IMG/VR virus record: IMGVR_UViG_3300019776_000324
Span: 124,001 to 188,000 of that record
Reading direction: 5' to 3' (one strand)
DNA: 64,000 nucleotides
Shown: one piece after another, positions 1 through 64,000 of the stretch
Position numbering within the stretch: position 1 is the stretch's first letter
Layout of the letters: each line of letters opens with the position of its first letter
The notes under the pieces: generated by a model
What the model was told of the DNA's origin: nothing
The model's input: the letters and a program-made list of their open reading frames with translations, nothing else
Databases searched by the model: none
Program-made: the position numbers and the translations under genes

Positions 1-1
1 A

Positions 2-178
2 ATCAAACCCAAAAGTCAAAGCATTATTGAAGATAAAATGAAGTCTAGAGATCGTGCTATTGTAGCAATTAACTACGCCAAGTGGGATGCTGCTCAAAAA
101 TGGGCCAAAGCAAACGGGCTACACTTTAGAATTATCACCGAAGATCAAATCTTCCATCAAGGCGGCAAGAAAAAGTAG
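2..178 (+). CDS. 3' end of head completion nuclease (T4 gp4-like, TnsA-type endonuclease), partial
   Basis: My translation from nt 2: IKPKSQ...AINYAKWDAAQKWAKANGLHFRIITEDQIF, stop TAG 176-178; matches the gp4 (E)IKP..Q / N.AKW.AA / F.I.TE pattern. Confidence 0.7.
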   Translation: MKPKSQSIIEDKMKSRDRAIVAINYAKWDAAQKWAKANGLHFRIITEDQIFHQGGKKK

Positions 179-194
179 TCAATCCAAATGCCGC

Positions 195-200
195 TAAATA
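195..200 (+). promoter_or_regulatory. Late promoter TAAATA, 4 nt upstream of ATG 205
   Basis: T4 late-promoter core; recurs upstream of many genes in the window. Confidence 0.6.
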
Positions 201-204
201 TGGT

Positions 205-708
205 ATGACAAAAAAATTAGAAGAAATTTTTGGTTTTAACGAGTTAGAAACAGAAGACACTGTGTCCGATGATGCTCCTAAAACCACGGAAGAAACTAAA
301 ACAGCCATAGTAGAAATTGATGCTACTATTGATAAAATTGATGCAGCTCTACCAGCTATCCGTGACTTAGATGCTAGTGATAACGAGCTAGACGAAATAG
401 CCGAAATGGCCAAAGAAAGCTACCAAAATTTATCAGATCTAGGATTCAATGTTGATAGTCGTTATGCTAGCGAGTTATTTGCTGTAGCAAGCACCATGCT
501 TGGACATGCACTAACAGCCAAGACTACTAAACTAAACAAAAAATTAAAAATGCTTGATCTACAAATGAAAAAACTTAAATTGGATCAAGATGCGGCAAAA
601 AATGCTCCAGAAGAGCCTCCTGTAGGCGAAGGACGAGTATTAAACACTATGAATCGCAATGAATTACTAGAACGCTTAATTGGGTCAAGAGACCAAAAAA
701 ACAATTAA
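205..708 (+). CDS. Helical protein, possible terminase small subunit (gp16-like)
   Basis: 167 aa, coiled-coil, ELFAVASTML..ALTAK segment; head/packaging neighbourhood; function weakly supported. Confidence 0.35.
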   Translation: MTKKLEEIFGFNELETEDTVSDDAPKTTEETKTAIVEIDATIDKIDAALPAIRDLDASDNELDEIAEMAKESYQNLSDLGFNVDSRYASELFAVASTMLGHALTAKTTKLNKKLKMLDLQMKKLKLDQDAAKNAPEEPPVGEGRVLNTMNRNELLERLIGSRDQKNN

Positions 709-734
709 GCATAAATATGATATAGGGAATTAAC

Positions 735-1343
735 ATGAAAAATTTTAAAGACTACCTCACCGAATCCGAGCGCACTTACAACTACAGAATTAAACTTGTA
801 GGTGACATACCTTCTACTCTTATTAAAGATTTAGAAGGTAAACTAAAGCAATTTGACATTGTCAAGATTTCTGCTCCAAAGACTACACCAGTTCAAACTA
901 ATCCTGCAGATTTTCCTGCATTTTCAAATGAGCGTGTAACACATGTGGATGTAGAATTCCGCTATCCAGCAATTGAACCACAAATTCAACAAATTGTACA
1001 ATTGTTAGGAGTTGATCCTAATTGTGTGCGTATGTTGACAACACCATACGAAGAAGGTATGAATGTTGAGCGTGACAAGATTGAAGATCAAAACAAAGAT
1101 TTGTTAGCTGATACAGATTACCCTGCACCAGATGCAGAACAAAAAGCTCTCAGCAAAGACTACTCAGCTGATCCATATCAGCATGCTGTATTGAAAAATG
1201 CTTACAAGAGTGACTTTACTGTAGCTGGTGGAAAGACACCTGCTGCACAAACAACAAACGATTTGCCAATGGGTAATACTAGTCCAATGACAAAGATGAC
1301 CCGCAAACCAAAACCAGCTACTGGTGCAAACCCAAAAGGATAA
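735..1343 (+). CDS. Hypothetical virion/internal head protein
   Basis: N-terminus MKNFKDYLTE resembles the T4 capsid-targeting sequence; TAAATA at 712-717. Confidence 0.45.
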   Translation: MKNFKDYLTESERTYNYRIKLVGDIPSTLIKDLEGKLKQFDIVKISAPKTTPVQTNPADFPAFSNERVTHVDVEFRYPAIEPQIQQIVQLLGVDPNCVRMLTTPYEEGMNVERDKIEDQNKDLLADTDYPAPDAEQKALSKDYSADPYQHAVLKNAYKSDFTVAGGKTPAAQTTNDLPMGNTSPMTKMTRKPKPATGANPKG

Positions 1344-1347
1344 CAAA

Positions 1348-3405
1348 ATGAGTTTTTTTTACGACCTAAACAAAAGATTAGCCGCATTGGCTAGCAAGCA
1401 AGATCAGCAACTTACTGAAAGTAAGGCCGCTGTTGAAGAAAGCAAGTTCAGTAAACTTGCTAAAGAGATTGGTAAAAATCCAAAGGTTAAAAATCCTGCA
1501 GCAGTTGCAGCCACAATTGGTCGTGAAAAGGATGGTCAAAAGGCCATGACTGCCAAGGCAGTTGCTGGTAAGAAAAAAGCCAATGAAGAAGAATTAGATG
1601 AAGCTGGTTACTCTGCTAAAGCTGGCCGTGCTGGTAAAGACTTAGGCAAGCCAGGCAAGAACTTTGCTAAGATTGCCAAAGGTGCTGCTGAGCGTTATGG
1701 CTCTAAAGAAGCTGGCGAGCGAGTTGCAGGCGCAGTACTAAATAAACTCCGTCATCCAAAAGAAGACATTGCCGATGAAGGCAACGCATTCACAGGCCAA
1801 TTAGCTAAGACACCAAAAGGTGGCAAGTTCAAAGTAGGCAACAAAGAATTTACAGATACAAGTAGTATTGAAGAAAGTGCATGCCCAACATGCGACTGTG
1901 CTCCATGCAAGTGCAACGAAGGTAATGCATTTACCGGCGCATTGGCCAAGACACCAAAGGGTGGCAAGTTCAAAGTAGGCAACAAAGAATTTACAGACAA
2001 CAGCGACCTTGAAGAAGGCTATGCTGAAATGGATGCATGGTTAAAGAGCCGCGAAAAAGAAAAAGGCACTGGCAAGTTCGATGTTAAAGACACAGGCTAT
2101 TCTAAGCGTTATACTCGTAAAGAAGAGCCAGAAGCATCTGATGACGAAGTTAGCACAGAACCTAAGCGTCGTGGTCGTCCAAAGGGTGCACCAAAAGGTC
2201 CAGAGCGTGTAACAGCCAAGAGCTACAAATATAAAGCAGGTCGTCCTGCTAAGACCAACGAAGGCGATGTTACTATTACTGATCGTGGTGAGTACGATGA
2301 CGAAGCGGGGATGGCAAAGGACTCTTTACATACTATCATGCGCCATGCTAAAGAACTTGAAAATGCTTTACACAGCAACGAGAACTTGCCTGAGTGGGTA
2401 CAAGAAAAAATTGGACAGATCAAAGGTATGATGTCCAGCGTTACTGATTACATTATCAGCACACACGAGCGTGGCATTGAACAAGCCACAGGTAAAGAAA
2501 GTATCACTATGCCTGTAGCTGAAAAAGCTGTAAGCAAAGCTCAACAAAAATTTATGGGCATGGTTCATGCCGCACAAAAAGGTGAAAAGCCAGCTAGTAA
2601 AGAAGTTGCTAAGGTAGCTAAAGAAATGCCTAAGAAGGCAGCTAAAGACTTTGCTAGTACTAAGCACAAAGGTTTGCCAGCTCATGTAGAAGAAGAATCT
2701 ACTGAGAAGGAAGATACTAAAGCTGAAAAAGCTGGTAAAAAAGTAGCCAAAGATATTGAACACGACGAAGGTCACAAAGCCAAAGGCGATAACAAAGCTG
2801 AAAAAGCTGGTAAGAAAGTTACCAAAGACATTGAGTACGATGACAAAAAAGACAAAGAAGAAAAAGTTGACGAAACAACAGTTGCTGGATCAGTAGCAAC
2901 AGCAACTACCAGTGGTAAGTCTAACAAGGGTGGCATGCAGTTTGGCAAAGGTGTTTACGAAAGTTTAGACCGTCAGTTTAAACAAGCATTAACAGAAAGT
3001 ATTTCCGTTGAATCGACAATGGGCGAATGCGGTGAAGGCGAAATGTCTCCAAGCATCACTATTACTGCTGATGGCGAAGAAGCTGCTAAGTTAATGATGT
3101 TGTTAAAGTTAGCCGGACTTGAAGGTCAATCTCCTGCAACATGCCCAACATGCGGCAGCGCACCTTGTGCTTGTGCTGAAGTAGTCGATGAGAACAGTCC
3201 AAATTGGCCAACCAACACTGAAGTTGGCGGCAAGAATGATCCGACTCTATCAACTTATGCAGGTGGCCTGAACAAACCTAAGTCAACAGGACAAACAACA
3301 ACTCCAACATTAGGAAGCGCAGATGTTCGTCGCCAAGTAAGTATGGAAGAGTCAGTTAAACTTGAGCGTAGCTTGTTCAATACTTGGAAAAATTATAAAG
3401 GTTAA
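1348..3405 (+). CDS. Modular Lys/Glu-rich prohead-core/internal-head polyprotein-like protein
   Basis: Probable start ATG 1348 after AAGGA; duplicated modules, AT-hook-like KRRGRPK, many (L/I/V)xE sites. Confidence 0.55.
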   Translation: MSFFYDLNKRLAALASKQDQQLTESKAAVEESKFSKLAKEIGKNPKVKNPAAVAATIGREKDGQKAMTAKAVAGKKKANEEELDEAGYSAKAGRAGKDLGKPGKNFAKIAKGAAERYGSKEAGERVAGAVLNKLRHPKEDIADEGNAFTGQLAKTPKGGKFKVGNKEFTDTSSIEESACPTCDCAPCKCNEGNAFTGALAKTPKGGKFKVGNKEFTDNSDLEEGYAEMDAWLKSREKEKGTGKFDVKDTGYSKRYTRKEEPEASDDEVSTEPKRRGRPKGAPKGPERVTAKSYKYKAGRPAKTNEGDVTITDRGEYDDEAGMAKDSLHTIMRHAKELENALHSNENLPEWVQEKIGQIKGMMSSVTDYIISTHERGIEQATGKESITMPVAEKAVSKAQQKFMGMVHAAQKGEKPASKEVAKVAKEMPKKAAKDFASTKHKGLPAHVEEESTEKEDTKAEKAGKKVAKDIEHDEGHKAKGDNKAEKAGKKVTKDIEYDDKKDKEEKVDETTVAGSVATATTSGKSNKGGMQFGKGVYESLDRQFKQALTESISVESTMGECGEGEMSPSITITADGEEAAKLMMLLKLAGLEGQSPATCPTCGSAPCACAEVVDENSPNWPTNTEVGGKNDPTLSTYAGGLNKPKSTGQTTTPTLGSADVRRQVSMEESVKLERSLFNTWKNYKG
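1777..1997 (+). repeat. Intragenic direct repeat, about 80 bp x2 (1777-1856, 1918-1997)
   Basis: Both copies encode EGNAFTG(Q/A)LAKTPKGGKFKVGNKEFTD; offset 141 nt. Confidence 0.9.
2719..2844 (+). repeat. Intragenic direct repeat x2 (starts 2719, 2794)
   Basis: KAEKAGKKV(A/T)KDIE(H/Y)D(E/D) twice; offset 75 nt. Confidence 0.85.
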
Positions 3406-3410
3406 TTAAA

Positions 3411-3893
3411 ATGAGTCAAGCCAATGTCTACACCTCAGTTGCAAATGCAGTATGGTATACTGATAAGTGCGAAATTGTTACAGGTAGTACTGCTGTAACC
3501 TACAACATCTATGTTATGCAAGCCGGTAATCCTACTGTAGGCATTTTAGGTTCAGTATCTAGTGCTAGTAATGTAATGATTTCAACCAATGCTAGTCAAG
3601 AGTTAATTGGCGCAACATTTGCCACAGGTACTGGTGTTGCCAATACAGTTACAGTGATCAGTGCAGTTAACGGACAAAGTCTTGTTATGAGTGCTAATGC
3701 AACTGCAAATAGTACAGGCCCATATACTTTAACCACAGGCAATCAAGGCAATTTATACAGTGCCGCACCACAAGTGGCAGTAAATAGTCGCCAACAAATT
3801 TATGTTGGTGCTGGTAACAAGCTAACAATTACAGGTAGCAGTTTTACCGCCAGAGAACTCGGAACAGCTAGCTCGGCCACAGCAGGACATTAA
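3411..3893 (+). CDS. Small beta-rich structural protein
   Basis: 160 aa, rich in Ala/Thr/Ser/Gly/Asn, late operon. Confidence 0.45.
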   Translation: MSQANVYTSVANAVWYTDKCEIVTGSTAVTYNIYVMQAGNPTVGILGSVSSASNVMISTNASQELIGATFATGTGVANTVTVISAVNGQSLVMSANATANSTGPYTLTTGNQGNLYSAAPQVAVNSRQQIYVGAGNKLTITGSSFTARELGTASSATAGH

Positions 3894-3895
3894 TT

Positions 3896-4276
3896 GTGCG
3901 AGCTCGTGAGTTTATTGCCGAAGGTACTAGAGGCGGATCCAGATCCTCCGCTTCCCATGAGTTTGAACGAGCACATCCAGGACTACTAACTCCAGGCGGC
4001 CAAGGTGATGTTTACTGGGGCCGTTACTATGATCACTATCGTGTAAGCAGTCTAGCAGGTATGCATCCAGATGATATTGATGCAGTAGACGAAATTAGTT
4101 TCTTTGGTAATCTTCCTTTGTTTAGTGCTTATACCGAGTATGATCGCAAAAAACTAAAAGCGATTATGAAAAAACTCAAAATGAAACCGCAAGAAAAAAT
4201 TTCAAACGGTAGTCAAGAAACCGACAATACTAATGCAGTAAGTCCAGTAAAGTCGTTTAAAGGCTACAAACGCTAA
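3896..4276 (+). CDS. Putative internal head protein, paralog 1
   Basis: Starts MRAREFIAE, ends SPVKSFKGYKR. Confidence 0.55.
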   Translation: MRAREFIAEGTRGGSRSSASHEFERAHPGLLTPGGQGDVYWGRYYDHYRVSSLAGMHPDDIDAVDEISFFGNLPLFSAYTEYDRKKLKAIMKKLKMKPQEKISNGSQETDNTNAVSPVKSFKGYKR

Positions 4277-4277
4277 C

Positions 4278-5153
4278 ATGTGTGTCATTGTTGCCAAATA
4301 CTTTGATGGTATTGGTTGGGCCGGTGCTAAAAACAGAGACCGCAACTATACCCCTGTATTAGATTTTATTGAAGACGAACAAGATGGTGTAGATCGTATG
4401 ATGATGCACGATCGGATCACAGGGTATAAAGAAGGAATTAACAGTCGCGGCGTTAGTATATTAAACACAAGTTTAGATGTGTACGACGACGAAAGTGAAA
4501 TAGAAGCTGGTACAGCTAAAACTAGTCCCGATGGCAGAACCATTGCCGAAGCATTGTTGAAAGACACAGCTCAAGAAGCAGTTCAAGTAATTATTGATAG
4601 AAAAATGGGCGGTTGTACTATTGTATTTGATCGTGATAATCTGTTTTTAATTGAAGCCAGCGACTGGGATAGAAAAAAGCCCTACAGATATGTTGCTAAA
4701 CGAATCCCTAAAACAGAAACTTTAGCCAGAACCAATCACGGCATCTGGATACCTAATGCAGGCTATCAACGCAACCCTGAAAACAAAAGCCAAACACTAA
4801 GCAGAATTAGTAGCGAATCAAGATTAGCGCAAGCTGAAGCAGTGGTTACTGCTGCACAAGATCCAGAGGATTTAGTTGATGGATTATGTCAAGTCTACAT
4901 CAATGATCCACAGCTAAATATAATGCGTACCAGTACAGAACGAAAGAAAATGCGTACAACTAGTCAGCAGTTGTGTGTTCCTAAAGAGAGAACACTATAT
5001 TGCCGTCCAGTTAGTAGTCATTTAGAATTTGATTTTTGGTCACTTAATCGTCCTAATACCAATGTATGGGTTGAGATATTAAGTAACCGTGCTCTATGGC
5101 AGAACACCAAAGGTGATCCGCCATTTGGCCATATGAACATGAAAGATTATTAA
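4278..5153 (+). CDS. N-terminal-nucleophile (Ntn) cysteine hydrolase (C45/NRDE-like)
   Basis: Cys2 after Met, AKNRDR, EGIN..GV, RTNH motifs. Confidence 0.7.
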   Translation: MCVIVAKYFDGIGWAGAKNRDRNYTPVLDFIEDEQDGVDRMMMHDRITGYKEGINSRGVSILNTSLDVYDDESEIEAGTAKTSPDGRTIAEALLKDTAQEAVQVIIDRKMGGCTIVFDRDNLFLIEASDWDRKKPYRYVAKRIPKTETLARTNHGIWIPNAGYQRNPENKSQTLSRISSESRLAQAEAVVTAAQDPEDLVDGLCQVYINDPQLNIMRTSTERKKMRTTSQQLCVPKERTLYCRPVSSHLEFDFWSLNRPNTNVWVEILSNRALWQNTKGDPPFGHMNMKDY

Positions 5154-5551
5154 TGAGAGCAGTGGAATTTATTACCGAAGCAAAATATGGCAGTGCTGCC
5201 GATGTTCCGGCCAATGCTAAAAAATTGCCAAACCACCAAGCCACTGCTATCAAGGGTGCTATCAGCATGCCTGACATTAGTATGACCAAGCAAGGCGGCA
5301 GTCCTTATACACAATGGCGATTTGGTATTGCCATGGCCGGTGCACCTGACTATCCTACACCAGCTGCTGGCGCATTTGCCGGCGATCCACTGTTGGCAAC
5401 TTACAGCGATGCTGACTTAGAAATTATTAATTCAGCCGCTAAGATGGTTGGCGCAGGTGAAGTTAAAAAGCTCACTGATAATCGTAGTACTGAACACGAT
5501 GCAATTTATAAAACAAGTCCGGTTACTGCATTCAAAGGATACAAGCGATGA
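5153..5551 (+). CDS. Putative internal head protein, paralog 2
   Basis: Starts MRAVEFITE, core YTQWRFGIAMAGA, ends SPVTAFKGYKR. Confidence 0.55.
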   Translation: MRAVEFITEAKYGSAADVPANAKKLPNHQATAIKGAISMPDISMTKQGGSPYTQWRFGIAMAGAPDYPTPAAGAFAGDPLLATYSDADLEIINSAAKMVGAGEVKKLTDNRSTEHDAIYKTSPVTAFKGYKR

Positions 5552-5949
5552 GAGCCAAAGAATTTATTCGAGAAGACATTGACGGCCGAACAGGTTCGAT
5601 AACATTTGATGTAGCTCGTGCGTTGCCTGGTGCATTTAAGATTCCTGCACTTAAAAATCAAGATCCATATTTACAATATCGTTTTGGTGTGGCTATTGCT
5701 GGCGCCAAAGGGGCTGCTCAACGCAAAAAAGATGGCGTTCCGGCATTTGACGGCAAAGAAAGTCCGTTTGGCGAAAACGAAATAGTAGTAAGTTACGATC
5801 CGCATGTAGTGGATTATATACACGATGCTCTTAAGTCCATGGGCATGCCCCCTAGTGATGCTATTCAAGTAGGTTCAATGAAAAGCGAAGAAATGCCGGA
5901 AGTAGTAAAAGTAAGCCCAGTAAAGGCATTTAAAGGTTATTCAAGATAA
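5548..5949 (+). CDS. Putative internal head protein, paralog 3
   Basis: Starts MRAKEFIRE, core YLQYRFGVAIAGA, ends SPVKAFKGYSR. Confidence 0.55.
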   Translation: MRAKEFIREDIDGRTGSITFDVARALPGAFKIPALKNQDPYLQYRFGVAIAGAKGAAQRKKDGVPAFDGKESPFGENEIVVSYDPHVVDYIHDALKSMGMPPSDAIQVGSMKSEEMPEVVKVSPVKAFKGYSR

Positions 5950-5950
5950 A

Positions 5951-6661
5951 ATGAAAAAAATATTTGCAGTATTATTGTTTGCTCCACTTGTAGCACTAGC
6001 ACAAATCAACCAACAGTGTCCACAGTTTACAGCCAATGGCACACCACAATATCAAGCACAGCCAGGCGATCAAGAAATTTGCCATACAAACTATGCAGTA
6101 ATTCACAAGTGTAGTGTTAAGGCTCCGGTGGCAGTATTTGAACATTTAACAGTGGCCGCAATGACGGGCCCAAGCAAGCGTAAAGACAACTTCCGTCCTG
6201 ATCCACTGGTATATCCAGATTGCAGTGCTACCTTAGCTGACTATGCTACTGTAGGCCGCACACACGATCGTGGACATATGGCTCCTGCAGGTAACAACAC
6301 ACAGAATGATGCTATTATGTCAGAGTCATTCTTCCTGAGTAACATGGTAGCGCAAGTGGCCAACAACAATCGTGGCATTTGGAAGCAATTAGAAACTTGG
6401 GAGCGCCAATGGGCAGCTAATACAGGCACTGACTTTTACATTATCTCTGGTGGTATCTACGATCCAGGACATCCTGTAACTGGTAACGGCTTAGGTATCC
6501 CTACACGCTTATACAAGATCATTATTGAAAAGAACAGTAAGAATGTACAAGCATACCTAATGCCAAATGCTCCGCTACCTGTAGCAGATTTACCAAAATA
6601 TCAAACCACAATGACCGCTGTAGAACAAGCCACAGGCATGCGTTTTAATTTAGGGCAGTAA
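5951..6661 (+). CDS. DNA/RNA non-specific endonuclease (NucA/EndoG family) with signal peptide
   Basis: DRGHMAPA, SF.LSNM..Q...NRG.W..LE; N-terminal MKKIFAVLLFAPLVALA. Confidence 0.9.
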   Translation: MKKIFAVLLFAPLVALAQINQQCPQFTANGTPQYQAQPGDQEICHTNYAVIHKCSVKAPVAVFEHLTVAAMTGPSKRKDNFRPDPLVYPDCSATLADYATVGRTHDRGHMAPAGNNTQNDAIMSESFFLSNMVAQVANNNRGIWKQLETWERQWAANTGTDFYIISGGIYDPGHPVTGNGLGIPTRLYKIIIEKNSKNVQAYLMPNAPLPVADLPKYQTTMTAVEQATGMRFNLGQ

Positions 6662-6684
6662 TCAAACTGGCCATAAATTAATAT

Positions 6685-8250
6685 ATGGCTCAAGATGTAT
6701 CAACCTTAATTAAAACACCGTATAAAAATACGGCATTTACTAACGAACAACTTGAAGAATTCTTAAGGTGCGCAGACCCTGATACGGGTCCTGAGTACTT
6801 TATGGATCATTTCTTTCACATACAACATCCTACTAAAGGTAAAATGTTGTATCATCCTTTTGAGTATCAAAAGAGACTGATTGATACCTATCACAAATAT
6901 CGTTTCAGCATATCAATGATGCCTCGACAAACAGGTAAGAGTACCAGTGCCGCAGGTTACTTGTTATGGTACGCGATGTTTGTGCCGGACAGTACTATTC
7001 TTATTGCTGCTCACAAGTACACAGGTTCTCAAGAGATCATGCAACGAATTAGATACGCATACGAACTATGCCCAGATCACATTCGTGCAGGCGTTACCAG
7101 TTACAACAAAGGTAACTTAGACTTTGAAAATGGTAGCCGTATTGTGTCAGCAACAACTACTGAAAACACAGGACGCGGTATGTCCATATCCTTACTCTAC
7201 GCTGACGAGTTTGCATTCGTTCGTCCCGGTATTGCCAAAGAATTCTGGACTTCTATCAGCCCTACACTAGCAACTGGTGGTAAGGCAATTATTACAAGTA
7301 CACCAAACAGTGACGAAGATCAATTTGCGTTGTTGTGGAAGGGTGCTCTCAAGTGCGAAGATGAGTACGGTAATCCTACAGAAGTAGGCGTCAACGGATT
7401 TAAGTCTTATCGTAGTTACTGGAACGAACATCCTGACCGCGACGAAGCATGGGCCACAGCACAACGAGCACAGCTAGGTGAAGATCGTTTCCGTCGTGAG
7501 ATGGGTTGCGAATTTATTATTAACGATGAAACACTTATTGCTCCTGCTAAGTTAATTGATTTGCAAGGACACGAGCCCTTGTATAAAACTGGGCAAGTGC
7601 GTTGGTATCAAAAGCCCAAAGAAGGGCGCACCTATGTAGTATCGTTGGACCCTAGTCTTGGCACAGGAGGTGATGCAGCTGCCATACAGGTATTTGAAGC
7701 CAATACAACAGAACAAGTAGCAGAGTGGCGTCATAATCGTACACCCATTCCAGAACAAATTAGAATTCTAGCAGACATCTGCAACCATATCAACGAAACA
7801 GTAAACGATATCAAAAGCATCTATTTCAGCGTGGAAAATAACACCATTGGTGAAGCAGCCTTGATCAGTATTGCTGAATACGGCGAAGAAAACATCAAGG
7901 GCTATTTCCTAAGCGAACCAAACGGTGGCGGCAGTCGTAGATATCGCAAAGGTTTTAATACCAGCAACAAGCCCAAACTATCAGCTTGTAATAAACTTAA
8001 AACTTTGATAGAATCTGGAAAAATGAAAATTCGTAGCGCAGGGCTTGTTTCAGAGCTTAAAACTTTTGTAGCAAGCGGAGCTGGATTTGCCGCTAAACCT
8101 GGCGAAACTGACGACTTAGTAATGGCCACTGTACTAAACATCCGTATGCTACAACTGCTACAAACTTACGATACTGGCATTGATAATCAAATGCGAGATC
8201 ACGGGGATATTATAATTGCCCCGATGCCGTTCATATCAGTAATGCGCTAA
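6685..8250 (+). CDS. terL: Terminase large subunit (T4 gp17-like)
   Basis: PRQTGKS Walker A, YADEFAF Walker B, ITSTPN, nuclease DPS.G.GGD and DDLVMA. Confidence 0.95.
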   Translation: MAQDVSTLIKTPYKNTAFTNEQLEEFLRCADPDTGPEYFMDHFFHIQHPTKGKMLYHPFEYQKRLIDTYHKYRFSISMMPRQTGKSTSAAGYLLWYAMFVPDSTILIAAHKYTGSQEIMQRIRYAYELCPDHIRAGVTSYNKGNLDFENGSRIVSATTTENTGRGMSISLLYADEFAFVRPGIAKEFWTSISPTLATGGKAIITSTPNSDEDQFALLWKGALKCEDEYGNPTEVGVNGFKSYRSYWNEHPDRDEAWATAQRAQLGEDRFRREMGCEFIINDETLIAPAKLIDLQGHEPLYKTGQVRWYQKPKEGRTYVVSLDPSLGTGGDAAAIQVFEANTTEQVAEWRHNRTPIPEQIRILADICNHINETVNDIKSIYFSVENNTIGEAALISIAEYGEENIKGYFLSEPNGGGSRRYRKGFNTSNKPKLSACNKLKTLIESGKMKIRSAGLVSELKTFVASGAGFAAKPGETDDLVMATVLNIRMLQLLQTYDTGIDNQMRDHGDIIIAPMPFISVMR

Positions 8251-8254
8251 ATAC

Positions 8255-10282
8255 ATGACTATGTCAACACAAACGCCTTCTAAACAACTATTTGATCTAC
8301 TAGTTAGTAGAGATTTTGATCCTGAAATGCTGGATGTTCAGGGCAAACCTGCTCCAGATCCTAGCAAGGCTGAACTTTTTAACTTTGATTTCCGTGCAGA
8401 TTCTGGCAAAGATTACGGTACTGTAGTAATCATGTTGGGCGATGACAATAATCTTGAAGTTTACTTTGGCGACAATGTAGGTCGTACAATGGAAGGCCAA
8501 GACAAGAATGACTGGTATCAGTTTTTACAACAACTAAAGCATTTTGCAGTTAAGAACTTCATGAGCTTTAGTCCAAAAAATCTTAATCGCTTGCGTTACA
8601 GTATGCAAGGACAAGCAGCAATCAAAGAAGGCCTGTTTGAATCATGGACAGGCACAAAGACACAAAGCTGGAACGGCAAGCAAACAGAAGCTCGCTTGAT
8701 GATCAAGCATAAAAAGACTCTAGGCGAGAACGATGCTCGCTATCGTTACATTGAAAGTTTGTTTATTGAAACAGCCGAAGGTGAACGCTACAAGTTACCA
8801 TTTACTAAACTATCAGGTGGTCGTGCCATGGTAGAACATGTACGCAATGGTGGCAAGCCATACGACATTCGCGGAAATCATATTGCAGAAATAGTTGAAG
8901 AACTAAATGTACTAAGTCGTTTCAAGCGAGCTAACCAAGGTAAAATCTTTGAAGGCGACACAGCACAGTTAGTAGAGCAGACTAATGCTTATTACGAAAC
9001 AGCACAGAAAACATTAAAGAGTCTGAGCACCAACAAAGGATATACAAATTATTTTGAGTCATGGAATCCAGCAGAGATTACTGAACAAGAAGTAGTTATT
9101 GAAGGGTTAAAACATTTATTTGTGACACAAAGTATTGACACAAGAATTGAGTCAGCGTTACCCTTGCTGGCCAAAATACAACAACAAGGAAACGCTATGA
9201 AAGAAGCTAACATATTTGAAGCATGGGCAGATCGCCTGATGGAAGGTACATGGCAATTGCCAGACACACCAGAGAAACAAAACAAGTTAATTGAACTAAT
9301 GAGTCAAGACTTGCCAGTTGGTGCTGATGCTACTAATGCTACAGAACAATTGTATGATCTAATCGGTGATGACGAATTATTTGATCAATTGGAAGCACTT
9401 GCTGACCGTGACGCTAACGCTGATGCTCGTCAAGTCATCTATGATCGATTACAACAATTAAGTGATCATCCTGAAGTATTAAAAGTGGTTAACAGTTTAA
9501 ATATTGATGCTGATGTAGAAATGAATCCGCCCGAAGCTACTAACCCAGCTGACCTGCAACCAATGAATGAAAGTCGTTTAATGGATGCTACTGGTGAAAC
9601 TATCGAACACATTTTAAATCGTTTCAAGCACGAAGTTAAGACATTTGAACAAGGCGGTGACCTAGACGAAGACCTATATCACGCCCTATTTGACTATTGG
9701 AATGATGCCGGCGAGATTCCTTATGGTGTACAAAAGGCTCGCACAGGTGATCCATACGAGTGGGTAGCAAGCAATTTAGAAAGTCATTTACAAGGTGGCG
9801 GTATTGTTGGCGGCAATCCAGATGAAGATTATATGGATGAAACAGTTAAAGATCCAATGACTCAAACTGAAGATCCAGCTAACACACAACAACCAGAGTA
9901 TCCAGAATATCAGGATGACCTAGCTGGTATTCTTAAAACAGCTGGAGTTCCTGCTGTAGTGCAACCAGCACCAAACTATGAAACCGGTGACCTAGAAGAA
10001 GCAATCCCAACTACACTTGAGAATGAAGAAGAAACAGATGAAGGCGTAATTGGTTCTATAGCTGGTGCCGCATTAGGTGCAATGACACCAGTTCCAGGCG
10101 GCGCACTAATTGGTAGTCTGGCAGGCGATGCTATTCAAGACGAATTGTCAGATGAAGAAGAAACAGACGAAGACACAAGTCCATTGGCTGGTAAGTATGG
10201 ACACAGTGGCAAAATGAAAGCAGTATCCAAAGACTTGTCGTTCTTGGATCGTTTGAAAGAACTTTCAGGATTGAAGAAGTAA
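8255..10282 (+). CDS. Large hypothetical protein with acidic C-terminus and glycine-zipper-like segment
   Basis: 675 aa ORF; TAAATA at 8248-8253; GSIAGAALG...GALIGSLAG near the C-terminus. Confidence 0.6.
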   Translation: MTMSTQTPSKQLFDLLVSRDFDPEMLDVQGKPAPDPSKAELFNFDFRADSGKDYGTVVIMLGDDNNLEVYFGDNVGRTMEGQDKNDWYQFLQQLKHFAVKNFMSFSPKNLNRLRYSMQGQAAIKEGLFESWTGTKTQSWNGKQTEARLMIKHKKTLGENDARYRYIESLFIETAEGERYKLPFTKLSGGRAMVEHVRNGGKPYDIRGNHIAEIVEELNVLSRFKRANQGKIFEGDTAQLVEQTNAYYETAQKTLKSLSTNKGYTNYFESWNPAEITEQEVVIEGLKHLFVTQSIDTRIESALPLLAKIQQQGNAMKEANIFEAWADRLMEGTWQLPDTPEKQNKLIELMSQDLPVGADATNATEQLYDLIGDDELFDQLEALADRDANADARQVIYDRLQQLSDHPEVLKVVNSLNIDADVEMNPPEATNPADLQPMNESRLMDATGETIEHILNRFKHEVKTFEQGGDLDEDLYHALFDYWNDAGEIPYGVQKARTGDPYEWVASNLESHLQGGGIVGGNPDEDYMDETVKDPMTQTEDPANTQQPEYPEYQDDLAGILKTAGVPAVVQPAPNYETGDLEEAIPTTLENEEETDEGVIGSIAGAALGAMTPVPGGALIGSLAGDAIQDELSDEEETDEDTSPLAGKYGHSGKMKAVSKDLSFLDRLKELSGLKK

Positions 10283-10317
10283 TTTAACAGTTAGAACAAC
10301 CGCGTCATAAATATTCG

Positions 10318-10346
10318 TTGACGCTAAGGAAATAAGCGTGTACACT
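10318..10346 (+). promoter_or_regulatory. Sigma70-like promoter for gp32
   Basis: TTGACG (10318-23), 17 nt, TACACT (10341-46). Confidence 0.55.
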
Positions 10347-10373
10347 ACAACAGTGAATACGCTTTTTTCTTTT
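10334..10373 (+). terminator. Intrinsic terminator overlapping the gp32 promoter
   Basis: AAGCGTGTACACT-ACAAC-AGTGAATACGCTT stem followed by a T-rich run. Confidence 0.6.
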
Positions 10374-10380
10374 GTATCAC

Positions 10381-10440
10381 AGGCAACTTAAATCTATACA
10401 TTAGATAGGCAACACATTTTAGACAACTTAGAAAGGCAAC
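10381..10440 (+). repeat. Four AG(G/A)CAAC repeats in the gp32 leader
   Basis: Copies at 10381, 10407, 10421, 10434; the last overlaps the SD. Confidence 0.8.
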
Positions 10441-10445
10441 TAAAA

Positions 10446-11441
10446 ATGGCATCATTAGCAGAAATTCGCGCTCGTCTAGCCGCTAGCGAATCAAAACAAG
10501 GCGGTAGTAATCAATCCACAGGTGGTGATAACGCAATTTACCCACATTGGAATATGGAAGAAGGTCAAGCAGCAACACTTCGATTCCTCCCAGATGGTAA
10601 TACAAAAAATACATTCTTTTGGCAAGAACGCCAAATGATTCGCTTACCATTCAATGGTATCAAAGGCGAAATGGATTCAAAACAAGTTTATGTACAAGTA
10701 CCTTGTGTGGAAATGTGGCAAGAGACTTGCCCAGTCCTTACAGAAGTGCGTGGCTGGTTTAAAGACAAGAGCTTGGAAGAAATGGGTCGTAAGTACTGGA
10801 AAAAGCGTAGTTACATTTTCCAAGGGTTTGTTCGTGAGAACCCACTTGGCGACGACAGAACTCCGGCTAATCCAATTCGTCGTTTCATCATTGGTCCTCA
10901 AATCTTTACTACTATCAAATCAGCATTAATGGATCCAGAGTTGGAAGAATTGCCAACAGACTTAATGCGTGGTTTAGATTTCCGTATCACCAAAGGTGCC
11001 AAAGGTGGCTTTGCTGACTACAGCGGATCTAAGTGGGCCCGTAAAGAAACAGCACTTACAGAAGCTGAACAAGCAGCTATCGCTGAACATGGTTTGTTTG
11101 ATCTTTCAACATTCTTACCTAAGAAACCAACCGAAGCAGAAGTTCGAGTAATTAAAGAAATGTTCGAAGCTTCAGTTGACGGTCAGAGTTATGATACAGA
11201 TCGTTGGGGTCAATACTTCCGTCCAGCTGGTGTTAGTGCTCCTGCTGGCTCTAGTGCTCCGGCAACAGAAAGTGCTCCAGCACCACAAGTATCTGCTCCA
11301 GCACCGGTAGCAACATCAAGTGATTTTGATGATGAAGAACCAGCTGTAGCAACTGCTCCTGTAGCAACTCCAGCAAGTGGCGAACCTAAACAAAATGCTC
11401 AAGACATTTTGGCTATGATTCGTAGTCGTCAAAAGCAGTAA
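10446..11441 (+). CDS. gp32: Single-stranded DNA-binding protein (T4 gp32-like)
   Basis: LRFLPD, CPV, YWKKRSY, G.DF.I.K, Y..SKW, acidic/Pro-Ala tail; upstream of uvsX. Confidence 0.85.
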   Translation: MASLAEIRARLAASESKQGGSNQSTGGDNAIYPHWNMEEGQAATLRFLPDGNTKNTFFWQERQMIRLPFNGIKGEMDSKQVYVQVPCVEMWQETCPVLTEVRGWFKDKSLEEMGRKYWKKRSYIFQGFVRENPLGDDRTPANPIRRFIIGPQIFTTIKSALMDPELEELPTDLMRGLDFRITKGAKGGFADYSGSKWARKETALTEAEQAAIAEHGLFDLSTFLPKKPTEAEVRVIKEMFEASVDGQSYDTDRWGQYFRPAGVSAPAGSSAPATESAPAPQVSAPAPVATSSDFDDEEPAVATAPVATPASGEPKQNAQDILAMIRSRQKQ

Positions 11442-11447
11442 TAAAAA

Positions 11448-11471
11448 TAGTCTAGGGGAAACCCTAGACTA
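11448..11471. terminator. 10-bp GAAA-tetraloop hairpin after gp32
   Basis: TAGTCTAGGG-GAAA-CCCTAGACTA; no U-tract on plus, T-run on minus. Confidence 0.55.
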
Positions 11472-11489
11472 CTAACTTACTATATAATA

Positions 11490-12398
11490 ATGAAATTTTC
11501 TTTGGTGTTTGATAATTCAGGTGATACCTTGCCCTTCGAGGTTGTGTATAACCACGAGTTATTTGAGTTCTTTGTAAATCAGTCTAACGCAGATTCACAA
11601 AACTCTTTTTCAAATCGTCAAGCATTGTTCAATGACATTGATAAAAAGATCACACACTTACATTGGGCAATATCAAAAACCAACGAAGTGTTATATTCTT
11701 TGATAGGCAAATCATTTGATCAACAAACAAACTTAGAAAAATATTTAAACCAAGATTTTTTAAATAAAACACATTGTGATTGGGTCTTTTCACAACTCAA
11801 TACTGTTGATATTGATAAACTCAGGTTTAACAGCAATTCTAAAATTGCTTCTCTCGGTTGGCAGTTACATGAGATGTATCCAGACGAAATTCGCATTGTT
11901 AAGACTAGCGAAATTTTAGAAAAGTTAGGATATATCTATCCATACGAAGAGGTAAATTTAGGAGTACATAGATTAGAATCAGCATTTAATAAATCAAATT
12001 TAGAATTTAGTGCCGACAATAAGTGGAAAGTTTTTCCAAATCCGTTTAAGGACACAATGGTTAGTAACAACAGCATTGTTAATTTTTCATTCGGTTACAC
12101 TTATGTTGGTAGACAGTACTACAACAAGTTTGAATACTTCGATGACAAGTTAACCTATGGCGATCACTACAATTATGAAAATTTAGAATTTTCATTCCAA
12201 CTAAATTTGCAAAAGGCTCAAACAATTGATTTCAGCCCAGAAGCAAAAAAGTGGGCGCAGGAAAAAAACATTCCATTGATTGCTACTCAAGTACCTATTG
12301 CTAATATACCAAATCTAACAGAAAATTTATTTGAATATAGAAAAGTTTTATATAGAAATTCTCGAGATAATAATCGAGCTCGCATTGTTTTAAACTAA
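11490..12398 (+). CDS. Hypothetical protein, distant paralog of 22075-22875
   Basis: 302 aa, AT-rich; shared N..H, H..E and (V/L)G(R/K) segments. Confidence 0.6.
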   Translation: MKFSLVFDNSGDTLPFEVVYNHELFEFFVNQSNADSQNSFSNRQALFNDIDKKITHLHWAISKTNEVLYSLIGKSFDQQTNLEKYLNQDFLNKTHCDWVFSQLNTVDIDKLRFNSNSKIASLGWQLHEMYPDEIRIVKTSEILEKLGYIYPYEEVNLGVHRLESAFNKSNLEFSADNKWKVFPNPFKDTMVSNNSIVNFSFGYTYVGRQYYNKFEYFDDKLTYGDHYNYENLEFSFQLNLQKAQTIDFSPEAKKWAQEKNIPLIATQVPIANIPNLTENLFEYRKVLYRNSRDNNRARIVLN

Positions 12399-12409
12399 AG
12401 AGGACTAAC

Positions 12410-13477
12410 ATGGGTAAACCATTTGATATATCAAAATTCCGCAAGGACATCACTAAGAGCATTGATGGTCTTAGTATTGGATTTAACGATCCAACAGACT
12501 GGATCAGCACAGGCAACTTTGCCTTGAACTATCTTATCTCAGGCGACTTTAACAAAGGCATACCACTTGGTAAGGTAACAGTATTTGCTGGCGAATCAGG
12601 CGCAGGTAAATCATACATCTGTTCTGGCAACATTGTCAAACATGCACAAGAGCAAGGCATCTTTGTTATCTTAGTTGACTCAGAAAACGCACTTGACGAA
12701 AAGTGGTTACACGCATTAGGTGTTGATACAAGCGATAGCAAGTTGCTTAAACTTAACATGGCCATGATTGACGATGTAGCTAAAACTATTAGTACATTTA
12801 TGACAGACTACAAAGCACTACCAGATGGCGAGCGCATGAAAGTCCTGTTTGTTATTGACTCATTGGGTATGTTGTTGACTCCGACTGACATGAATCAGTT
12901 TGAAGCAGGTGATTTGAAAGGTGACATGGGTCGTAAACCTAAGGCACTTACAGCACTTGTTCGTAACTGTGTAAACATGTTTGGTAGTTACAATGTAGGC
13001 ATGGTATGTACAAACCACACATACGCTTCACAAGATATGTTCGATCCAGATGACAAGATCTCAGGTGGACAAGGCTTTATCTACGCATCAAGTATCGTAG
13101 TAGCTATGAAGAAAATGAAGCTGAAAGAAGATGAAGATGGCAACAAAGTATCCGAAGTAAACGGTATCCGTGCTGGTTGTAAGATTATGAAAACACGCTA
13201 TGCTAAACCGTTTGAAGGCGTACAAGTTAAGATTCCTTATGCAACAGGTATGAGTCCATACTCAGGCATGGTAGACTTGTCCGAGAAAAAGGGCTTGCTT
13301 AAGAAAGAAGGCAACAGTTTAGTTTACACAACACTTGATGGCGAAATCATTAAACAGTTCCGTAAAAAGTGGGAAGCCAACGAAGATGGTTGCTTAGATA
13401 CAATTATTTCTGAGTTCGGTAAACACCCAATTGAGTCAGTAGAACTAAGTACTGAAGACACAGACTCGGAGGAATAA
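12410..13477 (+). CDS. uvsX: RecA-like recombinase UvsX
   Basis: AGESGAGKS, DSENA, VIDSLG, TNHTY, SGG.G..YASS. Confidence 0.93.
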   Translation: MGKPFDISKFRKDITKSIDGLSIGFNDPTDWISTGNFALNYLISGDFNKGIPLGKVTVFAGESGAGKSYICSGNIVKHAQEQGIFVILVDSENALDEKWLHALGVDTSDSKLLKLNMAMIDDVAKTISTFMTDYKALPDGERMKVLFVIDSLGMLLTPTDMNQFEAGDLKGDMGRKPKALTALVRNCVNMFGSYNVGMVCTNHTYASQDMFDPDDKISGGQGFIYASSIVVAMKKMKLKEDEDGNKVSEVNGIRAGCKIMKTRYAKPFEGVQVKIPYATGMSPYSGMVDLSEKKGLLKKEGNSLVYTTLDGEIIKQFRKKWEANEDGCLDTIISEFGKHPIESVELSTEDTDSEE

Positions 13478-13479
13478 GA

Positions 13480-13731
13480 ATGTCAGTAGAATTAAGCAAA
13501 GAAATTTGGGACGAACTCAAGCGTTATGTTAATACAGTAGATCGTGATGAAGCAGCAGAAACATTGGTTTCTGTATTGATCGATAATGATGCAGATGCAG
13601 ATGATATTAAATCTGTGTTTAAAAGTGATAGCGAAGTTAAGCGAGCTCTTGCAAGTTATCTCAAAGATCACGAGGATGAAGAAGACGAAGAGGACGAAGA
13701 TGATGATTATGAAGAGGACGACGACTATTAA
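13480..13731 (+). CDS. Small acidic hypothetical protein
   Basis: 83 aa with D/E tail, between uvsX and uvsY. Confidence 0.65.
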   Translation: MSVELSKEIWDELKRYVNTVDRDEAAETLVSVLIDNDADADDIKSVFKSDSEVKRALASYLKDHEDEEDEEDEDDDYEEDDDY

Positions 13732-14183
13732 TGTGGTATAGTCGTGTCACTTCTGATCTTAGTGCAATTCCAGATTTTATTGCACATTATGAACACGAAC
13801 TCGAATCTGCTAAAGCTGAATGTCGTGTGGGCGGCCGTATTGAAAAAAATATAGCCGCCTTGCCCGGCATCACTGAACACAGATTTAATCAACTTCAAGA
13901 AATCGAAGCAATTCTAAACTATCTTAATATTCAATTAAGAAAAATCCGACGAAAATATTTTCAAAAGTATTTAGAAGGATATGCTCGTGCATTAACTAGT
14001 CGTGATGCAGAGAAGTATGTTGATGGAGAAGACGAAGTCATTGACTTTGAAACACTAGTTAACGAAGTAGCGTTGTTGCGTAACAAATATCTTGGTATCA
14101 TGAAAGGTCTAGATGCTAAGAGTTGGCAAATGGGCCATATTGTTCGATTGCGCACAGCTGGTATGGAAGATATACAAATTTAA
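13731..14183 (+). CDS. uvsY: Recombination mediator UvsY
   Basis: Helical; AEKYVDGE, K.LD.K.WQ.G.IV.LR; next to uvsX. Confidence 0.75.
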   Translation: MWYSRVTSDLSAIPDFIAHYEHELESAKAECRVGGRIEKNIAALPGITEHRFNQLQEIEAILNYLNIQLRKIRRKYFQKYLEGYARALTSRDAEKYVDGEDEVIDFETLVNEVALLRNKYLGIMKGLDAKSWQMGHIVRLRTAGMEDIQI

Positions 14184-14938
14184 TGTTTACAACAGATCAA
14201 TCTCCAGACCGTCCCAGCCTCAGTGTATTAAATTCATTGTACGAATACGATGATTTTATGTCCAGTGTTAGCACTTTAGTTGATCTAGGGTGCGGCGATG
14301 GCCACGACATTGATTGGTGGGCAACAAGAACCACTAGGGATGAAAATCCTTTGCCTCTTAACATTCGATGTGTAGGAGTAGATCTAGAAGATAGGTTAGG
14401 AAGAATTAAAAAAAATCCAAACATAACATATCAGCAAACTAATTTTGAAGAAACTATACATACACCATCAAATAAACCATTTGATATATTATGGTGTTTT
14501 GATGCTTTTCAGTATTGTATCAATCCGTTGGAAACATTAAAGAACTGGAGAAATATTTCTAGTGAAGGTTCGATGTTGGCTATTTCTGTACCGGACACAT
14601 TGACAATTAAACATCGACAAATGTCTTTTTCTCAACCAGACGGATGTTATTATCATCACACTATGGTTAGTCTTATTCATATGTTGGCTGTCACCGGGTG
14701 GAATTGTAACATAGGTTTTTTTCAAAAACAAGTAAATGAACCGTGGACACATGCAATTGTATATAAAAGTGAACACGAACCAATGGATCCTAGAACTACA
14801 TCCTGGCATCAATTGTCTGAAATGAAGTTGCTACCCGACTCTGCTGAACAAAGTGTGTATGCTCATGGATATCTAAGACAGCAAGATTTGATTGTTCCGT
14901 GGATCGACCATAGTTTAACATTAATGTCTCAGATCTAG
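14183..14938 (+). CDS. Class I SAM-dependent methyltransferase
   Basis: LVDLGCGDG motif I, FDILWC; probable start ATG 14183 overlapping the uvsY stop. Confidence 0.8.
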   Translation: MFTTDQSPDRPSLSVLNSLYEYDDFMSSVSTLVDLGCGDGHDIDWWATRTTRDENPLPLNIRCVGVDLEDRLGRIKKNPNITYQQTNFEETIHTPSNKPFDILWCFDAFQYCINPLETLKNWRNISSEGSMLAISVPDTLTIKHRQMSFSQPDGCYYHHTMVSLIHMLAVTGWNCNIGFFQKQVNEPWTHAIVYKSEHEPMDPRTTSWHQLSEMKLLPDSAEQSVYAHGYLRQQDLIVPWIDHSLTLMSQI

Positions 14939-14956
14939 CCCTGCGTATTAACGGCA

Positions 14957-14964
14957 TATAAATA
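14957..14964 (+). promoter_or_regulatory. Late promoter TATAAATA
   Basis: Exact T4 late consensus, 5 nt before ATG 14970. Confidence 0.7.
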
Positions 14965-14969
14965 GAAAC

Positions 14970-15650
14970 ATGATTCCAATTTTTATCGGGTATGATCCTC
15001 GAGAAGCAATCGCTTTTCATGTATGCGCAAACAGTATTATTCGACATGCTAGCCAACCTGTGGCAATTGTGCCGTTGGCTCTTAACCTATTTAAAGATTA
15101 TAACGAAACACACACAGATGGCAGTAATCAATTTATCTACAGTCGTTTCCTAGTTCCTCATTTAATGAGCTATAACGGTTGGGCAATTTTTATCGATGGT
15201 GATATGATTGTTCGCGATGATATTACTAAACTGTGGGACTTACGAGATAGTCATAAAGATGTCATGGTAGTCAAGCACGACTACAAAACCAAAATGAAAC
15301 AAAAGTATCTTGGTAGTAAGAACGAGGACTATCCTAGAAAAAACTGGTCCAGTGTTATTCTTTGGAATTGCAATAATCATCCAAATAGAAAATTAACTCC
15401 CGAATTCATTGAACAATCAACTGGTGCATACTTACACCGTTTCAGTTGGATCGATGATGAGCGCATTGGCGAACTACCAAAAGAATGGAATTGGTTACCA
15501 GACGAATATGGACCAAACCTAGATGCTAAACTACTACACTATACTTTGGGTACTCCGTGTTTTCACGAGTTTGCTACAACACCTCAAGGTGACGAATGGC
15601 ATCAAGAGAGAATGCTAACAGATTACTGCTTACAAAAAACACATGATTAA
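14970..15650 (+). CDS. Glycosyltransferase (GT-A, GT8-like)
   Basis: IFIGYD.RE, F.YSRFLVP, FIDGDM, YPRKNWSS, LHYT.G.P. Confidence 0.85.
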   Translation: MIPIFIGYDPREAIAFHVCANSIIRHASQPVAIVPLALNLFKDYNETHTDGSNQFIYSRFLVPHLMSYNGWAIFIDGDMIVRDDITKLWDLRDSHKDVMVVKHDYKTKMKQKYLGSKNEDYPRKNWSSVILWNCNNHPNRKLTPEFIEQSTGAYLHRFSWIDDERIGELPKEWNWLPDEYGPNLDAKLLHYTLGTPCFHEFATTPQGDEWHQERMLTDYCLQKTHD

Positions 15651-16575
15651 TGTAGCAGTATATCACCTTAGTGTACCAAAAAAGTTTAACGAAGAAAAAA
15701 CCAATATGCTGGAATTTTTTTCTGAAGGAGTTAGGGCAGTCGGTGATAACTCAACTGATGTTCGTGCTCATACCTACCTGGCCAGTGATGTGGCAGTTAT
15801 ACAAGGATGGATTGCAAATAAAACATCAAGTCCACATTTAAAATTACGGAATGATGTAATTAATCAACAACGCGATGCCAATCGTTATGTAGTTACTGCT
15901 GATAGTAATTTATTTTTATATGCAAACAAGGACAATCCGTTGCACTATCTAAGATATAGTTTTAACGGAGTATTTCCCAACACAGGTATCTACTGTGATA
16001 CCATAATAGATCCCAAGAGATGGCAACAGATACAACAAGACTTAAATATTTCTCTTAAAGATTATCGAACCAACGGTAACCACATCTTAGTTTGCTTACA
16101 GCGTGATGGTGGATGGAGTATGGGAACGCAAACAGTTAAAGAATGGACTGAAACAACATTAGCACGCCTGCGACAGCATACACAAAGACCCATTGTATTA
16201 CGAGCACATCCAGGCGACAAACAAAAAGACACATATCTTAAACCGTTGTCTGCATTAGCCAGCCGTTATAATTTTACAATATCATCAAATCCAAGATTAC
16301 AAGACGATCTAGAAGGGTGCTGGGCAGTAGTTAATCGTAATTCTAGCCCAGTGGTTGCAGCTGCTATTGAAGGATATCCTGTATTTGTAACTGATCCTGC
16401 GCATAGCCAGTGTCAAGAGATTGCTAACACCAGTTTATCACAAATTGAAACACCTGTAATGCCCGATAGACTAGCATGGGTTCAGCGATTAGCAATGAGT
16501 CATTGGAATTTTAGTGAACTTAGATCTGGACAGGCGTGGGCTCACATGCGCCAGTTTGTTCGCGATACAGTTTAA
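15643..16575 (+). CDS. GT-B / capsular polysaccharide biosynthesis-like protein
   Basis: IVLRAHP, NSS..V.A.IEG.PVF; paralog of 18780-19610. Confidence 0.65.
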   Translation: MINVAVYHLSVPKKFNEEKTNMLEFFSEGVRAVGDNSTDVRAHTYLASDVAVIQGWIANKTSSPHLKLRNDVINQQRDANRYVVTADSNLFLYANKDNPLHYLRYSFNGVFPNTGIYCDTIIDPKRWQQIQQDLNISLKDYRTNGNHILVCLQRDGGWSMGTQTVKEWTETTLARLRQHTQRPIVLRAHPGDKQKDTYLKPLSALASRYNFTISSNPRLQDDLEGCWAVVNRNSSPVVAAAIEGYPVFVTDPAHSQCQEIANTSLSQIETPVMPDRLAWVQRLAMSHWNFSELRSGQAWAHMRQFVRDTV

Positions 16576-17242
16576 ATCGTTGTGCCCATTCTGATCTAAT
16601 TTTTTTCATATCTTCATGATTGTATAATTTTTTATTATACTGACGATCTTGAAATGTTGCATCTAGATTGTTGCCCGTTACATCAAAACGATCGTGAAAT
16701 ACACTTACTGGGATTTCCTTAACAGCACCTGCTTCGTGACAGATATCTTGTATCCAAGAATCGTTCAATTGATGCAAACTAATCTCACCAAACAACTCAA
16801 TCCAAACTTTAGGGATTAACGGAAATAAGGTTAGGGTCTTTTTAAAATTTTCAGTAGTCATGTGTAGTAAACCAACATAGTCCTGTTCTGCGGCCAAATG
16901 TTGATCCCAGTCTGGAGTGAGCATTACAGCATCATCATTCCAAACCATAAGCCACTGTCCTTGTGATTGTTTTGCCATGGCAGTATAGTAGAAGTTAAGT
17001 CCACTGTACCCCCAACAAGGACAACAACACACTTGGGTATGAGAACCAAAACGATCAATCAAGTCACTCCACTGCGCACTGTTAAAGTACTCGTGACTGT
17101 TGGCATCATCCTCGTCGTAAGCAATCATGATTTCAATTTGGCCAGGATTGTCGCTGTTACTTAATAGGCTTTCAACTGTGCGCTTGACTAACGGAATTCG
17201 GTTTCTTGTGGGTAAAAGTACGCTGACTAAAATATCGCTCAT
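16520..17242 (-). CDS. Glycosyltransferase family 2-like
   Basis: VSVLLPTRNR, YDEDD, WNDDA; probable start ATG 17242, 4 nt after minus-strand TAAATA (17247-17252). Confidence 0.8.
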   Translation of the reverse strand: MSDILVSVLLPTRNRIPLVKRTVESLLSNSDNPGQIEIMIAYDEDDANSHEYFNSAQWSDLIDRFGSHTQVCCCPCWGYSGLNFYYTAMAKQSQGQWLMVWNDDAVMLTPDWDQHLAAEQDYVGLLHMTTENFKKTLTLFPLIPKVWIELFGEISLHQLNDSWIQDICHEAGAVKEIPVSVFHDRFDVTGNNLDATFQDRQYNKKLYNHEDMKKIRSEWAQRFKLYREQTGACEPTPVQI

Positions 17243-17280
17243 ATTATATTTACTCAAAAACTACGCATATAAATATTCCT

Positions 17281-17988
17281 ATGCTAGCTTATGTTATCGG
17301 TCTTGGTCAAATTCCTAGTTCTTTCGAAAGTGCAGTACAAGTCTACAACCAACTAAAAGAGTATGGATTAGACGCACGGTTCCACGAAGGTACCTACGGC
17401 AACCACGCACAAAAAATATTTGATTCAGAAGGCCGAACTCTTTATCATACTAGTTTCAAAGGTAATCCTGTTGACGACGAATATCGTGCCAGTGCTACAC
17501 GCCCTGGAGTAATGGGTTGTTTTCATAGCCATTTTAGATTATGGCAACGATGTGTAGAAATCAACGAACCCATACTAATTTTTGAAGATGATGTTATATT
17601 TGAAAGAGGCTGGACGCCAATTGAATGGGAAGATGTATTGCTAGTAGCCACAGGCAAATCTGTTTATAAAGACGAATGGTATGCGGAAAAATTGTATAAC
17701 CCTACAGGTACACCACATGCAGTTCCTCTTAATCGCAAAGTCATGCCTGGAGCAGTTGGATATGGACTTACTCCACAGGGTGCAAAGAAACTTACAGACT
17801 TTTATAAAAATTATTTTGCTCCAGCTGACAATTCAATGAATGCCACTGTGGTTAGCTTACAGTGTCACACTTATCTTATGGGCCGTGCAGCCATTGATGA
17901 AGATGGAAAGAAAAGTTTAACTAAAACTAAAATGTGGGACAAGCAACCTAAGTCTAAGACAGCGATTGCCAATATGCCTCGGGTCTAG
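17281..17988 (+). CDS. Glycosyltransferase family 25-like
   Basis: GCF.SH..LW, ILIFEDD, GY...P.GAKKL; TATAAATA at 17268-17275. Confidence 0.8.
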   Translation: MLAYVIGLGQIPSSFESAVQVYNQLKEYGLDARFHEGTYGNHAQKIFDSEGRTLYHTSFKGNPVDDEYRASATRPGVMGCFHSHFRLWQRCVEINEPILIFEDDVIFERGWTPIEWEDVLLVATGKSVYKDEWYAEKLYNPTGTPHAVPLNRKVMPGAVGYGLTPQGAKKLTDFYKNYFAPADNSMNATVVSLQCHTYLMGRAAIDEDGKKSLTKTKMWDKQPKSKTAIANMPRV

Positions 17989-18763
17989 CCATTGTAAGAT
18001 CTGTTTTATTACTTTTGCCTGACACTTTTCTAGCACCTTTAAGATGGTCCATAAATTGTCCTAGGTCAGAATTTATAAACGGATGCCCGGCTCGTCCTGG
18101 CTTTTGTATCACAGTACTCAGATTGTGAAATTGATTAGTATCGTGAAATTTACGACGAATTTCATCCCACACATAACTGTCGTGCCATTCAGGAAGTTCA
18201 AAGATTCTATCCTGGTCATACATGCCCTTGAGTTGTGCTATAAAGTTTCTAGTTTCTGGATGATCTAAATTATATGCAACCCATCCACATTCTGAATGAT
18301 ATTTCTCGCCTCGTCCTAAGTAGCTAATCATTGCTGTTGAAGGACATAGTTTTTCCAAGTCAGCTATGGTAATGTCGCTGTGAGTACAAGTATCTGCATC
18401 TAACCAAATTAACCAACCTCCGCTAGTGTAGTTTGCTAACAGGGCAATAGAATAAATTTTATAAGAAAATCTTACTGCGTCCCATCTAAACGACTTCTTT
18501 GCATTGAACACTTCGGGTGGGCCGTCTTGTCCGTGTGCCTTGGGATTATTACGATGCCGTTCAATAAAAGTGTTCAACGGTGTGCTTAGTTTTAATAAAT
18601 CGTAAACCTTGACATTTGGTTTAGTAATAACAGGCTGGCAATTTTCAGCACAGGCAACTAGTTCTACTTGGTCTGGCCAATGCTTTTCAAATGTATCTAT
18701 CATGCGCTGACCGTATTGTTTTAGTCCATCAGCATTAAATGTGGTAACTACAGTATATTTCAT
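17954..18763 (-). CDS. Nucleotide-diphospho-sugar transferase (GT-A)
   Basis: VVTTF, RFSYK, LIWLDAD, SECG, EWHDSYV, HLKG.RK. Confidence 0.75.
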   Translation of the reverse strand: MKYTVVTTFNADGLKQYGQRMIDTFEKHWPDQVELVACAENCQPVITKPNVKVYDLLKLSTPLNTFIERHRNNPKAHGQDGPPEVFNAKKSFRWDAVRFSYKIYSIALLANYTSGGWLIWLDADTCTHSDITIADLEKLCPSTAMISYLGRGEKYHSECGWVAYNLDHPETRNFIAQLKGMYDQDRIFELPEWHDSYVWDEIRRKFHDTNQFHNLSTVIQKPGRAGHPFINSDLGQFMDHLKGARKVSGKSNKTDLTMARPEAYWQSLS

Positions 18764-18779
18764 ATAAGTATTTAACCTT

Positions 18780-19610
18780 ATGCGAGTAGCCTACTTCCCA
18801 AATCAATGTGCGTTAAACAGTATTCCTGTTATGCAGGCCATATTAGATAGTCTACGGACTGCCGGTCACACTCCTGTGGAAAATGGTGAAGACTGTGATG
18901 CCGCAGTAATATGGTCAGCACTATGGTATGGCCGAATGGCACCTAACAAAAGAATTTACGAACTTTATCGTAACAGTGGCAAGCCGGTTATTATTGTAGA
19001 TGTTGGCGCACTGTATAGAGGTGAAACTTGGAAGATTGCATTGAATCATATCAACCGATTAGGTTACTACGGACATACTGAAAACTTAGACATGGACCGC
19101 CCAAAGAAGTTAGGCATAAGTCTAGCAATTAATCTCAGTAAGAATCCTGCTATTCTAATCGCCGCACAACACAGATTTAGTTTACAGTTGGCCAATCAAA
19201 ATCATGAAGAATGGATCATGGACATTGTAGATGAGATTCGGCGTGTATCAGACCGGCCTATTGTTATTCGTCCGCACCCAAGAAGCCCACTGCAAATTGG
19301 AACATTGAATCAAACAATCACAATTGAAAAGCCACAAAAGTTAGAAGACACCTATGATAGTTTTGATATGCATTTTGATTATCATGCTGTAGTGAACTAC
19401 TGTTCTGGCCCAGGAATACAAGCAGCCATATCTGGAACGAGACCTATAGTTGGAACTTATAGTTTAGCTGCACCGGTATCTGTAGCAATTGAGGATCTGG
19501 ACAAGCCATATGATATAGATAGAGATCAGTGGTTGGTAGAAATATGCCATACAGAATATACTGTTAAAGAAATCAAGGAAGGTCTATGGATCCAACGATT
19601 GCACCTATAG
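18780..19610 (+). CDS. GT-B / capsular polysaccharide biosynthesis-like protein
   Basis: IVIRPHP, V..SGPGIQAAI.G; paralog of 15643-16575. Confidence 0.65.
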   Translation: MRVAYFPNQCALNSIPVMQAILDSLRTAGHTPVENGEDCDAAVIWSALWYGRMAPNKRIYELYRNSGKPVIIVDVGALYRGETWKIALNHINRLGYYGHTENLDMDRPKKLGISLAINLSKNPAILIAAQHRFSLQLANQNHEEWIMDIVDEIRRVSDRPIVIRPHPRSPLQIGTLNQTITIEKPQKLEDTYDSFDMHFDYHAVVNYCSGPGIQAAISGTRPIVGTYSLAAPVSVAIEDLDKPYDIDRDQWLVEICHTEYTVKEIKEGLWIQRLHL

Positions 19611-20308
19611 ACTGTGCTTGTGTAATACATAGTGATGGATACTCGTGGGACTATGTTGAACGATTGTACAATATGTTAGATCGTAACATTACTCCAGACA
19701 TACGATTACATGTCTATACCGAAGCAGATAGGCCAGTACCAGACAAATTTATTAAACACCAATTAGTTGACTGGCAAATTGCAGGGCGTAAGCAATCCTG
19801 GTGGTATAAAATACAATTGTTTAATCCTGAACATCATAGAGGTTCGTTATTGTACTTTGATTTAGATACTGTGATAACTGGAAACATTGATTGGATCTGG
19901 CAAACGCCGCCAGAGTATCTGTGGGCCGTGAGAGACTTTAAACACTTATGGCGGTCTGGTTTCAGCGGATTCAATTCTAGTGTCATGTGGTGGAACACTG
20001 AAAAATATTCTTACATTTGGGAAAAGTTTAAACAACAATCCTTAGATCAAATGATGAGCAAATATCACGGTGATCAGGATTATATTACAGACATGATCCC
20101 AATTCACGACAGGCGCTTTTTTGACCTATCCCGTGTGCAAAGTTATCGTTGGCAGTGCTTAGACGGTGGCTACGACTTTACTAAACGGCGCCATCAGCAC
20201 CCAGACACAGGTGTTGCACTGTTACCAGAGACTAGCATCGTGGTATTTCACGGAAATCCCAAGCCAGCAGAAGTATTTGACCCTATAATACAGCAACACT
20301 GGCAGTAA
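19586..20308 (+). CDS. Glycosyltransferase (GT8-like)
   Basis: WW.K..LF, LYFDLD, NSSVM, GDQ, FHG.PKP. Confidence 0.8.
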   Translation: MDPTIAPIDCACVIHSDGYSWDYVERLYNMLDRNITPDIRLHVYTEADRPVPDKFIKHQLVDWQIAGRKQSWWYKIQLFNPEHHRGSLLYFDLDTVITGNIDWIWQTPPEYLWAVRDFKHLWRSGFSGFNSSVMWWNTEKYSYIWEKFKQQSLDQMMSKYHGDQDYITDMIPIHDRRFFDLSRVQSYRWQCLDGGYDFTKRRHQHPDTGVALLPETSIVVFHGNPKPAEVFDPIIQQHWQ

Positions 20309-20335
20309 CCTCTTGTTTTTAAAGGGATTTTTTAC

Positions 20336-20366
20336 GGTTGACCGTTAATTGCCTTTATTGTATAAT
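20336..20366 (+). promoter_or_regulatory. Early sigma70-like promoter
   Basis: GG-TTGACC (20338-43), 17 nt, TATAAT (20361-66). Confidence 0.85.
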
Positions 20367-20412
20367 AGTTGTATAGTAAGAAATTAAGATAACTTCGGAA
20401 AAGGAAACAAAG

Positions 20413-20658
20413 ATGAACATTAAATTAAAAGCAGGATTAGAAGTAGCAGGATTTATCGCAGGACTGGTAGTAGTGGTAGCAGGTGTAAGATCAATTTTAA
20501 CATATCTAGCCGAAACATACGGCGCAGAGGCCATGCTAAACGGTGCGGCATTTTGTTTTATGAGTGTTGCGGCTTATGTAGCGGCATCGTTATTATACGA
20601 TATGCGAGTTGCCCAACTTGCATACAAACAAAAACTCAACGAAATGGTCAAGAAGTAA
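20413..20658 (+). CDS. Small early membrane protein
   Basis: 81 aa, two hydrophobic segments, AAGGA SD. Confidence 0.7.
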   Translation: MNIKLKAGLEVAGFIAGLVVVVAGVRSILTYLAETYGAEAMLNGAAFCFMSVAAYVAASLLYDMRVAQLAYKQKLNEMVKK

Positions 20659-20660
20659 CA

Positions 20661-20691
20661 GGTTGACCAGAAATTACCGATTTGCTATAAT
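20661..20691 (+). promoter_or_regulatory. Early sigma70-like promoter
   Basis: GG-TTGACC (20663-68), 17 nt, TATAAT (20686-91). Confidence 0.85.
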
Positions 20692-20721
20692 AGTATATAC
20701 AATAATAAAACGGAGTTATAA

Positions 20722-20853
20722 ATGAGCGCAGAAACAAGAAAACAATATGCAATTTTGCTCATCAAAGCCGAAGCCGCTAGAGCAGTAAGCGATTTTGAGG
20801 ACTACCGTGTATATAAAGACCTAGCAAATCGGTTGACCAATAAATCCAAATAA
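20722..20853 (+). CDS. 43-aa early protein (below ORF-track cutoff)
   Basis: MSAETRKQYAILLIKAEAARAVSDFEDYRVYKDLANRLTNKSK; GGAG SD and its own promoter. Confidence 0.7.
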   Translation: MSAETRKQYAILLIKAEAARAVSDFEDYRVYKDLANRLTNKSK

Positions 20854-20861
20854 CTTATAAT
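20831..20861 (+). promoter_or_regulatory. Early sigma70-like promoter
   Basis: GG-TTGACC (20833-38), 17 nt, TATAAT (20856-61). Confidence 0.85.
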
Positions 20862-20894
20862 AGTATTATCAACAATTAATTAAGGGAGCTAACC

Positions 20895-21944
20895 TTGAGT
20901 ACAGTGAATATTAAAAATGGTGTGTATCGCAATATACCAGTGCAAAATGTTGCGTTTACATTAGTTAAAGGATTTCAGACAGGCGCTAAAGGAGGCTATG
21001 TGACTGTAAATGCAGATGGCTATTTTGGCCCAGACTTACCTGAAGTAGTTCGCATCAATGTGAACACAATTGAAGATATCGAATTTGTGGCAGATGGTGT
21101 GTATTCACCTTATGTACCTGCTCCGATTGTTCAAGAAGTAGCATCAGCTAAAGTTGAAGCACCAGTTGAAACTGATGAAGAAGTTATGGCTCGTATTGGC
21201 GAACGCTTTGACATTTTAGATCAGATGACTAAAGCTACAATTGCAGGTGATGTTCGTGCAATGATTGTAGTTGGCCCTCCTGGTGTAGGCAAGAGTTATG
21301 GTGTAGAAAAACAGTTAGAGCATAGTGGTTTGTTTGACAAGTTGAGTGGTCGCAAGATCAAGTACGAAGTTATCAAAGGTGCAATGACTCCGATTGGTTT
21401 GTACTGCACTCTATACAAACATTCAGACAAGAACAATGTGCTAGTGTTTGATGACTGTGATAGCGTATTCCAAGATGACCTTAGCTTGAACATTCTTAAG
21501 GCGGCATTGGACTCAGGTAAGAAGCGTCGTATCTACTGGAATAGTGATAGTGCTATGTTGCGTCGTGAAGGCGTTCCAGATATGTTTGACTTTAAGGGTG
21601 CATGTATCTTTATCACAAACTTACAGTTCAGCAACCTTAAGAGTAAGAAATTGCAAGATCACTTGGAAGCACTACAAAGTCGTTGTCACTTTTTAGACTT
21701 GACTCTTAACACTATGCGTGATCGTTTCTTGCGTATCAAGCAGATTTATCGTAAGGGCGAGTTGTTTGCAGATTACAACTTTACTGAAGAACAAGGTGAC
21801 ATGGTCATTGAGTTTATGGAGCAAAATCAACACCGCTTGCGTGAGATGAGCTTGCGTATGGCACTAAAGATTGCAGACTTAACCAAAGTTTCAGATACAA
21901 ATTGGAGAGCATTAGCGGCTACAACTTGTATGAAAAATTCTTAA
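20895..21944 (+). CDS. AAA+ ATPase (early gene, TTG start)
   Basis: GPPGVGKS Walker A, VFDDCD Walker B, FITN sensor 1, SR finger; GGGAG SD. Confidence 0.85.
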   Translation: MSTVNIKNGVYRNIPVQNVAFTLVKGFQTGAKGGYVTVNADGYFGPDLPEVVRINVNTIEDIEFVADGVYSPYVPAPIVQEVASAKVEAPVETDEEVMARIGERFDILDQMTKATIAGDVRAMIVVGPPGVGKSYGVEKQLEHSGLFDKLSGRKIKYEVIKGAMTPIGLYCTLYKHSDKNNVLVFDDCDSVFQDDLSLNILKAALDSGKKRRIYWNSDSAMLRREGVPDMFDFKGACIFITNLQFSNLKSKKLQDHLEALQSRCHFLDLTLNTMRDRFLRIKQIYRKGELFADYNFTEEQGDMVIEFMEQNQHRLREMSLRMALKIADLTKVSDTNWRALAATTCMKNS

Positions 21945-21981
21945 GGGGATTGTAAAACGGTTAAGTAGTAACAGTAGCTCC

Positions 21982-22041
21982 TGGGTAGTTCAAACACTAC
22001 CCACTTTGACCAGGTACCCCTAAAAAGGTACCTGTTTTTTT
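21982..22041 (+). terminator. Tandem hairpins ending in an intrinsic terminator
   Basis: TGGGTAGT/ACTACCCA (21982-22003), then CAGGTACC/GGTACCTG (22011-22034) plus T-run. Confidence 0.8.
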
Positions 22042-22074
22042 ATTTGCAATTTTACGGTCACTAAATATCTTATA

Positions 22075-22875
22075 ATGAAACTAATATTGTCAAATGGTAC
22101 AATTATAGATTTAATACTAAACAATTCCCCACTAAGTTTACAGTACCAAAAAATTTATAAAAATTTATCACATGTCCCTGTTCCTTTTAAACCTTGGGAC
22201 AATCCGTATTACCTCAGTGATATGAGCTACGAGCAATTGGTGGACCAGCTAATTTACTATGCTACCCAAGTATCAGTTGAAATTGATAAAGCCCGTTGTT
22301 TAGAACAAGATCAAGAATACTTTAATACAATACACAAAATTTATGAAACAAACTACAACGGCGAATCAAAGTGGTTAGATTTTCACGAACATATTCATCT
22401 GTGCGAGCTTTACTATAACTTTACAAACTACTCATTGAACATTGACTACAGAGAGAAGTCGGGTCTATTAGAAAAACCATTTGACCAGACCTGGTTAACA
22501 GATGCAAGTACAAAGATCTCTGCCGGTACTGTATATGTGGCCTGGGCCGAATTAGGAAAAACACCATATTCATATTGGGAAAACAATGAACCAGACGATA
22601 TAGATCGTATGTGTGCGCTGGCCAAGCCTTGGTTAAAATTGCGTCCAAAACTTGTGATTGCACTTGAAAATATTGATACTCTAACGGATATACAAGTCGA
22701 GGAATTTGATCATTGGTGGAAAAATTACAGCGATCGTTGGTGTAAGCATTGGGAGTTGACATCGTGGACAGTTCAAGACATGCATGCGGTATCGGTACTT
22801 GGGCATATTCCAGATCTTGATAGATTGTTAGTGGAATTAAAGAATAAAAATTTTCCAGTGCGAGTAACTTTATAA
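22075..22875 (+). CDS. Hypothetical protein, paralog of 11490-12398
   Basis: 266 aa; HEHIHLCE, WAELGKTPY; TAAATA at 22062-22067. Confidence 0.65.
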   Translation: MKLILSNGTIIDLILNNSPLSLQYQKIYKNLSHVPVPFKPWDNPYYLSDMSYEQLVDQLIYYATQVSVEIDKARCLEQDQEYFNTIHKIYETNYNGESKWLDFHEHIHLCELYYNFTNYSLNIDYREKSGLLEKPFDQTWLTDASTKISAGTVYVAWAELGKTPYSYWENNEPDDIDRMCALAKPWLKLRPKLVIALENIDTLTDIQVEEFDHWWKNYSDRWCKHWELTSWTVQDMHAVSVLGHIPDLDRLLVELKNKNFPVRVTL

Positions 22876-24017
22876 TGACATGGCCAGTTATAATCAAAGA
22901 TGGACCAGACTTGAATCAAACTCTAGCTGGCATAAAGTTTAACAAATTTGGAGCACCTACCAACCAACCTATCTTTATATGTAATGATTGGGTTTCGGGT
23001 TACCAGTGGGCCCAGGAACAAAACTATAAACAGGCATTGTTTGTCAACAGTGGTACTGTTATTACAGATTGGGAAGCCTGGCAAGAATTAATAAACACTT
23101 ATCCTCATAATGGACTGATTGCGCATTTGATCTGGCATCCAAACCAATTGCTACACTTAGATGAACAATGTTGGTTTATGGACATTGATAAATTCAACGA
23201 CTCTGATTTTAATGCGTCAGCAGTGACTTATCCAAAAGCTGTGCGCAGTAGTAAAAATTTACATGACGATTATACACCGTTGTGGGTACGCCCAGGAACC
23301 ACACTAGTATCTCATAGTGTTACAAACTTTGGTCAAGGGCTGATATCTGCTCAGCTGAATAACGGATCGCCAGTTGTTAATTTTAACAATGCCGCTAGAG
23401 ATTTGAAATTTTTTCTTTATAACACAGACTCATACTTGGACAAATTTAGCGACTACAAGCAACTAGCCGAAAACCAATTATGGGTGTTTAACAATGAACC
23501 CATAGTGCTAGTTAAAAAGGAAAAATTATTAACTCCGGGCTCAGGGCTGTCTTGGATGTTAAATATTGTTGAGCCCTTAACCAGCTCAGTACAAATAGTG
23601 GACATAAGCAGTTGCCAGATTGAGTTCTGCAAGGAATTATGGAAGTCGTGGGACGGTGAAAACTACGGACAGTTTGTATGGGATTTCATTGAGCAAAACA
23701 ATATACCACGCTATCAACTTGATAACCCCAACCTAACTCAGTTAGACTATTTAAAATTAAAAAATAAATCTAGGTTTATTGAATATGTCAATACTACATT
23801 TAACAACCTAGTCGACGATAGTTTTAAGCTGTCATGGCAACAGGCAAAATTAAGTAAGACTGTAACTTTTATACATGGTGACTTGATCAAATGGGTAATA
23901 GATAACGATACAACTACTTTTGATAACATATGGTGCTCGAATATACTAGACTACAAGTGGACATTGTTGCACACAACCAAAGATGACTATTTAAAGTTTC
24001 AAGAAAAAATAAAATGA
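22875..24017 (+). CDS. Hypothetical protein, possibly GT-like N-terminus with methyltransferase-like C-terminus
   Basis: 380 aa; HDDYTP; C-terminal IVDIS, GDL, IWCSNI resemble Rossmann MTase elements. Confidence 0.4.
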   Translation: MTWPVIIKDGPDLNQTLAGIKFNKFGAPTNQPIFICNDWVSGYQWAQEQNYKQALFVNSGTVITDWEAWQELINTYPHNGLIAHLIWHPNQLLHLDEQCWFMDIDKFNDSDFNASAVTYPKAVRSSKNLHDDYTPLWVRPGTTLVSHSVTNFGQGLISAQLNNGSPVVNFNNAARDLKFFLYNTDSYLDKFSDYKQLAENQLWVFNNEPIVLVKKEKLLTPGSGLSWMLNIVEPLTSSVQIVDISSCQIEFCKELWKSWDGENYGQFVWDFIEQNNIPRYQLDNPNLTQLDYLKLKNKSRFIEYVNTTFNNLVDDSFKLSWQQAKLSKTVTFIHGDLIKWVIDNDTTTFDNIWCSNILDYKWTLLHTTKDDYLKFQEKIK

Positions 24018-24730
24018 AGAAAAAAATAAGTGAGCTGATGATTAAAAAATATGCAGGACAACAGTGCGTGTTGCCAGCGTACAATCCTTCTGCTGACTTT
24101 GATTGGATACAAAATGAATCTGGATTACCGTGGTTAAAATTAAACATACAAGTTCCTTACAAACAAATCCTTGAAGAAATTGAAAAGGTTAACGGTTTGT
24201 TAGTTAACCACAGAGGCGAGTACGAAGAACATGCAGGCTGGAAAAGTTTTTGTATATGTGGTAAAAGTTTTGATGCTACCAAAGAAGATGAGTTTTACAA
24301 TGATGATCGTCCGTATATTTGGACTCCGGAAGCCAAAGCATATATGCCAAACACAGTGAAGTATTTTTCAGACTGTTGGCCCGCTAATACATTCTTTCGA
24401 GTAAGAATCATGTTACTCGAACCGCATGGTTACATATCTATTCATAAAGACACAGAGATCTCACAACTATACCCTGTCAATATTGCTATAACACAGCCAA
24501 CCGATTGCCTATTTGTAATGGAAAAACACGGAGTCATTCCGTTTTCACCAGGAGATGCTTATTGGTTAGACATATCAAACAACCACGCATTAGTTAATAA
24601 CAGCGATCAACCAAGATGGCACATAATTGTACATCAAAAAATCGATAACAACGAATTCGAATCGATGGTTGTAAATTCATATCATATGCTGTATAATAAC
24701 TATAATGAAAACAGCTACAATAATAATTAA
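24014..24730 (+). CDS. Aspartyl/asparaginyl beta-hydroxylase-like 2OG-Fe(II) oxygenase
   Basis: RVRIMLLEP.G.I..HKD, NIAI, H...N.S...R.HII. Confidence 0.8.
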   Translation: MKKKISELMIKKYAGQQCVLPAYNPSADFDWIQNESGLPWLKLNIQVPYKQILEEIEKVNGLLVNHRGEYEEHAGWKSFCICGKSFDATKEDEFYNDDRPYIWTPEAKAYMPNTVKYFSDCWPANTFFRVRIMLLEPHGYISIHKDTEISQLYPVNIAITQPTDCLFVMEKHGVIPFSPGDAYWLDISNNHALVNNSDQPRWHIIVHQKIDNNEFESMVVNSYHMLYNNYNENSYNNN

Positions 24731-26165
24731 GGACGAAGTAAACATTAAGATCGAAGGACTCGAACTTGATGCCCGTCGTGCTTTGGTTAATGCGTTTAAA
24801 TATGATGTTCCTGGTGCCCGCTATTTGCCCGCAGTCAGGCTTGGACGCTGGGATGGCAAAGTAAGTTACTTTCAACTGGGTGGTAGTACCTATGTAAACT
24901 TGTTGCCTGAGATTATTCCTATCCTTGAGAAGTTTAACTATGACATTGACTTGGATGATCAGCGTGACTACTCAGTTAATTTTGAATTTGCACCAGTAGC
25001 AGAAAATGCGTTTATTCATATTATGTGGCCCAAGGGGCATCCAATGGAAGGCAAGCCAATGGAGTTGCGTGACTATCAAGTTGAAGTCATTAACAACTTC
25101 CTTAGCAATCCACAATGCATACAAGAGATTGCTACTGGTGCAGGCAAGACAGTTATTACTGCGGCCTTATCAAATGCAGTTTCTCCTTATGGTCGTAGTA
25201 TTGTAATTGTTCCTAACAAGAGCCTAGTAACACAAACAGAAAAAGACTATATCAACATGGAACAGGATGTTGGTGTTTACTTTGGAGATCGCAAAGAGTG
25301 GGGTCGCCAACATACTATTTGCACCTGGCAAAGTTTAAATGTATTACTTAAGAATACCAAAGCAGGAGTTGGTGATTGCACCATTGGTGAGTTCTTAGAA
25401 GATGTTGTATGTGTTATTGTTGACGAAGTACACATGGCCAAAGCTGACGCACTCAAGAGCTTGCTTACAGGCGTAATGGCCAAGATACCTTTGCGTTGGG
25501 GATTAACAGGCACAGTACCCAAAGAACCATTTGAGTTTCAAGCGTTAAAGTGCAGTCTAGGCCCAGTAATCAATCAACTCAGTGCCAGTGAACTGCAAGA
25601 CCGTGGTGTACTTGCACAATGTCATGTGAATGTTGTACAGTTAGTTGATCACGCAGAGTTTGCCAACTATCAAAGTGAATTAAAGTTCTTGTTAGAGGAC
25701 GAAAATAGATTAAAAACAATAGCACATCTAATAGCACAAGTTAACCAGACTGGCAATACCTTGGTACTGGTAGATCGTGTAGCCGCAGGCCACGCACTAG
25801 TAGCATTGTTAGGAGATATGGCTGTATTTGTAAGCGGTGCTACCAAAGCAAAGGACAGACAAGATGAATATGATGAAGTTGCAGAAGCTACTGGAAAAAT
25901 TATTGTTGCTACTTACGGTGTCGCTGCTGTGGGGATTAACATTCCTCGTATTTTTAATCTTGTGCTGGTGGAGCCTGGAAAGAGTTTTGTTAGAGTTATC
26001 CAAAGTATAGGACGAGGCATTCGAAAAGCCGAAGACAAAGATCATGTACAAATATGGGATGTAACTAGTACCTGTAAGTTTGCCAAAAGGCATTTGACCA
26101 AACGCAAACAATTTTACAAAGAAGCAAACTACCCATACACACAAGAGAAACTAGAATGGAAATAA
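24705..26165 (+). CDS. uvsW: SF2 DNA helicase UvsW
   Basis: LRDYQ, ATGAGKT, DEVH, GLTGT, QSIGRG.R. Confidence 0.9.
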   Translation: MKTATIIIKDEVNIKIEGLELDARRALVNAFKYDVPGARYLPAVRLGRWDGKVSYFQLGGSTYVNLLPEIIPILEKFNYDIDLDDQRDYSVNFEFAPVAENAFIHIMWPKGHPMEGKPMELRDYQVEVINNFLSNPQCIQEIATGAGKTVITAALSNAVSPYGRSIVIVPNKSLVTQTEKDYINMEQDVGVYFGDRKEWGRQHTICTWQSLNVLLKNTKAGVGDCTIGEFLEDVVCVIVDEVHMAKADALKSLLTGVMAKIPLRWGLTGTVPKEPFEFQALKCSLGPVINQLSASELQDRGVLAQCHVNVVQLVDHAEFANYQSELKFLLEDENRLKTIAHLIAQVNQTGNTLVLVDRVAAGHALVALLGDMAVFVSGATKAKDRQDEYDEVAEATGKIIVATYGVAAVGINIPRIFNLVLVEPGKSFVRVIQSIGRGIRKAEDKDHVQIWDVTSTCKFAKRHLTKRKQFYKEANYPYTQEKLEWK

Positions 26166-26166
26166 A

Positions 26167-26196
26167 GGTTGCAACTATACTAAAATATGTTATAAT
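26167..26196 (+). promoter_or_regulatory. Sigma70-like promoter
   Basis: GGTTGCAA...TGTTATAAT upstream of ATG 26203. Confidence 0.55.
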
Positions 26197-26202
26197 AAAT
26201 CT

Positions 26203-26703
26203 ATGAGAATATTAACACTTGACGATACACCGTATGATTTGGATCATCTTCCAGACGAAGTAGATGACATGCGTTTTGCTATATTTGATAACAGCGATCC
26301 CAAAGATCCAGACTATCATTATATTCCGCTAATCTTTTTAGAAAGTTTTACTGCGCCTGCGTTGGTCTTGCGCATTGGAACCAATCTTGTACGCATGCCA
26401 GTGGATTGGCAAATCTTAATTGGTGAACCAGACTTGGGTGATCTTGAAGTACTACCTTTAACCAGCATCAATGATCGTGGATTCAAAGCATTTCAATTCA
26501 ATCCATTGAGTAGTTTTAGACCTAGTTTTCTTGATATAGAAATTGTAGATGTCTACCAAGAAGTAACATGGTATGCTCCTAAGTTAAAAAATGGTCAGAT
26601 GTTATGTGTACCAGTTAGTAACGGTGAAAAGCCTGAGTGTGTTTATTTTGTTAAAGATATTAGTCGCAACTGTGAAGTAGTTGATTACAATCGAGCTTGG
26701 TAG
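26203..26703 (+). CDS. Stand-alone protein with degenerate Hint (intein-like) pattern
   Basis: ILTLDDTPYDLDHL ~ block A without Cys1; LVLRIG...VRMPVDWQILI ~ block B; IEIVDVY..V.WY ~ block F. Confidence 0.45.
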   Translation: MRILTLDDTPYDLDHLPDEVDDMRFAIFDNSDPKDPDYHYIPLIFLESFTAPALVLRIGTNLVRMPVDWQILIGEPDLGDLEVLPLTSINDRGFKAFQFNPLSSFRPSFLDIEIVDVYQEVTWYAPKLKNGQMLCVPVSNGEKPECVYFVKDISRNCEVVDYNRAW

Positions 26704-27149
26704 TGGATAAGTTAAACATACAAAACGAAATGTTGCAGTTCGATCGTAAGAACAGAGATTTTTACGACGAGTTAACCCCAGAAGAAAAGAAAAAGTTTAG
26801 TAACTATCTTATGATTCGCTGGGGCAGTAGTGTGCAAGGTGCTCCAGAGTTACAAGGATACTACTTGCAAAGTTGTAATCACTATTTTAACAAACGATTC
26901 TTTGATATTAATCGCCATCCTAAACTACAGTGGCTATGTGCTACAGCAGTTAGTCCAGGGCTAGGAACACAACGGCATCAATGGATTGCTCCTAAGAAGA
27001 AGGAACCTGGTGCTAGTGGCATTCGTAAACAGTTAATAGAATTATATCCTCATATGAAGGATGACGAAATCGAAGTAATGTCCAAGATTAACACTAAAAA
27101 AGAAATAGACGCATACCTTAAAGACCTAGGACGAGAAGTTAAGAAATGA
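26697..27149 (+). CDS. Sliding-clamp loader small subunit (T4 gp62-like)
   Basis: KKFS.YL..RW.S, N...F.I..HP.LQW, R..WI...KK. Confidence 0.65.
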   Translation: MVVDKLNIQNEMLQFDRKNRDFYDELTPEEKKKFSNYLMIRWGSSVQGAPELQGYYLQSCNHYFNKRFFDINRHPKLQWLCATAVSPGLGTQRHQWIAPKKKEPGASGIRKQLIELYPHMKDDEIEVMSKINTKKEIDAYLKDLGREVKK

Positions 27150-27820
27150 AGTATACCTGTCAGTATTGTAAGAAAGATTTTGTTAAAGAATCTAGTCTTG
27201 CGGTGCATTCATGCGAACCGCGTCGTCGTCGCATGGAAAAAGATGAAGCAGGTGTACGATTGGGCTTTCATGCCTACATTAAATTCTATGAGCTTACACA
27301 AGGTAGTGCAAAATTAAAAACATTTGATGACTTTGCAGACAGCCCTTATTATAAAGCCTTTGTTAAGTTTGGTCGCTATTGTGTAGACATCAAAGCTATC
27401 AACCCCGAGCAATTTGTCAAGTGGGTACTCAAACAAAATAAAAAGATTGATCATTGGGCCAAAGATTCAGTGTATACAGAATACTTGCTAGACTATTTGC
27501 GAGTTGAAGCAGTCAATGACGCACTGGCTAGGGCCGTTGAGTTTGGTATTACTTGGGCAGAAGAAACAGGACATCCTGCACATGATTGTTTACGCTTTGG
27601 CAATTCAAATAAAATGACTTATGCAGTCAGTACAGGTCGCATTAGTCCGTGGATTATCTACAACTGCGAAAGCGGACAAAAGTTTCTAAGTGAATTGGAT
27701 TCAAGCCAAGTTGCAATGATATGGCCTTATATTGATGCAGACTTTTGGATGCGCAAGTTCAAAGACTATCCAGCAGATCACGAATATGCCAAAGATATAC
27801 TACAGAAAGCAGGTTGGTAA
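27146..27820 (+). CDS. Hypothetical protein with N-terminal zinc finger
   Basis: CQYC..F..E..L..H.C; GRISPW. Confidence 0.65.
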   Translation: MKYTCQYCKKDFVKESSLAVHSCEPRRRRMEKDEAGVRLGFHAYIKFYELTQGSAKLKTFDDFADSPYYKAFVKFGRYCVDIKAINPEQFVKWVLKQNKKIDHWAKDSVYTEYLLDYLRVEAVNDALARAVEFGITWAEETGHPAHDCLRFGNSNKMTYAVSTGRISPWIIYNCESGQKFLSELDSSQVAMIWPYIDADFWMRKFKDYPADHEYAKDILQKAGW

Positions 27821-28398
27821 TGTCAGCAGATATTGACTTAGACTTAGCTGATAGAGATCAGTTATTACAATTGATACAAGCTACATCTGCACGACAAAGT
27901 CATCAAGGACAAGTGCGCAGACACAACAGTGGCGTGTATGTCACTGACATTCCGTATGATCCAGTTAACAAATGTGCTGCAATAGACTACGAGCAAGCAG
28001 AAGACCGCGGTTACTTTAAAATTGATTTGTTAAACATGAGTGTTTATGAATTGGTTACAAGTCCAGAACACTATCAAGAAATGCTGGCTAAAGAACCACC
28101 GTGGGAAAGATTATGGACAGATACAGCATGGGCCAGCCAACTGGTACACATAGGAAATTATGTTGACTTATTGGCTAAAATGAAGCCGGATAGTATTCCT
28201 AGAATGGCAGCGTTTATTAGTATTATTCGTCCAGGTAAAGCTCACTTGCAAAACAAACCATGGGCAGAAGTGTTTGATTCAGTGTGGGATGGTGATGATA
28301 GTCGAGGTTTTGTGTTTAAGCATGCACATGCTATTGGATATGCGGCACTGGTTGCACTACATATGAACTTGCTTAATCAATCTTCCGTACAAGAGTAA
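27820..28398 (+). CDS. dnaE: Miniature DNA polymerase III alpha (DnaE)-like protein, 192 aa
   Basis: ADIDLD, HNSGVY, GYFKIDLL, IIRPG, FKHAHAIGYA in canonical DnaE order; ATG 27820 overlaps the upstream stop. Confidence 0.8.
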   Translation: MSADIDLDLADRDQLLQLIQATSARQSHQGQVRRHNSGVYVTDIPYDPVNKCAAIDYEQAEDRGYFKIDLLNMSVYELVTSPEHYQEMLAKEPPWERLWTDTAWASQLVHIGNYVDLLAKMKPDSIPRMAAFISIIRPGKAHLQNKPWAEVFDSVWDGDDSRGFVFKHAHAIGYAALVALHMNLLNQSSVQE

Positions 28399-28750
28399 TT
28401 GATTTTCGCTTGGATTTCTTGCGACCCATTTCGCTTAGACTGCAAACAGGGCCATGTAGTATTTCCAAGTCCTTGTTGGTAAAAGTACGCAAATAGGGCT
28501 TGAAACCATCCCATTCATGTTTAAGGAATATGTTAATAGGAACGCTACGATTGCTTTCCCACCACCAAACATTAGCTAACTCTAAAAACAGTCGTTTTGC
28601 TTCAATGTCTTGAATAGCACCGAAATCGTAGATAGTAGTAATAGCATCGTCTTGATTTTGTACAATTCCTATATATTCGTTAGAGGCGTAAACACACAGC
28701 GTTATAAACGGATATTTTTCAGCTAATTTAGTAAAGATTTCGGCATTCAT
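28373..28750 (-). CDS. Hypothetical protein
   Basis: 125 aa, WWWESNR.VPI; minus-strand TATAAATA at 28760-28767. Confidence 0.7.
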   Translation of the reverse strand: MNAEIFTKLAEKYPFITLCVYASNEYIGIVQNQDDAITTIYDFGAIQDIEAKRLFLELANVWWWESNRSVPINIFLKHEWDGFKPYLRTFTNKDLEILHGPVCSLSEMGRKKSKRKSITLVRKID

Positions 28751-28759
28751 ATTATGGGA

Positions 28760-28798
28760 TATTTATACTTTGGAAATGGCCGTTTAAAACTATAAATA
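28760..28798. promoter_or_regulatory. Divergent late promoter pair
   Basis: TATAAATA on minus (28760-67) and on plus (28791-98). Confidence 0.7.
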
Positions 28799-28802
28799 CA
28801 TC

Positions 28803-29996
28803 ATGTATTCAACTACCGCCTATATATACCAACAGATCACACGAGTATTGCTAATAGACACTGGCGATGGTGAAACTTTTACTTATAGGTATAACCCCGT
28901 GTACGCTAAACGACTAACAATTAATAAAGGTGTTGACAATGTGCTCTTGTTTGAGTTTGTCAACCAAGAGGAAAAACCTGTTAATATCACAGGTAGTTCA
29001 TTCATGTTCCGTGTTGTGGATACAACAGGAACTACTATGATTATTGAACAGCCAATGACTGTGCTAAATGGCCCAACTGGCCGTGCTAAAGTTACACTGA
29101 CTAGAGATCAACTGTACAATGTACTAGCAGAACCAGGCAACTACAGCATCAGTAGAACACAACCCATGGGCGGCCTAACAGAAGCTGTATTCACAGATGC
29201 ACAATCTGGTGCTGCTGCACCCATTGACATTGTAGACAGCGTATATCCACAGTTTGTACCTAGTCGTCCACTTACAATACCTACAACAAAATTATCAGCA
29301 CAGGGCAGTTATGCTGGTGCCAGTTTTGCCAACTATCCAGTAGCAGCCAGCTATTGGTCTGGAAACCCTAACGGCGCTAATTATTGGAACAGTTTCTTGA
29401 ACACAGAATTCTTTAGTAGTTTTGTTATACCTAAACAGGGCGTTACTACTATTCAAATGGACCTAATTGGTTATACAGGAACAATCAAGGCACAAGCCGC
29501 AGAAGATTATGAAGCAGTCCCATTTAATGTGACCGACAGTACAACTTACTACAACCACACTGGAACAGTATATCTAAACATCATTGGTTGGTATCCGTTG
29601 GTTAGATTATGTTTTAACAACAGCATATTTGCTACACCAACTCAACCTGGCACTCCGGCAATTGCGTATGCTGTATGCGAAAACGGAACGGTTGCCAGTA
29701 TCAATGTTGTCAACGGTGGTAGCGGATATCTTGCACCTCCTCAAATTGATATTATTGGCGATGGTGCTGGCGCAACTGCTAGGGCTATCATGAGCGCAAC
29801 CTACCCAATTGGTCATCCAGCAGCTGGTATTGGATACGGTTCGGTAATTGGTATTGAAGTCATTACCGGAGGTAGCGGATATTGGGTAGTTCCAAATGCC
29901 GGTATCAACACTCCTGTTTATCCTGTGGCTCCAAACAATCAAGGTGCAATGGTCTTGATTGGTACAGGATTTGTGGACAATTTATACTACAGATAA
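28803..29996 (+). CDS. Virion structural protein (baseplate/tail-associated)
   Basis: 397 aa; I.V.NGGSGY...P.I.I.GDG.GA.A motif typical of T4-like baseplate proteins; late promoter. Confidence 0.55.
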   Translation: MYSTTAYIYQQITRVLLIDTGDGETFTYRYNPVYAKRLTINKGVDNVLLFEFVNQEEKPVNITGSSFMFRVVDTTGTTMIIEQPMTVLNGPTGRAKVTLTRDQLYNVLAEPGNYSISRTQPMGGLTEAVFTDAQSGAAAPIDIVDSVYPQFVPSRPLTIPTTKLSAQGSYAGASFANYPVAASYWSGNPNGANYWNSFLNTEFFSSFVIPKQGVTTIQMDLIGYTGTIKAQAAEDYEAVPFNVTDSTTYYNHTGTVYLNIIGWYPLVRLCFNNSIFATPTQPGTPAIAYAVCENGTVASINVVNGGSGYLAPPQIDIIGDGAGATARAIMSATYPIGHPAAGIGYGSVIGIEVITGGSGYWVVPNAGINTPVYPVAPNNQGAMVLIGTGFVDNLYYR

Positions 29997-30032
29997 GTTG
30001 ATCTTTACCAAACAATCTGCTATAATAGTAGC

Positions 30033-30995
30033 ATGATTGATGTGGTTTCTTTTTTACCTGCTAAACGAAAACAAACAAGTTCTGGTTGGATAAGTTTCAA
30101 CGCACCTTGTTGTGTGCATCGTGGCGACTCACAAGACAAGCGACAGCGTGGCGGACTTAAACCCGGCACAGATGGTTCGTGGTCATATCATTGTTTCAAC
30201 TGTGGCTATACTGCCTCGTTTGTGCTAGGCCGCAATCTGACATTCAAAGCTCGTCGATTACTAGAGTGGCTTAATGTGCCCACAGAAGAAATAGAACGAA
30301 TCAATCTTGAAAGTTTAAAGCATAGATCAATCGAAGGCTTATTAGGCGAGCGTCAAGAAGTAATACAAAAATTACAAAGTATTGAATTTGAAGATAGAGA
30401 TTTACCTGCAGATACATACCCACTCAATGACACAGCTACAGAATATTTAAAAAATAGATGCGTTCCACTAGACTATCCATTCCTGTATAAAACAATGCCA
30501 CGCCCCGGAGTTGTAATTCCCTTTACACACGATAATCAAGTAGTAGGACATACAACACGATTCTTAGATGATCGAACTCCTAGATATATTCAAGACATAC
30601 AACACGGTTATGTGTTTGGCACAGACTTGCAAAAAGATTCATGGCAATCAGTGATTGTTGTTGAAGGTGTATTTGATGCATTAAGCATTGATGGGCTTGC
30701 AGTGTTGCATGCCGAGATCAACGATGCACAAGTTAGACTAATACGCAGTCTAGGACGAGAAGTTGTTGTAGTCCCGGATCAAGATGAAGCTGGTATAAAA
30801 CTAGTAGATCGTGCTGTGGAACTAGGGTGGGCAGTAAGCATACCCGAGTGGCCAGAAGGCATCAAAGATGTCAATGACGCTGTAATTCGTTTGGGTAGAC
30901 TTGGAACTTTGCTAATTATAATGCAAGCCAAAGAAACTAGTAAAATTAAAATAGAACTAAGGAAGAAACAACTTGTTAAAAGACTACGGACTTGA
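30033..30995 (+). CDS. gp61: DNA primase (gp61-like)
   Basis: Zn-binding PCC/HCFNC, TOPRIM VEGVFDA, PDQDEAG, KDVND; TTGATC-17-TATAAT upstream. Confidence 0.85.
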   Translation: MIDVVSFLPAKRKQTSSGWISFNAPCCVHRGDSQDKRQRGGLKPGTDGSWSYHCFNCGYTASFVLGRNLTFKARRLLEWLNVPTEEIERINLESLKHRSIEGLLGERQEVIQKLQSIEFEDRDLPADTYPLNDTATEYLKNRCVPLDYPFLYKTMPRPGVVIPFTHDNQVVGHTTRFLDDRTPRYIQDIQHGYVFGTDLQKDSWQSVIVVEGVFDALSIDGLAVLHAEINDAQVRLIRSLGREVVVVPDQDEAGIKLVDRAVELGWAVSIPEWPEGIKDVNDAVIRLGRLGTLLIIMQAKETSKIKIELRKKQLVKRLRT

Positions 30996-32385
30996 TGTCC
31001 AAAAACTATTCTTAGAAATGATGTTGCAAGACGCAGAGTCGTATGTGCGTGTGCAGAACATTTATAACCCAGAAAACTTTGATAGAAGTTTGCGCCCAGT
31101 AGCAGAGTTTATTGCCACTCACAGCAATGAATATAAAACATTGCCTGGCACAGAACAGATCAAAGCAGCAACAGGTGTACAACTAAATCATATTCCAGAG
31201 TTGAACGACGGTCACTTTGAGTGGTTTATGAATGAGTTCGAAGGGTTTACTCGCAGACAAGAACTTGAACGAGCAATTTTAAAGAGTGCAGACTTGTTGG
31301 AAAAGGGCGAGTATGATCCGGTAGAGAAACTGATCAAAGATGCAGTACAAATTAGTTTGACCAAGGACATGGGTACAGATTACTTTGCTGATCCAAGACT
31401 TCGTATTGACAAGTACTTTAATTCAGGTGGACAAGTAAGCACAGGTTGGCCACAGATGGACAAGATCTTGTATGGTGGATTTAGTCGTGGAGAACTTAAC
31501 ATTTTTGCAGGTGGTTCTGGTTCAGGTAAATCACTTGTTATGATGAACATAGCATTGAGTTGGTTGCAAGCAGGACTCAGTGGTGTGTATATTAGTTTGG
31601 AACTCTCTGAAGAACTATGTGCCCTGCGTACTGATGCCATGTTGGCAGGTATGAGTACCAAAGAGATTCGCAAAGATATTGATCAGACTGAACTCAAAGT
31701 CAAACTTGTAAGCAAGAAGTCTGGACAGTATCGTATTAAAGCATTGCCAGCACAGAGCAACATTAACGATATCCGTAGTTACATCAAAGAAGTGCAAGTG
31801 CAAACAGGTATCAAAGTAGACTTTATCATGTGTGACTACTTGGACTTGTTGATGCCAGTTAGTGCCAAAGTTAGCCCAAATGACTTGTTTGTCAAAGACA
31901 AATATGTGTCAGAAGAATTGCGTAACTTGGCCAAAGAACTTAATGTGTTGTTTGTAACTGCATCACAGTTGAATCGTAGTGCGGTAGAAGAAGTAGAATT
32001 TGATCATAGTCATATTTCGGGTGGTATCAGTAAGATCAATACTGCAGATAATGTGTTTGGTATCTTTACAAGTAGAGCTATGCGTGAGCGTGGCAAGTAT
32101 CAAATTCAGTGTATGAAATCTCGTAGTAGTACAGGTGTTGGCATGAAGATTGATTTGGACTATAACATTGAAACCATGCGTATTACTGATCCTGGAGAAG
32201 ATGCTGGCCCAGTTAATTCATTTGGTCGAGGCAATTTGTTAGACAGTATCAAAGCTAAAAGTACAATGACTGCCGCTACGCCTCCGGGTCCGTTTGGTAA
32301 TTCCAACGACAATGATGGCAAAATTACAGCAGATGTACAAAGCGCCAAGTTAAAACAATTGCTAGGGCAAATCAAACAGTCATAA
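30973..32385 (+). CDS. gp41: Replicative DnaB-like helicase (gp41-like)
   Basis: GGSGSGKS, SLELSE, DYLDL, TASQLNR, MKSR. Confidence 0.92.
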   Translation: MLKDYGLDVQKLFLEMMLQDAESYVRVQNIYNPENFDRSLRPVAEFIATHSNEYKTLPGTEQIKAATGVQLNHIPELNDGHFEWFMNEFEGFTRRQELERAILKSADLLEKGEYDPVEKLIKDAVQISLTKDMGTDYFADPRLRIDKYFNSGGQVSTGWPQMDKILYGGFSRGELNIFAGGSGSGKSLVMMNIALSWLQAGLSGVYISLELSEELCALRTDAMLAGMSTKEIRKDIDQTELKVKLVSKKSGQYRIKALPAQSNINDIRSYIKEVQVQTGIKVDFIMCDYLDLLMPVSAKVSPNDLFVKDKYVSEELRNLAKELNVLFVTASQLNRSAVEEVEFDHSHISGGISKINTADNVFGIFTSRAMRERGKYQIQCMKSRSSTGVGMKIDLDYNIETMRITDPGEDAGPVNSFGRGNLLDSIKAKSTMTAATPPGPFGNSNDNDGKITADVQSAKLKQLLGQIKQS

Positions 32386-33374
32386 TGCAAACTTGTATTG
32401 ATGCTTTTAAAAATCTCAATGTTGTAAAATATGGTAATCAATTATCGTTATCGCCTTGTTGCGTGTCTCCTCCAAGACTAGCAGATAAGATTGAATTTTA
32501 CGATAACCAACATTTAAAACAAATCAGAGAACAATGGACGCAGGGTAATTTTCCAGCCGCATGTTCATCTTGTCAAGCAGCAGAAAAATCCACAGGATCC
32601 AGTCGGCGAATACACAGCAATCAGTGGTATCAAGATCATGGGTATTATAACAATACTGTTGAAATGCTACGATTGGATTATTGGACTGGTGACCAATGTA
32701 ACTTGGCTTGTGCTATATGCGGACCACACAGCAGTAGCACTTGGAAGCAAGAACTAAAACTAGAAATTCCATTGGAAAAAACAATAATTAATCATTTTTG
32801 GAAAACATTGGATTTAACACAATTAAAATTTGTACATTTCAATGGTGGTGAGCCATTGCTTAGTAAAGAACATGTTAATTTTTTACAGTCAATACCCGAT
32901 AAAAAACAAGTACAACTTAATTACAATACCAATGCTACAATATTGCCCAGCAAACAATTGTTAGAGTTGTGGGAGCAGTTTGATTTAATTAAACTTGATT
33001 TTAGCATTGATGATATTGCAGCAAGATTTAATTACCAACGGTACCCAGCTGATTGGACCCGAGTGACCAATAACCTACAGTGGTTTGTAGATCAAAGCCC
33101 GCACAATTGTATGTTGGCTGTAAACACCTCTATCAGTGTGTTAAATCACTATACTATTGCAGATTTAGATCTATGGTTAAATCAGAATTTTTACATCAGT
33201 CGTTTTGGTGATCAAATTGAACATCGCCGACAACCTGTAACAGGCATTTTAGCCTTGGATAACATCAAATACCCTTACAAAATACAGGATTATTTAAATT
33301 CCTTAGATAACCGCCGCAATACCAACTGGGAATCAACATTTCCTGAGTTAAAAAGTATCTTATTAAACCCTTAA
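32385..33374 (+). CDS. Radical SAM protein with N-terminal SPASM/twitch-like Cys cluster
   Basis: CNLACAIC (CxxxCxxC), GGEPL, YNTN, SID; N-terminal PCC...C..C. Confidence 0.85.
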   Translation: MQTCIDAFKNLNVVKYGNQLSLSPCCVSPPRLADKIEFYDNQHLKQIREQWTQGNFPAACSSCQAAEKSTGSSRRIHSNQWYQDHGYYNNTVEMLRLDYWTGDQCNLACAICGPHSSSTWKQELKLEIPLEKTIINHFWKTLDLTQLKFVHFNGGEPLLSKEHVNFLQSIPDKKQVQLNYNTNATILPSKQLLELWEQFDLIKLDFSIDDIAARFNYQRYPADWTRVTNNLQWFVDQSPHNCMLAVNTSISVLNHYTIADLDLWLNQNFYISRFGDQIEHRRQPVTGILALDNIKYPYKIQDYLNSLDNRRNTNWESTFPELKSILLNP

Positions 33375-33408
33375 AATCTAATAAATAATAAAAAGGTCCT
33401 GGACTAAA

Positions 33409-33657
33409 ATGCAAAAGAAAACTCGCAGTTTATTAGAAGAATTAGACTCAATGTACATTGAGCGTGATCAACGCCATGTTATTGAAAACCGTGCATCTAA
33501 CATTATTGCTAGTGCTATTCGTTTACTTGAACAAATTGAAGAAAGTTATAGTCCTGAAGTAGCACAGAATTTACAGCGTAAATTGCTCAATGCTATTAAT
33601 CAACGCGACCCTGGTAAGTTTACAAGAACCGTGAGAAAAACAGATGCAAATTCATGA
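33409..33657 (+). CDS. Hypothetical late protein
   Basis: 82 aa; TAAATA at 33382-33387. Confidence 0.65.
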   Translation: MQKKTRSLLEELDSMYIERDQRHVIENRASNIIASAIRLLEQIEESYSPEVAQNLQRKLLNAINQRDPGKFTRTVRKTDANS

Positions 33658-34354
33658 AATAACAACAACTAAATTAAATGAAGGCATTGTTGATGCTATT
33701 AAATCCGGCTTTGCTGGAGCTAAACAAGGCTATAAAATAAGCCAAACTAATCGTGCAATACAAATGATAGCTGACAAAGCCTATCCAATTTGGGTAAACT
33801 ACGCCAAACGATTAGAGCAATCAATTACAGATCCTAGAGCCAAACAGGCATTTAATAATCGCACTGACGGTCTTTATCAAAAGGCCCTTACTGCATTTGT
33901 ACAGAAAAACTTATTAAAAAATGTTGGAATCAACGACGCTATTAATAAAGATCAGATTGTTGGTTTAATTAAACAACTAAGCGAGCCTAAAATTGCAGTA
34001 GCAAAACCTGCACCAGCTTCACCTGCGCCAGCACCACAAGCACAATCTACTATAGTTAATCCGGCAACCAATAAACCCTTTACGCCTGCCCCAGTGTCAG
34101 AAGCACTAAATTCAAATACAGAAAAACAATTGTTTACACAGTTGGTACAAGTTGCTAGTTTGGCTCAAGCTGACCCAACTAAACAACAAACTCAAGGTGG
34201 TGCGCAACTTATCAGTCAAGATCCTGCGATTGTTAAATTTGACGGAAGAACATACGGATTAAATGACAACGGAGAATGGGCTGATATTAAAACTTCCAGA
34301 CAGCCAGAACCATCTGTAAACGCATATCTAGATCAAGTAGCAGGTATTGCCTAA
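33644..34354 (+). CDS. Hypothetical (putative internal head) protein
   Basis: Starts MQIHEITTTKLNE; Pro/Ala linker. Confidence 0.55.
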   Translation: MQIHEITTTKLNEGIVDAIKSGFAGAKQGYKISQTNRAIQMIADKAYPIWVNYAKRLEQSITDPRAKQAFNNRTDGLYQKALTAFVQKNLLKNVGINDAINKDQIVGLIKQLSEPKIAVAKPAPASPAPAPQAQSTIVNPATNKPFTPAPVSEALNSNTEKQLFTQLVQVASLAQADPTKQQTQGGAQLISQDPAIVKFDGRTYGLNDNGEWADIKTSRQPEPSVNAYLDQVAGIA

Positions 34355-34355
34355 G

Positions 34356-36308
34356 ATGAATATCTTTGAAGGTGGAAATGTCTTTAAGGACGGCGATGGT
34401 CGCGCACTAACACAGCGTATCAATCAGACTGATGTAAAAACTACATTGGCATGGTTAGAGGAAATGCTTCCTAGTTTAGATTTACAAAATAATACTCTTG
34501 GGTCAACTGGTATTAAAGATACATCTGGTGACTTGGATATTGCCATCGATGCAACCAAATACACTAAAGAACAATTAGTAGCCGAGCTAACTCGCTGGGT
34601 ATTGAGCCAAAAACAAAAGCCCGAAGACTGGGTTAAGAAAACCGGTAGTGCAGTGCATTTTAAAACGCCAATTAACGGCAATCCTAACAACGGATATGTG
34701 CAAACTGATTTTATGTTTTTAAACAATGTACCTTGGTCAAAGTTTGTACTGGGTGCCATGCCCGCAGACAGCAAGTACAAAGGCCGTGAGCGCAATGTGT
34801 TAATGAATAGTATTGCCAAGAGCATGGGTTACAAGCTAAATCAAAATGCAGGTATTGCTGACCGTGCAACCAATGAGCTTATTACTGACGATCCTGATAA
34901 GGTTGCTAAAATATTGTTAAACAAAACAGCTACCAGACAAGACTTAGCATCAGTAGAAACTATACTACAAGCATTAAGCACAGATCCTAATCGTGACGCT
35001 AAACTAGCAGACTTTAAAGCTCACATGGAACGCGAAGGGTTACCGTTTCTAGAATCTACAATGGAAAGCACTGACTTATATCAACCAGTTAGTGATGTAA
35101 ACTTCTTAGCTCGTTTGCGTGACCGCATTGTCAATCAAGGCATGCAACCTATATTTGAAGGAGTAATGCCACAGGTCGGCGGTCGTGCTAAAGGTATCGA
35201 ACATATTGAAGATTTAGTATTCCGTAATGGAACAAAAGGTATTCAACAAGCTCTAGATGTTATTGAGCACATGAAAACCGACACAAAGAAATCTACCACA
35301 GTTAAGTGGGACGGTAAACCTGCCTTGGTATTTGGACGCATGCCCGACGGCGGATTTGTATTAACTGATGTGAGTGGATTTACTGCTAAAGGATACGATG
35401 GTTTATTCCGTAGCCCCAAACAAGCAATTAAATTATTAGCTCAGCGTGATGCAGATGCCGAAGCTCAAGGTAAACCTGCAACTCGTGTTGAAACACTAGG
35501 ACCACTTTATCAAAAGTTATTTCCTATGTTAGAAGCTGCTGTTCCAGAAAACTTTAAAGGTTTTATACAAGGCGATTTGTTATACACACAAACTCCTCCT
35601 GAGCAAGCAGGTAATTTAGTATTTCAACCTAACACTATTGCGTATAGTATTCCTGCTGCTAGTAAGTTAGGCCAAGAAATTGCCGATAGTGAAGTAGGTA
35701 TTGCCATCCATACTCGTTATAAAGAACCTGGAGCCGCTAAACAACCCCTGGGCCGTCCTAATTTAAATCCAGTTAACGGACTTTTATTAATGGAGCCAAT
35801 ACATCCTACTGAGAATGTAGAGCCTGTTGACAGCAAGAGTGTTAAGCAGTTAAAACAATTAGTTACTAAACACGGTGCCGCAATTGATGGCTTGTTTAAT
35901 CCCAATGATTTGCGAGCAGCACAAGTAACAGACCTACCCAAGCTATGTATTGATTATATTAATTGGACTATTCATAATTCAGGAAATGATAACCAGTATA
36001 TTAATAATTTTGATCCTGTAAACTTCCTTAGAGAATTTGTTGGGGCATATCTCCGTGGTGCAGTTAGCGAACGTAAGTATCAAAACATTGGGCAGTACAT
36101 TACAAGTCCAAGAAGTAATCAAGTTGGCATAACAGCGGCCTTTACGGCATTTATTCTACTGCACAATATTAAAATGGACATCCTGCAACAACTAGATCGC
36201 CAGGTTCCTGGACAAGAGGGTTGGGTAGTTACAGTGCCAGGCGGAGTGGTTAAGTTTGTTAATCGCTTTGAATTTACCCGTGCAAATCGCCTAGTAAACC
36301 CCAAATAA
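34356..36308 (+). CDS. Pol-beta-type nucleotidyltransferase fused to a ligase-like (KxDG) domain
   Basis: LGSTG...GDLDI...VQTD in the N-half; TVKWDG, QGDLL, EGWV, KFVNR in the C-half; probable start MNIFE. Confidence 0.6.
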   Translation: MNIFEGGNVFKDGDGRALTQRINQTDVKTTLAWLEEMLPSLDLQNNTLGSTGIKDTSGDLDIAIDATKYTKEQLVAELTRWVLSQKQKPEDWVKKTGSAVHFKTPINGNPNNGYVQTDFMFLNNVPWSKFVLGAMPADSKYKGRERNVLMNSIAKSMGYKLNQNAGIADRATNELITDDPDKVAKILLNKTATRQDLASVETILQALSTDPNRDAKLADFKAHMEREGLPFLESTMESTDLYQPVSDVNFLARLRDRIVNQGMQPIFEGVMPQVGGRAKGIEHIEDLVFRNGTKGIQQALDVIEHMKTDTKKSTTVKWDGKPALVFGRMPDGGFVLTDVSGFTAKGYDGLFRSPKQAIKLLAQRDADAEAQGKPATRVETLGPLYQKLFPMLEAAVPENFKGFIQGDLLYTQTPPEQAGNLVFQPNTIAYSIPAASKLGQEIADSEVGIAIHTRYKEPGAAKQPLGRPNLNPVNGLLLMEPIHPTENVEPVDSKSVKQLKQLVTKHGAAIDGLFNPNDLRAAQVTDLPKLCIDYINWTIHNSGNDNQYINNFDPVNFLREFVGAYLRGAVSERKYQNIGQYITSPRSNQVGITAAFTAFILLHNIKMDILQQLDRQVPGQEGWVVTVPGGVVKFVNRFEFTRANRLVNPK

Positions 36309-36340
36309 TTCACACCAAACTCCTGAATTTTACCAAAAGG

Positions 36341-36348
36341 TATAAATA
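36341..36348 (+). promoter_or_regulatory. Late promoter TATAAATA
   Basis: Exact consensus upstream of AAGGAG SD and ATG 36390. Confidence 0.75.
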
Positions 36349-36389
36349 AAAGTAGACCCAATGAGGTCACATATTAAGGAGATTTAAAA

Positions 36390-36788
36390 ATGGCTTATAT
36401 TACTAAAGTTTCTGGTGGATCACAACCAGTATTCGCATCTGACGTATTGAACGGTCCAGTTGCACAAACAGCAAACATCGCTACTCAAGGTCCTGTACAA
36501 GTTGCTGGTCCTAAGTTAGACTTTTACACATTCACAGCTAACGCTGCGTTGACAACAGCTGGTGGTGTAAATGGTTTCGTTGCTAACGTTATCCAAGCAG
36601 TTCAACAAACAACTACAGTTGCTATGTACCAAGTTACAACAGGTACAACAATCGCAGTTGCTACATACCCAACTGGCGCATTTGCTAACGTTGCTACAGC
36701 TTTAGCTGCTGCACAATCTGCAAACGGCACAATCGGTATCAGTTCTGCTACTGGCACAGCTGCATTCACAAACTTAGCTGATCTATAA
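36390..36788 (+). CDS. Probably abundant small virion protein
   Basis: 132 aa Ala/Thr-rich, biased codons, own promoter, strong SD and terminator. Confidence 0.6.
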   Translation: MAYITKVSGGSQPVFASDVLNGPVAQTANIATQGPVQVAGPKLDFYTFTANAALTTAGGVNGFVANVIQAVQQTTTVAMYQVTTGTTIAVATYPTGAFANVATALAAAQSANGTIGISSATGTAAFTNLADL

Positions 36789-36811
36789 TTAGTTAGATTT
36801 GTAATCACACT

Positions 36812-36834
36812 AAACCTGCTTCGGCAGGTTTTTT
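36812..36834 (+). terminator. Intrinsic terminator with cUUCGg tetraloop
   Basis: AAACCTGC-TTCG-GCAGGTTT then T-run. Confidence 0.9.
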
Positions 36835-36867
36835 GTTGGCTTATTTTTACGCCTTAAATACATCACT

Positions 36868-37122
36868 ATGCAAGTTAGCAAAATAACTGAAGTAACGATA
36901 TTTGAAAGTCCAGATGGTGGTCGTACTGTGTATGCTCGTCGCCCTGGTGAAAACGCTAGGAATCTGCACAGCCAAGATCCTGAACTACAACAACTTTCAA
37001 AGGATTTAGAAAACTCCAAACGCTGGGTAGAAATATTCCAAGCTCGACGAGACAATGCATCATTGGATCAATTGTGCGAACAAGTAGAAATACTTTACGA
37101 ATTATCAAAAGGATCTCAATGA
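36868..37122 (+). CDS. Hypothetical protein
   Basis: IFESPDGG.TVY.R; TAAATA at 36855-36860. Confidence 0.7.
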   Translation: MQVSKITEVTIFESPDGGRTVYARRPGENARNLHSQDPELQQLSKDLENSKRWVEIFQARRDNASLDQLCEQVEILYELSKGSQ

Positions 37123-37535
37123 GATTCGAGTGTTACACTACTTTTGATATTACAGCTACCGGTGTTGTAGGACACTTTAAAAGCAATAAAATGCCTTTTA
37201 AAGACCGTAACGGTAATGATATAAATGATGCTGAAAGCTGGAATCGTGCAAGAAATCAACAGAGAAATTGGGAAACATTAACTCAGTTAATATCTCTTAG
37301 AGCTCAAATTTTTGATTTAACAGATCCAGTTAAAGATAACAACCAGTGGAGTTTTGAGTTTGAAGTAGAAACAGCCGGTATATTTGGCCCAGACAATGAT
37401 CCAGTTGCAGTACTACGGGACGATGCTGACTGTATTCCAATGATTGATATTGCTCAAACACAATTATCACCAATTTTGATTACTAACGGACCAGACCAGA
37501 ATATATGGTTCAGTCAAAAAGTAATAAATAGTTGA
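37119..37535 (+). CDS. Hypothetical protein
   Basis: T.FDITATG, RNQQRNWET; probable start ATG 37119. Confidence 0.65.
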   Translation: MRFECYTTFDITATGVVGHFKSNKMPFKDRNGNDINDAESWNRARNQQRNWETLTQLISLRAQIFDLTDPVKDNNQWSFEFEVETAGIFGPDNDPVAVLRDDADCIPMIDIAQTQLSPILITNGPDQNIWFSQKVINS

Positions 37536-37548
37536 TAAGGAAACTATT

Positions 37549-37812
37549 ATGGTTGAAGCTACAGATATTGAAAAGAAAAGCCTTGAAGCGCATGTGGAAC
37601 TCTGCGCCGAACGCTACAATGCACTTGAAACTAAATTAGCTACATTAGATAGCAAAATAGGCAGTGTTGCTACAATGGTTAAAGAAGTCAAGGACTGTGT
37701 TAGCAAAATAACTGAAAAACAAAACGACCGCCTTATTGGATGGGGTGTTGCAATTATAGCTTCATTATGCGGTCTTTGTGGATGGCTTATTGCCCATTAT
37801 GTTTTTAAATGA
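37549..37812 (+). CDS. Coiled-coil protein with C-terminal transmembrane helix (XhlA/holin-like architecture)
   Basis: LEAHVELCAERY coil plus hydrophobic C-terminus; TAAATA 37525-30. Confidence 0.5.
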   Translation: MVEATDIEKKSLEAHVELCAERYNALETKLATLDSKIGSVATMVKEVKDCVSKITEKQNDRLIGWGVAIIASLCGLCGWLIAHYVFK

Positions 37813-38306
37813 ATTTTAATCACGAAGTCAATCGTCTATTTAGACAGGAATTTCCAGATCTTCTGCCCAATGCTATCTGGCGCAACGAAGATGGAAGTTA
37901 CGAAGTTTTTGGCCGCTATCGCATACTGCCAGAAAAAACAAAATATAGAGTCTACTGTTTAGCCACAGATGTGGGATTGTTTAACAGCACAAAAACAGCA
38001 CTTAGCTGGTGTATAGCTGACAAGCATCAAGCATATAATCTGGCTCGAGAACTGTTAGAAACTGATATTAAATTGGGCACACTAACCAATGATATTAACT
38101 CTAGAGCAAGTGTAGCTGATCGCAGTAAAAACTTTGAATTTCGCGATAATATCGGCACCAAGCTAGAAACTAAAATTATAAGAAAAAAACAATTAGAAAA
38201 TCAATTAGCCAAAAGTGTAAATTGGGCTAAATATATTCAACAACGAGGATTCAATAATGAAACTGCAAGAACTGGCCGCAATCAGCCCAACAAAACAAGC
38301 CGCTAA
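37809..38306 (+). CDS. Hypothetical protein
   Basis: 165-aa coupled ORF. Confidence 0.6.
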   Translation: MNFNHEVNRLFRQEFPDLLPNAIWRNEDGSYEVFGRYRILPEKTKYRVYCLATDVGLFNSTKTALSWCIADKHQAYNLARELLETDIKLGTLTNDINSRASVADRSKNFEFRDNIGTKLETKIIRKKQLENQLAKSVNWAKYIQQRGFNNETARTGRNQPNKTSR

Positions 38307-39156
38307 GGTTTTCGAAAGCTACTTTGGAAATAGTGTTAAATTTGACGCTATTACCTCTAGTCAAGCTACAAAACTTTTAAATCGTGTTCGTTCACTAGTG
38401 CGTGAACATCGCCGCACTCCTGCTTTCCATAAGAGCGAACAAGATCCTTCATATCTTAAATTGGTTATGCTAGAGCAAGCATTATCAGCTCGCGTTAGCG
38501 AAGATGCTGGCATTGCTGCTGGTGGAATTCAACCAACTGCTAATGTAGTAGGTACAGCTAATCCGCAACAGCAACAGGCAATGATGGCTGCTCAAGTTCA
38601 GCAAAAGAAGCGTCAAATTCAAGACGCTATCAGAGCTAAACAAAAAGAAATTCAAGACCTACAACAGCAGATGAATAATCCTACAATGACTGCAATGGAA
38701 AATCGTCGCATGCGTCGCAAGTTAAAAGAATCTGAAGTACAACAAGCTCAAGTAGTCTTGGCCTCGCAAGACATGGTTGATCAAGTACAGAAGATGTTAG
38801 AACAAGTTAGTGCTATGCAGTTCAAAGACTTGCCAGCATTAGTTGATCAAGTTAAAAATCAAATTGGTGTTGACCAAGCCATGCAATTTAATACAGACGC
38901 AAGTGCTGCATTAACAGGCATGATTCAAAATCTTCAAGCCAGTAAAGGTCAATTGGAACAAGCACTTGGTGTAGTAACTGGCCAAGCTCCTACAGTTCCA
39001 GGCGAAGATATGGCTACTGCACCTATGCCAGGCGAAGAACAAGTTGATGTTGATGCAGAACTTCCTGCTCCAGACGGCGGCGAAGAAGATATCGATGCAG
39101 AATTTGATTCTAACCTAGAGACCCCTAAAGCAAGTTTAGGCCGCGCTCGTCGTTAA
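38257..39156 (+). CDS. Coiled-coil putative prohead core/scaffold-like protein
   Basis: Gln-rich coils, acidic tail, xxE sites; TAAATA 38228-33. Confidence 0.45.
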   Translation: MKLQELAAISPTKQAAKVFESYFGNSVKFDAITSSQATKLLNRVRSLVREHRRTPAFHKSEQDPSYLKLVMLEQALSARVSEDAGIAAGGIQPTANVVGTANPQQQQAMMAAQVQQKKRQIQDAIRAKQKEIQDLQQQMNNPTMTAMENRRMRRKLKESEVQQAQVVLASQDMVDQVQKMLEQVSAMQFKDLPALVDQVKNQIGVDQAMQFNTDASAALTGMIQNLQASKGQLEQALGVVTGQAPTVPGEDMATAPMPGEEQVDVDAELPAPDGGEEDIDAEFDSNLETPKASLGRARR

Positions 39157-39158
39157 TA

Positions 39159-39494
39159 ATGCGTATTTTTGAAGTAGCAGATCCCAATGGACAGAAACTA
39201 ATGGCACTAAGCCAGTTTCTGTCTGGTCGCAGTGAAGACGAATCTGCAGAAAAACAAATTAGTCAGGATGCATTTATTGATTTGGCTAAAAGTTTAGGTG
39301 TTAATGTTACTCCTGATAATTTAGGAGATCTAATTGCCCGGCCTCCACTTAGCAATGTATTAGAACCACTAGATCCAAATTCTGGTGTTGTTCGTTTCAA
39401 AGGCGACACAGAAGCCTCTACCGGAATGAGTGTAGACCAAGCTCGTGCAGTAGTAGACTCAAACGCCAAAGCGGCAATGAAGCGCCGCTCTTAA
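39159..39494 (+). CDS. Hypothetical protein
   Basis: Starts MRIFE; 111 aa. Confidence 0.6.
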   Translation: MRIFEVADPNGQKLMALSQFLSGRSEDESAEKQISQDAFIDLAKSLGVNVTPDNLGDLIARPPLSNVLEPLDPNSGVVRFKGDTEASTGMSVDQARAVVDSNAKAAMKRRS

Positions 39495-39549
39495 TCAAAA
39501 CCGTTGTAAATAATCTAGCAGTGTGTTATAATATACAAAGGAGTATAGA

Positions 39550-39933
39550 ATGGCCTATTCAGAAAAAGTAATCGATCACTATGAAAATCCACGAAATGTG
39601 GGCAAGTTGGAAATAGACGACACTATAGGTACAGGTATGGTTGGTGCTCCTGCTTGTGGTGATGTAATGAAGCTACAAATCAAAGTCAAAGATGGAATTA
39701 TTACAGATGCGAAATTTAAAACATATGGCTGTGGGTCAGCGATCGCGAGTAGTTCGCTCGTTACGGAATGGGTCAAGGGTAAAACGCTGGAGCAAGCTGG
39801 ATCTATTAAGAATGTGCAGATTGCAGAGGAGCTCGCATTACCCCCGGTTAAGATCCATTGCAGTATCCTTGCGGAAGACGCTATTAAAGCCGCTATAGCA
39901 GACTATAGAGCCAAGCATGATAACTCTAACTGA
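39550..39933 (+). CDS. iscU: Fe-S cluster scaffold IscU
   Basis: MAYSEKVIDHYENPRNVG, APACGDVM, GCGSAIAS, LPPVKIHCS; TTGTAA-17-TATAAT upstream. Confidence 0.97.
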   Translation: MAYSEKVIDHYENPRNVGKLEIDDTIGTGMVGAPACGDVMKLQIKVKDGIITDAKFKTYGCGSAIASSSLVTEWVKGKTLEQAGSIKNVQIAEELALPPVKIHCSILAEDAIKAAIADYRAKHDNSN

Positions 39934-40237
39934 AAAAGCTATCAGTAAAATTGCACAAAACATTTCTAAGCGCGGACACGGCGTGGGCATTCGCGTTGGT
40001 GTTAGAACTACAGGTTGCTCAGGACTTGCTTATGTGTTAGAATATGTAGACAAGAGCGAAGAGTCTGACTTTGCTGCAAAGTTTAACACATTTGAAGTAT
40101 TCATAAGTCCCAAAGACGCTCCGTACCTAGACGGCCTAACTGTTGACTATGTGCGCCAAGGCCTAAATGAAGGCTTTGAATTTATTAATCCTAACGAAAA
40201 AGACCGCTGTGGATGCGGAGAAAGTTTTAGAGTTTGA
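39917..40237 (+). CDS. iscA: A-type Fe-S carrier IscA
   Basis: TTGCSGLAY, F.NPN, CGCGESF. Confidence 0.95.
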   Translation: MITLTEKAISKIAQNISKRGHGVGIRVGVRTTGCSGLAYVLEYVDKSEESDFAAKFNTFEVFISPKDAPYLDGLTVDYVRQGLNEGFEFINPNEKDRCGCGESFRV

Positions 40238-40413
40238 AAGAGATTTATAAACCTACTGGCGAAGTTTATTGTTTTGTAAGTGTAGAACACGGCTTGTTAA
40301 AAATAAAACTAAACGACGGGCCCGGTAAAGGATATTCAGTCCAGTTAGATGAAAAGATAATTCCACAACTTAAACAAGCATTAATCGAAGCAGAATTCTT
40401 TAAAACTTTATGA
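40234..40413 (+). CDS. 59-aa hypothetical protein (TTG start)
   Basis: Fills the iscA-deaminase gap with TTGA/ATGA overlaps at both ends. Confidence 0.55.
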   Translation: MKEIYKPTGEVYCFVSVEHGLLKIKLNDGPGKGYSVQLDEKIIPQLKQALIEAEFFKTL

Positions 40414-40829
40414 AACAAAAATTAAAACTAGCATACATGCAAACGGCAAAAATATTTGCTGAACTCTCTCATGCTCGCAGACTGCATGTTGGTGCTATTA
40501 TTGTAAAAGAAGATCGTATTATTAGTATTGGCTACAACGGTATGCCTGCAGGTTGGGACAACAACTGCGAAGATACTGTCAACAACGAATTAAAAACAAA
40601 ACCAGAGGTATTACATGCTGAAACGAATGCTATTGCAAAACTGGCGAGAAGTAGTGACAGCGGCTTGGGCGCTGACTTGTTTGTCACTCATAGTCCTTGC
40701 TTGGACTGCGCCAAACTCATCTATCAATCTGGTATTAAGCGTGTTTGGTATGGCGCTGAATATCGTAGTAGCGATGGACCTGATTTCCTTAGAAAATCTG
40801 GAATAGAGGTAGAACAACTTGACATATAA
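40410..40829 (+). CDS. dCMP deaminase
   Basis: GYNG.P.G, HAE.NAI, SPC..C. Confidence 0.92.
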   Translation: MKQKLKLAYMQTAKIFAELSHARRLHVGAIIVKEDRIISIGYNGMPAGWDNNCEDTVNNELKTKPEVLHAETNAIAKLARSSDSGLGADLFVTHSPCLDCAKLIYQSGIKRVWYGAEYRSSDGPDFLRKSGIEVEQLDI

Positions 40830-41535
40830 TCCTAAATTTAACTATCACGAATTAAGTCGTACCAGCGAAGAAGGCAAGCGTTTATACTCTACCCCAGATG
40901 GTAGCAAGGTGCCAAGTGTTACTACTATCTTAGATAAAACTAAACCAGCAGAATCAAAAGCTGCTTTAGAACAATGGCGTAAAAATGTAGGGCATGCCAA
41001 GGCACAACAAATTACCACAGAAGCTGCCAACCGTGGAACCCGCATGCACACTTACTTGGAACACTATGTTAAAACAGGTGAACTAAAAGATCGGGGAACA
41101 AATCCATTTGGTTGGGCAAGTCATGCCATGGCCAATACTGTTATTGAAGCCGGACTATGTAATGTTGATGAGTTCTGGGGAGTAGAGATTCCTTTATATT
41201 TCCCTAAACTATATGCTGGAACAACAGACTGCTGTGGCATACACACAGGCGACGAAAGTATTCTAGACTTTAAACAAACCAACAAGCCCAAGAAGCAGGA
41301 GTGGATTACAGACTACTACTTACAACTAGTAGCTTATGCTCTAGCACACAACGAAGTATACGGAACAAACATACGCAAAGGTGTGGTATTAATGTGTGTT
41401 AAGCCCAATACAGATGACATGGGCAACCTACTTACACAGCCGGTATATCAAGAATTTACCCTAGAATCCAAGGACTTTGACTACTGGGCAGACCAGTGGT
41501 GGCGCCGTTTAGAGCTTTACTACCTTCAAGCCTAA
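40819..41535 (+). CDS. PD-(D/E)XK exonuclease
   Basis: PSVTTIL, RGT.MH, AGTTD, DFKQ, QL.AYA. Confidence 0.85.
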   Translation: MTYNPKFNYHELSRTSEEGKRLYSTPDGSKVPSVTTILDKTKPAESKAALEQWRKNVGHAKAQQITTEAANRGTRMHTYLEHYVKTGELKDRGTNPFGWASHAMANTVIEAGLCNVDEFWGVEIPLYFPKLYAGTTDCCGIHTGDESILDFKQTNKPKKQEWITDYYLQLVAYALAHNEVYGTNIRKGVVLMCVKPNTDDMGNLLTQPVYQEFTLESKDFDYWADQWWRRLELYYLQA

Positions 41536-41571
41536 TCCAGCTAAATACTGGATAGAATTTAAGGACTAAAA

Positions 41572-43146
41572 GTGGCCATTGTACAGATCTCGCAAATTAC
41601 TAACCGTAAAGGGTTAGCCATTGATTTACCACAGTTAGCTGGTGCAGAATTAGGCTGGTCTACGGACACACGCCAGTTATGGATCGGTAACGGCACACTG
41701 GAAGACGGTGCTCCGGTTATTGGAAACACTGAAATTTTAACAGAATTTAGTGACATTGTTAATATTGCTGCAATATACACCTACAAAGGTCAAGCAGCGG
41801 GTTATACAGTTCAAACAGGTCCAACATCTGGTACTCCTGTAGTACAAAGTTTACAGTCATGGCTGGACCAATACGCTACAGTTAAAGACTTTGGCGCAGT
41901 AGGCGATGGTATCACTGATGATACAGCAGCAATTAATCGCGCACTATATCAATTATTCTGCAGAGAGTCAAATCCACAAATTCGTCGCAGTTTATTTTTC
42001 CCAGCTGGCGTATATCTAGTTAGTGGCACAATTAATATTCCTCCATATGCTACGCTCTACGGCGAAGGTGCAGATAATTCTGTAATTACTTTAGTTGACG
42101 ACAGCGGAAGCATTCGTTATGTTGCACAAACAGCAGATAGTTTACAGCAGGTTGGTCTAAACATTGGTAGTAATGGTGCAACACCTCCTGAGTATATTAC
42201 AATTAGTAATCTTGGATTCAGCAGTTTAGATCCATTATCAAATCCTTTCTATGTTAACGATGCTACTAATTGCCGTTTTCAAAATGTAGGATTCTACGGG
42301 CCGTTAACTGAATCACAGTTAACCACAGAAGCAAACAACACTGTCGGTGTTAACTTTGGAAGCACTGCAAGTTTAGTTACTTCACAAATAGTGTTTGACG
42401 GTTGCGTGTTTAATGGCACAGTTTGGGGTGTTAATACTAGTCAACAAATTCAAGGAGTTACAATTTGTAATTCCAACTTTGATACTTTATACAATGGAGT
42501 ATTGTTAGGAACCAGCACACCAGTACTTGGTGGCCCAACTGGTGTAAGGATTGTTAGCAATACATTCAACAATATCTATGCTGAAGGTATTATTTTTGGT
42601 GATGTCAGTTTGAATGCATCCGGTCATAATATTTTTTATGATGTAGGCAATCACTTTACAGGAAGCACAGGCACACCAGCAACAGCCGTTATTAGTATAC
42701 AGAGTGCAAACAATTTAAGCATTAGCGATCTGTTTCAACGCACCGCTAGTTTTTCAACTGTATTTCCTAGAGTTGACCTAAACGATTTACCAAGTATTGC
42801 TACTACTAACGGTAGCGAACTAGCATTAGGAACTTATGTTCGTGAGTCTGGCTACGCAGTTACTTTAATCAACGACACAACCGATGACTTGTTTACAGTT
42901 AATGCTAATTTAGTAAAAGCATTCAAGGTAGATTACACTATTGTTCGAGATACTGATTATCGAACTGGTACTATTGTTGTAGCTACAGCTACTCCGCTGA
43001 CATTTGGCGATGAGTATACAGAAAATAACAGCACAGGAGTTACTCTTGATGTTGCACAGGTTGGATCAACTGTTACTGTAAGTTACACCACTACTGACAC
43101 TGGTGTTCCAGGAACCATACATTATTCTATTACTCATTTAGCTTAA
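41572..43146 (+). CDS. Tail fibre/spike-like protein with pectate-lyase-3-type beta-helix
   Basis: LPQLAGAELGW..D...LWIG N-terminus; VKDFGAVGDG.TDDTAAI, LFFPAG.Y; TAAATA 41542-47. Confidence 0.7.
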   Translation: MAIVQISQITNRKGLAIDLPQLAGAELGWSTDTRQLWIGNGTLEDGAPVIGNTEILTEFSDIVNIAAIYTYKGQAAGYTVQTGPTSGTPVVQSLQSWLDQYATVKDFGAVGDGITDDTAAINRALYQLFCRESNPQIRRSLFFPAGVYLVSGTINIPPYATLYGEGADNSVITLVDDSGSIRYVAQTADSLQQVGLNIGSNGATPPEYITISNLGFSSLDPLSNPFYVNDATNCRFQNVGFYGPLTESQLTTEANNTVGVNFGSTASLVTSQIVFDGCVFNGTVWGVNTSQQIQGVTICNSNFDTLYNGVLLGTSTPVLGGPTGVRIVSNTFNNIYAEGIIFGDVSLNASGHNIFYDVGNHFTGSTGTPATAVISIQSANNLSISDLFQRTASFSTVFPRVDLNDLPSIATTNGSELALGTYVRESGYAVTLINDTTDDLFTVNANLVKAFKVDYTIVRDTDYRTGTIVVATATPLTFGDEYTENNSTGVTLDVAQVGSTVTVSYTTTDTGVPGTIHYSITHLA

Positions 43147-43559
43147 TGTGGTTACCTTCATTTGATAGCAGGCTCGCTAGCTGGAATCAGCTACGAGCAG
43201 ATGCCCAAACTCTTCCTTTAGAATCAGCACTACTTAAAATTAATCAATGGTGGTTTGACTCACCTTGGCGCCCGTACTACTTGCACTGGGATGATCAACC
43301 CATTTGGCCAGATCCTTGGCAACTTTTGAGCGATAATGTCTATTGTGATCTTGCAAGAGCACTAGGAATCCTCTATACTATAAGTTTAGTCGACCGTAAG
43401 GATATGGCGCCTGCAACCTTGATTTTAACTGAAGATGGCAGTAATTTAGTCCAGGTCGCAAAAGAAAAATATATACTTAATTGGAACCCAGGTAGCATCG
43501 TAAATACCTTCCAAGAAGTAAAAATCAAGAAGAAGTACCAGTCGCACCCTATCGTATAG
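43146..43559 (+). CDS. Hypothetical protein, possibly transglutaminase-like Cys-protease fold
   Basis: WPDPWQLL.DN.YC pattern; catalytic His not evident. Confidence 0.4.
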   Translation: MWLPSFDSRLASWNQLRADAQTLPLESALLKINQWWFDSPWRPYYLHWDDQPIWPDPWQLLSDNVYCDLARALGILYTISLVDRKDMAPATLILTEDGSNLVQVAKEKYILNWNPGSIVNTFQEVKIKKKYQSHPIV

Positions 43560-43595
43560 CAGTACAAAGTAAAATTAAAACAAATAGAGAGTTAA

Positions 43596-45923
43596 ATGAC
43601 GCAAATTACAGTAGTTAAAAGAAGCGGATTAAAAGAGCCACTACATATTGAAAAGTGGCAAGCCCAAGTGGCTAAAGTCTGCCAGGGAATTGCAGATGTC
43701 AGTCAATCAATGATTGAGATAAAAGCACAATTACATTTTTATGATGGAATCACTACACAAGAGATCGATGGAATTACGCTAAGAGCAATCGTTGATCTCA
43801 TTGATATTGAAAGTAATCCAGATGTGGGTCATACCAACTATCAATATGTGGCAGGCAAGCAAAGACTTAGCATGTTGCGTAAAGATGTATATGGAACTTA
43901 TGATCCTCCACACCTGTATGAAATTGTTAAAAAGAATGTAGCCACAGGTTTATATACGCCAGAACTTCTTCAATGGTACACAGAAGAAGATTGGAATCGT
44001 ATGAATGATATGCTCGACCATGAGAAAGACGAAGGTTATTCTTATGCGGCCATTGAACAATTAATTGAAAAATATTTGGTGCGCAATCGTGCCACTAAGG
44101 AAATATATGAAACCCCACAAGTTCGCTACATGGTTGCAGCAGCAACTGTGTTCCATAAAGAAGAGCCTAACTCAGCTCGCATGCGATATATCAAAGAATA
44201 TTACAATGCTGCTAGTGACGGTCTTTTCACTCTCGCTACTCCTGTACTTGCTGGTCTGGGTACCCCTACAAAACAATTTTCGTCCTGTGTACTCATTCGT
44301 AGCGATGATGATCTTGATAGTATATTTGCTAGTGGAGAGATGATGGCCAAGTATGCTAGCAAACGAGCTGGCATTGGTTTAGAGATTGGACGCTTGCGTA
44401 GTCTAGGCAGTCCTATCCGTGGCGGAGAGATTATGCACACAGGTATGATTCCATTCCTTAAAAAATGGTTTGGTGATTTGCGTAGTTGTAGTCAAGGAGG
44501 AATTCGTAATGCTAGTGCTACAGTTTTTTATCCTATCTGGCATCATCAGTTTGATGATCTTATCGTTCTCAAAAATAATCAAGGAACTGAAGAAACTCGA
44601 GTCCGCTTCATGGACTACGGAGTTGTCTTATCCGCTTTTTTCTGGCGTCGCTTTAAGAACAAAGAGAATATTACATTCTTTGATCCTAACGAAGTACCAG
44701 AGTTGTATGAGGCTTTTTACAAAGATACAAAACTATTTGAAGAGCTTTATGTAAAATACGAAAAGCGTAAAGACTTGCGTACAAAAACAATGGCCGCAGA
44801 GGATGTATTCAAAGGTGGCATACTAAAAGAACGCACAGACACTGGCCGTATCTATTTGGTGTTTATTGACAATGTACAAAATCAAGGACCATTTGATCCA
44901 GAGTATCACACAATCTATCAAAGTAATTTGTGCTGTGAAATTTTGTTGCCTACCAAACCATTTAAACGATTAGATGACGAAGAAGGTCGTATTGCCTTAT
45001 GTACACTAGGCAGTATCAACTGGGGTGCTTTCCGTAACCCAGAAGACATGCGTCGTGCTTGCCGTATCCTACAGCGTAGTCTATGTAATATCCTTGACTA
45101 TCAAGACTTTTTAAGTATTCAAAGTCAGTTAAGCAACAATGAAATTCAACCCTTAGGCATTGGCATTACTAACTTGGCCTACTGGCATGCCAAGCGTGGC
45201 CTACAATACGGCGAGAAAGACAGTCTACAAGAAGTTAAGTCATGGATGGAACATCAAGCATACTATCTCACAGAAGCCACAGTAGAGTTGGCCAAAGAGC
45301 GTGGTCCTTGCTTGCACAGTGACAAGACACGCTATGGACAAGGTACATTCCCGTGGGAGCTTCGTGCCAGTGCTGTAAATGAATTAGCCGACTTTACTCC
45401 AGAATTAGATTGGGAAGCATTGAGAACCAATATGAAACAGTACGGCGTTCGTAATGCTACCTTGATGGCTATTGCTCCAGTTGAAAGTAGTAGTGTTGTT
45501 ATTAACAGTACCAACGGCATCGAAATGCCAATGAGTTTGATTACTGTTAAAGAATCAAAAGCAGGTAGCTTGATTCAAGTGGCACCTGAGTACAACAAAC
45601 TAAAGAACAAGTATCAACTCATGTGGGCACAAAAAGATTGCGCCAACTATCTAAAGACAGCAAGCGTATTGGCTGCGTATGTGGATCAAAGTATTAGTAC
45701 AAACACATTCTACAATCCAGCACACTTTGGCGATAGAAAAGTTCCAACTACATTAATTGCTAAAAACTTAATGCAGGCACATCGTTGGGGCTTAAAGACA
45801 TTCTACTACAGTTTGATTAACAAGCAAGGTAGTAAAGGACAAGACGACCCGGTTGCAGAAGCTGGCAAGTTAGAAGTAATAGATTTTGATGATCAAGAAG
45901 ATTGCGAAAGTTGCAAATTATGA
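43596..45923 (+). CDS. nrdA: Ribonucleotide reductase class Ia alpha subunit
   Basis: ATP cone VVKRSG, FSSC, SNLCCEI, KTFYY, C-terminal CESC. Confidence 0.97.
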   Translation: MTQITVVKRSGLKEPLHIEKWQAQVAKVCQGIADVSQSMIEIKAQLHFYDGITTQEIDGITLRAIVDLIDIESNPDVGHTNYQYVAGKQRLSMLRKDVYGTYDPPHLYEIVKKNVATGLYTPELLQWYTEEDWNRMNDMLDHEKDEGYSYAAIEQLIEKYLVRNRATKEIYETPQVRYMVAAATVFHKEEPNSARMRYIKEYYNAASDGLFTLATPVLAGLGTPTKQFSSCVLIRSDDDLDSIFASGEMMAKYASKRAGIGLEIGRLRSLGSPIRGGEIMHTGMIPFLKKWFGDLRSCSQGGIRNASATVFYPIWHHQFDDLIVLKNNQGTEETRVRFMDYGVVLSAFFWRRFKNKENITFFDPNEVPELYEAFYKDTKLFEELYVKYEKRKDLRTKTMAAEDVFKGGILKERTDTGRIYLVFIDNVQNQGPFDPEYHTIYQSNLCCEILLPTKPFKRLDDEEGRIALCTLGSINWGAFRNPEDMRRACRILQRSLCNILDYQDFLSIQSQLSNNEIQPLGIGITNLAYWHAKRGLQYGEKDSLQEVKSWMEHQAYYLTEATVELAKERGPCLHSDKTRYGQGTFPWELRASAVNELADFTPELDWEALRTNMKQYGVRNATLMAIAPVESSSVVINSTNGIEMPMSLITVKESKAGSLIQVAPEYNKLKNKYQLMWAQKDCANYLKTASVLAAYVDQSISTNTFYNPAHFGDRKVPTTLIAKNLMQAHRWGLKTFYYSLINKQGSKGQDDPVAEAGKLEVIDFDDQEDCESCKL

Positions 45924-47020
45924 GTAAAGAACAATATAACCTAAGTACAAAAACAGACTACCTGCATCGCAAGATGTTCTTGGATCCAGCTGGCCCTGTT
46001 ACCATTCAACGATTCGAAGAAGTAAAGTATAACAAGCTGACCAAGTTTGAAGCAGAAGCTCGTGGATTCTTTTGGGTACCTGAAGAAGTGTCACTGACCA
46101 AGGATGCCAATGACTTTAAAGAAGCCAGCGACACAGTTCGTCATATCTTCACAAGTAACTTGCTACGACAAACAGCCTTAGACAGTTTACAAGGTCGTGG
46201 TCCTACACAAGTGTTCACCCCTGTATGTTCAATCCCTGAACTTGAATCATTGATGTTTAATTGGGGATTCTTTGAAACCAACATTCATAGTCGTAGTTAC
46301 AGTCACATCATTCGTAACATTTACAATGTGCCTAAAGATGCGTTCAACACCATTCATGACACTAAAGAAATTGTTGAAATGGCCTCAAGTGTAGGCAACT
46401 ACTACGAAGCATTACATATTGTAAACTGTAAAAAAGAACTAGGCGAAACTGTTACTGAAAAAGAACACATCCGTGCTATCTGGTTAGCTCTACATGCAAG
46501 TTACGCATTGGAGGCATTCCGCTTCATGGTAAGTTTTGCTACAAGTTTAGCAATGGTAGAGAATCGTATCTTTATTGGCAACGGCAATATCATCAGTCTA
46601 ATCTTACAAGACGAAATCTTACACAAGGATTGGACAGCTTGGTTGATCAATCAAGTATGCAAAGAAGATCCACGCTTTGCTGAAGCCAAAGCAGAATGCG
46701 AAGCAGAAGTGTACGCATTGTACATGGATGTTATCCGTGAAGAGAAAGCCTGGGCTGACTATTTGTTTAACAAAGGTCCTGTGATTGGTCTCAATGCTAA
46801 CATTCTCAAAGACTTTGTTGACTATACAGCAGTAGGCGCACTTAAGGAAATTGGAATCAAATACCAAACTCCAGCACCAAAAACTACACCTATTCCGTGG
46901 TTCAATAAACATGTCAATGTGTCGAACAAACAAACTGCACTCCAGGAGTCAGAATCGACTAACTATGTTATTGGAGTCATGTCTGATTCATTGGACTATG
47001 ACGAATTACCAAATTTATAA
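45920..47020 (+). CDS. nrdB: Ribonucleotide reductase class Ia beta subunit
   Basis: FFWVPEE, ETNIHSRSY, EAFRF, DEILH, QESE...Y. Confidence 0.96.
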   Translation: MSKEQYNLSTKTDYLHRKMFLDPAGPVTIQRFEEVKYNKLTKFEAEARGFFWVPEEVSLTKDANDFKEASDTVRHIFTSNLLRQTALDSLQGRGPTQVFTPVCSIPELESLMFNWGFFETNIHSRSYSHIIRNIYNVPKDAFNTIHDTKEIVEMASSVGNYYEALHIVNCKKELGETVTEKEHIRAIWLALHASYALEAFRFMVSFATSLAMVENRIFIGNGNIISLILQDEILHKDWTAWLINQVCKEDPRFAEAKAECEAEVYALYMDVIREEKAWADYLFNKGPVIGLNANILKDFVDYTAVGALKEIGIKYQTPAPKTTPIPWFNKHVNVSNKQTALQESESTNYVIGVMSDSLDYDELPNL

Positions 47021-47022
47021 AA

Positions 47023-47226
47023 ATGTCTATGATTATAAAGTTAATTGATACCATCTGGCCAATTGTTCGAGCACCCAAGAACGGAGATCGTGTAACCGAT
47101 TCGCTTAGATACGGTACTGTAGTAGCCATTAGTGATTACGACTATACTACAGTGCAATGGGACAATGATAATGAAGTAGTACATTTAACCAAAGAGTTAA
47201 AGATAATTAGAAAAGGAAAAATATGA
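47023..47226 (+). CDS. Small hypothetical protein
   Basis: 67 aa; GDRV...GTVV...VQWD, SH3/KOW-like. Confidence 0.55.
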   Translation: MSMIIKLIDTIWPIVRAPKNGDRVTDSLRYGTVVAISDYDYTTVQWDNDNEVVHLTKELKIIRKGKI

Positions 47227-47447
47227 AAGCTGTAGTATGGAGCAAAGACGCCTGCCCTTTTTGTGTACAGGCAAAAGCATTATTAGAATCAAAAGGTATT
47301 GAATTTGAAGAACGCAATATCATGCATGGCTGGACCAAAGAGCAACTATTAGAAGCAGTTCCTAATGCTCGCACTTTACCACAAATCTTTTTAGATGATG
47401 CACATATCGGCGGATTTACAGAATTAAGAAAACATTTACAAGGATAA
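47223..47447 (+). CDS. grx: Glutaredoxin
   Basis: CPFC, TLPQIF, IGGF. Confidence 0.95.
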   Translation: MKAVVWSKDACPFCVQAKALLESKGIEFEERNIMHGWTKEQLLEAVPNARTLPQIFLDDAHIGGFTELRKHLQG

Positions 47448-47448
47448 C

Positions 47449-47751
47449 ATGAACATAGCATTAGATGAAGTTTACACACTCAAAATTGCCAATGGCGATG
47501 AAATTGTAGCAAAAATTACCGCACAAGACGACACAACTTATACAGTAGCCAAACCATTAACTGTAGTGCCAGGTCCCCAAGGCATTAACATGATGAATAG
47601 CCTGTTTACCGCAGATCCTGACAAAAGTGTGACTATAAATAAACAACAAGTATCTATCATTGCACCTAGCCGCGAAGAAGTGTGCGACAGTTACTTGGAA
47701 GCAACCACTGGTATTAAACCAGTACGCAATAGTAAAATTTTAATGGGATAA
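47449..47751 (+). CDS. Sm-like fold hypothetical protein
   Basis: TLK..NGDEIVAK, Y..ATTGI. Confidence 0.55.
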   Translation: MNIALDEVYTLKIANGDEIVAKITAQDDTTYTVAKPLTVVPGPQGINMMNSLFTADPDKSVTINKQQVSIIAPSREEVCDSYLEATTGIKPVRNSKILMG

Positions 47752-47752
47752 T

Positions 47753-48046
47753 ATGCCAGGACAAGTACAACGAGTTGGAGATCGAAATGCTGTAGGGGGA
47801 GTAATTCTTACCGGCGATCCTACGGTACTTGTTAATGGAAGACCTGTAGCTACAATAGGCGCATCAATCAGCCCTCATCCATGTTGTGGTGTTAAAGGTT
47901 GCCCTCCGACACATTGTGCTGCAAAAACTACAAGTACTAATGCTAAAGTGTTAGTTGGCGGCAAGCCAATTGTTACCACTGGCGACATTGATACTTGTTT
48001 TCATCCAAGAGTCTCTGGAAGTTTTGATGTAATAGTAGGTTTGTAA
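47753..48046 (+). CDS. PAAR-like baseplate spike-tip protein
   Basis: RVGD, V.VNGRPVA..G, GD.DTC.H; TATAAATA at 47634-41. Confidence 0.85.
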   Translation: MPGQVQRVGDRNAVGGVILTGDPTVLVNGRPVATIGASISPHPCCGVKGCPPTHCAAKTTSTNAKVLVGGKPIVTTGDIDTCFHPRVSGSFDVIVGL

Positions 48047-48047
48047 C

Positions 48048-49004
48048 TTGGTTAATAGTGTACTTACTCCCTTACAGTTAGATGCCGGCGCTGGATTATT
48101 ACAAAATCAAGGCATCGGTATTAATGGCGGACTAACAACAGCAATCGCCAGCTACGAAAACACAGCACTGCTATCTCCATTTTTAAATGCACTTGCAGTT
48201 GGTACTACTGGAAATATTTTATCAGCAGATGTTGTATTAAGTCTTGAAACTTTAGCAGCAAATACCTGTGCGGCTCTTAGTAATAGTCTAACACCAGCAT
48301 ACAGTAGTCTTGGTGTTCAAATGACAGATGTAATTCTTGCCGAAGCAGCAGTTGATATTTGCGGTAGTAATGTTAGTAAAGTTGCTCAAGCAGTTAACCA
48401 GGCACAAGGATACACTGAACAAACAAGTAATTTTGTTAGTAGCGCAGTAAACAGTCAAACATATCTTGGTAATACATTTACCACAATGAATGATATGATC
48501 ACTGGCAGTATCACTCAAGTAAACTTGGCCACGCAGGCGTTTGGTACAGATTTAAAAAATCTTGGACAACTAATAAATTTATCAACGCTGGGTAATCTTG
48601 GCACTCCACTAGCACTGGTACAACAAATATTTTCTATAACCGGAACTGTACCTGTGGTATCGCTAACATTTATTGCCGCTGGAGTTCCGCAGGACATCGT
48701 TTTAAATCTAGACAGCCCAACAATTAGTGTTACAGATTCAATACAAAAGTTAATGTACAATGGCATGACACAAATTACCGGAGATAGTTTAAATCAAATT
48801 TTAAGTGTAATGGGTGTTACCACTGTAGGTATCACTACCATGGCTGATTTATTAAATCCTTATAAATTATTTCCTAACAGTTTCCAAAGTTTAACAGCGC
48901 CAACAGCGAACGGTCCTATTGCTATCTATCTTAACAGCACTGGTACTGTTAACACTGCATTGGTTACCGAATTACCTTTTTATGTGGTCAAGACTTTAGT
49001 ATGA
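48048..49004 (+). CDS. Putative structural protein
   Basis: 318 aa uncharged, ADLLNP.KLFPNSF; follows PAAR. Confidence 0.55.
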   Translation: MVNSVLTPLQLDAGAGLLQNQGIGINGGLTTAIASYENTALLSPFLNALAVGTTGNILSADVVLSLETLAANTCAALSNSLTPAYSSLGVQMTDVILAEAAVDICGSNVSKVAQAVNQAQGYTEQTSNFVSSAVNSQTYLGNTFTTMNDMITGSITQVNLATQAFGTDLKNLGQLINLSTLGNLGTPLALVQQIFSITGTVPVVSLTFIAAGVPQDIVLNLDSPTISVTDSIQKLMYNGMTQITGDSLNQILSVMGVTTVGITTMADLLNPYKLFPNSFQSLTAPTANGPIAIYLNSTGTVNTALVTELPFYVVKTLV

Positions 49005-50023
49005 TATCATTAGAACGCTTACAACAAATTATACCAGCCGATCAAGCACTGGCCAACAAAGCATTATCTATTAGTCTACAACAAATTGCAGGCATTACTA
49101 ATATAAATCTACCAACTCTAGCCAACGCAGTAGTTGAAATGGAAACAACCAAGGATCTTCCTGAAATTTCTGCATTAACTCAAGCGGTTCCTCCTGAAAT
49201 AGCAGACTATTATATTTCTTTAGGGAACAATGGACAGCCAATAGCAGTATGTGATGTATTAGGAATTGCCGCCGGTTATAAGGTTGCTAATATTTTTATC
49301 AATACAGTTTCAACACTTGCAAATACAAATGTTTCATATCTAACTACAATATATCAAACCATGAACAGTGTAGTTGGAAGTGTATATGGAGATCCAATCA
49401 GTGGTCCTGTAACTATTCCAGGCGGTCAGCCAGCTGCTGGGACATACTATGCCGAAACTGGAAATGTCGGAAATGTAAGCAATGTAGTGATAACAACTGC
49501 AGCTACAAATGCGTTTACCGGTGGTGCCGGTGGCGACGGTGATGGAAATGTTTTCCCAGCAACAGGCCCTGGGCTCTTATCAGTTTCATACCCAGAAATT
49601 TCTAATATCGCTACCAGCAGTCCAGGCCAAGTTTCAACTCTGAATTCTTATTTTACTTCATTGGGTGCTCAAGTAGCATTGGAAAAAGATTTACAGGCAA
49701 AAGCACAAATTGATTTTGCAAATTTAATTCCCAACAGTACTCCTACCGTTTATAGTTTAATTACTAGTTTACCGTTTTATGGTCAGCAGAATGAAGAAGG
49801 CGGTTTATTTCAATTTTGGGAAGGTATTGCTGACCTTGGAACATTTACAGGCCAGGCCCTAGTTGCTACATTACGCGAAGGTCACAACCAACCTTATCTG
49901 GGCAATGCCGGCATACAAACTAATAATCACATACCGTCTGATCCAGTACCTCCTATTCCTACTGCTAATCTAATACCATCCACATACTCAGCACAAGAAG
50001 CCGCTAATTTAGTCATAAAATAG
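49001..50023 (+). CDS. Putative structural protein
   Basis: 340 aa; GQA.VA.LREG.N; coupled to the previous gene. Confidence 0.55.
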   Translation: MISLERLQQIIPADQALANKALSISLQQIAGITNINLPTLANAVVEMETTKDLPEISALTQAVPPEIADYYISLGNNGQPIAVCDVLGIAAGYKVANIFINTVSTLANTNVSYLTTIYQTMNSVVGSVYGDPISGPVTIPGGQPAAGTYYAETGNVGNVSNVVITTAATNAFTGGAGGDGDGNVFPATGPGLLSVSYPEISNIATSSPGQVSTLNSYFTSLGAQVALEKDLQAKAQIDFANLIPNSTPTVYSLITSLPFYGQQNEEGGLFQFWEGIADLGTFTGQALVATLREGHNQPYLGNAGIQTNNHIPSDPVPPIPTANLIPSTYSAQEAANLVIK

Positions 50024-50049
50024 TGTTGTAAAAACGCCACAATCCAAAA

Positions 50050-50080
50050 GGTTGACCCAAAATAGCTCTTTTGTTATACT
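50050..50080 (+). promoter_or_regulatory. Early sigma70-like promoter
   Basis: GG-TTGACC (50052-57), 17 nt, TATACT (50075-80). Confidence 0.8.
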
Positions 50081-50109
50081 AGCATTATAGTGATAATAAA
50101 GGAGCAGAT

Positions 50110-50373
50110 ATGTTTGAAACAGCCGTAGATCAATTAGTTAAACTTACTCTTGCCAACGAACCAGTTAAAACTGAGTTTTACAATGGCACCTTGTTTGTAC
50201 GCACAATCACCGAAGCACAAGCTCGTCGAGTATTCCACGAATTGTCCAAGACCCTAGGCTTGGGCACAGTTCAAATCAGCCCAATTGGTAGCACAGGCGA
50301 ATATGCCTTTGACTTCGTTGCAAAAAAACAACAGAGTGAAGATTTCAGCCCTTTTGCTACTGTAAACAGTTAA
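50110..50373 (+). CDS. Early hypothetical protein
   Basis: 87 aa; AAGGAG SD. Confidence 0.7.
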   Translation: MFETAVDQLVKLTLANEPVKTEFYNGTLFVRTITEAQARRVFHELSKTLGLGTVQISPIGSTGEYAFDFVAKKQQSEDFSPFATVNS

Positions 50374-50443
50374 GTTCTATCTCCAAACCGGGCAGACGAC
50401 CAGGGTAGAGCTAAAAACTCGTAAATCCTAAGTCCCGGATAAT

Positions 50444-50474
50444 GGTTGACCAATAATTACCAATTTGTTATAAT
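50444..50474 (+). promoter_or_regulatory. Early sigma70-like promoter
   Basis: GG-TTGACC (50446-51), 17 nt, TATAAT (50469-74). Confidence 0.85.
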
Positions 50475-50504
50475 AGTTGTATAGTTAATAATAAGGAGCA
50501 AGCA

Positions 50505-50816
50505 ATGACACAGAATCATTTAGCAGAGTACAATGTAGAAGAATTGCAAAGTTATTTGAGCGACTTCCACAAGGACTTCTTTGGTTTTCGTCCTCGTTAT
50601 GCTACTCCTGAGCAGTGGCGCGATCGTGAATATTTAGAAGCTTCAATCAATGCTATCCATAACACTATGGACAAGATGAAGGAGACTTTTAGCGGTCGCG
50701 AAGAATTGCGTCGTCAAGGTTGGGTAGTTGACGAAGCAGAATTTGCTGATATCATTGATCCAGAAGAATACGCCAACTGGTCAGCCGATCAAGATGCTGT
50801 CTACTACGGTGCCTAA
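50505..50816 (+). CDS. Early hypothetical protein
   Basis: SDFHKDFFGFRPR; AAGGAG SD. Confidence 0.7.
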   Translation: MTQNHLAEYNVEELQSYLSDFHKDFFGFRPRYATPEQWRDREYLEASINAIHNTMDKMKETFSGREELRRQGWVVDEAEFADIIDPEEYANWSADQDAVYYGA

Positions 50817-50817
50817 G

Positions 50818-51084
50818 ATGAACGAGCGAATTACAGAACTTTATGTGCAGGCTAACAAATATGCTTCGGAAGCAGGTTTCAAGAAATATGACAAAGCCGG
50901 CGATGTAAACTGGCAGTGGGAAGACACCGTGTTTGAAAAGTTCGCCGAGTTGATTGTAGATGAATGCCTTGCTATGTGTGCTGTTGATTCCGACGAAGGA
51001 TCACTAGACTATAAACGAGGTGTTATTTTTGCTATGAATAGATGCCAGAAGAATATTCTAGATCATTTCGGAGTAGAAGAATAA
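50818..51084 (+). CDS. Hypothetical phage protein
   Basis: MNERI.EL...EKFAELIV.EC...HFGVEE; probable start ATG 50818. Confidence 0.7.
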   Translation: MNERITELYVQANKYASEAGFKKYDKAGDVNWQWEDTVFEKFAELIVDECLAMCAVDSDEGSLDYKRGVIFAMNRCQKNILDHFGVEE

Positions 51085-51422
51085 TGGGAGATGATCTAAC
51101 TTGGTTATTTGACCATCATCAAATTCCACAGCACACTCGCGAAACATTGGTTAACTATTTGACTAAAGGTTGGGAGCCAGGCGGTTTTGTTACTAGTATG
51201 TTGTCCATGGACATGGAACGAGCAGTATATGCCGCAGACTTTGTAAATGGCCCTGCTATGCAACCGATTGCCAAATGGATTATCGAATATCTCCCACGCG
51301 AATCTTGGGGCAGTTACGATCAAGTGGAAGCCTGGTGTAAGGATATCAATGGTCGCAGAAGTGCATTTGCTGACCGTGTTGAAAAAGAAGAAGTGTGGAA
51401 TATTTTAAAGGATAATGCATAA
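51084..51422 (+). CDS. Hypothetical phage protein
   Basis: G..PGGF, P.ESWGS; probable start ATG 51084. Confidence 0.65.
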   Translation: MGDDLTWLFDHHQIPQHTRETLVNYLTKGWEPGGFVTSMLSMDMERAVYAADFVNGPAMQPIAKWIIEYLPRESWGSYDQVEAWCKDINGRRSAFADRVEKEEVWNILKDNA

Positions 51423-51601
51423 TGGAACCGAAGAAACAATACAAAATTAGCTACACAATGAAGAAGGAAGACATTATGACCTTTGTGTCGGGCTTACATG
51501 AAGTACAAGCAGACATGATTGAGTGTGCAGTAATCAGTAAACAGAAGCAAGGCTTTCCGGAAGCAACCGCAGTACTTAAACATATCATGGAGAAAAAATG
51601 A
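51422..51601 (+). CDS. 59-aa hypothetical protein
   Basis: MEPKKQYKIS...LKHIMEKK; overlaps both neighbours. Confidence 0.6.
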   Translation: MEPKKQYKISYTMKKEDIMTFVSGLHEVQADMIECAVISKQKQGFPEATAVLKHIMEKK

Positions 51602-51756
51602 AACAAACATCCTTTAGACTTTGGTTGCAAAGAATGTATATGGATCACAAAGACGAAGCTATAAATCTTGGCTTTCCTACATGCGATGCTGATACTTACT
51701 TTCGCATGTACAAGTATTGGTTAAAACGCGAATATCGTTATCAACAAAATGCTTAA
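51598..51756 (+). CDS. 52-aa hypothetical protein
   Basis: MKQTSFRLWLQ...YKYWLKREY; ATGA overlap. Confidence 0.6.
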   Translation: MKQTSFRLWLQRMYMDHKDEAINLGFPTCDADTYFRMYKYWLKREYRYQQNA

Positions 51757-52018
51757 ACATTTAGTCATGATTGGTACTGTGGCGCTGGTTGGTTGTGCAA
51801 GTCAACCAGCCCCAACCTTTCAGCAGGCTAACATGACTAATTTTGTAGCAAATTGTAGAGTTGCAAAAACTCAAATTGATTTTTTAAATCAGCGCATTAA
51901 TGAGTACCAGGATTATTTTCGCAACCATACTCCTACCTTAGAAGATCAACGCTACTACGGTAAGTTAAAAAATAATATTTGGTCATTAAGATCTACATGT
52001 CCAGCAAAATACCTTTAA
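51749..52018 (+). CDS. Lipoprotein
   Basis: Signal peptide with lipobox LVGC. Confidence 0.7.
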   Translation: MLKHLVMIGTVALVGCASQPAPTFQQANMTNFVANCRVAKTQIDFLNQRINEYQDYFRNHTPTLEDQRYYGKLKNNIWSLRSTCPAKYL

Positions 52019-52560
52019 TCCTTGTACTGTTTGCCACGACAGTCAATGCTGATTGTTATGTTAGATCAGCTATAACTAATCAAACATCTATGAGTATCAC
52101 AGCAGTTGCAGATGTGGAACCATTGGTTGTCCCTATTTCCTTTACACAGAACAAGTGTATAGTAACTTTCAGGGCACAAGTAAACGGTGATTGGATTACT
52201 GCCGAAGGTGAAAAGATTGGACCTAAAACTCAAAGCGATCAAGAGTTGTGCAATGGTGCAGTTGATAGTGGACGCATACAAATACTAAGTCGTGCCAATG
52301 GTGGCAAACTAGCAGTAGAGCAAAATATGGTTTGTAATGACCAACCCGAAATCAAAGTAAGAGTAGTCAAGCGTGGTGAAATGGTTAGAGAAAGCGAAGT
52401 TCGACCACATCCACACTTTCCAAAACCTTTTACCTACCGAACTAGTCAGTGTCGGTGGTTTATAGAACCTGAAGTAAGACCTGGTCGTGATCTACTACAA
52501 CGCCAGGGCATTATTTGTCAAGTAAATGGTAACGCATGGCAAGTGGTTGACAAATGGTAA
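51997..52560 (+). CDS. Secreted/periplasmic Cys-containing protein
   Basis: MSSKIPLILVLFATTVNA-DC signal peptide; six Cys in the mature part. Confidence 0.6.
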   Translation: MSSKIPLILVLFATTVNADCYVRSAITNQTSMSITAVADVEPLVVPISFTQNKCIVTFRAQVNGDWITAEGEKIGPKTQSDQELCNGAVDSGRIQILSRANGGKLAVEQNMVCNDQPEIKVRVVKRGEMVRESEVRPHPHFPKPFTYRTSQCRWFIEPEVRPGRDLLQRQGIICQVNGNAWQVVDKW

Positions 52561-52609
52561 GGATTGTAGTAAAATGTTGTTATCGTAAACAAACCCTAAG
52601 GGGATCGAA

Positions 52610-53341
52610 ATGAAAAAAGTAGCAATTACACTCGCAGTAACAGGTATTTTAACAGCTTGTGGTACAAGTGGCACCAATTATAGTGCTATGTACTCGGGCC
52701 AGAACCAAGTGCAAACAGCACAAATGGCGTCGGCTATTAGTCAAGCACCAGAATGGATGAGCAAGTTGCCCAAATCACCTGGCTATGTGTTTGAAAATGG
52801 CACAGCAACATCCGGTGACTTTGGTATGGCTGATATGAAAGCCAAGGCAATGGCCTATGCTAAGATTTGTACTGCCGCAGGTGGTAAGATTCGTCAGCAA
52901 ACTAAGATTTATCGTGCAGACTCAGGCGACACTAGTATCGATCAAAGTGAGTTGGCAATCCGTAGCATGTGTGCTGACATTGACATTACAGGTGTAGAAA
53001 CTGTAGAAATGAAGCATGTGTCAGAAGGTAATCGCATTAGAACTTATGTATTGGTTACACTACCACTTGGCGACAAGAATGTGTTAAAGACTACTAAAGA
53101 CGCACAAGCTCGAGCTCCAGAGGCATTTAAAGAACTGGATGAAGTTACTACTGGCAAGAAGCCAGCTGAAGTTACTCCAGTTGCTCCACAACGAGGTACT
53201 GAGGTTAGTGTAGTGCAACCTAATGGCACTACAAGTACTCTTAATTTGATGCCTGTGGAAAATGCTGAATACAAGGCTCGTCGTGCAGAAGCAATCCAGA
53301 AACCAGGCGCAGTAGTTGGTCAAGTATCTGTTGCTAACTGA
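52610..53341 (+). CDS. Lipoprotein (LPP20-like)
   Basis: Lipobox LTAC, APEW, A..KA...A; TTGACA-17-TAAAAT at 52547-52575. Confidence 0.7.
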   Translation: MKKVAITLAVTGILTACGTSGTNYSAMYSGQNQVQTAQMASAISQAPEWMSKLPKSPGYVFENGTATSGDFGMADMKAKAMAYAKICTAAGGKIRQQTKIYRADSGDTSIDQSELAIRSMCADIDITGVETVEMKHVSEGNRIRTYVLVTLPLGDKNVLKTTKDAQARAPEAFKELDEVTTGKKPAEVTPVAPQRGTEVSVVQPNGTTSTLNLMPVENAEYKARRAEAIQKPGAVVGQVSVAN

Positions 53342-53349
53342 TTAAATAA

Positions 53350-54729
53350 ATGAACACCATAGACTTTACCGGTGATCAATTTAACGAGATCAAAGTGGCC
53401 GCAGACTGGATTAGAGACCTAGAAGCAAGCGACAGCCGTTTACACAAAGAATCAGTAATAGAGAAGGCCCTAATGGCAAGTAAGTTAGGGTCCTCTAATG
53501 CTCAATGCTTCTTGTTCAACTGCTACCAAGCCTACAACCCCTACTATGTGTTTGGCGTTAAGAAGGTTCCAGAGACTGTAGGATTAGAAAATAAACCTAA
53601 TCCTTGGCCAAAGTTTTGGGCCATGTTAGAAGGTTTGCGTACTCGTAGTCTTACCGGACATAATGCTAAAACAGCCATTGAGTTTATGAGTGAACAGTTT
53701 GACTCAGTTGAGTGGAATGGTCTTGCTCGTAGAGTTATTATCAAAGACCTACGCTGTGGCATTAGTGAAAAGACCCTAAACAAGGTGCTTGGCAACACAG
53801 AATGGAAGATCCCAGTGTTTACTTGTCAACTAGCTACAGACAGCGAAAAGCACACAGCCAAGATGACTGGCAAAAAACGCATTGAACAAAAGTTAGATGG
53901 TGTGCGTGTGTTGGCAGTAGTAACCAAGACCACAGTTAATCTATACAGTCGCAATGGTAAACCCTTTGATAACTTTCCGCATATTGTAGAGTCGTTAGAA
54001 GATATTAAAAATAAGTTTGCTCGATTACTTCAATCCAATCCTCATGGTTTTGTATTAGATGGCGAGATCATTGGTGAAAGTTTCCAGGCCTTAATGAAAC
54101 AAGCACAACGCAAGAGTGATGTGCAAACAACAGGCATGACATATAGTGTGTTTGATTGGGTTCCATTAGCAGGATTTGAACATGGTTTTTGGAACGCTCA
54201 ACAATATAAACGATTAGAAATTCTTGAAGGATATCGCGCAGTGTTTGACTCAACTGATTGTGTGCGTCTTATGGACGGTATTGAAGTTGACTTGGACACA
54301 GCTGAAGGACATGATGTTATGCGTCGCTATGCTGAAGATGCTGTAGAGGCAGGCTTTGAAGGTATTATGATTAAAGACCTAGGAGCACCATATGAGTGTC
54401 GTCGTAGTACATTTTGGATGAAGTGGAAGCCTACTATTACAGTAGACTTAAATATTATTGGATTTGAAGAAGGCACAGGTCGTAATGCAGGTCGATTGGG
54501 TGCTATAATTTGCGAAGGAGATGATAATGGTCGTCGTATTAATGTTAATGTGGGCAGTGGCCTTTCCGATGCTAATCGTGATGAATATTGGAGTGCCCGA
54601 GATCAGTTACTTGGCGATGTTATTGAAGTCGAAGCAGACGCAGTAACACAAAACCAAGATGGCACTTACAGTTTGCGATTTCCTCGCTTTGTTCGTTTCC
54701 GTGGATTTGAACCTGGAGAAAAATTATGA
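53350..54729 (+). CDS. ATP-dependent DNA ligase
   Basis: KLDGVR, LDGE, EGIMIK, WMKWK, SLRFPRF. Confidence 0.95.
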   Translation: MNTIDFTGDQFNEIKVAADWIRDLEASDSRLHKESVIEKALMASKLGSSNAQCFLFNCYQAYNPYYVFGVKKVPETVGLENKPNPWPKFWAMLEGLRTRSLTGHNAKTAIEFMSEQFDSVEWNGLARRVIIKDLRCGISEKTLNKVLGNTEWKIPVFTCQLATDSEKHTAKMTGKKRIEQKLDGVRVLAVVTKTTVNLYSRNGKPFDNFPHIVESLEDIKNKFARLLQSNPHGFVLDGEIIGESFQALMKQAQRKSDVQTTGMTYSVFDWVPLAGFEHGFWNAQQYKRLEILEGYRAVFDSTDCVRLMDGIEVDLDTAEGHDVMRRYAEDAVEAGFEGIMIKDLGAPYECRRSTFWMKWKPTITVDLNIIGFEEGTGRNAGRLGAIICEGDDNGRRINVNVGSGLSDANRDEYWSARDQLLGDVIEVEADAVTQNQDGTYSLRFPRFVRFRGFEPGEKL

Positions 54730-54842
54730 TGGATTGGATGTTAGAGCATTGGTTTGTTGAAGGTATTGTCATTATAGCCGGATCGTTTCTAATCGGTATC
54801 ATTGTAGGCAAAGCTATTGCCTGGGCAAATGGTGACAACTAA
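54726..54842 (+). CDS. 38-aa single-pass membrane protein
   Basis: MMDWMLEHWFVEGIVIIAGSFLIGIIVGKAIAWANGDN; overlaps both neighbours. Confidence 0.55.
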   Translation: MMDWMLEHWFVEGIVIIAGSFLIGIIVGKAIAWANGDN

Positions 54843-55135
54843 TGTCTACACTAGACCCAAGAGATATTGATATGACCTACCCAGATGGAACAGTAGGCTC
54901 ATTTAAAATTCAAAGTCCAAATACCGTGCTTACTGAAACTACGATTGGTCAAAGCTACTCTGATGAATACCAAAATTCAATCAGTTTTCACGCACTAGGC
55001 GACGAAATGCTACGCTGTAGCCCAGATGGATTTTATGTTCGCGGAAAGAAGATTGAACAGGATGACAACGAAGCACGAATAGTATATAATAGTTTTAAAG
55101 AATGGTTAACTTGGCAACAACTCAACAGAGGCTAG
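54842..55135 (+). CDS. Hypothetical protein
   Basis: EMLR...DGFYVRG. Confidence 0.65.
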   Translation: MSTLDPRDIDMTYPDGTVGSFKIQSPNTVLTETTIGQSYSDEYQNSISFHALGDEMLRCSPDGFYVRGKKIEQDDNEARIVYNSFKEWLTWQQLNRG

Positions 55136-55136
55136 T

Positions 55137-56357
55137 ATGGCAACAGAAAACGAACAACAATTACTAATTGACACATTAAAATTTACACCATGCACCTATA
55201 AGATTAGTATCTGGGGCTACGGTGGCGAAAAGGTTATGGGCACAGTCAGTCAAGAAGTTTGGGACTACTGTATGGAACACCAAGTTGATCTAAGTGATAT
55301 TGCTTGGGATAGCGATGCTGCGGAAGAAATGGATCTTGACCCAGACATGTTGCCATTCCCTCCTGGATCATGGTATGAGTGCGATGATATGGGTCATACT
55401 AATGGTGCAAGTCGTGATAGTGGTACCTTACAGATCGAAGACGAAAACGGTAATGTAGTTTTTGAAAAGTCCTTAGGCGACTGTGATGGATTAGACGGTA
55501 GTCCAAGTTTGAATTGCATTGACGAAGTATGGATTGGCTCACGCAAAAAAGGCGAGATTGTATTTGTTGGATCAAGCAACGAAAAAGGTACTTTCTTTGA
55601 AGCAGACTTAGAACTTACAGCACCCTTTGATATTGAAAAATTAGAGCTATGCTATGAAGATTTTGATGGCGAAGACATTGTTAGTGGGTTAACCTACAAC
55701 GGTGAAGACATTGACAACTGGGGTGGTGGTACAGATGGTAAGAGCAGTGACTTTAACATGGTTCGTTTAATCGACGACGAAGGCAACTTTGAACGCTACG
55801 AACCTGAAGATAAAGATTGGGGACATCCTGAGTATGGCACAAGCCCAGAGTCGTGGGAACGGACTGTAGACTTTGCCTTTGCTAAACACCAGCCTGTGCA
55901 TCCGGGATATTATAATGCGGTATGGAGTAACTTTGGCACCACTTATGGATCATTGTATTGGAATGGTGAAAACTTTGGTGAGTGGGAGTATGGCAAGTTT
56001 ACTGCTATTGCAGGTGTTAAGACATGGTCAGGATATAACTGGGACACAAGTTCGTGGGAGAATCGTCCCAAAGAGCCAGTTGATATTAAATGCGATAATA
56101 AAAAATGTGGCTGGGTAGGTATGGGAGAAGATCGTCGCACAGATGATGACTACACCGATCATTGCCCTGATTGCGATGGCACAGAGTTTACTTGGATTGA
56201 CTATGATCCTAATACCAAAGAAGGCCGTGCTAACCGTGAAAAGTATTGCGAGCCAACTGAAGCAGAAAAAGCAAAGTTTATTGCAGGGCTTGATGCGGCA
56301 TTAGCAGAGCTTGCCGCAGAGTCTGGCATTGAATTTGATAAAGAAGGAACATACTAA
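55137..56357 (+). CDS. Acidic hypothetical protein with C-terminal Zn ribbon
   Basis: 406 aa; C...CGW.G and CPDC. Confidence 0.65.
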   Translation: MATENEQQLLIDTLKFTPCTYKISIWGYGGEKVMGTVSQEVWDYCMEHQVDLSDIAWDSDAAEEMDLDPDMLPFPPGSWYECDDMGHTNGASRDSGTLQIEDENGNVVFEKSLGDCDGLDGSPSLNCIDEVWIGSRKKGEIVFVGSSNEKGTFFEADLELTAPFDIEKLELCYEDFDGEDIVSGLTYNGEDIDNWGGGTDGKSSDFNMVRLIDDEGNFERYEPEDKDWGHPEYGTSPESWERTVDFAFAKHQPVHPGYYNAVWSNFGTTYGSLYWNGENFGEWEYGKFTAIAGVKTWSGYNWDTSSWENRPKEPVDIKCDNKKCGWVGMGEDRRTDDDYTDHCPDCDGTEFTWIDYDPNTKEGRANREKYCEPTEAEKAKFIAGLDAALAELAAESGIEFDKEGTY

Positions 56358-56551
56358 TGCAAGCAAAACCAGGAACAGTAGGTGGTTGTGGATGTGGCCG
56401 TAGCCCAACAGGTAAATGTTGTGGCTGGCATGCTCTAACTGAAGATCAGTATCGTGTCAAGAAAGACGAGTATGATCTAGCGCAATACCGAGAACAAGCT
56501 GAAGAACTTTGGTTCTCGGGTGGCTCGTGTACAGGCGGCCGACCTGAGTGA
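56357..56551 (+). CDS. CDGSH-like iron-sulfur/zinc finger protein
   Basis: CGCGRSPTGKCCGWH resembles C-x-C-x2-S-x4/5-C-D-G-S-H. Confidence 0.6.
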   Translation: MQAKPGTVGGCGCGRSPTGKCCGWHALTEDQYRVKKDEYDLAQYREQAEELWFSGGSCTGGRPE

Positions 56552-56650
56552 ATTAAATATCAAAATCGCTATTGTGTTAGCGATATATTATGCTTTAAAC
56601 CTACTAATACTTTGGTTGGTGCATATCTTTACTAAAAAATACGACGACAA

Positions 56651-56875
56651 ATGAATCCAATCACACTACTTACAAATGGCCTTAATGATTTATGGTTCTG
56701 GACCTATGGCATTATCGCTGGTTGGGGATTGACTTTTACTTTAGTTGTTGTAGCACTGACATTGTTATTGGTAAGAACAATTAACCTACAACGCCGTATA
56801 GATCGATTAGAAAGTCGTTTAGTACACGCCGAAAGAGATTATAACCTGTCTATTTCTCAAAACAAATACAAATAA
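56651..56875 (+). CDS. Small membrane protein
   Basis: Hydrophobic helix followed by a coil. Confidence 0.6.
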   Translation: MNPITLLTNGLNDLWFWTYGIIAGWGLTFTLVVVALTLLLVRTINLQRRIDRLESRLVHAERDYNLSISQNKYK

Positions 56876-56885
56876 ATATTAAGTT

Positions 56886-58415
56886 ATGATATTTGGATAC
56901 TTTACATTATTTGTGGCCTTGTTAATCGAGGTAGTTGGTGCTTACTATAGTATCACTGGACTTGCGGCGATCTTCTCTGGAGCAGTAGTTCCAATTTTGA
57001 TCATGGGCGGTAGCTTAGAGCTAGGCAAAGTCACAGCGGCAGTATGGTTAAAGAACAACTGGCATCGTGCTAGTGCTCAATTTAAACTATATCTATTGCC
57101 AGCAGTAGTAATGTTGATGTTTATTACAAGTATGGGTATCTTTGGATTCCTTTCAAAGGCACACAATGATCAAAACTTGGTAAGTGGTGATGTACAAAGC
57201 AAGATTGCCATTTACGATGAAAAAATTAAGATACAAAAAGACAACATTGAATCTGCTCGTCGTACATTACAACAAATGGATGCCGCAGTTGACCAAACCA
57301 TGGCTCGAAGCACCAACGAACAAGGTGCAGACAAAGCTACAGCAATTCGTCGCAGTCAGTCCAAAGAGCGTGGTAACTTACAAAAAGAAATTGCCACAGC
57401 ACAATCTGAAATTGTCAAGTTAAACGATCTTCGCGCTCCTATTGCCGCAGAAGTGCGCAAGGTAGAAGCAGAAGTTGGTCCTATTAAGTATATTGCTAAA
57501 ATGATCTACGGCGATAATCCTGATGCTAACATACTAGAAAAAGCAGTGGTATGGGTTATTATTATGATTGTTGCTGTATTTGATCCGTTGGCACTTGTAT
57601 TAATTTTAGCTGCACAACAAAGTATTCGTTGGGCCCGAGGTGAAGATGATCCAGACCCTACTCCACGCAAAACTTTGACCCGCGGTGAATATATAAAACA
57701 ACTTCGTGGGAAGTTTATCAAAAAACCTCAACAAGAATATGATCAGTCTGACAATCTTGAACCTGTAGTAAACGAAGTAGAAATTCCTGATGAATATTTC
57801 AATGAATCGGCTACTCAAGAAGATAAGAAATATAAGATACTATCTAGTCTAGACAGTATGTGGTCAAGCGCCAAGCGTTTGGTTAAAAAAGACACCGAAG
57901 CCGAACATGCTCCTATTGAAGAATTAATTATAGATGATCCTCTACCTGCCGACGAGCTTATAAGCATAGAAGAAAAAGAAGCTCGCCGTCGCTGGAAAGA
58001 AGCCAACCCAGAAGATACAATCAAACATCAAAAACGATTGTTAAGCATTGGTGCTATTTCAGACTTACCGTGGAATGATAAAAAATATTGGCCATCGTTG
58101 GGTCTCGAAGCTGACAATGCGCCGGATAGACTTGCTGGCGAAGTTAAAGGCTTTGGCACACAGTTCCCAGCAAAGCCATCTAAGAGTGATATGTTTTTGC
58201 GTGTGGATCAATTGCCAAGTAGATTATACAAATTTAACGGAAATCATTGGATTGAAGTAGACAAGACATTAAGTGATCAATATGCATACGACGAAGCATA
58301 CATCGATCACCTCATTGAAAAAATTAGTACTGGCGAATTTGATCTTGACTTGTTAAGCGAAGCTGAACGAGCTAGTATTGAACAACGCTTAAACGATACT
58401 CAAACAAAGGCATAA
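56886..58415 (+). CDS. Multi-pass membrane protein with coiled coil
   Basis: Three N-terminal TMs, coil, VFDPLA TM, acidic C-terminus; TAAATA 56873-78. Confidence 0.7.
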   Translation: MIFGYFTLFVALLIEVVGAYYSITGLAAIFSGAVVPILIMGGSLELGKVTAAVWLKNNWHRASAQFKLYLLPAVVMLMFITSMGIFGFLSKAHNDQNLVSGDVQSKIAIYDEKIKIQKDNIESARRTLQQMDAAVDQTMARSTNEQGADKATAIRRSQSKERGNLQKEIATAQSEIVKLNDLRAPIAAEVRKVEAEVGPIKYIAKMIYGDNPDANILEKAVVWVIIMIVAVFDPLALVLILAAQQSIRWARGEDDPDPTPRKTLTRGEYIKQLRGKFIKKPQQEYDQSDNLEPVVNEVEIPDEYFNESATQEDKKYKILSSLDSMWSSAKRLVKKDTEAEHAPIEELIIDDPLPADELISIEEKEARRRWKEANPEDTIKHQKRLLSIGAISDLPWNDKKYWPSLGLEADNAPDRLAGEVKGFGTQFPAKPSKSDMFLRVDQLPSRLYKFNGNHWIEVDKTLSDQYAYDEAYIDHLIEKISTGEFDLDLLSEAERASIEQRLNDTQTKA

Positions 58416-58416
58416 C

Positions 58417-59613
58417 ATGTCAGAAGCACTAACTCACTGTAGTTTTTGTGACAAGCATAGAAACCAGCTTGGCAAGTTGATTGTTAGCCACAAGGTTGCT
58501 ATCTGTAACGAATGCATTGATCTGTGTAGCAACCTGTTAAAAGACACAGCAAAAACAACAAACACTACTAAAAAATCTGTACCAGATCCTAGAGACATCA
58601 GAGATTATCTCGATGAGCGAGTGATAGGTCAAGACCGTGCTAAGATCATTTTGTCGGTGGCCATTGCTAATCACTATAAACGCATTAACAATTTAAACTC
58701 TGGGCACAACATTGACAAAGGCAATATTTTAATGATAGGGCCAACTGGCACAGGTAAAACATTGTTGGCTCGTAGTGTAGCAGAATACTTAGATGTGCCA
58801 TTTGTAGTAGCAGATGCAACCACATTAACTGAAGCTGGATATGTAGGAGACGATGTTGAAAGTTTAATTGCTAGATTGTACACAGCCGCTGATAACGATA
58901 TTGAACGCTGTCAGCGTGGTATTATATTCCTCGATGAAATAGATAAAATCAGTCGTAAAAGCGAAAGCTCAACAGTAAGCAAGGATGTGTCTGGTGAAGG
59001 AGTTCAACAGGCATTGCTTAAATTAATTGAAGGAACTAAGTGTAAGATTATACCACAAGGATCAAGAAAACAATCAACTAGTGATGGTATAGAAATTGAC
59101 ACCACTAATATACTGTTTGTGGCTGGCGGTGCTTTTGTTGGCCTGGAAAACATTGTTAAAAACAGAGTGCAAGGTACAAGTATAGGATTCAATGCTCAAG
59201 TTGGCGCTGAAAATGTTGATCTAGCAGAAGTAACTCCCGACGACTTGGTACGCTATGGATTGATTCCAGAATTTGTTGGTCGATTCAGCAGTTATGTAAG
59301 TTTACACAGTTTGACCAAGGAGCAACTGGTACAGATCTTAACTGAAGTTAAGAATAACTTTGTTGGTCAATACAAATGGTTGTTTGATCAAGACGGTGTA
59401 GAACTAGCATTTGATCCAGCTAGTTTAGAACTAATAGCAGATCGCACACTGCAAACCAAGACCGGTGCTCGTGGCCTACACACTGAATTAGAGCGTATAT
59501 TGATGCCTCATATGTTTGATTTACCTAGATACAAAAAGAACAACATTTTACAGTTGACAATCAATAAAACCCAGGTAAATACTCCTATGACACTATTGCA
59601 GGAAAATCAATGA
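58417..59613 (+). CDS. clpX: ATP-dependent Clp protease ATPase ClpX
   Basis: CSFC...CNEC zinc domain, [39 protein letters not shown]. Confidence 0.95.
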
Positions 59614-59831
59614 AACATTACGGAAAAGTAGTTATCGTCAAGGACGGTAATGTAGAAAAAGCTCTCCGTAAATTCAAGAAAAAAGTCCAGGAATCTGGAT
59701 TACTTGATGACCTCCGTGCCCGCGAGACTTACGAAAAACCAACCACTGAGCGTAAGCGTAAAAAAGGCGCTGCCAAAGCCCGTTTAAGAAAACAAATCCG
59801 CGGTCAACAACTTCCAAAAAAACTTTACTAA
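59610..59831 (+). CDS. rpsU: 30S ribosomal protein bS21
   Basis: V.V....[10 protein letters not shown]....G...DLR.RE.YEKPT.ERKRKK.AA. Confidence 0.93.
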
Positions 59832-60071
59832 GTGTTTATAGAATTTAAAACACCAGCGGAAAATCCGCAGTTTCTTGCAGGCCACATTTTAAAGATGGTT
59901 GAAACAGAAATCAAGTCTTGGGCCGAAACAAACGAGATTCCTTATACCTGTAAATACTACAAGAATACTTTTAGAGTAGCATTCAACGACGACAAACACT
60001 ATATCGTTTTCCGTTTGACCTGGACAGATTTACCCTATACTGAACATAAAATAATTGACAGAACTTGGTAA
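59832..60071 (+). CDS. Hypothetical protein
   Basis: 79 aa, GTG start. Confidence 0.55.
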   Translation: MFIEFKTPAENPQFLAGHILKMVETEIKSWAETNEIPYTCKYYKNTFRVAFNDDKHYIVFRLTWTDLPYTEHKIIDRTW

Positions 60072-60147
60072 AACTGTTATAAATAAATTTGTAGATGCCA
60101 ATTGGGTCTACTTTATTACTTGCTTATTTTTAAGGAGAAATTACATG
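60055..60147 (+). promoter_or_regulatory. Overlapping early/late promoter followed by ROSE-like leader
   Basis: TTGACA-17-TATAAATA (60055-85); hairpin 60091-60111; ACTTGCTTA (60118-26) near AAGGAG (60132-37). Confidence 0.6.
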
Positions 60148-60212
60148 TCAAAGCATACCTATCTGACCTAGCGTCAACTCCCAAAAATTTAATCATCTTT
60201 ACAACATAACTG

Positions 60213-60241
60213 TTGACACGGCTACCTATCTGTGTTACAAT
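60213..60241 (+). promoter_or_regulatory. Sigma70-like promoter for groES-groEL
   Basis: TTGACA (60213-18), 17 nt, TACAAT (60236-41). Confidence 0.8.
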
Positions 60242-60283
60242 AGTATGTTGTGGTAACATCATTTATATTTTAAAGGAGTTATA

Positions 60284-62210
<1,927 letters not shown>

Positions 62211-62228
62211 TTAGTAGTTAATTTGTAA

Positions 62229-62301
62229 TAAATATTACTGTGGGTGCCGATGGTCGGGCCCACAGTATTATGTCACTTGCTTAATAAAGGAGAAAACAAT
62301 G
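62229..62301 (+). promoter_or_regulatory. Late promoter plus ROSE-like RNA thermometer of hsp20
   Basis: TAAATA 62229-34; stem TACTGTGGG/CCCACAGTA 62236-67; ACTTGCTTA 62275-83 near AAGGAG 62287-92. Confidence 0.7.
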
Positions 62302-62742
62302 ACAAGACTTACAACTCTGGACCTCAGTCCATTCTATCGCAACTCAATCGGTGTAGACAAATTATTTGATCGTTTGCTTGGTCAAATTGATGCTGGCGGA
62401 ACTACACAGAACTATCCACCATACAATATTGTAAAAACTGGCGACAACACCTACGAGATTCAAGTAGCTGTTGCTGGCTTTACGCAGGGTGAAGTTACTG
62501 TAAATGTTAACGAAGGTAATTTGATTATCACTGGTGAGAAATTATCTAAAGAATTGCCAGAAGGTCATGTGTATGAGCATCAGGGCATCAGCGCCCGTCG
62601 TTTTATGCACACATTTACCTTGGCTGACTATGTAGAAGTAACTAGCGCACTAAGCAAGGACGGTATTCTTACTGTCAAGCTAGAACGCCAAGTTCCTGAA
62701 GCAATGAAGCCTAAAACTATTGCGATATCATACGAATCGTAA
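62299..62742 (+). CDS. Small heat shock protein Hsp20 (IbpA-like)
   Basis: NYPPYNI, AVAGF, GIS.R.F...F.LA, DGIL. Confidence 0.95.
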   Translation: MTRLTTLDLSPFYRNSIGVDKLFDRLLGQIDAGGTTQNYPPYNIVKTGDNTYEIQVAVAGFTQGEVTVNVNEGNLIITGEKLSKELPEGHVYEHQGISARRFMHTFTLADYVEVTSALSKDGILTVKLERQVPEAMKPKTIAISYES

Positions 62743-62759
62743 TATAATATAGTAAATAC

Positions 62760-62784
62760 AGTGGAGGGCATACTGCTCTCCACT
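62760..62784 (+). other. 11-bp hairpin between hsp20 and clpS, directly after TAAATA (62753-58)
   Basis: AGTGGAGGGCA-TAC-TGCTCTCCACT. Confidence 0.65.
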
Positions 62785-62804
62785 ATAATAACAAAGGAAC
62801 TTGT

Positions 62805-63113
62805 ATGTCACAAGCTGGAACAGTTACAAAAATAGAAGTTAATCAAATTCTTAAAGAACCTCCAATGTTTAAGGTGATCTATCTTAACGATAATCAAACC
62901 AGTATGGAATTTGTAATTGAAACTCTATTAGACTTTTTTAATTATACTCCAGACACCGCAGTAAAAATTACCCAAGATATCCACGAACAAGGATCAGCAG
63001 TGGTAGCAGTATTGCCATATGAAGTTGCTGAACAAAAAGGCATCGAAGTAACAGTAAGTGCCCGCAGTCAAAATTATCCACTACAAGTTAAACTAGAGCC
63101 AGAATCGGCTTAA
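62805..63113 (+). CDS. clpS: Clp protease adaptor ClpS
   Basis: PPMFKVIYLND..T.MEFV, IH..G.AVV, E.AEQK, YPL. Confidence 0.92.
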   Translation: MSQAGTVTKIEVNQILKEPPMFKVIYLNDNQTSMEFVIETLLDFFNYTPDTAVKITQDIHEQGSAVVAVLPYEVAEQKGIEVTVSARSQNYPLQVKLEPESA

Positions 63114-63234
63114 CAGAACAGTCCGGTCAAGCCTATGGGGTAGGAATACCTTATGCTCACTTTGATATAGCTAGAATTTACTAGTGAACTCTCGGGACGC
63201 CGAGTGCTACGGGCATCATGAGGGCGATAAGCCT

Positions 63235-63999
63235 TCACCTAATTTCAATACGCTTGGGATAATACGCCAGTTGAGAATACTCAGTGTCCCCACGACCTCG
63301 GCAGTTGTTTGTAAATCTAACTCCTGCAAAGTCACGGTCAACACTTTTATGATAGTGCCCAAAGCACCAAGTTTTAATTTTGTTTTCAGTATCTTCATCC
63401 AGCACTGACAACAAATGTCGATTGCCCATGCAATTAAATCTCCAGGTATCAACTAGTTCTAAATCATGATCTATAATCCATGATGCTGGCAGAGTATGAG
63501 TTACAATTATTATTGAATGTACATCTGGATGTGTTTGTAATCTAGCAACACTATTAATTAAATATACAGCATCATGATAAGCCACACCATTTATATTATT
63601 TGCTGCGGATAGAGTAATGTCATTCCTTTGTTGATACCATTCGATGGTTTGCGCAACTTCGATATTTGGATCAAAATCATAACACCACCATCCATTTGTG
63701 GCCAAGATAGCAACGCCATTGACAATAACTACATTGTCTTGCATGTAAACAACATTTGGAATATTACTAACTTGCTGAACTAACTCTTGATAGCTTGCTC
63801 CAAGATCTTCTAAAGTATAACGATGCTCATCGTTGCCATCAATATAAAATACAGCGGCATAGCATTGTCCTAAATGAGTTAGTACATCAACAAGAACACT
63901 GCGGTCTCTACACACATCTCCGGCCACGACACAATATGGGCTGGTAGCTTGTCCAGTCCAGTCGAACTCATCCCAGGTTTCGATGTGTAGGTCAGAAAT
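63235..63999 (-). CDS. Calcineurin-like metallophosphoesterase, 5' end beyond the window
   Basis: Frame stays open to the window edge (ISDLH); AGD, GNDE, VTH, FGH.H, N.RG. Confidence 0.85.
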   Translation of the reverse strand: MSDLHIETWDEFDWTGQATSPYCVVAGDVCRDRSVLVDVLTHLGQCYAAVFYIDGNDEHRYTLEDLGASYQELVQQVSNIPNVVYMQDNVVIVNGVAILATNGWWCYDFDPNIEVAQTIEWYQQRNDITLSAANNINGVAYHDAVYLINSVARLQTHPDVHSIIIVTHTLPASWIIDHDLELVDTWRFNCMGNRHLLSVLDEDTENKIKTWCFGHYHKSVDRDFAGVRFTNNCRGRGDTEYSQLAYYPKRIEIR

Positions 64000-64000
64000 T

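What the first reader, a model, noticed from the sequence alone, without database searches (positions are those of the whole stretch)
195..56888. Many late genes appear leaderless or nearly so
Seen: TAAATA ends only 4-9 nt before the start codon, with no SD in between, at ATG 205 (4 nt), 8261 (7), 14970 (5), 17242 minus (4), 17281 (5), 18763 minus (5), 22075 (7), 28750 minus (9), 28803 (4), 36868 (7) and 56886 (7). Early genes and chaperones instead have strong AAGGAG SDs. Established: TATAAATA is a -10 element, so transcription would start at or next to the ATG. Inference: two translation-initiation regimes, notable in a phage carrying its own bS21.
Basis: partly seen in the sequence, partly recalled or inferred. 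Interest (0 to 1): 0.6.

Follow-up and report, generated by a model that had tools for sequence, protein, structure and literature searches.

The report
Leaderless late genes in a jumbo phage
In this 344-kb freshwater phage and its relatives, about a tenth of the genes have a promoter so close to the start codon that the mRNA should begin at or within 3 nt of the AUG, with no ribosome-binding site; T4 and cultured relatives show no such placement, but no RNA data confirm it.

Summary

**In the whole 344-kb phage:**
- 34 genes have TAAATA ending 4-9 nt before an ATG, with peaks at 4, 5 and 7 nt. None has a convincing Shine-Dalgarno (SD) sequence.
- TAAATA is depleted about 3-fold inside genes on both strands.
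- The phage encodes a gp55-type late sigma factor.
- TAAATA precedes the portal, baseplate and other virion genes.
- T4 geometry puts the transcription start at the 6th base after the motif, so predicted leaders are 0-3 nt for most sites.

**In relatives:** the motif-to-ATG spacing is kept in 47/49, 54/54 and 37/58 distinct upstream regions of three genes. The variants instead have TAAATA 15-27 nt upstream plus an SD. Spacings of 8-14 nt never occur.

**Controls:** the same pipeline finds no such placement in T4 or PA5oct.

- About half of the late promoters have short SD leaders.
- Host-type TTGAC-N17-TATAAT promoters also sit exactly 6 nt before ATG at about 13 genes.
- bS21 also occurs in PA5oct and Atu_ph07, which lack the trait.
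- The likely host lineage (Polynucleobacter) shows its own -10-N6-ATG peak.

No RNA data were available, so transcription start sites remain inferred.

The parts
195..207 (+). TAAATA (195-200) + 4 nt + ATG 205; gene 205-708 (167 aa, phrog_16202, unknown function)
   Evidence: no SD
8248..8263 (+). TAAATA (8248-8253; its TAA is the stop of gene 6685-8250) + 7 nt (catgACT) + ATG 8261; 673-aa virion structural protein
   Evidence: 52 of 54 distinct ortholog upstreams keep a spacing of exactly 7 nt and 2 have 5 nt; the A at spacer position 5 is invariant in the 52.
14959..14972 (+). TATAAATA-type motif (TAAATA 14959-14964) + 5 nt + ATG 14970; GT8-like glycosyltransferase
17240..17252 (-). TAAATA (17252-17247) + 4 nt + ATG 17242; GT2-like glycosyltransferase. 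Back to back with the next promoter in a 38-nt gap.
17270..17283 (+). TATAAATA (TAAATA 17270-17275) + 5 nt + ATG 17281; GT25 glycosyltransferase
18761..18774 (-). TAAATA (18774-18769) + 5 nt + ATG 18763; 269-aa protein with no family match. Lies in a 16-nt divergent gap.
22062..22077 (+). TAAATA (22062-22067) + 7 nt + ATG 22075; 266-aa protein. A T-run lies just upstream.
28748..28765 (-). TATAAATA (TAAATA 28765-28760) + 9 nt + ATG 28750; 125-aa protein (phrog_11637)
   Evidence: The divergent motif is kept in the closest relatives.
28793..28805 (+). TATAAATA (TAAATA 28793-28798) + 4 nt + ATG 28803; 397-aa protein with weak matches to virion-protein families
   Evidence: 47 of 49 distinct ortholog upstreams keep the motif 4-6 nt before ATG; 2 variants have 15 nt plus GGAG.
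36855..36870 (+). Intrinsic-terminator-like hairpin + T-run, then TAAATA (36855-36860) + 7 nt + ATG 36868; 84-aa protein
56873..56888 (+). TAAATA (56873-56878; its TAA is the stop of ORF 56651-56875) + 7 nt + ATG 56886; 509-aa protein (weak match to a virion structural family)
24667..24707 (+). Sigma70-type promoter TTGTAA-N17-TATAAT (24692-24697) + 7 nt + ATG 24705: leaderless-type placement at a host-type promoter
26167..26205 (+). Sigma70-type promoter TTGCAA-N16-TATAAT (26191-26196) + 6 nt + ATG 26203
29996..30035 (+). Sigma70-type promoter TTGATC-N17-TATAAT (30021-30026) + 6 nt + ATG 30033
59576..59831 (+). bS21 gene (59610-59831, 73 aa) with TAAATA (59576-59581) 28 nt upstream and a weak AGGAAA SD. 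This is a late promoter with a leader, not leaderless.
712..737 (+). Example of the leadered late class: TAAATA (712-717) + 17 nt containing AGGGA + ATG 735. Others lie at 33382, 37525, 38228 and 41542.

Best explanation
TAAATA is the core of this phage's late promoter and is read by host RNA polymerase carrying the phage's gp55-family sigma factor. At 34 genes (11 in the window) the motif is placed so that transcription should begin on the A of the ATG (spacing 4-5 nt, 20 genes) or 2-5 nt before it (spacing 6-9 nt, 14 genes; 10 of them at spacing 7). The resulting mRNAs are leaderless or nearly so, and would be translated without an SD, presumably by 70S or 5'-AUG-dependent initiation.

A second set of late promoters lies 17-30 nt upstream and makes minimal leaders that begin right at an SD. 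Evolution toggles single genes between the two layouts.

The same leaderless placement occurs at host-type sigma70 promoters (TATAAT-N6-ATG). It also appears in the genome of the likely host lineage, Polynucleobacter (Burkholderiales). The trait is therefore most likely an adaptation to a host whose ribosomes already handle leaderless mRNA, not a late-only regime created by phage bS21.

**Shown:** motif, spacing, statistics, conservation, the sigma gene, absence of SD.
**Inferred:** the transcription start position and the translation mode.
For: **Spacing and statistics**
- Sites and distances are verified.
- The spacing is bimodal at 4-9 and 17 nt or more, with only two doubtful non-ATG candidate starts (TTG at 13, GTG at 14) in the 10-16 gap. 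The relative G001 shows the same pattern.
- TAAATA is depleted in coding interiors in both orientations: 47 observed against 131 +/- 10 expected in sense, and 44 against 161 +/- 14 in antisense. This points to a DNA-level signal.

**Promoter identity**
- A gp55-family sigma is encoded: phrog_12791 E 7e-61, phrog_234 E 6.5e-23, 42% identity to the late sigmas of Atu_ph07 and PA5oct.
- TAAATA precedes the portal (spacing 7), the baseplate wedge (spacing 19) and virion proteins.

**Start-site geometry**
- T4 TATAAATA spans -13..-6, so +1 is the 6th base after the motif (PMC7892883).
- 33 of 34 sites have a purine, nearly always A, at position 5 or 6.
- In leadered promoters the SD never begins less than 4 nt after the motif and piles up at 5-6 nt.
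- 6 of 34 sites have a terminator-like hairpin just upstream, against 4 of 411 control genes.
- 11 of 34 sites are divergent from their upstream neighbour, 7 of them in gaps of 16-57 nt.

**Translation features**
- No convincing SD: median duplex energy +1.0 kcal/mol, with 1 of 34 at or below -6. Only scattered, non-ATG downstream alternatives reach that level.
- The start codon is ATG at 34 of the 35 candidate starts at spacings 4-9 (the other is GTG), and GTG/TTG are not enriched at these spacings.
- The first 40 nt of these coding sequences are less structured than in other genes (p = 0.007).

**Conservation**
- Three ortholog sets keep the spacing while the flanks diverge. The variants switch to spacings of 15-27 nt plus an SD.

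**Controls and parallels**
- T4 TATAAATA never lies closer than 13 nt to a start, and PA5oct is flat.
- Sigma70-type promoters in the same genome peak at exactly 6 nt.
- Polynucleobacter TANNNT peaks at 6 nt: 27 against a background of about 6.
Against: - There is no transcript 5'-end evidence. No RNA run was listed, so start sites rest on T4 geometry applied to a sigma that is only distantly related to gp55.
- The first two bases of T4's TATAAATA are not conserved here; the consensus is NTAAATA.
- T4-type gp33 and gp45 families were not detected.
- At spacing 4 the canonical +1 (6th base) falls on the T of ATG, so a one-base-earlier start must be assumed.
- 12 of the 34 sites lie 3-16 nt after a same-strand gene with no terminator. 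Read-through polycistronic mRNA and termination-reinitiation could also feed these starts.
- The host assignment rests on GroEL (79% identity) and bS21 (65% identity) similarity only.
Confidence: 0.75

Rival explanations
1. TAAATA next to the ATG acts at the RNA level. It would be an A/U-rich, SD-independent ribosome-binding or enhancer element (for example bound by bS1) on longer, polycistronic transcripts, not a promoter.
For: Many sites sit 3-31 nt after a same-strand gene with no terminator. A/U-rich enhancers upstream of start codons are known (own knowledge).
Against: - The motif is avoided equally on the antisense strand of genes, which an RNA signal would not require.
- The same hexamer occurs 17-30 nt upstream with an SD in between.
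- It matches the core of the T4 late promoter, and a gp55-family sigma is encoded.
- 11 of 34 sites are divergent from their upstream neighbour, 7 of them in gaps of 16-57 nt, where the transcript must start close by.
- A sigma70 -10/-35 pair shows the same placement.
Confidence: 0.07
2. The promoters are real, but the first ATG is not the translated start. Transcripts would begin at or inside the annotated 5' end and translation would start at a downstream codon, or the transcription start lies well upstream because this sigma uses a different geometry.
For: No transcription start or N-terminal data exist. The sigma is only distantly related to T4 gp55. At spacing 4 the canonical +1 would fall inside the ATG.
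Against: - Only scattered, non-ATG downstream alternatives carry any SD within 50 codons.
- Ortholog matches start at residue 1, and third-codon-position variation begins directly after the ATG.
- There is a purine at position 5 or 6 in 33 of 34 sites.
- The SD offset is never below 4 nt.
- The gap at 10-16 nt is what a fixed start 5-6 nt after the motif predicts.
Confidence: 0.1
3. Termination-reinitiation coupling. The TAA of TAAATA would be the stop of the upstream gene, and the ribosome would restart at the nearby ATG, so the conserved spacing reflects coupling rather than a promoter.
For: At 8248 and 56873 the TAA of the motif is the upstream stop. In many orthologs of the 8261 gene the upstream frame ends in that TAA.
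Against: - Only a minority of sites overlap an upstream stop.
- 11 of 34 sites are divergent from the upstream neighbour.
- The ATA after TAA is as conserved as the TAA itself.
- Several sites follow a terminator or a gap of 66-444 nt.
Confidence: 0.05
4. Chance in an AT-rich background, or an artefact of gene calling.
For: The genome is 40% GC and its intergenic regions are AT-rich. Gene starts were called with a home-made caller.
Against: - The other A4T2 hexamers give flat profiles, apart from echoes of overlapping hexamers and the separate TATAAT class.
- The share of TAAATA copies followed by ATG at 4-7 nt is 19%, against 7% in Markov simulations.
- The peaks are out of frame with the motif's TAA.
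- Spacing is conserved across more than 150 distinct related upstream regions.
- T4 and PA5oct, run through the same pipeline, show no peak.
Confidence: 0.02

Closest known systems
Bacteriophage T4 late promoters (gp55/gp33/gp45; for example P23)
   Same: A gp55-family sigma is encoded. The promoter is an A/T-rich -10-like box containing TAAATA with no -35 element, and it precedes virion genes.
   Different: In T4, with the same pipeline, no TATAAATA lies closer than 13 nt to a start, and the mode is 13-29 nt with SD leaders. Here about 40% of the gene-proximal motifs lie 4-9 nt from ATG with no SD. The first TA of the octamer is not conserved. The sigma is longer (about 290-317 aa, phrog_12791). 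T4-type gp33 and gp45 families were not detected.
Thermus phages phiYS40 and Lalka27a
   Same: Most transcripts are leaderless, with the A or G of the initiator codon at the 5' end. This includes late genes driven by a phage-specific -10 element (bioRxiv 10.64898/2026.04.20.719267).
   Different: The host phylum (Deinococcus-Thermus) is one where leaderless mRNA is common. The late -10 element (TAGGGT) is different and there is no gp55-type sigma. In those phages the start sites were mapped; here they are inferred.
Lambda cI mRNA from PRM, and leaderless genes of bacteria (mycobacteria; the -10 box about 6-7 nt before ATG modelled by GeneMarkS-2)
   Same: A -10 element is placed so that +1 is the A of AUG. 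AUG is required, there is no SD, and the 5' end has little structure.
   Different: Lambda has a single such gene. Here there are about 47 genes (34 late-type and 13 sigma70-type) in one phage, conserved across a clade.
Freshwater bS21-encoding huge phages (Chen et al. 2022, PMC9723584)
   Same: These are large lake phages in which bS21 is co-expressed with structural genes. Here bS21 has its own TAAATA promoter.
   Different: Those phages are predicted to infect Bacteroidetes and carry Bacteroidetes-like bS21. This phage's GroEL and bS21 resemble those of Burkholderiales. That paper does not discuss promoters or leaderless mRNA: a search of its text found no occurrence of either word.
Cultured jumbo relatives PA5oct, Atu_ph07 and PBECO4 (RaK2-like)
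   Same: They share the late sigma family (38-42% identity). PA5oct and Atu_ph07 also encode bS21.
   Different: TAAATA-N4-7-ATG is not enriched over its reversed control in any of the three. In PA5oct, the full pipeline shows no peak, and only SD-type hexamers are enriched 3-9 nt before ATG.

Membership tests
T4-type (gp55-dependent) late promoter system | Phage encodes a gp55-family late sigma factor | tested here: met
   phrog_12791 E 6.9e-61 and phrog_234 E 6.5e-23 at G000:C1:73467-74270. 42% identity to the annotated late sigmas of Atu_ph07 and PA5oct.
T4-type (gp55-dependent) late promoter system | Promoter is a -10-like TATAAATA box with no conserved -35 | tested here: inconclusive
   The core TAAATA is strongly conserved and nothing upstream is. 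The leading TA is present in only 14 of 197 copies, so the consensus is NTAAATA.
T4-type (gp55-dependent) late promoter system | The motif precedes late (virion) genes | tested here: met
   Portal, baseplate wedge, head decoration/fibre and several virion structural proteins carry it. Timing of expression was not measured.
T4-type (gp55-dependent) late promoter system | Co-activator gp33 and sliding clamp gp45 | tested here: inconclusive
   T4's own families phrog_254 and phrog_223 gave no match in the genome. Divergent counterparts could be missed.
T4-type (gp55-dependent) late promoter system | Transcription starts about 6 nt after the last A of the box | not testable with these tools
   No RNA run was listed. 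Indirect support comes from a purine at position 5 or 6 in 33 of 34 sites, an SD offset never below 4 nt, and an almost empty 10-16 nt gap.
Leaderless mRNA | Primary 5' end at, or within a few nt of, the start codon | not testable with these tools
   Inferred from promoter geometry only.
Leaderless mRNA | No Shine-Dalgarno sequence, and no room for one | tested here: met
   The median anti-SD duplex energy is +1.0 kcal/mol, against -3.3 for all genes. 1 of 34 sites is at or below -6.
Leaderless mRNA | AUG start codon | tested here: met
   34 of the 35 candidate starts at spacings 4-9 are ATG and one is GTG. GTG/TTG are not enriched at those spacings.
Leaderless mRNA | Weak structure at the 5' end | tested here: met
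   The MFE of the first 40 nt is -2.13 kcal/mol, against -3.37 for other genes (Mann-Whitney p = 0.007). The effect is modest.

The most novel reading that the evidence does not exclude
Late in infection the phage's own bS21, itself made from a TAAATA promoter, replaces host bS21 and retunes ribosomes. The retuned ribosomes would favour the phage's leaderless and minimal-leader late mRNAs over host mRNAs. That would make this clade a natural system in which a virus-encoded ribosomal protein sets the mode of translation initiation.
Probability: 0.1. Interest if true: 0.85.

Novelty: new variant of a known kind. Interest (0 to 1): 0.55.

Why it matters
- T4-type late transcription is a textbook system, and its mRNAs carry SD leaders. 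Here a gp55-type promoter is fused to the start codon at dozens of genes, apparently for the first time. No paper in the searched library links the two.
- The ortholog series that toggle between 'TAAATA-7 nt-ATG' and 'TAAATA-25 nt-SD-ATG' form a natural experiment. They show that the two initiation modes are interchangeable and that spacings of 8-14 nt are avoided.
- The work suggests that Polynucleobacter, a very abundant freshwater bacterium, has a sizeable leaderless gene class.
- Gene callers tuned to SDs will mis-start these genes.
- The tempting link between phage bS21 and leaderless translation is weakened.

Tried and rejected
- **RNA evidence:** The look-up of sequencing runs listed no run (none was listed, which is not the same as none exists). 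Read laying could therefore not be used.
- **Near-identical phage records:** megablast found none.
- **Literature:** a search for 'CTAAATA' returned only noise. The PA5oct omics paper describes TATAATA/TTGAC promoters but says nothing on leaderless mRNA. The phiKZ dRNA-seq study found no leaderless transcripts, and AR9 UTRs are 26-491 nt, so these jumbo phages are not analogues.
- **T4 co-activators:** the T4 gp33 and gp45 PHROG families were not found in the genome.
- **Host signal with a strict motif:** perfect TATAAT-N6-ATG is not enriched in the Polynucleobacter genome (12 against a control of 13). Only the degenerate TANNNT analysis at called starts shows the peak. A version that did not use the gene caller was too noisy because of frame effects.
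- **A at +4 as a leaderless mark:** not different from other genes (50% against 57%).
- **bS21 as a correlate of the trait:** rejected on distribution.


Full report
**Context.** The window is G000:C1:124001-188000 of a 344,244-bp IMG/VR phage record with direct terminal repeats and 40% GC. I called 445 genes with a codon-usage-based ORF picker; they cover 95% of the genome.

**Observation.** All 11 motif/ATG pairs are at the stated coordinates and distances.
- TAAATA is the rarest A4T2 hexamer in the genome, with 197 copies on both strands. A 3rd-order Markov model expects 420 +/- 18.
- 43 copies lie 0-15 nt before a candidate start, peaking at 4 (10), 5 (11) and 7 (10) nt. The other A4T2 hexamers are flat, apart from echoes of overlapping hexamers and an ATAATA peak that belongs to the TATAAT class below.
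- 62 copies are fully intergenic, although only 5% of the genome is non-coding.
- Restricted to ATG at spacings 4-9, there are 34 sites genome-wide: 10, 10, 1, 10, 2 and 1 at spacings 4 to 9.
- Among hexamers ending 3-9 nt before ATG, TAAATA is the only one in the top 14 that is not SD-like, in this phage and in its 317-kb relative G001. It is absent from the top lists for T4 and PA5oct.

**What the motif is.**
- The phage encodes a gp55-family late sigma (phrog_12791 E 7e-61, phrog_234 E 6.5e-23). It is 42% identical to the annotated late sigmas of Atu_ph07 and PA5oct and 38% identical to those of the RaK2-like phages.
- TAAATA-preceded genes include the portal (spacing 7), virion structural proteins, the baseplate wedge (spacing 19), a head-decoration/fibre protein and several glycosyltransferases.
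- Inside coding sequences the motif is depleted about 3-fold in both orientations relative to synonymous-codon shuffles: 47 against 131 +/- 10 in sense, and 44 against 161 +/- 14 in antisense. This is expected for a DNA signal, not an RNA signal.
- T4's own gp33 and gp45 families were not found. This leaves the co-activator question open.

**Geometry.**
- In the T4 open complex the flipped bases are at -12, -9 and -8, which puts TATAAATA at -13..-6 (PMC7892883; 'about one helical turn upstream', PMC2988020). The transcription start (+1) is therefore the 6th base after the motif.
- At spacing 5 that base is the A of ATG. At spacing 4 the A is base 5. At spacing 7, base 5 is A in 8 of 10 sites here and in all 52 spacing-7 orthologs of the 8261 gene.
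- Overall, 33 of 34 sites have a purine at base 5 or 6.
- Predicted leaders are 0 nt for 20 genes, about 2-3 nt for 11, and 3-5 nt for 3.

**A second late class.**
- 37 further TAAATA copies lie 10-45 nt before a start, mostly at 17-26 nt. 28 of them have an SD 4-mer in the right place.
- The SD never begins less than 4 nt after the motif and piles up at 5-6 nt. These leaders therefore start at the SD, which independently fits a start 5-6 nt after the motif.
- Between spacings 10 and 16 there are only two doubtful candidate starts, both non-ATG (TTG at 13, GTG at 14). G001 shows the same pattern.
- The bS21 gene (window 59610-59831) belongs to this leadered class (spacing 28).

**No SD and no alternative start.**
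- The 34 sites have a median anti-SD duplex energy of +1.0 kcal/mol, against -3.3 for all genes. One site is at or below -6.
- Only scattered, non-ATG downstream in-frame codons reach a comparable SD score.
- The first 40 nt of these coding sequences fold more weakly than in other genes.
- 11 of 34 sites are divergent from their upstream neighbour, 7 of them in gaps of 16-57 nt. One example is the 38-nt gap 17243-17280, which holds two back-to-back motifs.
- 6 of 34 sites follow a terminator-like hairpin, against 4 of 411 control genes.

**Conservation.**
- For the 28803 gene (relatives at 63-77% aa identity), 47 of 49 distinct upstream regions keep TAAATA 4-6 nt from ATG while the flanks diverge. 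Two variants carry TAAATA-15 nt with GGAG.
- For the 8261 gene, 52 of 54 have exactly 7 nt and 2 have 5 nt.
- For the portal (75-91% identity), of 58 distinct upstream regions 36 have spacing 7 (one of these at its second in-frame ATG) and 1 has spacing 6. Another 17 have TAAATA 17-27 nt upstream with an AAGGA-type SD. The remaining 4 have no TAAATA within 36 nt of the first ATG.
- Single genes therefore toggle between the two layouts, and spacings of 8-14 nt are never seen in these sets.

**Controls.**
- With the identical pipeline, T4 has no TATAAATA closer than 13 nt to a start (mode 13-29 nt) and PA5oct is flat.
- TAAATA-N4-7-ATG against its reversed control gives 36 vs 19 in G001 and 38 vs 21 in G000. 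It gives 16 vs 20 in T4, 39 vs 58 in PA5oct, 36 vs 56 in Atu_ph07 and 21 vs 51 in PBECO4.

**Corrections to the interpretation.**
1. Leaderless placement is not confined to late promoters. Full sigma70-type promoters (TTGNNN-N16-18-TAYAAT) are also bimodal: 13 at 5-8 nt (9 of them at exactly 6, which puts +1 on the A) and 20 at 26-33 nt. Three of the 13 are in the window, at ATG 24705, 26203 and 30033.
2. bS21 also occurs in PA5oct and Atu_ph07. Neither shows enrichment of the TAAATA pattern, and PA5oct shows no leaderless placement of any kind. bS21 is absent from T4 and PBECO4. In E. coli it is ribosomes lacking uS2 and bS21 that accompany enhanced lambda cI leaderless translation (PMC10491246).
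3. The phage GroEL is 79% identical to that of a Polynucleobacter, and the closest of the 80 kept matches are nearly all Burkholderiales or other Betaproteobacteria. The phage bS21 is 65% identical to that genome's bS21. In 400 kb of that genome, TANNNT peaks exactly 6 nt before first ATGs (27 against a background of about 6), and only 34% of starts have an SD 4-mer. The host lineage thus appears to use leaderless mRNAs itself.

**What is known.**
- Leaderless phage transcripts are documented for lambda cI and, genome-wide, for Thermus phages YS40 and Lalka27a.
- phiKZ has none, and AR9 has long UTRs.
- Chen et al. 2022 tie bS21 to late expression but do not discuss promoters or leaders.
- I found no paper linking gp55-type promoters to leaderless mRNA.

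**Limits.**
- No RNA run was listed, so start sites and the translation mode are inferred.
- Gene starts come from my own caller.
- The host is inferred from two host-like genes.

**Verdict.** It is a new variant (a gp55-type promoter fused to the AUG) of known things (late promoters, leaderless mRNA). The early/late dichotomy and the bS21 link are not supported.

Noticed in passing
window 24667-24707, 26167-26205, 29996-30035; genome-wide 13 sites: Canonical sigma70-type promoters (TTGNNN-N16-18-TATAAT) end exactly 6 nt before ATG. This is a second, host-type class of leaderless-placed genes. The spacing is bimodal (5-8 and 26-33 nt), and G001 has 10 such sites at 6 nt.
   Followed up: partly
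L387-L406 (G002:C2:1-400000, Polynucleobacter sp. CS-Odin-A6): In the likely host lineage, TANNNT peaks sharply 6 nt before first ATGs (27 against a background of about 6, among 286 genes), and only 34% of starts have an SD 4-mer. This suggests a sizeable native leaderless gene class in Polynucleobacter.
   Followed up: partly
L307-L386 (portal orthologs); L016 and L073 (28803 orthologs): The same gene toggles between TAAATA-7 nt-ATG with no SD and TAAATA-17-27 nt-ATG with an AAGGA or GGAG SD in different sub-lineages. Spacings of 8-14 nt do not occur.
   Followed up: yes
window 60284-62210: The GroES/GroEL pair has strong AAGGAG SDs. GroEL is 79% identical to Polynucleobacter GroEL, which suggests recent acquisition from a Burkholderiales host.
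   Followed up: partly
window 62238-62265 and G000:C1:~204150-204180: Both 5' leaders share the 16-nt core GTGCCGATGGTCGGGC (exact shared 13-mer GCCGATGGTCGGG), about 20-30 nt downstream of a TAAATA and upstream of a strong SD. In the window copy the core sits in the hairpin ctgtgggtGCCGATGGTCGGGcccacag; the arms differ in the second copy. It may be a leader RNA element. Only two copies exist.
   Followed up: no
window 8245-8263 and G000:C1:112614-112632 (-): The identical string cgcTAAATAcATGactATG, with two in-frame ATGs at spacings 1 and 7, precedes two different virion structural protein genes (phrog_13484 and phrog_11591).
   Followed up: no
W02 (PA5oct) 170985-171143; W03 (Atu_ph07) 489120-489257; G001 175131-175283: bS21 genes are present in the cultured jumbo phages PA5oct and Atu_ph07 as well as in G001. 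bS21 is therefore widespread in this sigma-sharing group, irrespective of leaderless architecture.
   Followed up: partly
window 14970-18763: This is a cluster of three glycosyltransferase genes (GT8, GT2, GT25 types) plus an unknown gene. All have TAAATA placed 4-5 nt before ATG, arranged as divergent pairs in gaps of 38 and 16 nt.
   Followed up: partly
W04 (PBECO4) 161429-167654: TAAATATAGTATAATG recurs five times at intervals of about 1.2 kb, with one variant copy (TAAATATATTATAATG) in the same series at 163914. This points to a tandem paralog array with a conserved start region in a RaK2-like phage.
   Followed up: no

What the first reader, a model, noticed from the sequence alone, without database searches (positions are those of the whole stretch)
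1348..3405. Cassette-like polyprotein of short basic modules separated by xxE sites
Seen: discrete modules each begin right after an (L/I/V/x)xE site (QLTE, VEE, LDE, ADE, IEE, CNE, LEE, TNE, VAE, VEE, VDE, LTE, VDE, MEE). Two modules are duplicated at DNA level, a CPTC..APC.C.E motif occurs twice, and there is an AT-hook-like KRRGRPK and a KDFASTKHKGLP module. Established: T4 gp21 cleaves core proteins after (L/I)xE. Inference: one gene delivers a dozen or more small DNA-binding or anti-host peptides into the capsid, with modules gained and lost by recombination.
Basis: partly seen in the sequence, partly recalled or inferred. Interest (0 to 1): 0.65.

Follow-up and report, generated by a model that had tools for sequence, protein, structure and literature searches.

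The report
Jumbo-phage capsid cargo polyprotein
A 685-residue gene of an uncultured 344-kb freshwater-type jumbo phage looks like a string of small interchangeable protein cassettes, separated by the cutting sites of the phage's own T4-type head protease. It is probably a single precursor that loads a dozen or so mini-proteins into the capsid, though no cleavage has been measured.

Summary
Window 1348-3405 (+) is one 685-aa ORF with the reported DNA-level duplications, two Cys motifs, an AT-hook-like GRP core and a true DUF3008 module.

The number of xxE sites in this one sequence is not above chance. Comparison with homologues is what makes the case:
- About 5,000 metagenomic homologues share a fixed N-terminal leader and C-terminal third. 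The interior is a variable cassette set, with 106 architectures among 120 proteins.
- Ten to twelve [LIVM]-x-E sites are conserved, at 61-100% of 89 aligned sequences.
- Inserted cassettes are bounded on both sides by such sites 36 times more often than in controls.
- The genome encodes a T4 gp21-family (S77) prohead protease.
- Neighbouring genes begin with T4-like capsid-targeting sequences.
- Three modules recur in other settings. One stands alone behind such a targeting sequence. One follows [LIVM]xE in many unrelated small proteins, including one at the gp67/68 position of a T4-like phage. One is a virion protein of a cyanophage identified by mass spectrometry.
- The positional counterpart in phage PA5oct is a virion protein.

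Best reading: a capsid-targeted polyprotein cut by the prohead protease into roughly 13-15 peptides. Cleavage, capsid location, DNA binding and any anti-host role are all inferred. I rate it a new variant of a known kind.

The parts
1348..3405 (+). Whole ORF, 685 aa: the proposed cargo polyprotein
1348..1419 (+). Conserved N-terminal leader (aa 1-24). It is a predicted helix, contains a scaffold-tail-like DLNKRLAAL, and ends in the conserved site LTE (E24, 97%).
1420..1602 (+). Variable basic cassette (aa 25-85, pI 9.5), predicted disordered. It is present in only 6 of 120 homologues and ends at LDE.
1603..1779 (+). 'YSAK' two-helix module (aa 86-144). It also occurs in 71 unrelated small proteins, and 56 of these have [LIVM]xE just upstream.
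1777..1875 (+). GNAF module copy 1 (helix plus beta-hairpins, pLDDT up to 94), ending IEE. One arm of the 99-nt direct repeat.
1876..1920 (+). Cys-rich 15-aa knuckle 1 (CPxCxCxPCxC), ending at the conserved Glu E191
1918..2016 (+). GNAF module copy 2, ending at LEE (E223, 98% conserved). Relatives' contigs skip exactly this unit (joint 1913->2014).
2017..2262 (+). Basic module (aa 224-305, pI 9.7): helix plus hairpin, then a disordered AT-hook-like stretch. The invariant GRP lies at nt 2173-2181.
2263..2523 (+). Acidic helical-hairpin module (aa 306-392), ending VAE (E392, 85%). Elsewhere it is a standalone 129-152 aa protein behind a T4-like capsid-targeting sequence.
2524..2694 (+). DUF3008 module (aa 393-449), ending VEE. 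Standalone homologues exist in cyanomyoviruses.
2695..2874 (+). Charged disordered module with the 56-nt tandem duplication (2713-2768 and 2788-2843), ending VDE (E509, 100%)
2875..3027 (+). Three short conserved pieces bounded by VYE538, LTE550 (both 100%) and MGE560 (74%)
3028..3192 (+). Most invariant part of the protein (aa 561-615). It holds a helix with LLKLAGLE, like the scaffold C-terminal tail, then Cys knuckle 2 (nt 3142-3180), and ends VDE (E615, 100%).
3193..3351 (+). Conserved disordered segment (aa 616-668), ending MEE (E668, 98%)
3352..3402 (+). Conserved C-terminal helix ending ..WKNYKG. This C-terminal motif occurs in only six head-associated ORFs of the genome.
205..708 (+). 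Context: 167-aa protein, 37% identical to PA5oct gp283. By position and size it is probably the small terminase.
735..1343 (+). Context: homologue of PA5oct gp282 (a virion protein by MS). It starts MKNFKDYLTE and ends ..PKG.
3896..5949 (+). Context: cluster holding three paralogous small proteins (3896-4276, 5153-5551, 5548-5949) with T4-CTS-like N-termini, plus a 291-aa Ntn-hydrolase-like ORF
6685..8250 (+). Context: large terminase, 53% identical to that of PA5oct

Best explanation
The gene encodes a capsid-internal cargo polyprotein of a PA5oct-related 344-kb jumbo myovirus. It sits in the head and packaging gene block, between a small-terminase-like gene and the large terminase.

**Proposed steps (all inferred).**
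1. The precursor is built into the prohead core through its constant parts. These are an N-terminal helix and an internal helix that both resemble the conserved C-terminal tail of the phage's scaffolding protein, and a C-terminal helix ending in ..YKG.
2. The phage's T4 gp21-family serine protease cuts after Glu in hydrophobic-x-Glu motifs that lie in disordered linkers. There are at least ten conserved positions.
3. This releases about 13-15 peptides and mini-domains of 10-91 residues.
4. Basic pieces stay with the packaged DNA and may enter the host with it. These are the YSAK module, the GRP/AT-hook piece and DUF3008. The leader and acidic pieces may leave the head.

**Shown here.** The cassette architecture, conservation of the sites, coincidence of cassette ends with sites, presence of the protease, and reuse of modules in capsid-targeted or virion proteins of other phages.

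**Inferred.** Incorporation into the prohead, cleavage, retention of fragments, DNA binding and ejection.
For: **Genome and protease.**
- The genome encodes a Peptidase_S77 (T4 gp21) homologue at 82 bits, next to a scaffold and the major capsid protein.
- T4 gp21 cuts after L/I-x-E and chops core proteins into several fragments (PMC9026906).

**Conserved sites.**
- [LIVM]xE is conserved at E24, E223, E392, E509, E538, E550, E615 and E668 in 85-100% of sequences, with P3 drifting among I, L, V and M.
- These sites lie in regions of low pLDDT between folded islands.

**Cassette boundaries.**
- Of 134 clean cassette insertions, 24 have such a site at both ends in the same register. That is 18%, against 0.5% in controls.
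- Without conditioning on P3, 52 of 134 have Glu at both P1 positions (control 7%). Among these, P3 is LIVM in 50-56% (control 23%).

**Architecture.** There are 106 architectures among 120 homologues, with a constant leader and C-terminal third.

**Module reuse.**
- Module 306-392 occurs as standalone proteins that start MKxxEF[IL]xE. This closely resembles the T4 capsid-targeting sequence MKTYQEFIAE (PMC8442874).
- The YSAK module follows [LIVM]xE in 56 of 71 unrelated proteins. One of them lies between the portal and the protease of a T4-like contig.
- A standalone DUF3008 protein starts where this module starts, and it is a virion protein of cyanophage S-SCSM1 by mass spectrometry.

**Context.**
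- Synteny with PA5oct places the gene at the position of gp281, a virion protein by ESI-MS/MS.
- Five ORFs of the genome carry CTS-like N-termini, three of them just downstream.
- The scaffold tail motif is conserved in four jumbo phages and is echoed in the target.
Against: - There are no proteomic or biochemical data for this phage or for any member of the family.
- The motif count in the single sequence is at chance level.
- About 40% of insertion events show no site at either end within 3 residues. Part of this is alignment slack.
- Some conserved [LIVM]xE motifs (LPE349, VQE353) lie inside a predicted helix and are probably not cut. The motif alone therefore does not predict cleavage.
- There is no significant sequence homology to PA5oct gp281.
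- The leader is not a T4-type 10-residue targeting sequence.
- The binding test of the LAGL segment against the capsid protein gave no answer.
- The AT-hook score is below the Pfam threshold.
Confidence: 0.55

Rival explanations
1. It is a prohead core or scaffold accessory protein, like T4 gp67, gp68 or gp22. It is incorporated and cut at the same sites, but the fragments are waste that leaves the head to make room for DNA. The cassettes would then be fast-evolving filler rather than functional cargo.
For: - T4 core proteins are cut into several fragments that mostly leave the head.
- About half of the protein is predicted to be disordered.
- The YSAK module rides on a protein at the gp67 position in a T4-like phage, with a weak GP67 hit of 14 bits.
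- The scaffold-tail-like motifs suggest a role in the core.
Against: - Several modules are conserved, folded mini-domains that are kept as separate genes in other phages. One of them is found in mature virions.
- The invariant GRP core and the basic pI of several pieces fit retention on DNA.
- A canonical scaffold and an acidic core protein already sit beside the protease.
Confidence: 0.22
2. It is an uncleaved, largely disordered multi-domain virion or packaging-associated protein. The Glu-rich boundaries would be flexible linkers, and short GAA-rich microhomologies would promote cassette exchange. The match to a protease motif would then be incidental.
For: - The motif count in the single sequence is at chance.
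- P2 and P1' at cassette junctions are often Glu or Asp, so junctions are acidic runs that could serve as recombination microhomology.
- 40% of indels lack sites.
- N4 vRNAP and some polyvalent proteins are packaged uncut.
Against: - P3 is enriched for L/I/V/M two- to three-fold over control at junctions, and it drifts within that class at conserved sites. Microhomology does not explain this.
- Standalone genes begin exactly where the modules begin after the site.
- The same module follows [LIVM]xE in at least 25 different upstream contexts.
- The S77 protease is present.
Confidence: 0.15
3. It is an annotation or assembly artefact, or a chance ORF.
For: No tool result supports this. The sequence is from a metagenome.
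Against: - There are about 5,000 homologues, many full length on contigs of 200-350 kb, with the same neighbours.
- The start, stop and both termini are conserved.
Confidence: 0.01

Closest known systems
T4 internal proteins IPI, IPII, IPIII and Alt (capsid-targeting sequence plus gp21 cleavage)
   Same: - Head-internal, often basic proteins loaded through an N-terminal propeptide that a gp21-type protease removes after hydrophobic-x-Glu.
- The content varies fast between related phages.
- Genes beside the target, and standalone versions of one module, carry T4-like targeting sequences.
   Different: - T4 IPs are separate genes, each cut once (PMC8442874). Here about a dozen units are fused in one reading frame with a site after each.
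- The leader is 24 residues long and is not similar to the T4 sequence.
T4 prohead core proteins gp22, gp67 and gp68
   Same: - gp21 cuts them at several L/I-x-E sites into small peptides.
- A protein at the gp67 position in a T4-like contig carries one of the same modules.
   Different: - The T4 proteins are small or coiled-coil proteins without interchangeable folded cassettes.
- The target is encoded beside the terminase, not beside the protease.
- A separate canonical scaffold exists in this genome.
PA5oct gp281 (PQE65_gp281), structural protein found by ESI-MS/MS
   Same: - Same position, between the gp282 homologue and the large terminase.
- An N-terminal ..LRLAGV.. motif, internal ..LAG[IL].. 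motifs and a C-terminus ending ..KFKG.
   Different: - No significant sequence or profile similarity.
- Acidic rather than mixed in charge.
- Its processing has not been analysed in the paper.
Inner-body and ejection proteins of phiKZ, 201phi2-1 and SPN3US
   Same: Jumbo-phage head-internal proteins matured by a diverged gp21 homologue that cuts after Glu in a short motif.
   Different: - Different phage lineage and a different motif class.
- Those are individual large proteins that lose propeptides, not a multi-cassette precursor.
Polyvalent proteins of phages and conjugative elements (Iyer et al. 2017, PMC5512222)
   Same: One polypeptide combines many units that vary between relatives. It is predicted to be packaged and delivered with the DNA, and then processed into separate units.
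   Different: - Polyvalent proteins combine large enzymatic or anti-defence domains and usually carry their own embedded peptidase.
- Here the units are 10-90 residue mini-modules, no enzyme or peptidase domain is detected, and the cutting would be done in trans by the prohead protease.

Membership tests
Substrates of T4 gp21-type (Peptidase_S77) prohead protease | The phage encodes an S77 prohead protease | tested here: met
   PF03420 scores 82 bits against a cut-off of 27 at G000:C1:89271-89714, flanked by the scaffold and the major capsid protein.
Substrates of T4 gp21-type (Peptidase_S77) prohead protease | Hydrophobic-x-Glu cleavage motifs at conserved, accessible positions | tested here: met
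   Eight sites are 85-100% conserved as [LIVM]xE and lie in low-pLDDT linkers. V and M occur at P3 more often than in the T4 consensus of L/I.
Substrates of T4 gp21-type (Peptidase_S77) prohead protease | Cleavage after Glu demonstrated in proheads or virions | not testable with these tools
   No proteome exists for this uncultured phage. Supplementary Table S5 of the PA5oct paper, which gives band numbers, is not held.
T4-type internal proteins with a capsid-targeting sequence | An N-terminal targeting sequence of about 10 residues resembling MKTYQEFIAE | tested here: not met
   The target's leader is a different sequence of 24 residues. The feature is met by the neighbouring ORFs at 3896, 5153 and 5548, and by standalone homologues of module 306-392.
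DUF3008 (PF11450) | Score above the Pfam gathering threshold | tested here: met
   Residues 393-449 alone score 29.5 bits against 24. Within the whole protein the score is 21.7 bits. PHROG hits reach 5.7e-20.
AT-hook (PF02178) | GRP core flanked by basic residues, scoring above threshold | tested here: inconclusive
   13.2 bits against a cut-off of 17.4. G276, R277 and P278 are nevertheless invariant in 89 sequences.
Polyvalent proteins (Iyer et al. 2017) | Several recognisable enzymatic or anti-defence domains and, typically, an embedded processing peptidase | tested here: not met
   Pfam and PHROG scans of the whole protein and of nine pieces find only DUF3008.
Scaffolding protein (T4 gp22-like) | A long coiled-coil protein encoded between the protease and the major capsid protein | tested here: not met
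   That gene exists elsewhere in the genome (366 aa, G000:C1:89863-90963). The target shares only the short tail-like motif.
T4 gp67 (PF17634) | Match to the GP67 profile | tested here: not met
   The target has no hit. Only the module-sharing protein P0253 gives a weak hit of 14 bits against a cut-off of 27.

The most novel reading that the evidence does not exclude
Hydrophobic-x-Glu prohead-protease sites may act as universal module boundaries in T4-type phages. Small cargo cassettes could then move between three carriers: a polyprotein (this family), gp67-like core proteins, and standalone genes with a capsid-targeting sequence. Environmental jumbo phages would in that case hold a fast-evolving, exchangeable arsenal of capsid-loaded, DNA-associated or injected peptides, produced from one precursor by the morphogenetic protease.
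Probability: 0.3. Interest if true: 0.8.

Novelty: new variant of a known kind. Interest (0 to 1): 0.62.

Why it matters
Capsid-internal proteins are the first phage proteins to meet the host. In T4 they include an anti-restriction factor and an RNA-polymerase modifier, yet they remain poorly known outside a few model phages.

If this reading is right, one abundant family of about 5,000 metagenomic members would show a simple general way to load many small proteins into a head. The phage fuses them and lets the head protease separate them.

It would also give a sequence rule, [LIVM]xE-bounded cassettes within a constant frame, for finding such cargo in uncultured phages. It names concrete small modules (YSAK, GNAF, DUF3008, the GRP piece and the helical hairpin) whose functions can be tested. 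It may also be useful for engineering protein delivery by large phages.

Tried and rejected
- **Megablast of the gene against 50,697 phage records:** no match.
- **tblastn against the same records:** only the DUF3008 piece matched, in cyanomyoviruses.
- **Pfam and PHROG scans of nine separate pieces:** nothing but DUF3008 and a sub-threshold AT-hook.
- **PDB sequence search:** nothing.
- **BLASTP and profile comparison with PA5oct gp281:** not significant. The best local match is the LAGL helix, E 0.27.
- **Motif enrichment in the single sequence:** not significant. I dropped it as an argument.
- **Histogram of pairwise-alignment breakpoints on the query alone:** too noisy to read. I replaced it with clustered clean insertions plus controls.
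- **Free shuffling of module order:** rejected. Order is essentially colinear, and only the Cys knuckle occurs at two positions.
- **Complex prediction of the major capsid protein with residues 561-615:** no answer, score 0.00. This is evidence neither for nor against binding.
- **Fold search with the full-length model:** only generic helical hairpins for residues 312-385, Z at most 6.7.
- **PA5oct supplementary proteome table:** not held.
- **Sequencing runs:** only small shares from relatives and no RNA run, so there is no expression evidence.
- **Rak2-like Yersinia phage and the Vibrio phage:** no comparable gene directly upstream of the terminase.
- **The large all-against-all protein search:** not used, because no claim here rests on an absence of relatives.
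Full report
**What is there**

Window 1348-3405 (+) is a single ORF of 685 aa, 73.8 kDa, pI 8.5. It starts 4 nt after the stop of the upstream gene, behind an AAGGA box.

The window is part of a complete 344,244-bp virus record with direct terminal repeats. Three results place it among jumbo myoviruses related to PA5oct and Atu_ph07:
- Its large terminase is 53% identical to that of Pseudomonas phage PA5oct.
- Gene order around the target matches PA5oct. Window 205-708 corresponds to gp283 (37% identity) and 735-1343 to gp282.
- The target then sits where PA5oct has gp281, a 498-aa protein annotated as structural by ESI-MS/MS, followed by the terminase.

A 341-kb JGI contig shows the same order. 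Relatives, but not this phage itself, occur in freshwater, groundwater and lake metagenomes.

**Checking the observation**

- All three DNA-level duplications are present.
- The KDFASTKHKGLP stretch is the end of a genuine DUF3008 domain, at 29.5 bits against a cut-off of 24 when scanned alone.
- The GRP core of the AT-hook-like stretch is invariant in 89 homologues, but the Pfam score is below threshold.
- The number of hydrophobic-x-Glu motifs in this one sequence is not above chance. [LI]xE occurs 6 times against 5.1 expected, and [LIVM]xE 15 times against 10.4.

**Comparative evidence**

A word-based search found about 5,000 metagenomic homologues of 570-970 aa, many on contigs of 200-350 kb.

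*Architecture.*
- Homologues share an N-terminal leader that ends in a hydrophobic-x-Glu site, and a nearly identical C-terminus that follows an MEE site. The interior differs in cassette content.
- Splitting 120 homologues at [LIVM]xE and clustering the pieces gives 84 piece families and 106 distinct architectures.
- The constant frame is the leader, the AT-hook-bearing module and the C-terminal third. Accessory cassettes occur in 2-33 proteins each, and 31 are singletons.
- Order is essentially colinear. This is gain, loss and replacement in fixed slots, not free shuffling.

*Conserved sites.*
- In an 89-sequence alignment, [LIVM]xE is kept in 85-100% of sequences at E24, E223, E392, E509, E538, E550, E615 and E668.
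- It is kept in 61-74% at E85, E176, E449 and E560.
- P3 drifts among I, L, V and M. That pattern fits selection on a residue class rather than shared descent alone.

*Insertion boundaries.*
- I collected 134 non-redundant clean insertions of at least 12 aa with well-aligned flanks.
- 18% have such a site at both ends in the same register, against 0.5% for randomly placed segments of the same length.
- Without conditioning on P3, 39% have Glu at both P1 positions (control 7%). In those, P3 is L/I/V/M in 50-56% (control 23%, background 15.5%), and P1' is mostly G, E, S or A.
- BLAST segment ends between homologues are also enriched about 2.5-fold for Glu.

*Structure and DNA-level patchwork.*
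- The AlphaFold model (mean pLDDT 55) shows small folded islands separated by disordered linkers in which the conserved sites lie.
- Contigs of relatives laid on the gene match single modules. One joint (1913->2014) removes exactly the second GNAF unit.

**The protease and the targeting context**

- The genome encodes a T4 gp21-family protease (PF03420, 82 bits). It lies between an acidic core-like protein and a 366-aa coiled-coil scaffold, followed by the major capsid protein.
- T4 gp21 cuts after L/I-x-E. It removes the 10-residue capsid-targeting sequence of the internal proteins and chops the core proteins gp22, gp67 and gp68 into fragments (PMC9026906; PMC8442874).
- Five ORFs of this genome begin with a sequence very like the T4 targeting sequence. 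Three of them lie just downstream of the target.
- A C-terminal ..[F/Y/P]KG ending occurs in only six ORFs of the genome. These are the target, its upstream neighbour, the three paralogues and the acidic protein beside the protease.
- The scaffold ends in a tail motif (..L-K/R-R-L-A-G-I/L) that is conserved in this phage, PA5oct, Atu_ph07 and a Vibrio jumbo phage.
- The target carries a degenerate copy of this motif in its leader, and a nearly invariant copy (LLKLAGLE) in its most conserved segment.
- PA5oct gp281 and the small Atu_ph07 gene upstream of the terminase start with the same motif.
- I infer, but have not shown, that these motifs dock the precursor where the scaffold tail docks. 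A complex prediction gave no answer.

**Modules elsewhere**

- *DUF3008.* It exists as a 69-aa standalone gene in many cyanomyoviruses. In S-SCSM1 that protein starts within three residues of where the module starts after its site. It is annotated as a virion protein on the basis of mass spectrometry of CsCl-purified particles.
- *S-SCSM1 neighbour.* The neighbouring S-SCSM1 virion protein carries another cassette that is seen in family members.
- *Helical hairpin (306-392).* It occurs as standalone 129-152 aa proteins whose N-termini are T4-like targeting sequences, and the module follows directly after them.
- *YSAK module (86-144).* It occurs in 71 small proteins outside the family. In 56 of these a [LIVM]xE motif ends two or three residues before it, in at least 25 different upstream contexts. 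Three ORFs simply start there.
- *A T4-like carrier.* One YSAK carrier lies between the portal and the S77 protease of a 167-kb T4-like contig. From established T4 gene order (gp20, gp67, gp68, gp21) this is the position of the core proteins gp67 and gp68. It gives a weak, sub-threshold GP67 hit.

**Interpretation**

The best-supported reading is a capsid-targeted polyprotein that the prohead protease cuts into about 13-15 pieces (fragment table).

- Basic pieces (pI 9.5-9.9) are candidates for staying with the DNA. These are the YSAK and first GNAF piece, the GRP piece and DUF3008.
- Acidic pieces and the leader may leave the head.
- Every step from incorporation onward is inference.

Rivals:
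- Cleaved but discarded core filler.
- An uncut disordered protein whose acidic junctions reflect linkers or recombination microhomology.
- An artefact, which is excluded.

The P3 signature, the reuse of modules behind targeting sequences, and the standalone genes that start at the predicted cut all argue against the uncut reading. They do not prove cleavage.

**Comparison and novelty**

- T4 internal proteins, T4 core proteins, phiKZ and SPN3US head proteins, and polyvalent proteins each share part of the logic.
- The target fails the defining features of a T4-type targeting sequence, of polyvalent proteins (no enzymatic or peptidase domains) and of the scaffold.
- Literature searches found no description of a multi-cassette precursor of mini-proteins bounded by prohead-protease sites. 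The PA5oct paper does not analyse processing.
- I therefore rate it a new variant of a known kind, predicted from sequence only.

Noticed in passing
window 3896-4276, 5153-5551, 5548-5949; also G000:C1:278846-279397 and 279394-281385: A family of ORFs whose first nine residues (MRAxEF[I/V]xE) closely resemble the T4 capsid-targeting sequence MKTYQEFIAE. The three copies in the window also end ..FKGY[K/S]R. They are likely head-internal proteins. They have no Pfam or PHROG hits. The cluster is conserved, with a different copy number, in a related 341-kb contig.
   Followed up: partly
G000:C1:88386-89201, window 735-1343, 1348-3405, 3896-4276, 5153-5551, 5548-5949: A C-terminal ..[F/Y/P]KG ending (plus 0-3 residues) occurs in only these six ORFs of the 344-kb genome, and all six are head-associated. 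PA5oct gp281 also ends ..KFKG. This may be a shared docking or processing signal.
   Followed up: partly
G000:C1:89863-90963 (scaffold); L005:3459-4565; L009:301-1545; L010:301-1398: The scaffolding proteins of four distant jumbo phages (this one, PA5oct, Atu_ph07 and Vibrio 2.275.O) end in a conserved tail, ..L-K/R-R/K-L/I-A-G-I/L. The same short motif opens PA5oct gp281 and Atu_ph07 gp111, which both lie upstream of the terminase.
   Followed up: partly
window 4278-5153: A 291-aa ORF that starts Met-Cys, with a weak sub-threshold hit to the AAT / N-terminal-nucleophile hydrolase family (E 0.0025, 17.9 bits against 23.2). It is embedded among the putative internal-protein genes and may be a packaged enzyme.
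   Followed up: no
window 5951-6661: A DNA/RNA non-specific endonuclease (PF01223, 131 bits) with a signal-peptide-like N-terminus, immediately upstream of the large terminase. It is also present in the related contig L011.
   Followed up: no
window 3411-3893: A 160-aa ORF rich in S, T, A, G, N and V, directly after the target. It has no family hit and its position is conserved in the related contig L011.
   Followed up: no
L014:9001-9444 (ENA contig of 166.7 kb): In a T4-like phage contig, the gene between the portal and the S77 protease (the gp67/68 position) carries the same YSAK module as its C-terminal part, directly after an LEE site.
   Followed up: partly
L004:2493-4267 (Synechococcus phage S-SCSM1): [quoted passage not shown] One is a 69-aa DUF3008 protein. 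The other is a 520-aa Lys-rich protein that opens with a KPDFLDLDKDGNK.. module (a DxDxDG-like loop), which also occurs in family members P0024 and P0059.
   Followed up: partly
G000:C1:282320-296476 (minus strand, outside the window): A single ORF of 4,718 aa.
   Followed up: no
window 10446-14183: T4-type replication and recombination genes follow the head block: a gp32-like SSB (phrog_1192, 227 bits), a UvsX-like recombinase and a UvsY-like mediator. The order is the same as in PA5oct and the Yersinia jumbo phage.
   Followed up: no

What the first reader, a model, noticed from the sequence alone, without database searches (positions are those of the whole stretch)
3896..5949. Three capsid-targeted paralogs bracketing an Ntn cysteine hydrolase
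Seen: three 126-133-aa paralogs share an N-terminal MRAxEFIxE, a central Y..(Y/W)R...(L/M/I)AG core and a near-invariant C-terminal SPVxxFKGYxR. They are translationally coupled around a 291-aa Ntn hydrolase with Cys2. Established: T4 internal proteins use an MKTYQEFIAE-type leader that directs packaging and is removed by the prohead protease after Glu, and IPI is an injected anti-restriction factor. Inference: a co-packaged, injected effector family with a shared C-terminal docking or modification tag, possibly acted on by (or partnering) the Ntn enzyme. I do not recognise this cassette as described.
Basis: partly seen in the sequence, partly recalled or inferred. Interest (0 to 1): 0.75.

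Follow-up and report, generated by a model that had tools for sequence, protein, structure and literature searches.

The report
Phage internal-protein array plus Ntn amidase
An uncultured 344-kb freshwater jumbo phage carries three copies of a new small protein family whose first nine residues look like phage T4's capsid-targeting, protease-removed leader. A cysteine Ntn amidase gene sits among them, but it proves to be an independent, clade-specific insertion and not their partner.

Summary
Three paralogs (126, 132 and 133 aa) share an MRAxEFIxE start, a Y..YR core and an SPVxxFKGYxR end. They flank a 291-aa protein whose Cys2 aligns with the nucleophile of solved Cys-Ntn amidases (Z about 20).

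The capsid-targeting reading is well supported but indirect:
- The leader matches T4 IPII/IPIII (MKTYQEFIAE) and ends in the gp21 site L/I-x-E.
- The genome encodes a gp21-type (S77) prohead protease.
- At least three unrelated proteins in the genome carry the same leader.
- The leader is the most conserved segment of a family with 445 representatives.

The proposed paralog-Ntn partnership is not supported:
- 54 of 79 related loci have the paralog array without the Ntn gene.
- Two complete relatives lack the Ntn gene anywhere in the genome.
- Chryseobacterium phage MA9V-1 has the Ntn gene but no paralogs.
- The FKGY tag persists where the Ntn gene is absent.

A new finding concerns distant Ntn homologs. 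In 79 of 119, the catalytic Cys follows a short propeptide that always ends [LIVM]-x-E, and some propeptides resemble the T4 IPI leader. These look like zymogens that the prohead protease would activate.

In other phages the paralog domain is fused to Acb1, HicA, GNAT, nucleotidyltransferase and metallopeptidase-like modules. I found no virion or biochemical data and no published description.

The parts
735..1343 (+). g202, a 202-aa virion-protein homolog that starts the conserved block; N-terminus MKNFKDYLTE is leader-like
   Evidence: phrog_14802 'virion structural protein', E 2e-4. Its PA5oct homolog EST35_0202 is annotated as a structural protein by ESI-MS/MS. The leader motif was found. 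The gene is conserved upstream of the array in relatives.
1324..3405 (+). g693, a 693-aa repeat-rich protein with a DUF3008 segment, conserved upstream of the array
   Evidence: synteny. No similarity to the PA5oct protein in the same position.
3411..3893 (+). g160, a Ser/Thr/Ala-rich 160-aa protein immediately upstream of the first paralog
   Evidence: synteny.
3896..4276 (+). PAR1, internal-protein-like paralog (126 aa, GTG start). Predicted leader 3896-3922 (MRAREFIAE); C-terminal motif 4241-4273 (SPVKSFKGYKR)
4278..5153 (+). Cys-Ntn amidase (291 aa). Nucleophile Cys2 codon at 4281-4283. Conserved, low-confidence C-terminal tail at residues 271-291
5153..5551 (+). PAR2 (132 aa). Leader 5153-5179 (MRAVEFITE); C-terminal motif 5516-5548
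5548..5949 (+). PAR3 (133 aa). Leader 5548-5574 (MRAKEFIRE); C-terminal motif 5914-5946. This slot is the most variable among relatives
5951..6661 (+). Non-specific DNA/RNA endonuclease with an N-terminal signal-peptide-like segment. A neighbour that is variably present; not shown to belong to the system
   Evidence: PF01223, E 6e-38; phrog_14168; synteny.
6685..8250 (+). Large terminase subunit, the downstream anchor of the slot
   Evidence: PF03237/PF17289; phrog_36964, E 1e-114.

Best explanation
The three paralogs belong to a previously unnamed family of phage head-internal proteins, functional analogues of the T4 internal proteins. Each is made late with a 9-residue N-terminal leader (MRAxEFIxE). 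By analogy with the T4 capsid-targeting sequence, the leader would dock the protein onto the scaffolding core of the prohead. The phage's gp21-type (S77) prohead protease would then cut it off after Glu9 (site I-x-E). That leaves a mature protein of about 115-125 residues inside the head, which would leave the capsid with the DNA at infection. The mature domain (Y..YR core, invariant S-x-E, S-P-V and a basic aromatic C-terminus) is a reusable cargo or carrier module. In other phages it is fused to enzymes such as Acb1, HicA, GNAT, nucleotidyltransferase and HExxH peptidase-like domains. In every relative it stands as a tandem array of 1-4 copies just upstream of the terminase gene, and one slot turns over rapidly. 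The Ntn gene is a separate element, inserted into this array in one subclade only. It encodes a catalytically plausible Cys-Ntn amidase, and the family itself appears to be head cargo. In its distant homologs the nucleophile Cys is masked by a propeptide ending [LIVM]-x-E, so the prohead protease would create the active N-terminus. In the window's clade the propeptide is absent (M-C), so removal of the initiator Met would be enough. Shown here: the sequence and structure facts, the phyletic patterns and the presence of the protease. Inferred: packaging, cleavage, ejection and the amidase's substrate.
For: Leader: it is identical in its core to T4 IPII/IPIII (EFIAE). hhalign aligns only this segment. 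The gp21 motif L/I-x-E and the 10-residue CTS are established (PMC9026906 and PMC3012670). An S77 protease is present in this genome (82 bits) and in 3 of 3 relatives tested. The MCP and scaffold N-termini carry L-x-E sites. The leader also occurs on g202, on a 183-aa DUF6321-like protein and on a 663-aa protein with three GNAT-like motifs, none of which matches the paralog profile. The leader is the best-conserved segment (mean top-residue frequency 0.77, against 0.32 in the flanks) and is present in 184 of 188 distinct array members. Synonymous codons differ between the copies. Array: it is conserved between g160 and TerL in about 100 loci, and the third slot is only 35-45% identical in many close relatives. 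Fusions: Acb1 (E 1e-25), HicA, DUF6321, DUF3008, GNAT, cytidylyltransferase-like and M78/HExxH-like domains. Ntn: the fold and nucleophile alignment; invariant C2, N19, R20, D21, N153 and R217; a propeptide in 79 of 119 distant homologs, with P1 = E in 79/79 and P3 = L/I/V/M in 79/79, against 40 that start M|C. The longest propeptides (MKTFKELTS...EFLNE|C) resemble T4 IPI (MKTFKEFTS...ITE|A). MA9V-1 carries both Ntn and an S77 domain. Independence of the two modules.
Against: There are no virion proteomics, N-terminal sequences or expression data for this phage or any relative that carries the family. No cultured phage has the paralogs. The mature domain has no detectable homology to T4 IPs, no Pfam or PHROG match and no structural neighbour, so its function is inferred from context only. 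L/I-x-E is a very short motif. The mature proteins are only mildly basic (pI 6.9-9.3). Ntn propeptides could be removed autocatalytically, as in other Ntn hydrolases. The window's own Ntn protein has no leader, so its packaging is unsupported. The array lies next to the terminase gene and replication genes, not in the main head module at genome 86-96 kb.
Confidence: 0.55

Rival explanations
1. The paralogs and the Ntn enzyme form one functional unit. Either the shared C-terminal SPVxxFKGYxR tag is a docking or modification site acted on by the Ntn amidase, or a paralog acts as an adaptor that carries the leaderless Ntn enzyme into the prohead.
For: The order PAR-Ntn-PAR-PAR, with overlapping or abutting stop and start codons, is conserved in all relatives with Ntn identity of 64% or more. 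A PAR1-type copy is always immediately upstream of Ntn when Ntn is present. The window's Ntn lacks a leader of its own and has a conserved disordered C-terminal tail that could be a docking motif.
Against: 54 of 79 loci found from the paralog side lack Ntn. Two 99-100% complete relatives have paralogs and the protease but no Ntn anywhere. MA9V-1 has Ntn but no paralog. The FKGY tag is kept in Ntn-less loci (59 of 85 by a strict pattern, plus near-variants). In some loci Ntn follows all the paralogs. Close synteny among relatives at 64% identity or more can be simple inheritance.
Confidence: 0.1
2. The paralogs are prohead core or scaffold-accessory proteins, like T4 gp67/gp68. They would be targeted and cleaved by the protease but serve assembly only. 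They would be degraded or expelled before DNA packaging and not delivered to the host.
For: They occupy a conserved position beside the virion and packaging genes in every relative. They carry an invariant S-x-E about 18 residues from the C-terminus, which resembles the S/A-x-E sites used by phiKZ-type proteases (PMC9026906) and could be a second cleavage site. The fold is mostly coil with short helices.
Against: Copy number and sequence turn over quickly (1-4 copies; one slot is 35-45% identical between close relatives), which is unusual for assembly parts. The domain is fused to enzymes with host-directed or anti-defence roles (Acb1, HicA, GNAT), which fits delivered cargo better. The sites inferred for this protease have hydrophobic P3, not Ser.
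Confidence: 0.2
3. The MRAxEFIxE start is not a capsid-targeting signal. It would be a common N-terminal module kept for another reason (translation initiation, stability or a shared cytoplasmic interaction), and both the paralogs and the Ntn enzyme act in the infected cell's cytoplasm as ordinary accessory genes.
For: Many other proteins in this phage group begin M-R/K-x-x-E/D-L/F without a clean I-x-E (for example MRLKEFEQKG on a ParB-like protein; MRLQELQP and MRLPEIQAP on fusion proteins). One fusion protein keeps a decayed leader internally (P0160). There is no direct evidence of packaging.
Against: E9 is nearly invariant (at least 90%) across 72 diverse members and I/V at P3 is strongly preferred, as a cleavage site requires. 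The core is identical to the experimentally defined T4 CTS. An S77 protease co-occurs in every genome tested. Codon usage in the leader is not conserved, which argues against an RNA-level signal.
Confidence: 0.15

Closest known systems
Phage T4 internal proteins IPI, IPII and IPIII and their capsid-targeting sequence (CTS)
   Same: Small proteins with a 10-19-residue N-terminal leader (MKTYQEFIAE in IPII/IPIII) ending in L/I-x-E, the gp21 cleavage site. Several divergent copies occur per genome and the loci are variable. The genome encodes a gp21-family protease (PMC3012670, PMC9026906).
   Different: There is no detectable homology beyond the leader. The leader here is 9 residues and starts MRA. 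The copies form a tandem array next to the terminase gene. There is a strongly conserved C-terminal segment (S-x-E ... SPV..FKGY.R) that T4 IPs lack. No function such as IPI*'s anti-GmrSD activity has been shown.
T4 Alt and the phiKZ/SPN3US inner-body and ejection proteins (enzymes packaged in the head and processed by the prohead protease)
   Same: Enzymes or large proteins are loaded into the prohead and trimmed after Glu by a gp21-related protease, sometimes at both termini (PMC9026906). The distant Ntn homologs and the PAR-enzyme fusions fit this pattern.
   Different: In the Ntn case the cut would create the catalytic residue itself (the N-terminal Cys). To my knowledge this has not been described for Alt or the phiKZ proteins. 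No proteomic evidence exists here.
Cys-Ntn amidases: NAAA, acid ceramidase, acyl-CoA:isopenicillin N acyltransferase (MEROPS C45), bile-salt hydrolase / penicillin V acylase (C59), and CV2077 (PDB 3gvz)
   Same: The same alpha-beta-beta-alpha fold at Z 16-20. Residue 2 superposes on the nucleophile Cys of each. An N-R-D motif lies around residue 20, and invariant Asn and Arg lie further along. The M-C start is as in BSH.
   Different: Sequence identity is 10-16%. There is no PDB hit by sequence or profile. The Pfam AAT hit is below threshold. The family is phage-specific, with more than 1,600 metagenomic members. The substrate is unknown. Where a propeptide is present, it looks like a prohead-protease site and not the Gly-Cys type of self-cleavage site.
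Phage P1 Dar system (head-packaged anti-restriction proteins)
   Same: A set of proteins loaded into the head in a defined way and delivered with the DNA to counter host defence (PMC12810830 and PMC9024508, listed).
   Different: No sequence relationship was tested or expected. The P1 loading hierarchy is not leader- and protease-based in the T4 manner. This is an analogy only.

Membership tests
T4-type CTS-bearing internal head proteins | Short N-terminal leader ending in the gp21 site L/I-x-E and resembling MKTYQEFIAE | tested here: met
   MRAREFIAE, MRAVEFITE and MRAKEFIRE against T4 IPII/IPIII MKTYQEFIAE. hhalign aligns exactly this segment.
T4-type CTS-bearing internal head proteins | The genome encodes a gp21-family (Peptidase_S77) prohead protease | tested here: met
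   PF03420, 82.2 bits, at genome 89271-89714. Also found in 3 of 3 relatives.
T4-type CTS-bearing internal head proteins | Homology of the mature protein to T4 IPI, IPII or IPIII | tested here: not met
   hhalign probability below 6% outside the leader. No PHROG or Pfam hit.
T4-type CTS-bearing internal head proteins | Presence in virions, with the leader removed after Glu | not testable with these tools
   No cultured phage carries the family. No proteomic data were found.
T4-type CTS-bearing internal head proteins | Ejection into the host and a host-directed activity | not testable with these tools
   The only indirect hints are domain fusions to Acb1, HicA, GNAT and NTase domains in other phages.
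Cys-Ntn hydrolase superfamily | Four-layer alpha-beta-beta-alpha Ntn fold | tested here: met
   AF2 pTM 0.84. Foldseek E down to 2e-8. VIA-align Z up to 20.2 over about 200-220 residues.
Cys-Ntn hydrolase superfamily | The nucleophile Cys becomes residue 1 of the mature chain and superposes on the known nucleophile | tested here: met
   Cys2 is invariant. Model residue 2 aligns to NAAA C126, AAT C103, acid ceramidase C143 and BSH C2. 118 of 120 close homologs start M-C.
Cys-Ntn hydrolase superfamily | Supporting catalytic residues (Arg/Asp near residue 20, an oxyanion Asn, a distal Arg) | tested here: inconclusive
   Invariant N19, R20, D21, R22, N153 and R217 sit at plausible places. I did not check residue-by-residue structural equivalence.
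Pfam AAT (PF03417, MEROPS C45) | Score above the Pfam gathering threshold | tested here: not met
   17.9 bits against a 23.2 cutoff, E 0.0025. A few homologs carry a precomputed PF03417 hit. It is best treated as a separate phage family within the superfamily.
   25 of 79 loci have both and 54 have paralogs only. Two complete genomes lack Ntn. MA9V-1 has Ntn only.

The most novel reading that the evidence does not exclude
A phage prohead protease serves as the activating enzyme of a packaged Ntn zymogen. In many jumbo phages the Cys-Ntn amidase is made with a CTS-like propeptide ending [LIVM]-x-E directly before the catalytic Cys. The enzyme would therefore gain its N-terminal nucleophile only inside the maturing head, and would be delivered, already armed, into the next host together with a new family of internal carrier proteins. 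The window's clade would be a derived state in which the lock has been lost (M-C start).
Probability: 0.4. Interest if true: 0.75.

Novelty: new variant of a known kind. Interest (0 to 1): 0.55.

Why it matters
Proteins packaged in the head and ejected with the DNA are a phage's first line of action in a new host, but outside T4, P1 and the phiKZ group few are known. This locus points to three things:
- a large protein family (445 cluster representatives at 50% identity), so far unannotated, that carries a T4-like targeting leader in uncultured freshwater jumbo phages;
- evidence that the family's domain is reused as a module on anti-defence and other enzymes, including Acb1;
- a phage-specific Cys-Ntn amidase family whose propeptide suggests that head maturation is coupled to enzyme activation.

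If confirmed, the leader would extend the T4 protein-packaging principle to a distant phage group. It would also give a simple sequence rule for predicting head cargo in metagenomic phage genomes.

Tried and rejected
- Complex prediction of Ntn with PAR1: score 0.00 and no verdict, so it counts neither for nor against binding.
- Structure searches with the PAR3 model found nothing. Foldseek against PDB gave a best E of 3.7. The ESM Atlas shape search gave TM of 0.31 or less. The atlas feature search scored 0.82 or less, with unnamed viral clusters only.
- Pfam and PHROGs on the three paralogs gave no hit.
- tblastn of PAR3 against 50,697 phage records gave no hit.
- PDB searches with the Ntn protein, by sequence and by profile, gave only noise.
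It was repeated with the 3-sequence alignment.
- I considered a programmed frameshift fusing PAR1 to Ntn. I rejected it because the stop-to-start spacing differs between orthologs (-1, +1 and +2 nt).
- I considered whether the FKGY codons (AAAGG) serve only as a ribosome-binding site for the next gene. I rejected this because the spacing is 8 or 14 nt, the codons vary, and the motif is kept in last-in-array copies.
- I considered a RiPP-like leader/core system with Ntn as the peptidase. I rejected it because Ntn is absent from most arrays.
- The promoter and terminator scan was uninformative: no plus-strand terminator in 1-10500 and promoter counts at background.
- g693 shows no similarity to the PA5oct protein in the same position.
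- Sequencing-run search returned only freshwater DNA metagenomes holding small parts of the stretch, and no RNA run. I did not lay reads.
Full report
**Context.** The window is bases 124001-188000 of a 344,244-bp viral contig with direct terminal repeats, rated complete. Its terminase is distantly related to those of jumbo phages PA5oct, Vibrio phage 2.275.O, Atu_ph07 and CBB. Public runs that hold parts of the stretch are freshwater metagenomes.

**Observation.**
- The three small proteins are 28-32% identical.
- MRAxEFIxE is invariant at the start and SPVxxFKGYxR at the end, with a Y..(Y/W)R...AG core.
- The motifs are unique to these genes within the window, and a profile finds only these three copies in the genome.
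- Stop and start codons abut or overlap throughout.
- The family is real and large. The three-sequence profile retrieves 445 representatives of 50%-identity clusters at E<=1e-3.

**The Ntn protein.**
- Pfam gives only a sub-threshold AAT hit, and PDB sequence searches give nothing.
- An AlphaFold model built on 57 homologs is confident (pTM 0.84).
- Foldseek and VIA-align place it firmly among Cys-Ntn amidases: CV2077, NAAA, AAT, acid ceramidase, BSH/PVA and C69 dipeptidase, at Z 16-20.
- Model residue 2 superposes on the nucleophile Cys of each of these enzymes.
- C2, N19, R20, D21, N153 and R217 are invariant across homologs down to 28% identity.
- The nearest solved relatives hydrolyse non-peptide amide bonds (N-acyl lipids, bile salts, penicillin V). 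The substrate here is unknown.

**The leader.** I translated T4 ipII, ipIII and ipI from the T4 record.
- IPII and IPIII start MKTYQEFIAE. IPI starts MKTFKEFTS...ITE.
- PAR1's MRAREFIAE shares EFIAE with them.
- The published gp21 site is L/I-x-E, and the first 10 residues of IPIII suffice for encapsidation (PMC9026906; PMC3012670).
- This genome encodes a Peptidase_S77 (gp21-type) protease beside its portal, scaffold and major capsid genes. The capsid and scaffold N-termini contain L-x-E sites.
- A scan of all ORFs finds the leader pattern at the start of only six credible proteins: the three paralogs, g202, a 183-aa DUF6321-like protein and a 663-aa protein with three GNAT-like motifs. g202's PA5oct homolog is a mass-spectrometry-confirmed structural protein.
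- My rough estimate of chance matches for the whole genome is well under one.
- Within a 72-member alignment the leader is the best-conserved segment (0.77, against 0.32 for neighbouring regions).
- The three copies use different synonymous codons for the leader, so selection acts on the peptide.
- Beyond the leader the paralogs are not homologous to T4 IPs. They work like CTS-bearing internal proteins but are not members of any T4 IP family.

**Linkage between the paralogs and the Ntn gene.**
- Starting from the Ntn protein, 22 viral loci (64-87% identity) all show PAR-Ntn-PAR-PAR within the block g202, g693, g160 ... nuclease, TerL.
- Starting from the paralogs, the picture changes. Of 79 loci, 25 have Ntn and 54 have tandem paralogs only, in the same slot upstream of TerL.
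- Two relatives rated 99-100% complete have paralogs and an S77 protease but no Ntn anywhere.
- The only cultured phages with an Ntn homolog, Chryseobacterium phages MA9V-1 and MA9V-2 (34% identity), are different. MA9V-1 has an S77 domain but no paralog.
- In some loci Ntn follows all the paralogs and does not sit between them.
- The FKGY tail is retained where Ntn is absent.
- PA5oct has the g202 homolog and TerL but none of the paralogs, Ntn or nuclease between them.
- I conclude that the paralog array is the older feature of this slot and that the Ntn gene was inserted into it in one subclade.
- A complex prediction gave no verdict.

**An unexpected point about the Ntn family.** I examined 119 homologs gathered around the MA9V-1 protein.
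- 40 begin M-C.
- 79 have a propeptide of 3-21 residues before the Cys.
- In all 79 the residue before the Cys is Glu, and the residue two positions earlier is L, I, V or M.
- That is the gp21-type site placed exactly where cleavage would expose the nucleophile.
- The longest propeptides (MKTFKELTS...EFLNE|C) closely resemble the T4 IPI leader.
- I infer that these enzymes are head cargo and zymogens armed by the prohead protease.
- Autocatalytic removal, which is usual for Ntn hydrolases, cannot be excluded.
- In the window's clade 118 of 120 homologs start M-C, so removal of the initiator Met should suffice, as in BSH. These proteins instead share a conserved, low-confidence C-terminal tail whose role is unknown.

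**The paralog domain.**
- The model is confident (pLDDT 84) but mostly coil with short helices. It has no structural neighbour.
- Besides the leader, the family conserves Y..YR, an invariant S-x-E about 18 residues from the end, S-P, and a basic aromatic terminus. The terminus is either FKGYxR or KRNKYG[VI].
- In other phages the domain is fused to several modules: Acb1 (anti-CBASS, E 1e-25), HicA, DUF6321, DUF3008, GNAT plus an HExxH module, cytidylyltransferase-like enzymes, and M78-like peptidases. It sometimes occurs in two copies in one protein.
- Those fusion genes sit elsewhere in their genomes, not next to an Ntn gene.
- Orthologous slots evolve unevenly. PAR1 is 57-83% identical and PAR2 73-86%, while the third slot is often 35-45% identical among close relatives. 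This recalls the plasticity of T4 IP loci (PMC3012670).
- I read the domain as an internal-protein or carrier module. That step is inference.

**Novelty and verdict.**
- I found no description of the paralog family, of the cassette, or of prohead-protease-gated Ntn enzymes in Pfam, PHROGs, cultured phage records or the searchable literature.
- The principle of a CTS plus gp21-type processing is known. The protein family, its modular use and the Ntn zymogen logic appear to be new variants of it.
- The capsid-targeting inference is plausible and now better founded.
- The Ntn partnership is not supported.
- All functional steps await virion proteomics and protease assays.

Noticed in passing
window 5951-6661 (+): A DNA/RNA non-specific endonuclease (PF01223, E 6e-38) with a signal-peptide-like N-terminus (MKKIFAVLLFAPLVALAQ). 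This is unusual for a phage nuclease because it suggests export to the periplasm. It is variably present between the paralog array and TerL in relatives, in two size classes (about 236 aa and about 271 aa).
   Followed up: partly
genome G000:C1:278846-281385 (L031 2847-5386), outside the window: Two adjacent genes carry the same leader type. One is a 183-aa DUF6321-like basic protein (MRASDFITEA). The other is a 663-aa protein (MRFKEFVTEY) with three GNAT-like Y-R-G-x-G motifs. Both are candidates for further head cargo. A nearby 120-aa ParB-like protein starts MRLKEFEQKG but has no I-x-E.
   Followed up: partly
P0256 (268 aa, metagenomic): A natural fusion of the paralog domain (residues about 9-114, leader-like start MKLSDLFE) with a full Acb1 anti-CBASS phosphodiesterase domain (PF23474, E 1e-25). 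This suggests that some phages may deliver Acb1 pre-packaged.
   Followed up: partly
window 5088-5150 (Ntn residues 271-291): The last 21 or so residues of the Ntn protein are modelled with pLDDT below 50, yet they are conserved across the clade (..DPPFGHMNMKD[IVLY]). They could be a short linear docking motif that replaces the lost N-terminal propeptide.
   Followed up: no
window 1324-3405 (+): g693 contains a direct protein repeat (EGNAFTG.LAKTPKGGKFKVGNKEFTD, twice), two Cys-rich motifs (CPTCDCAPCKC and CPTCGSAPCAC), a DUF3008 segment and long Lys/Glu-rich tracts. Its length varies from 486 to 1202 aa among relatives.
   Followed up: no
L027/L029 (Chryseobacterium phage MA9V-1, record 126501-130544): In MA9V-1 the S77 prohead-protease domain lies inside a very long open frame of 1349 aa, annotated 'prohead core protein serine protease'. 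The protease is therefore fused to a large extra region.
   Followed up: no
L114 (Pseudomonas phage PA5oct 124500-131500): PA5oct shares the gene order homolog-of-window-2..178, homolog-of-205..708, g202 homolog, one large structural protein, then TerL. It has nothing in the slot where this phage carries g160, the paralogs, Ntn and the nuclease. That slot therefore looks like an insertion hot spot.
   Followed up: partly
window 8255-10282 (+) and 10446-32385: The 675-aa protein after TerL matches only a 'virion structural protein' PHROG (E 2e-9) and is not the portal. The true portal, protease, scaffold and capsid genes lie at genome 86-92 kb. Downstream of this protein the window switches to T4-like replication genes: a gp32-like SSB, UvsX and helicases.
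   Followed up: partly
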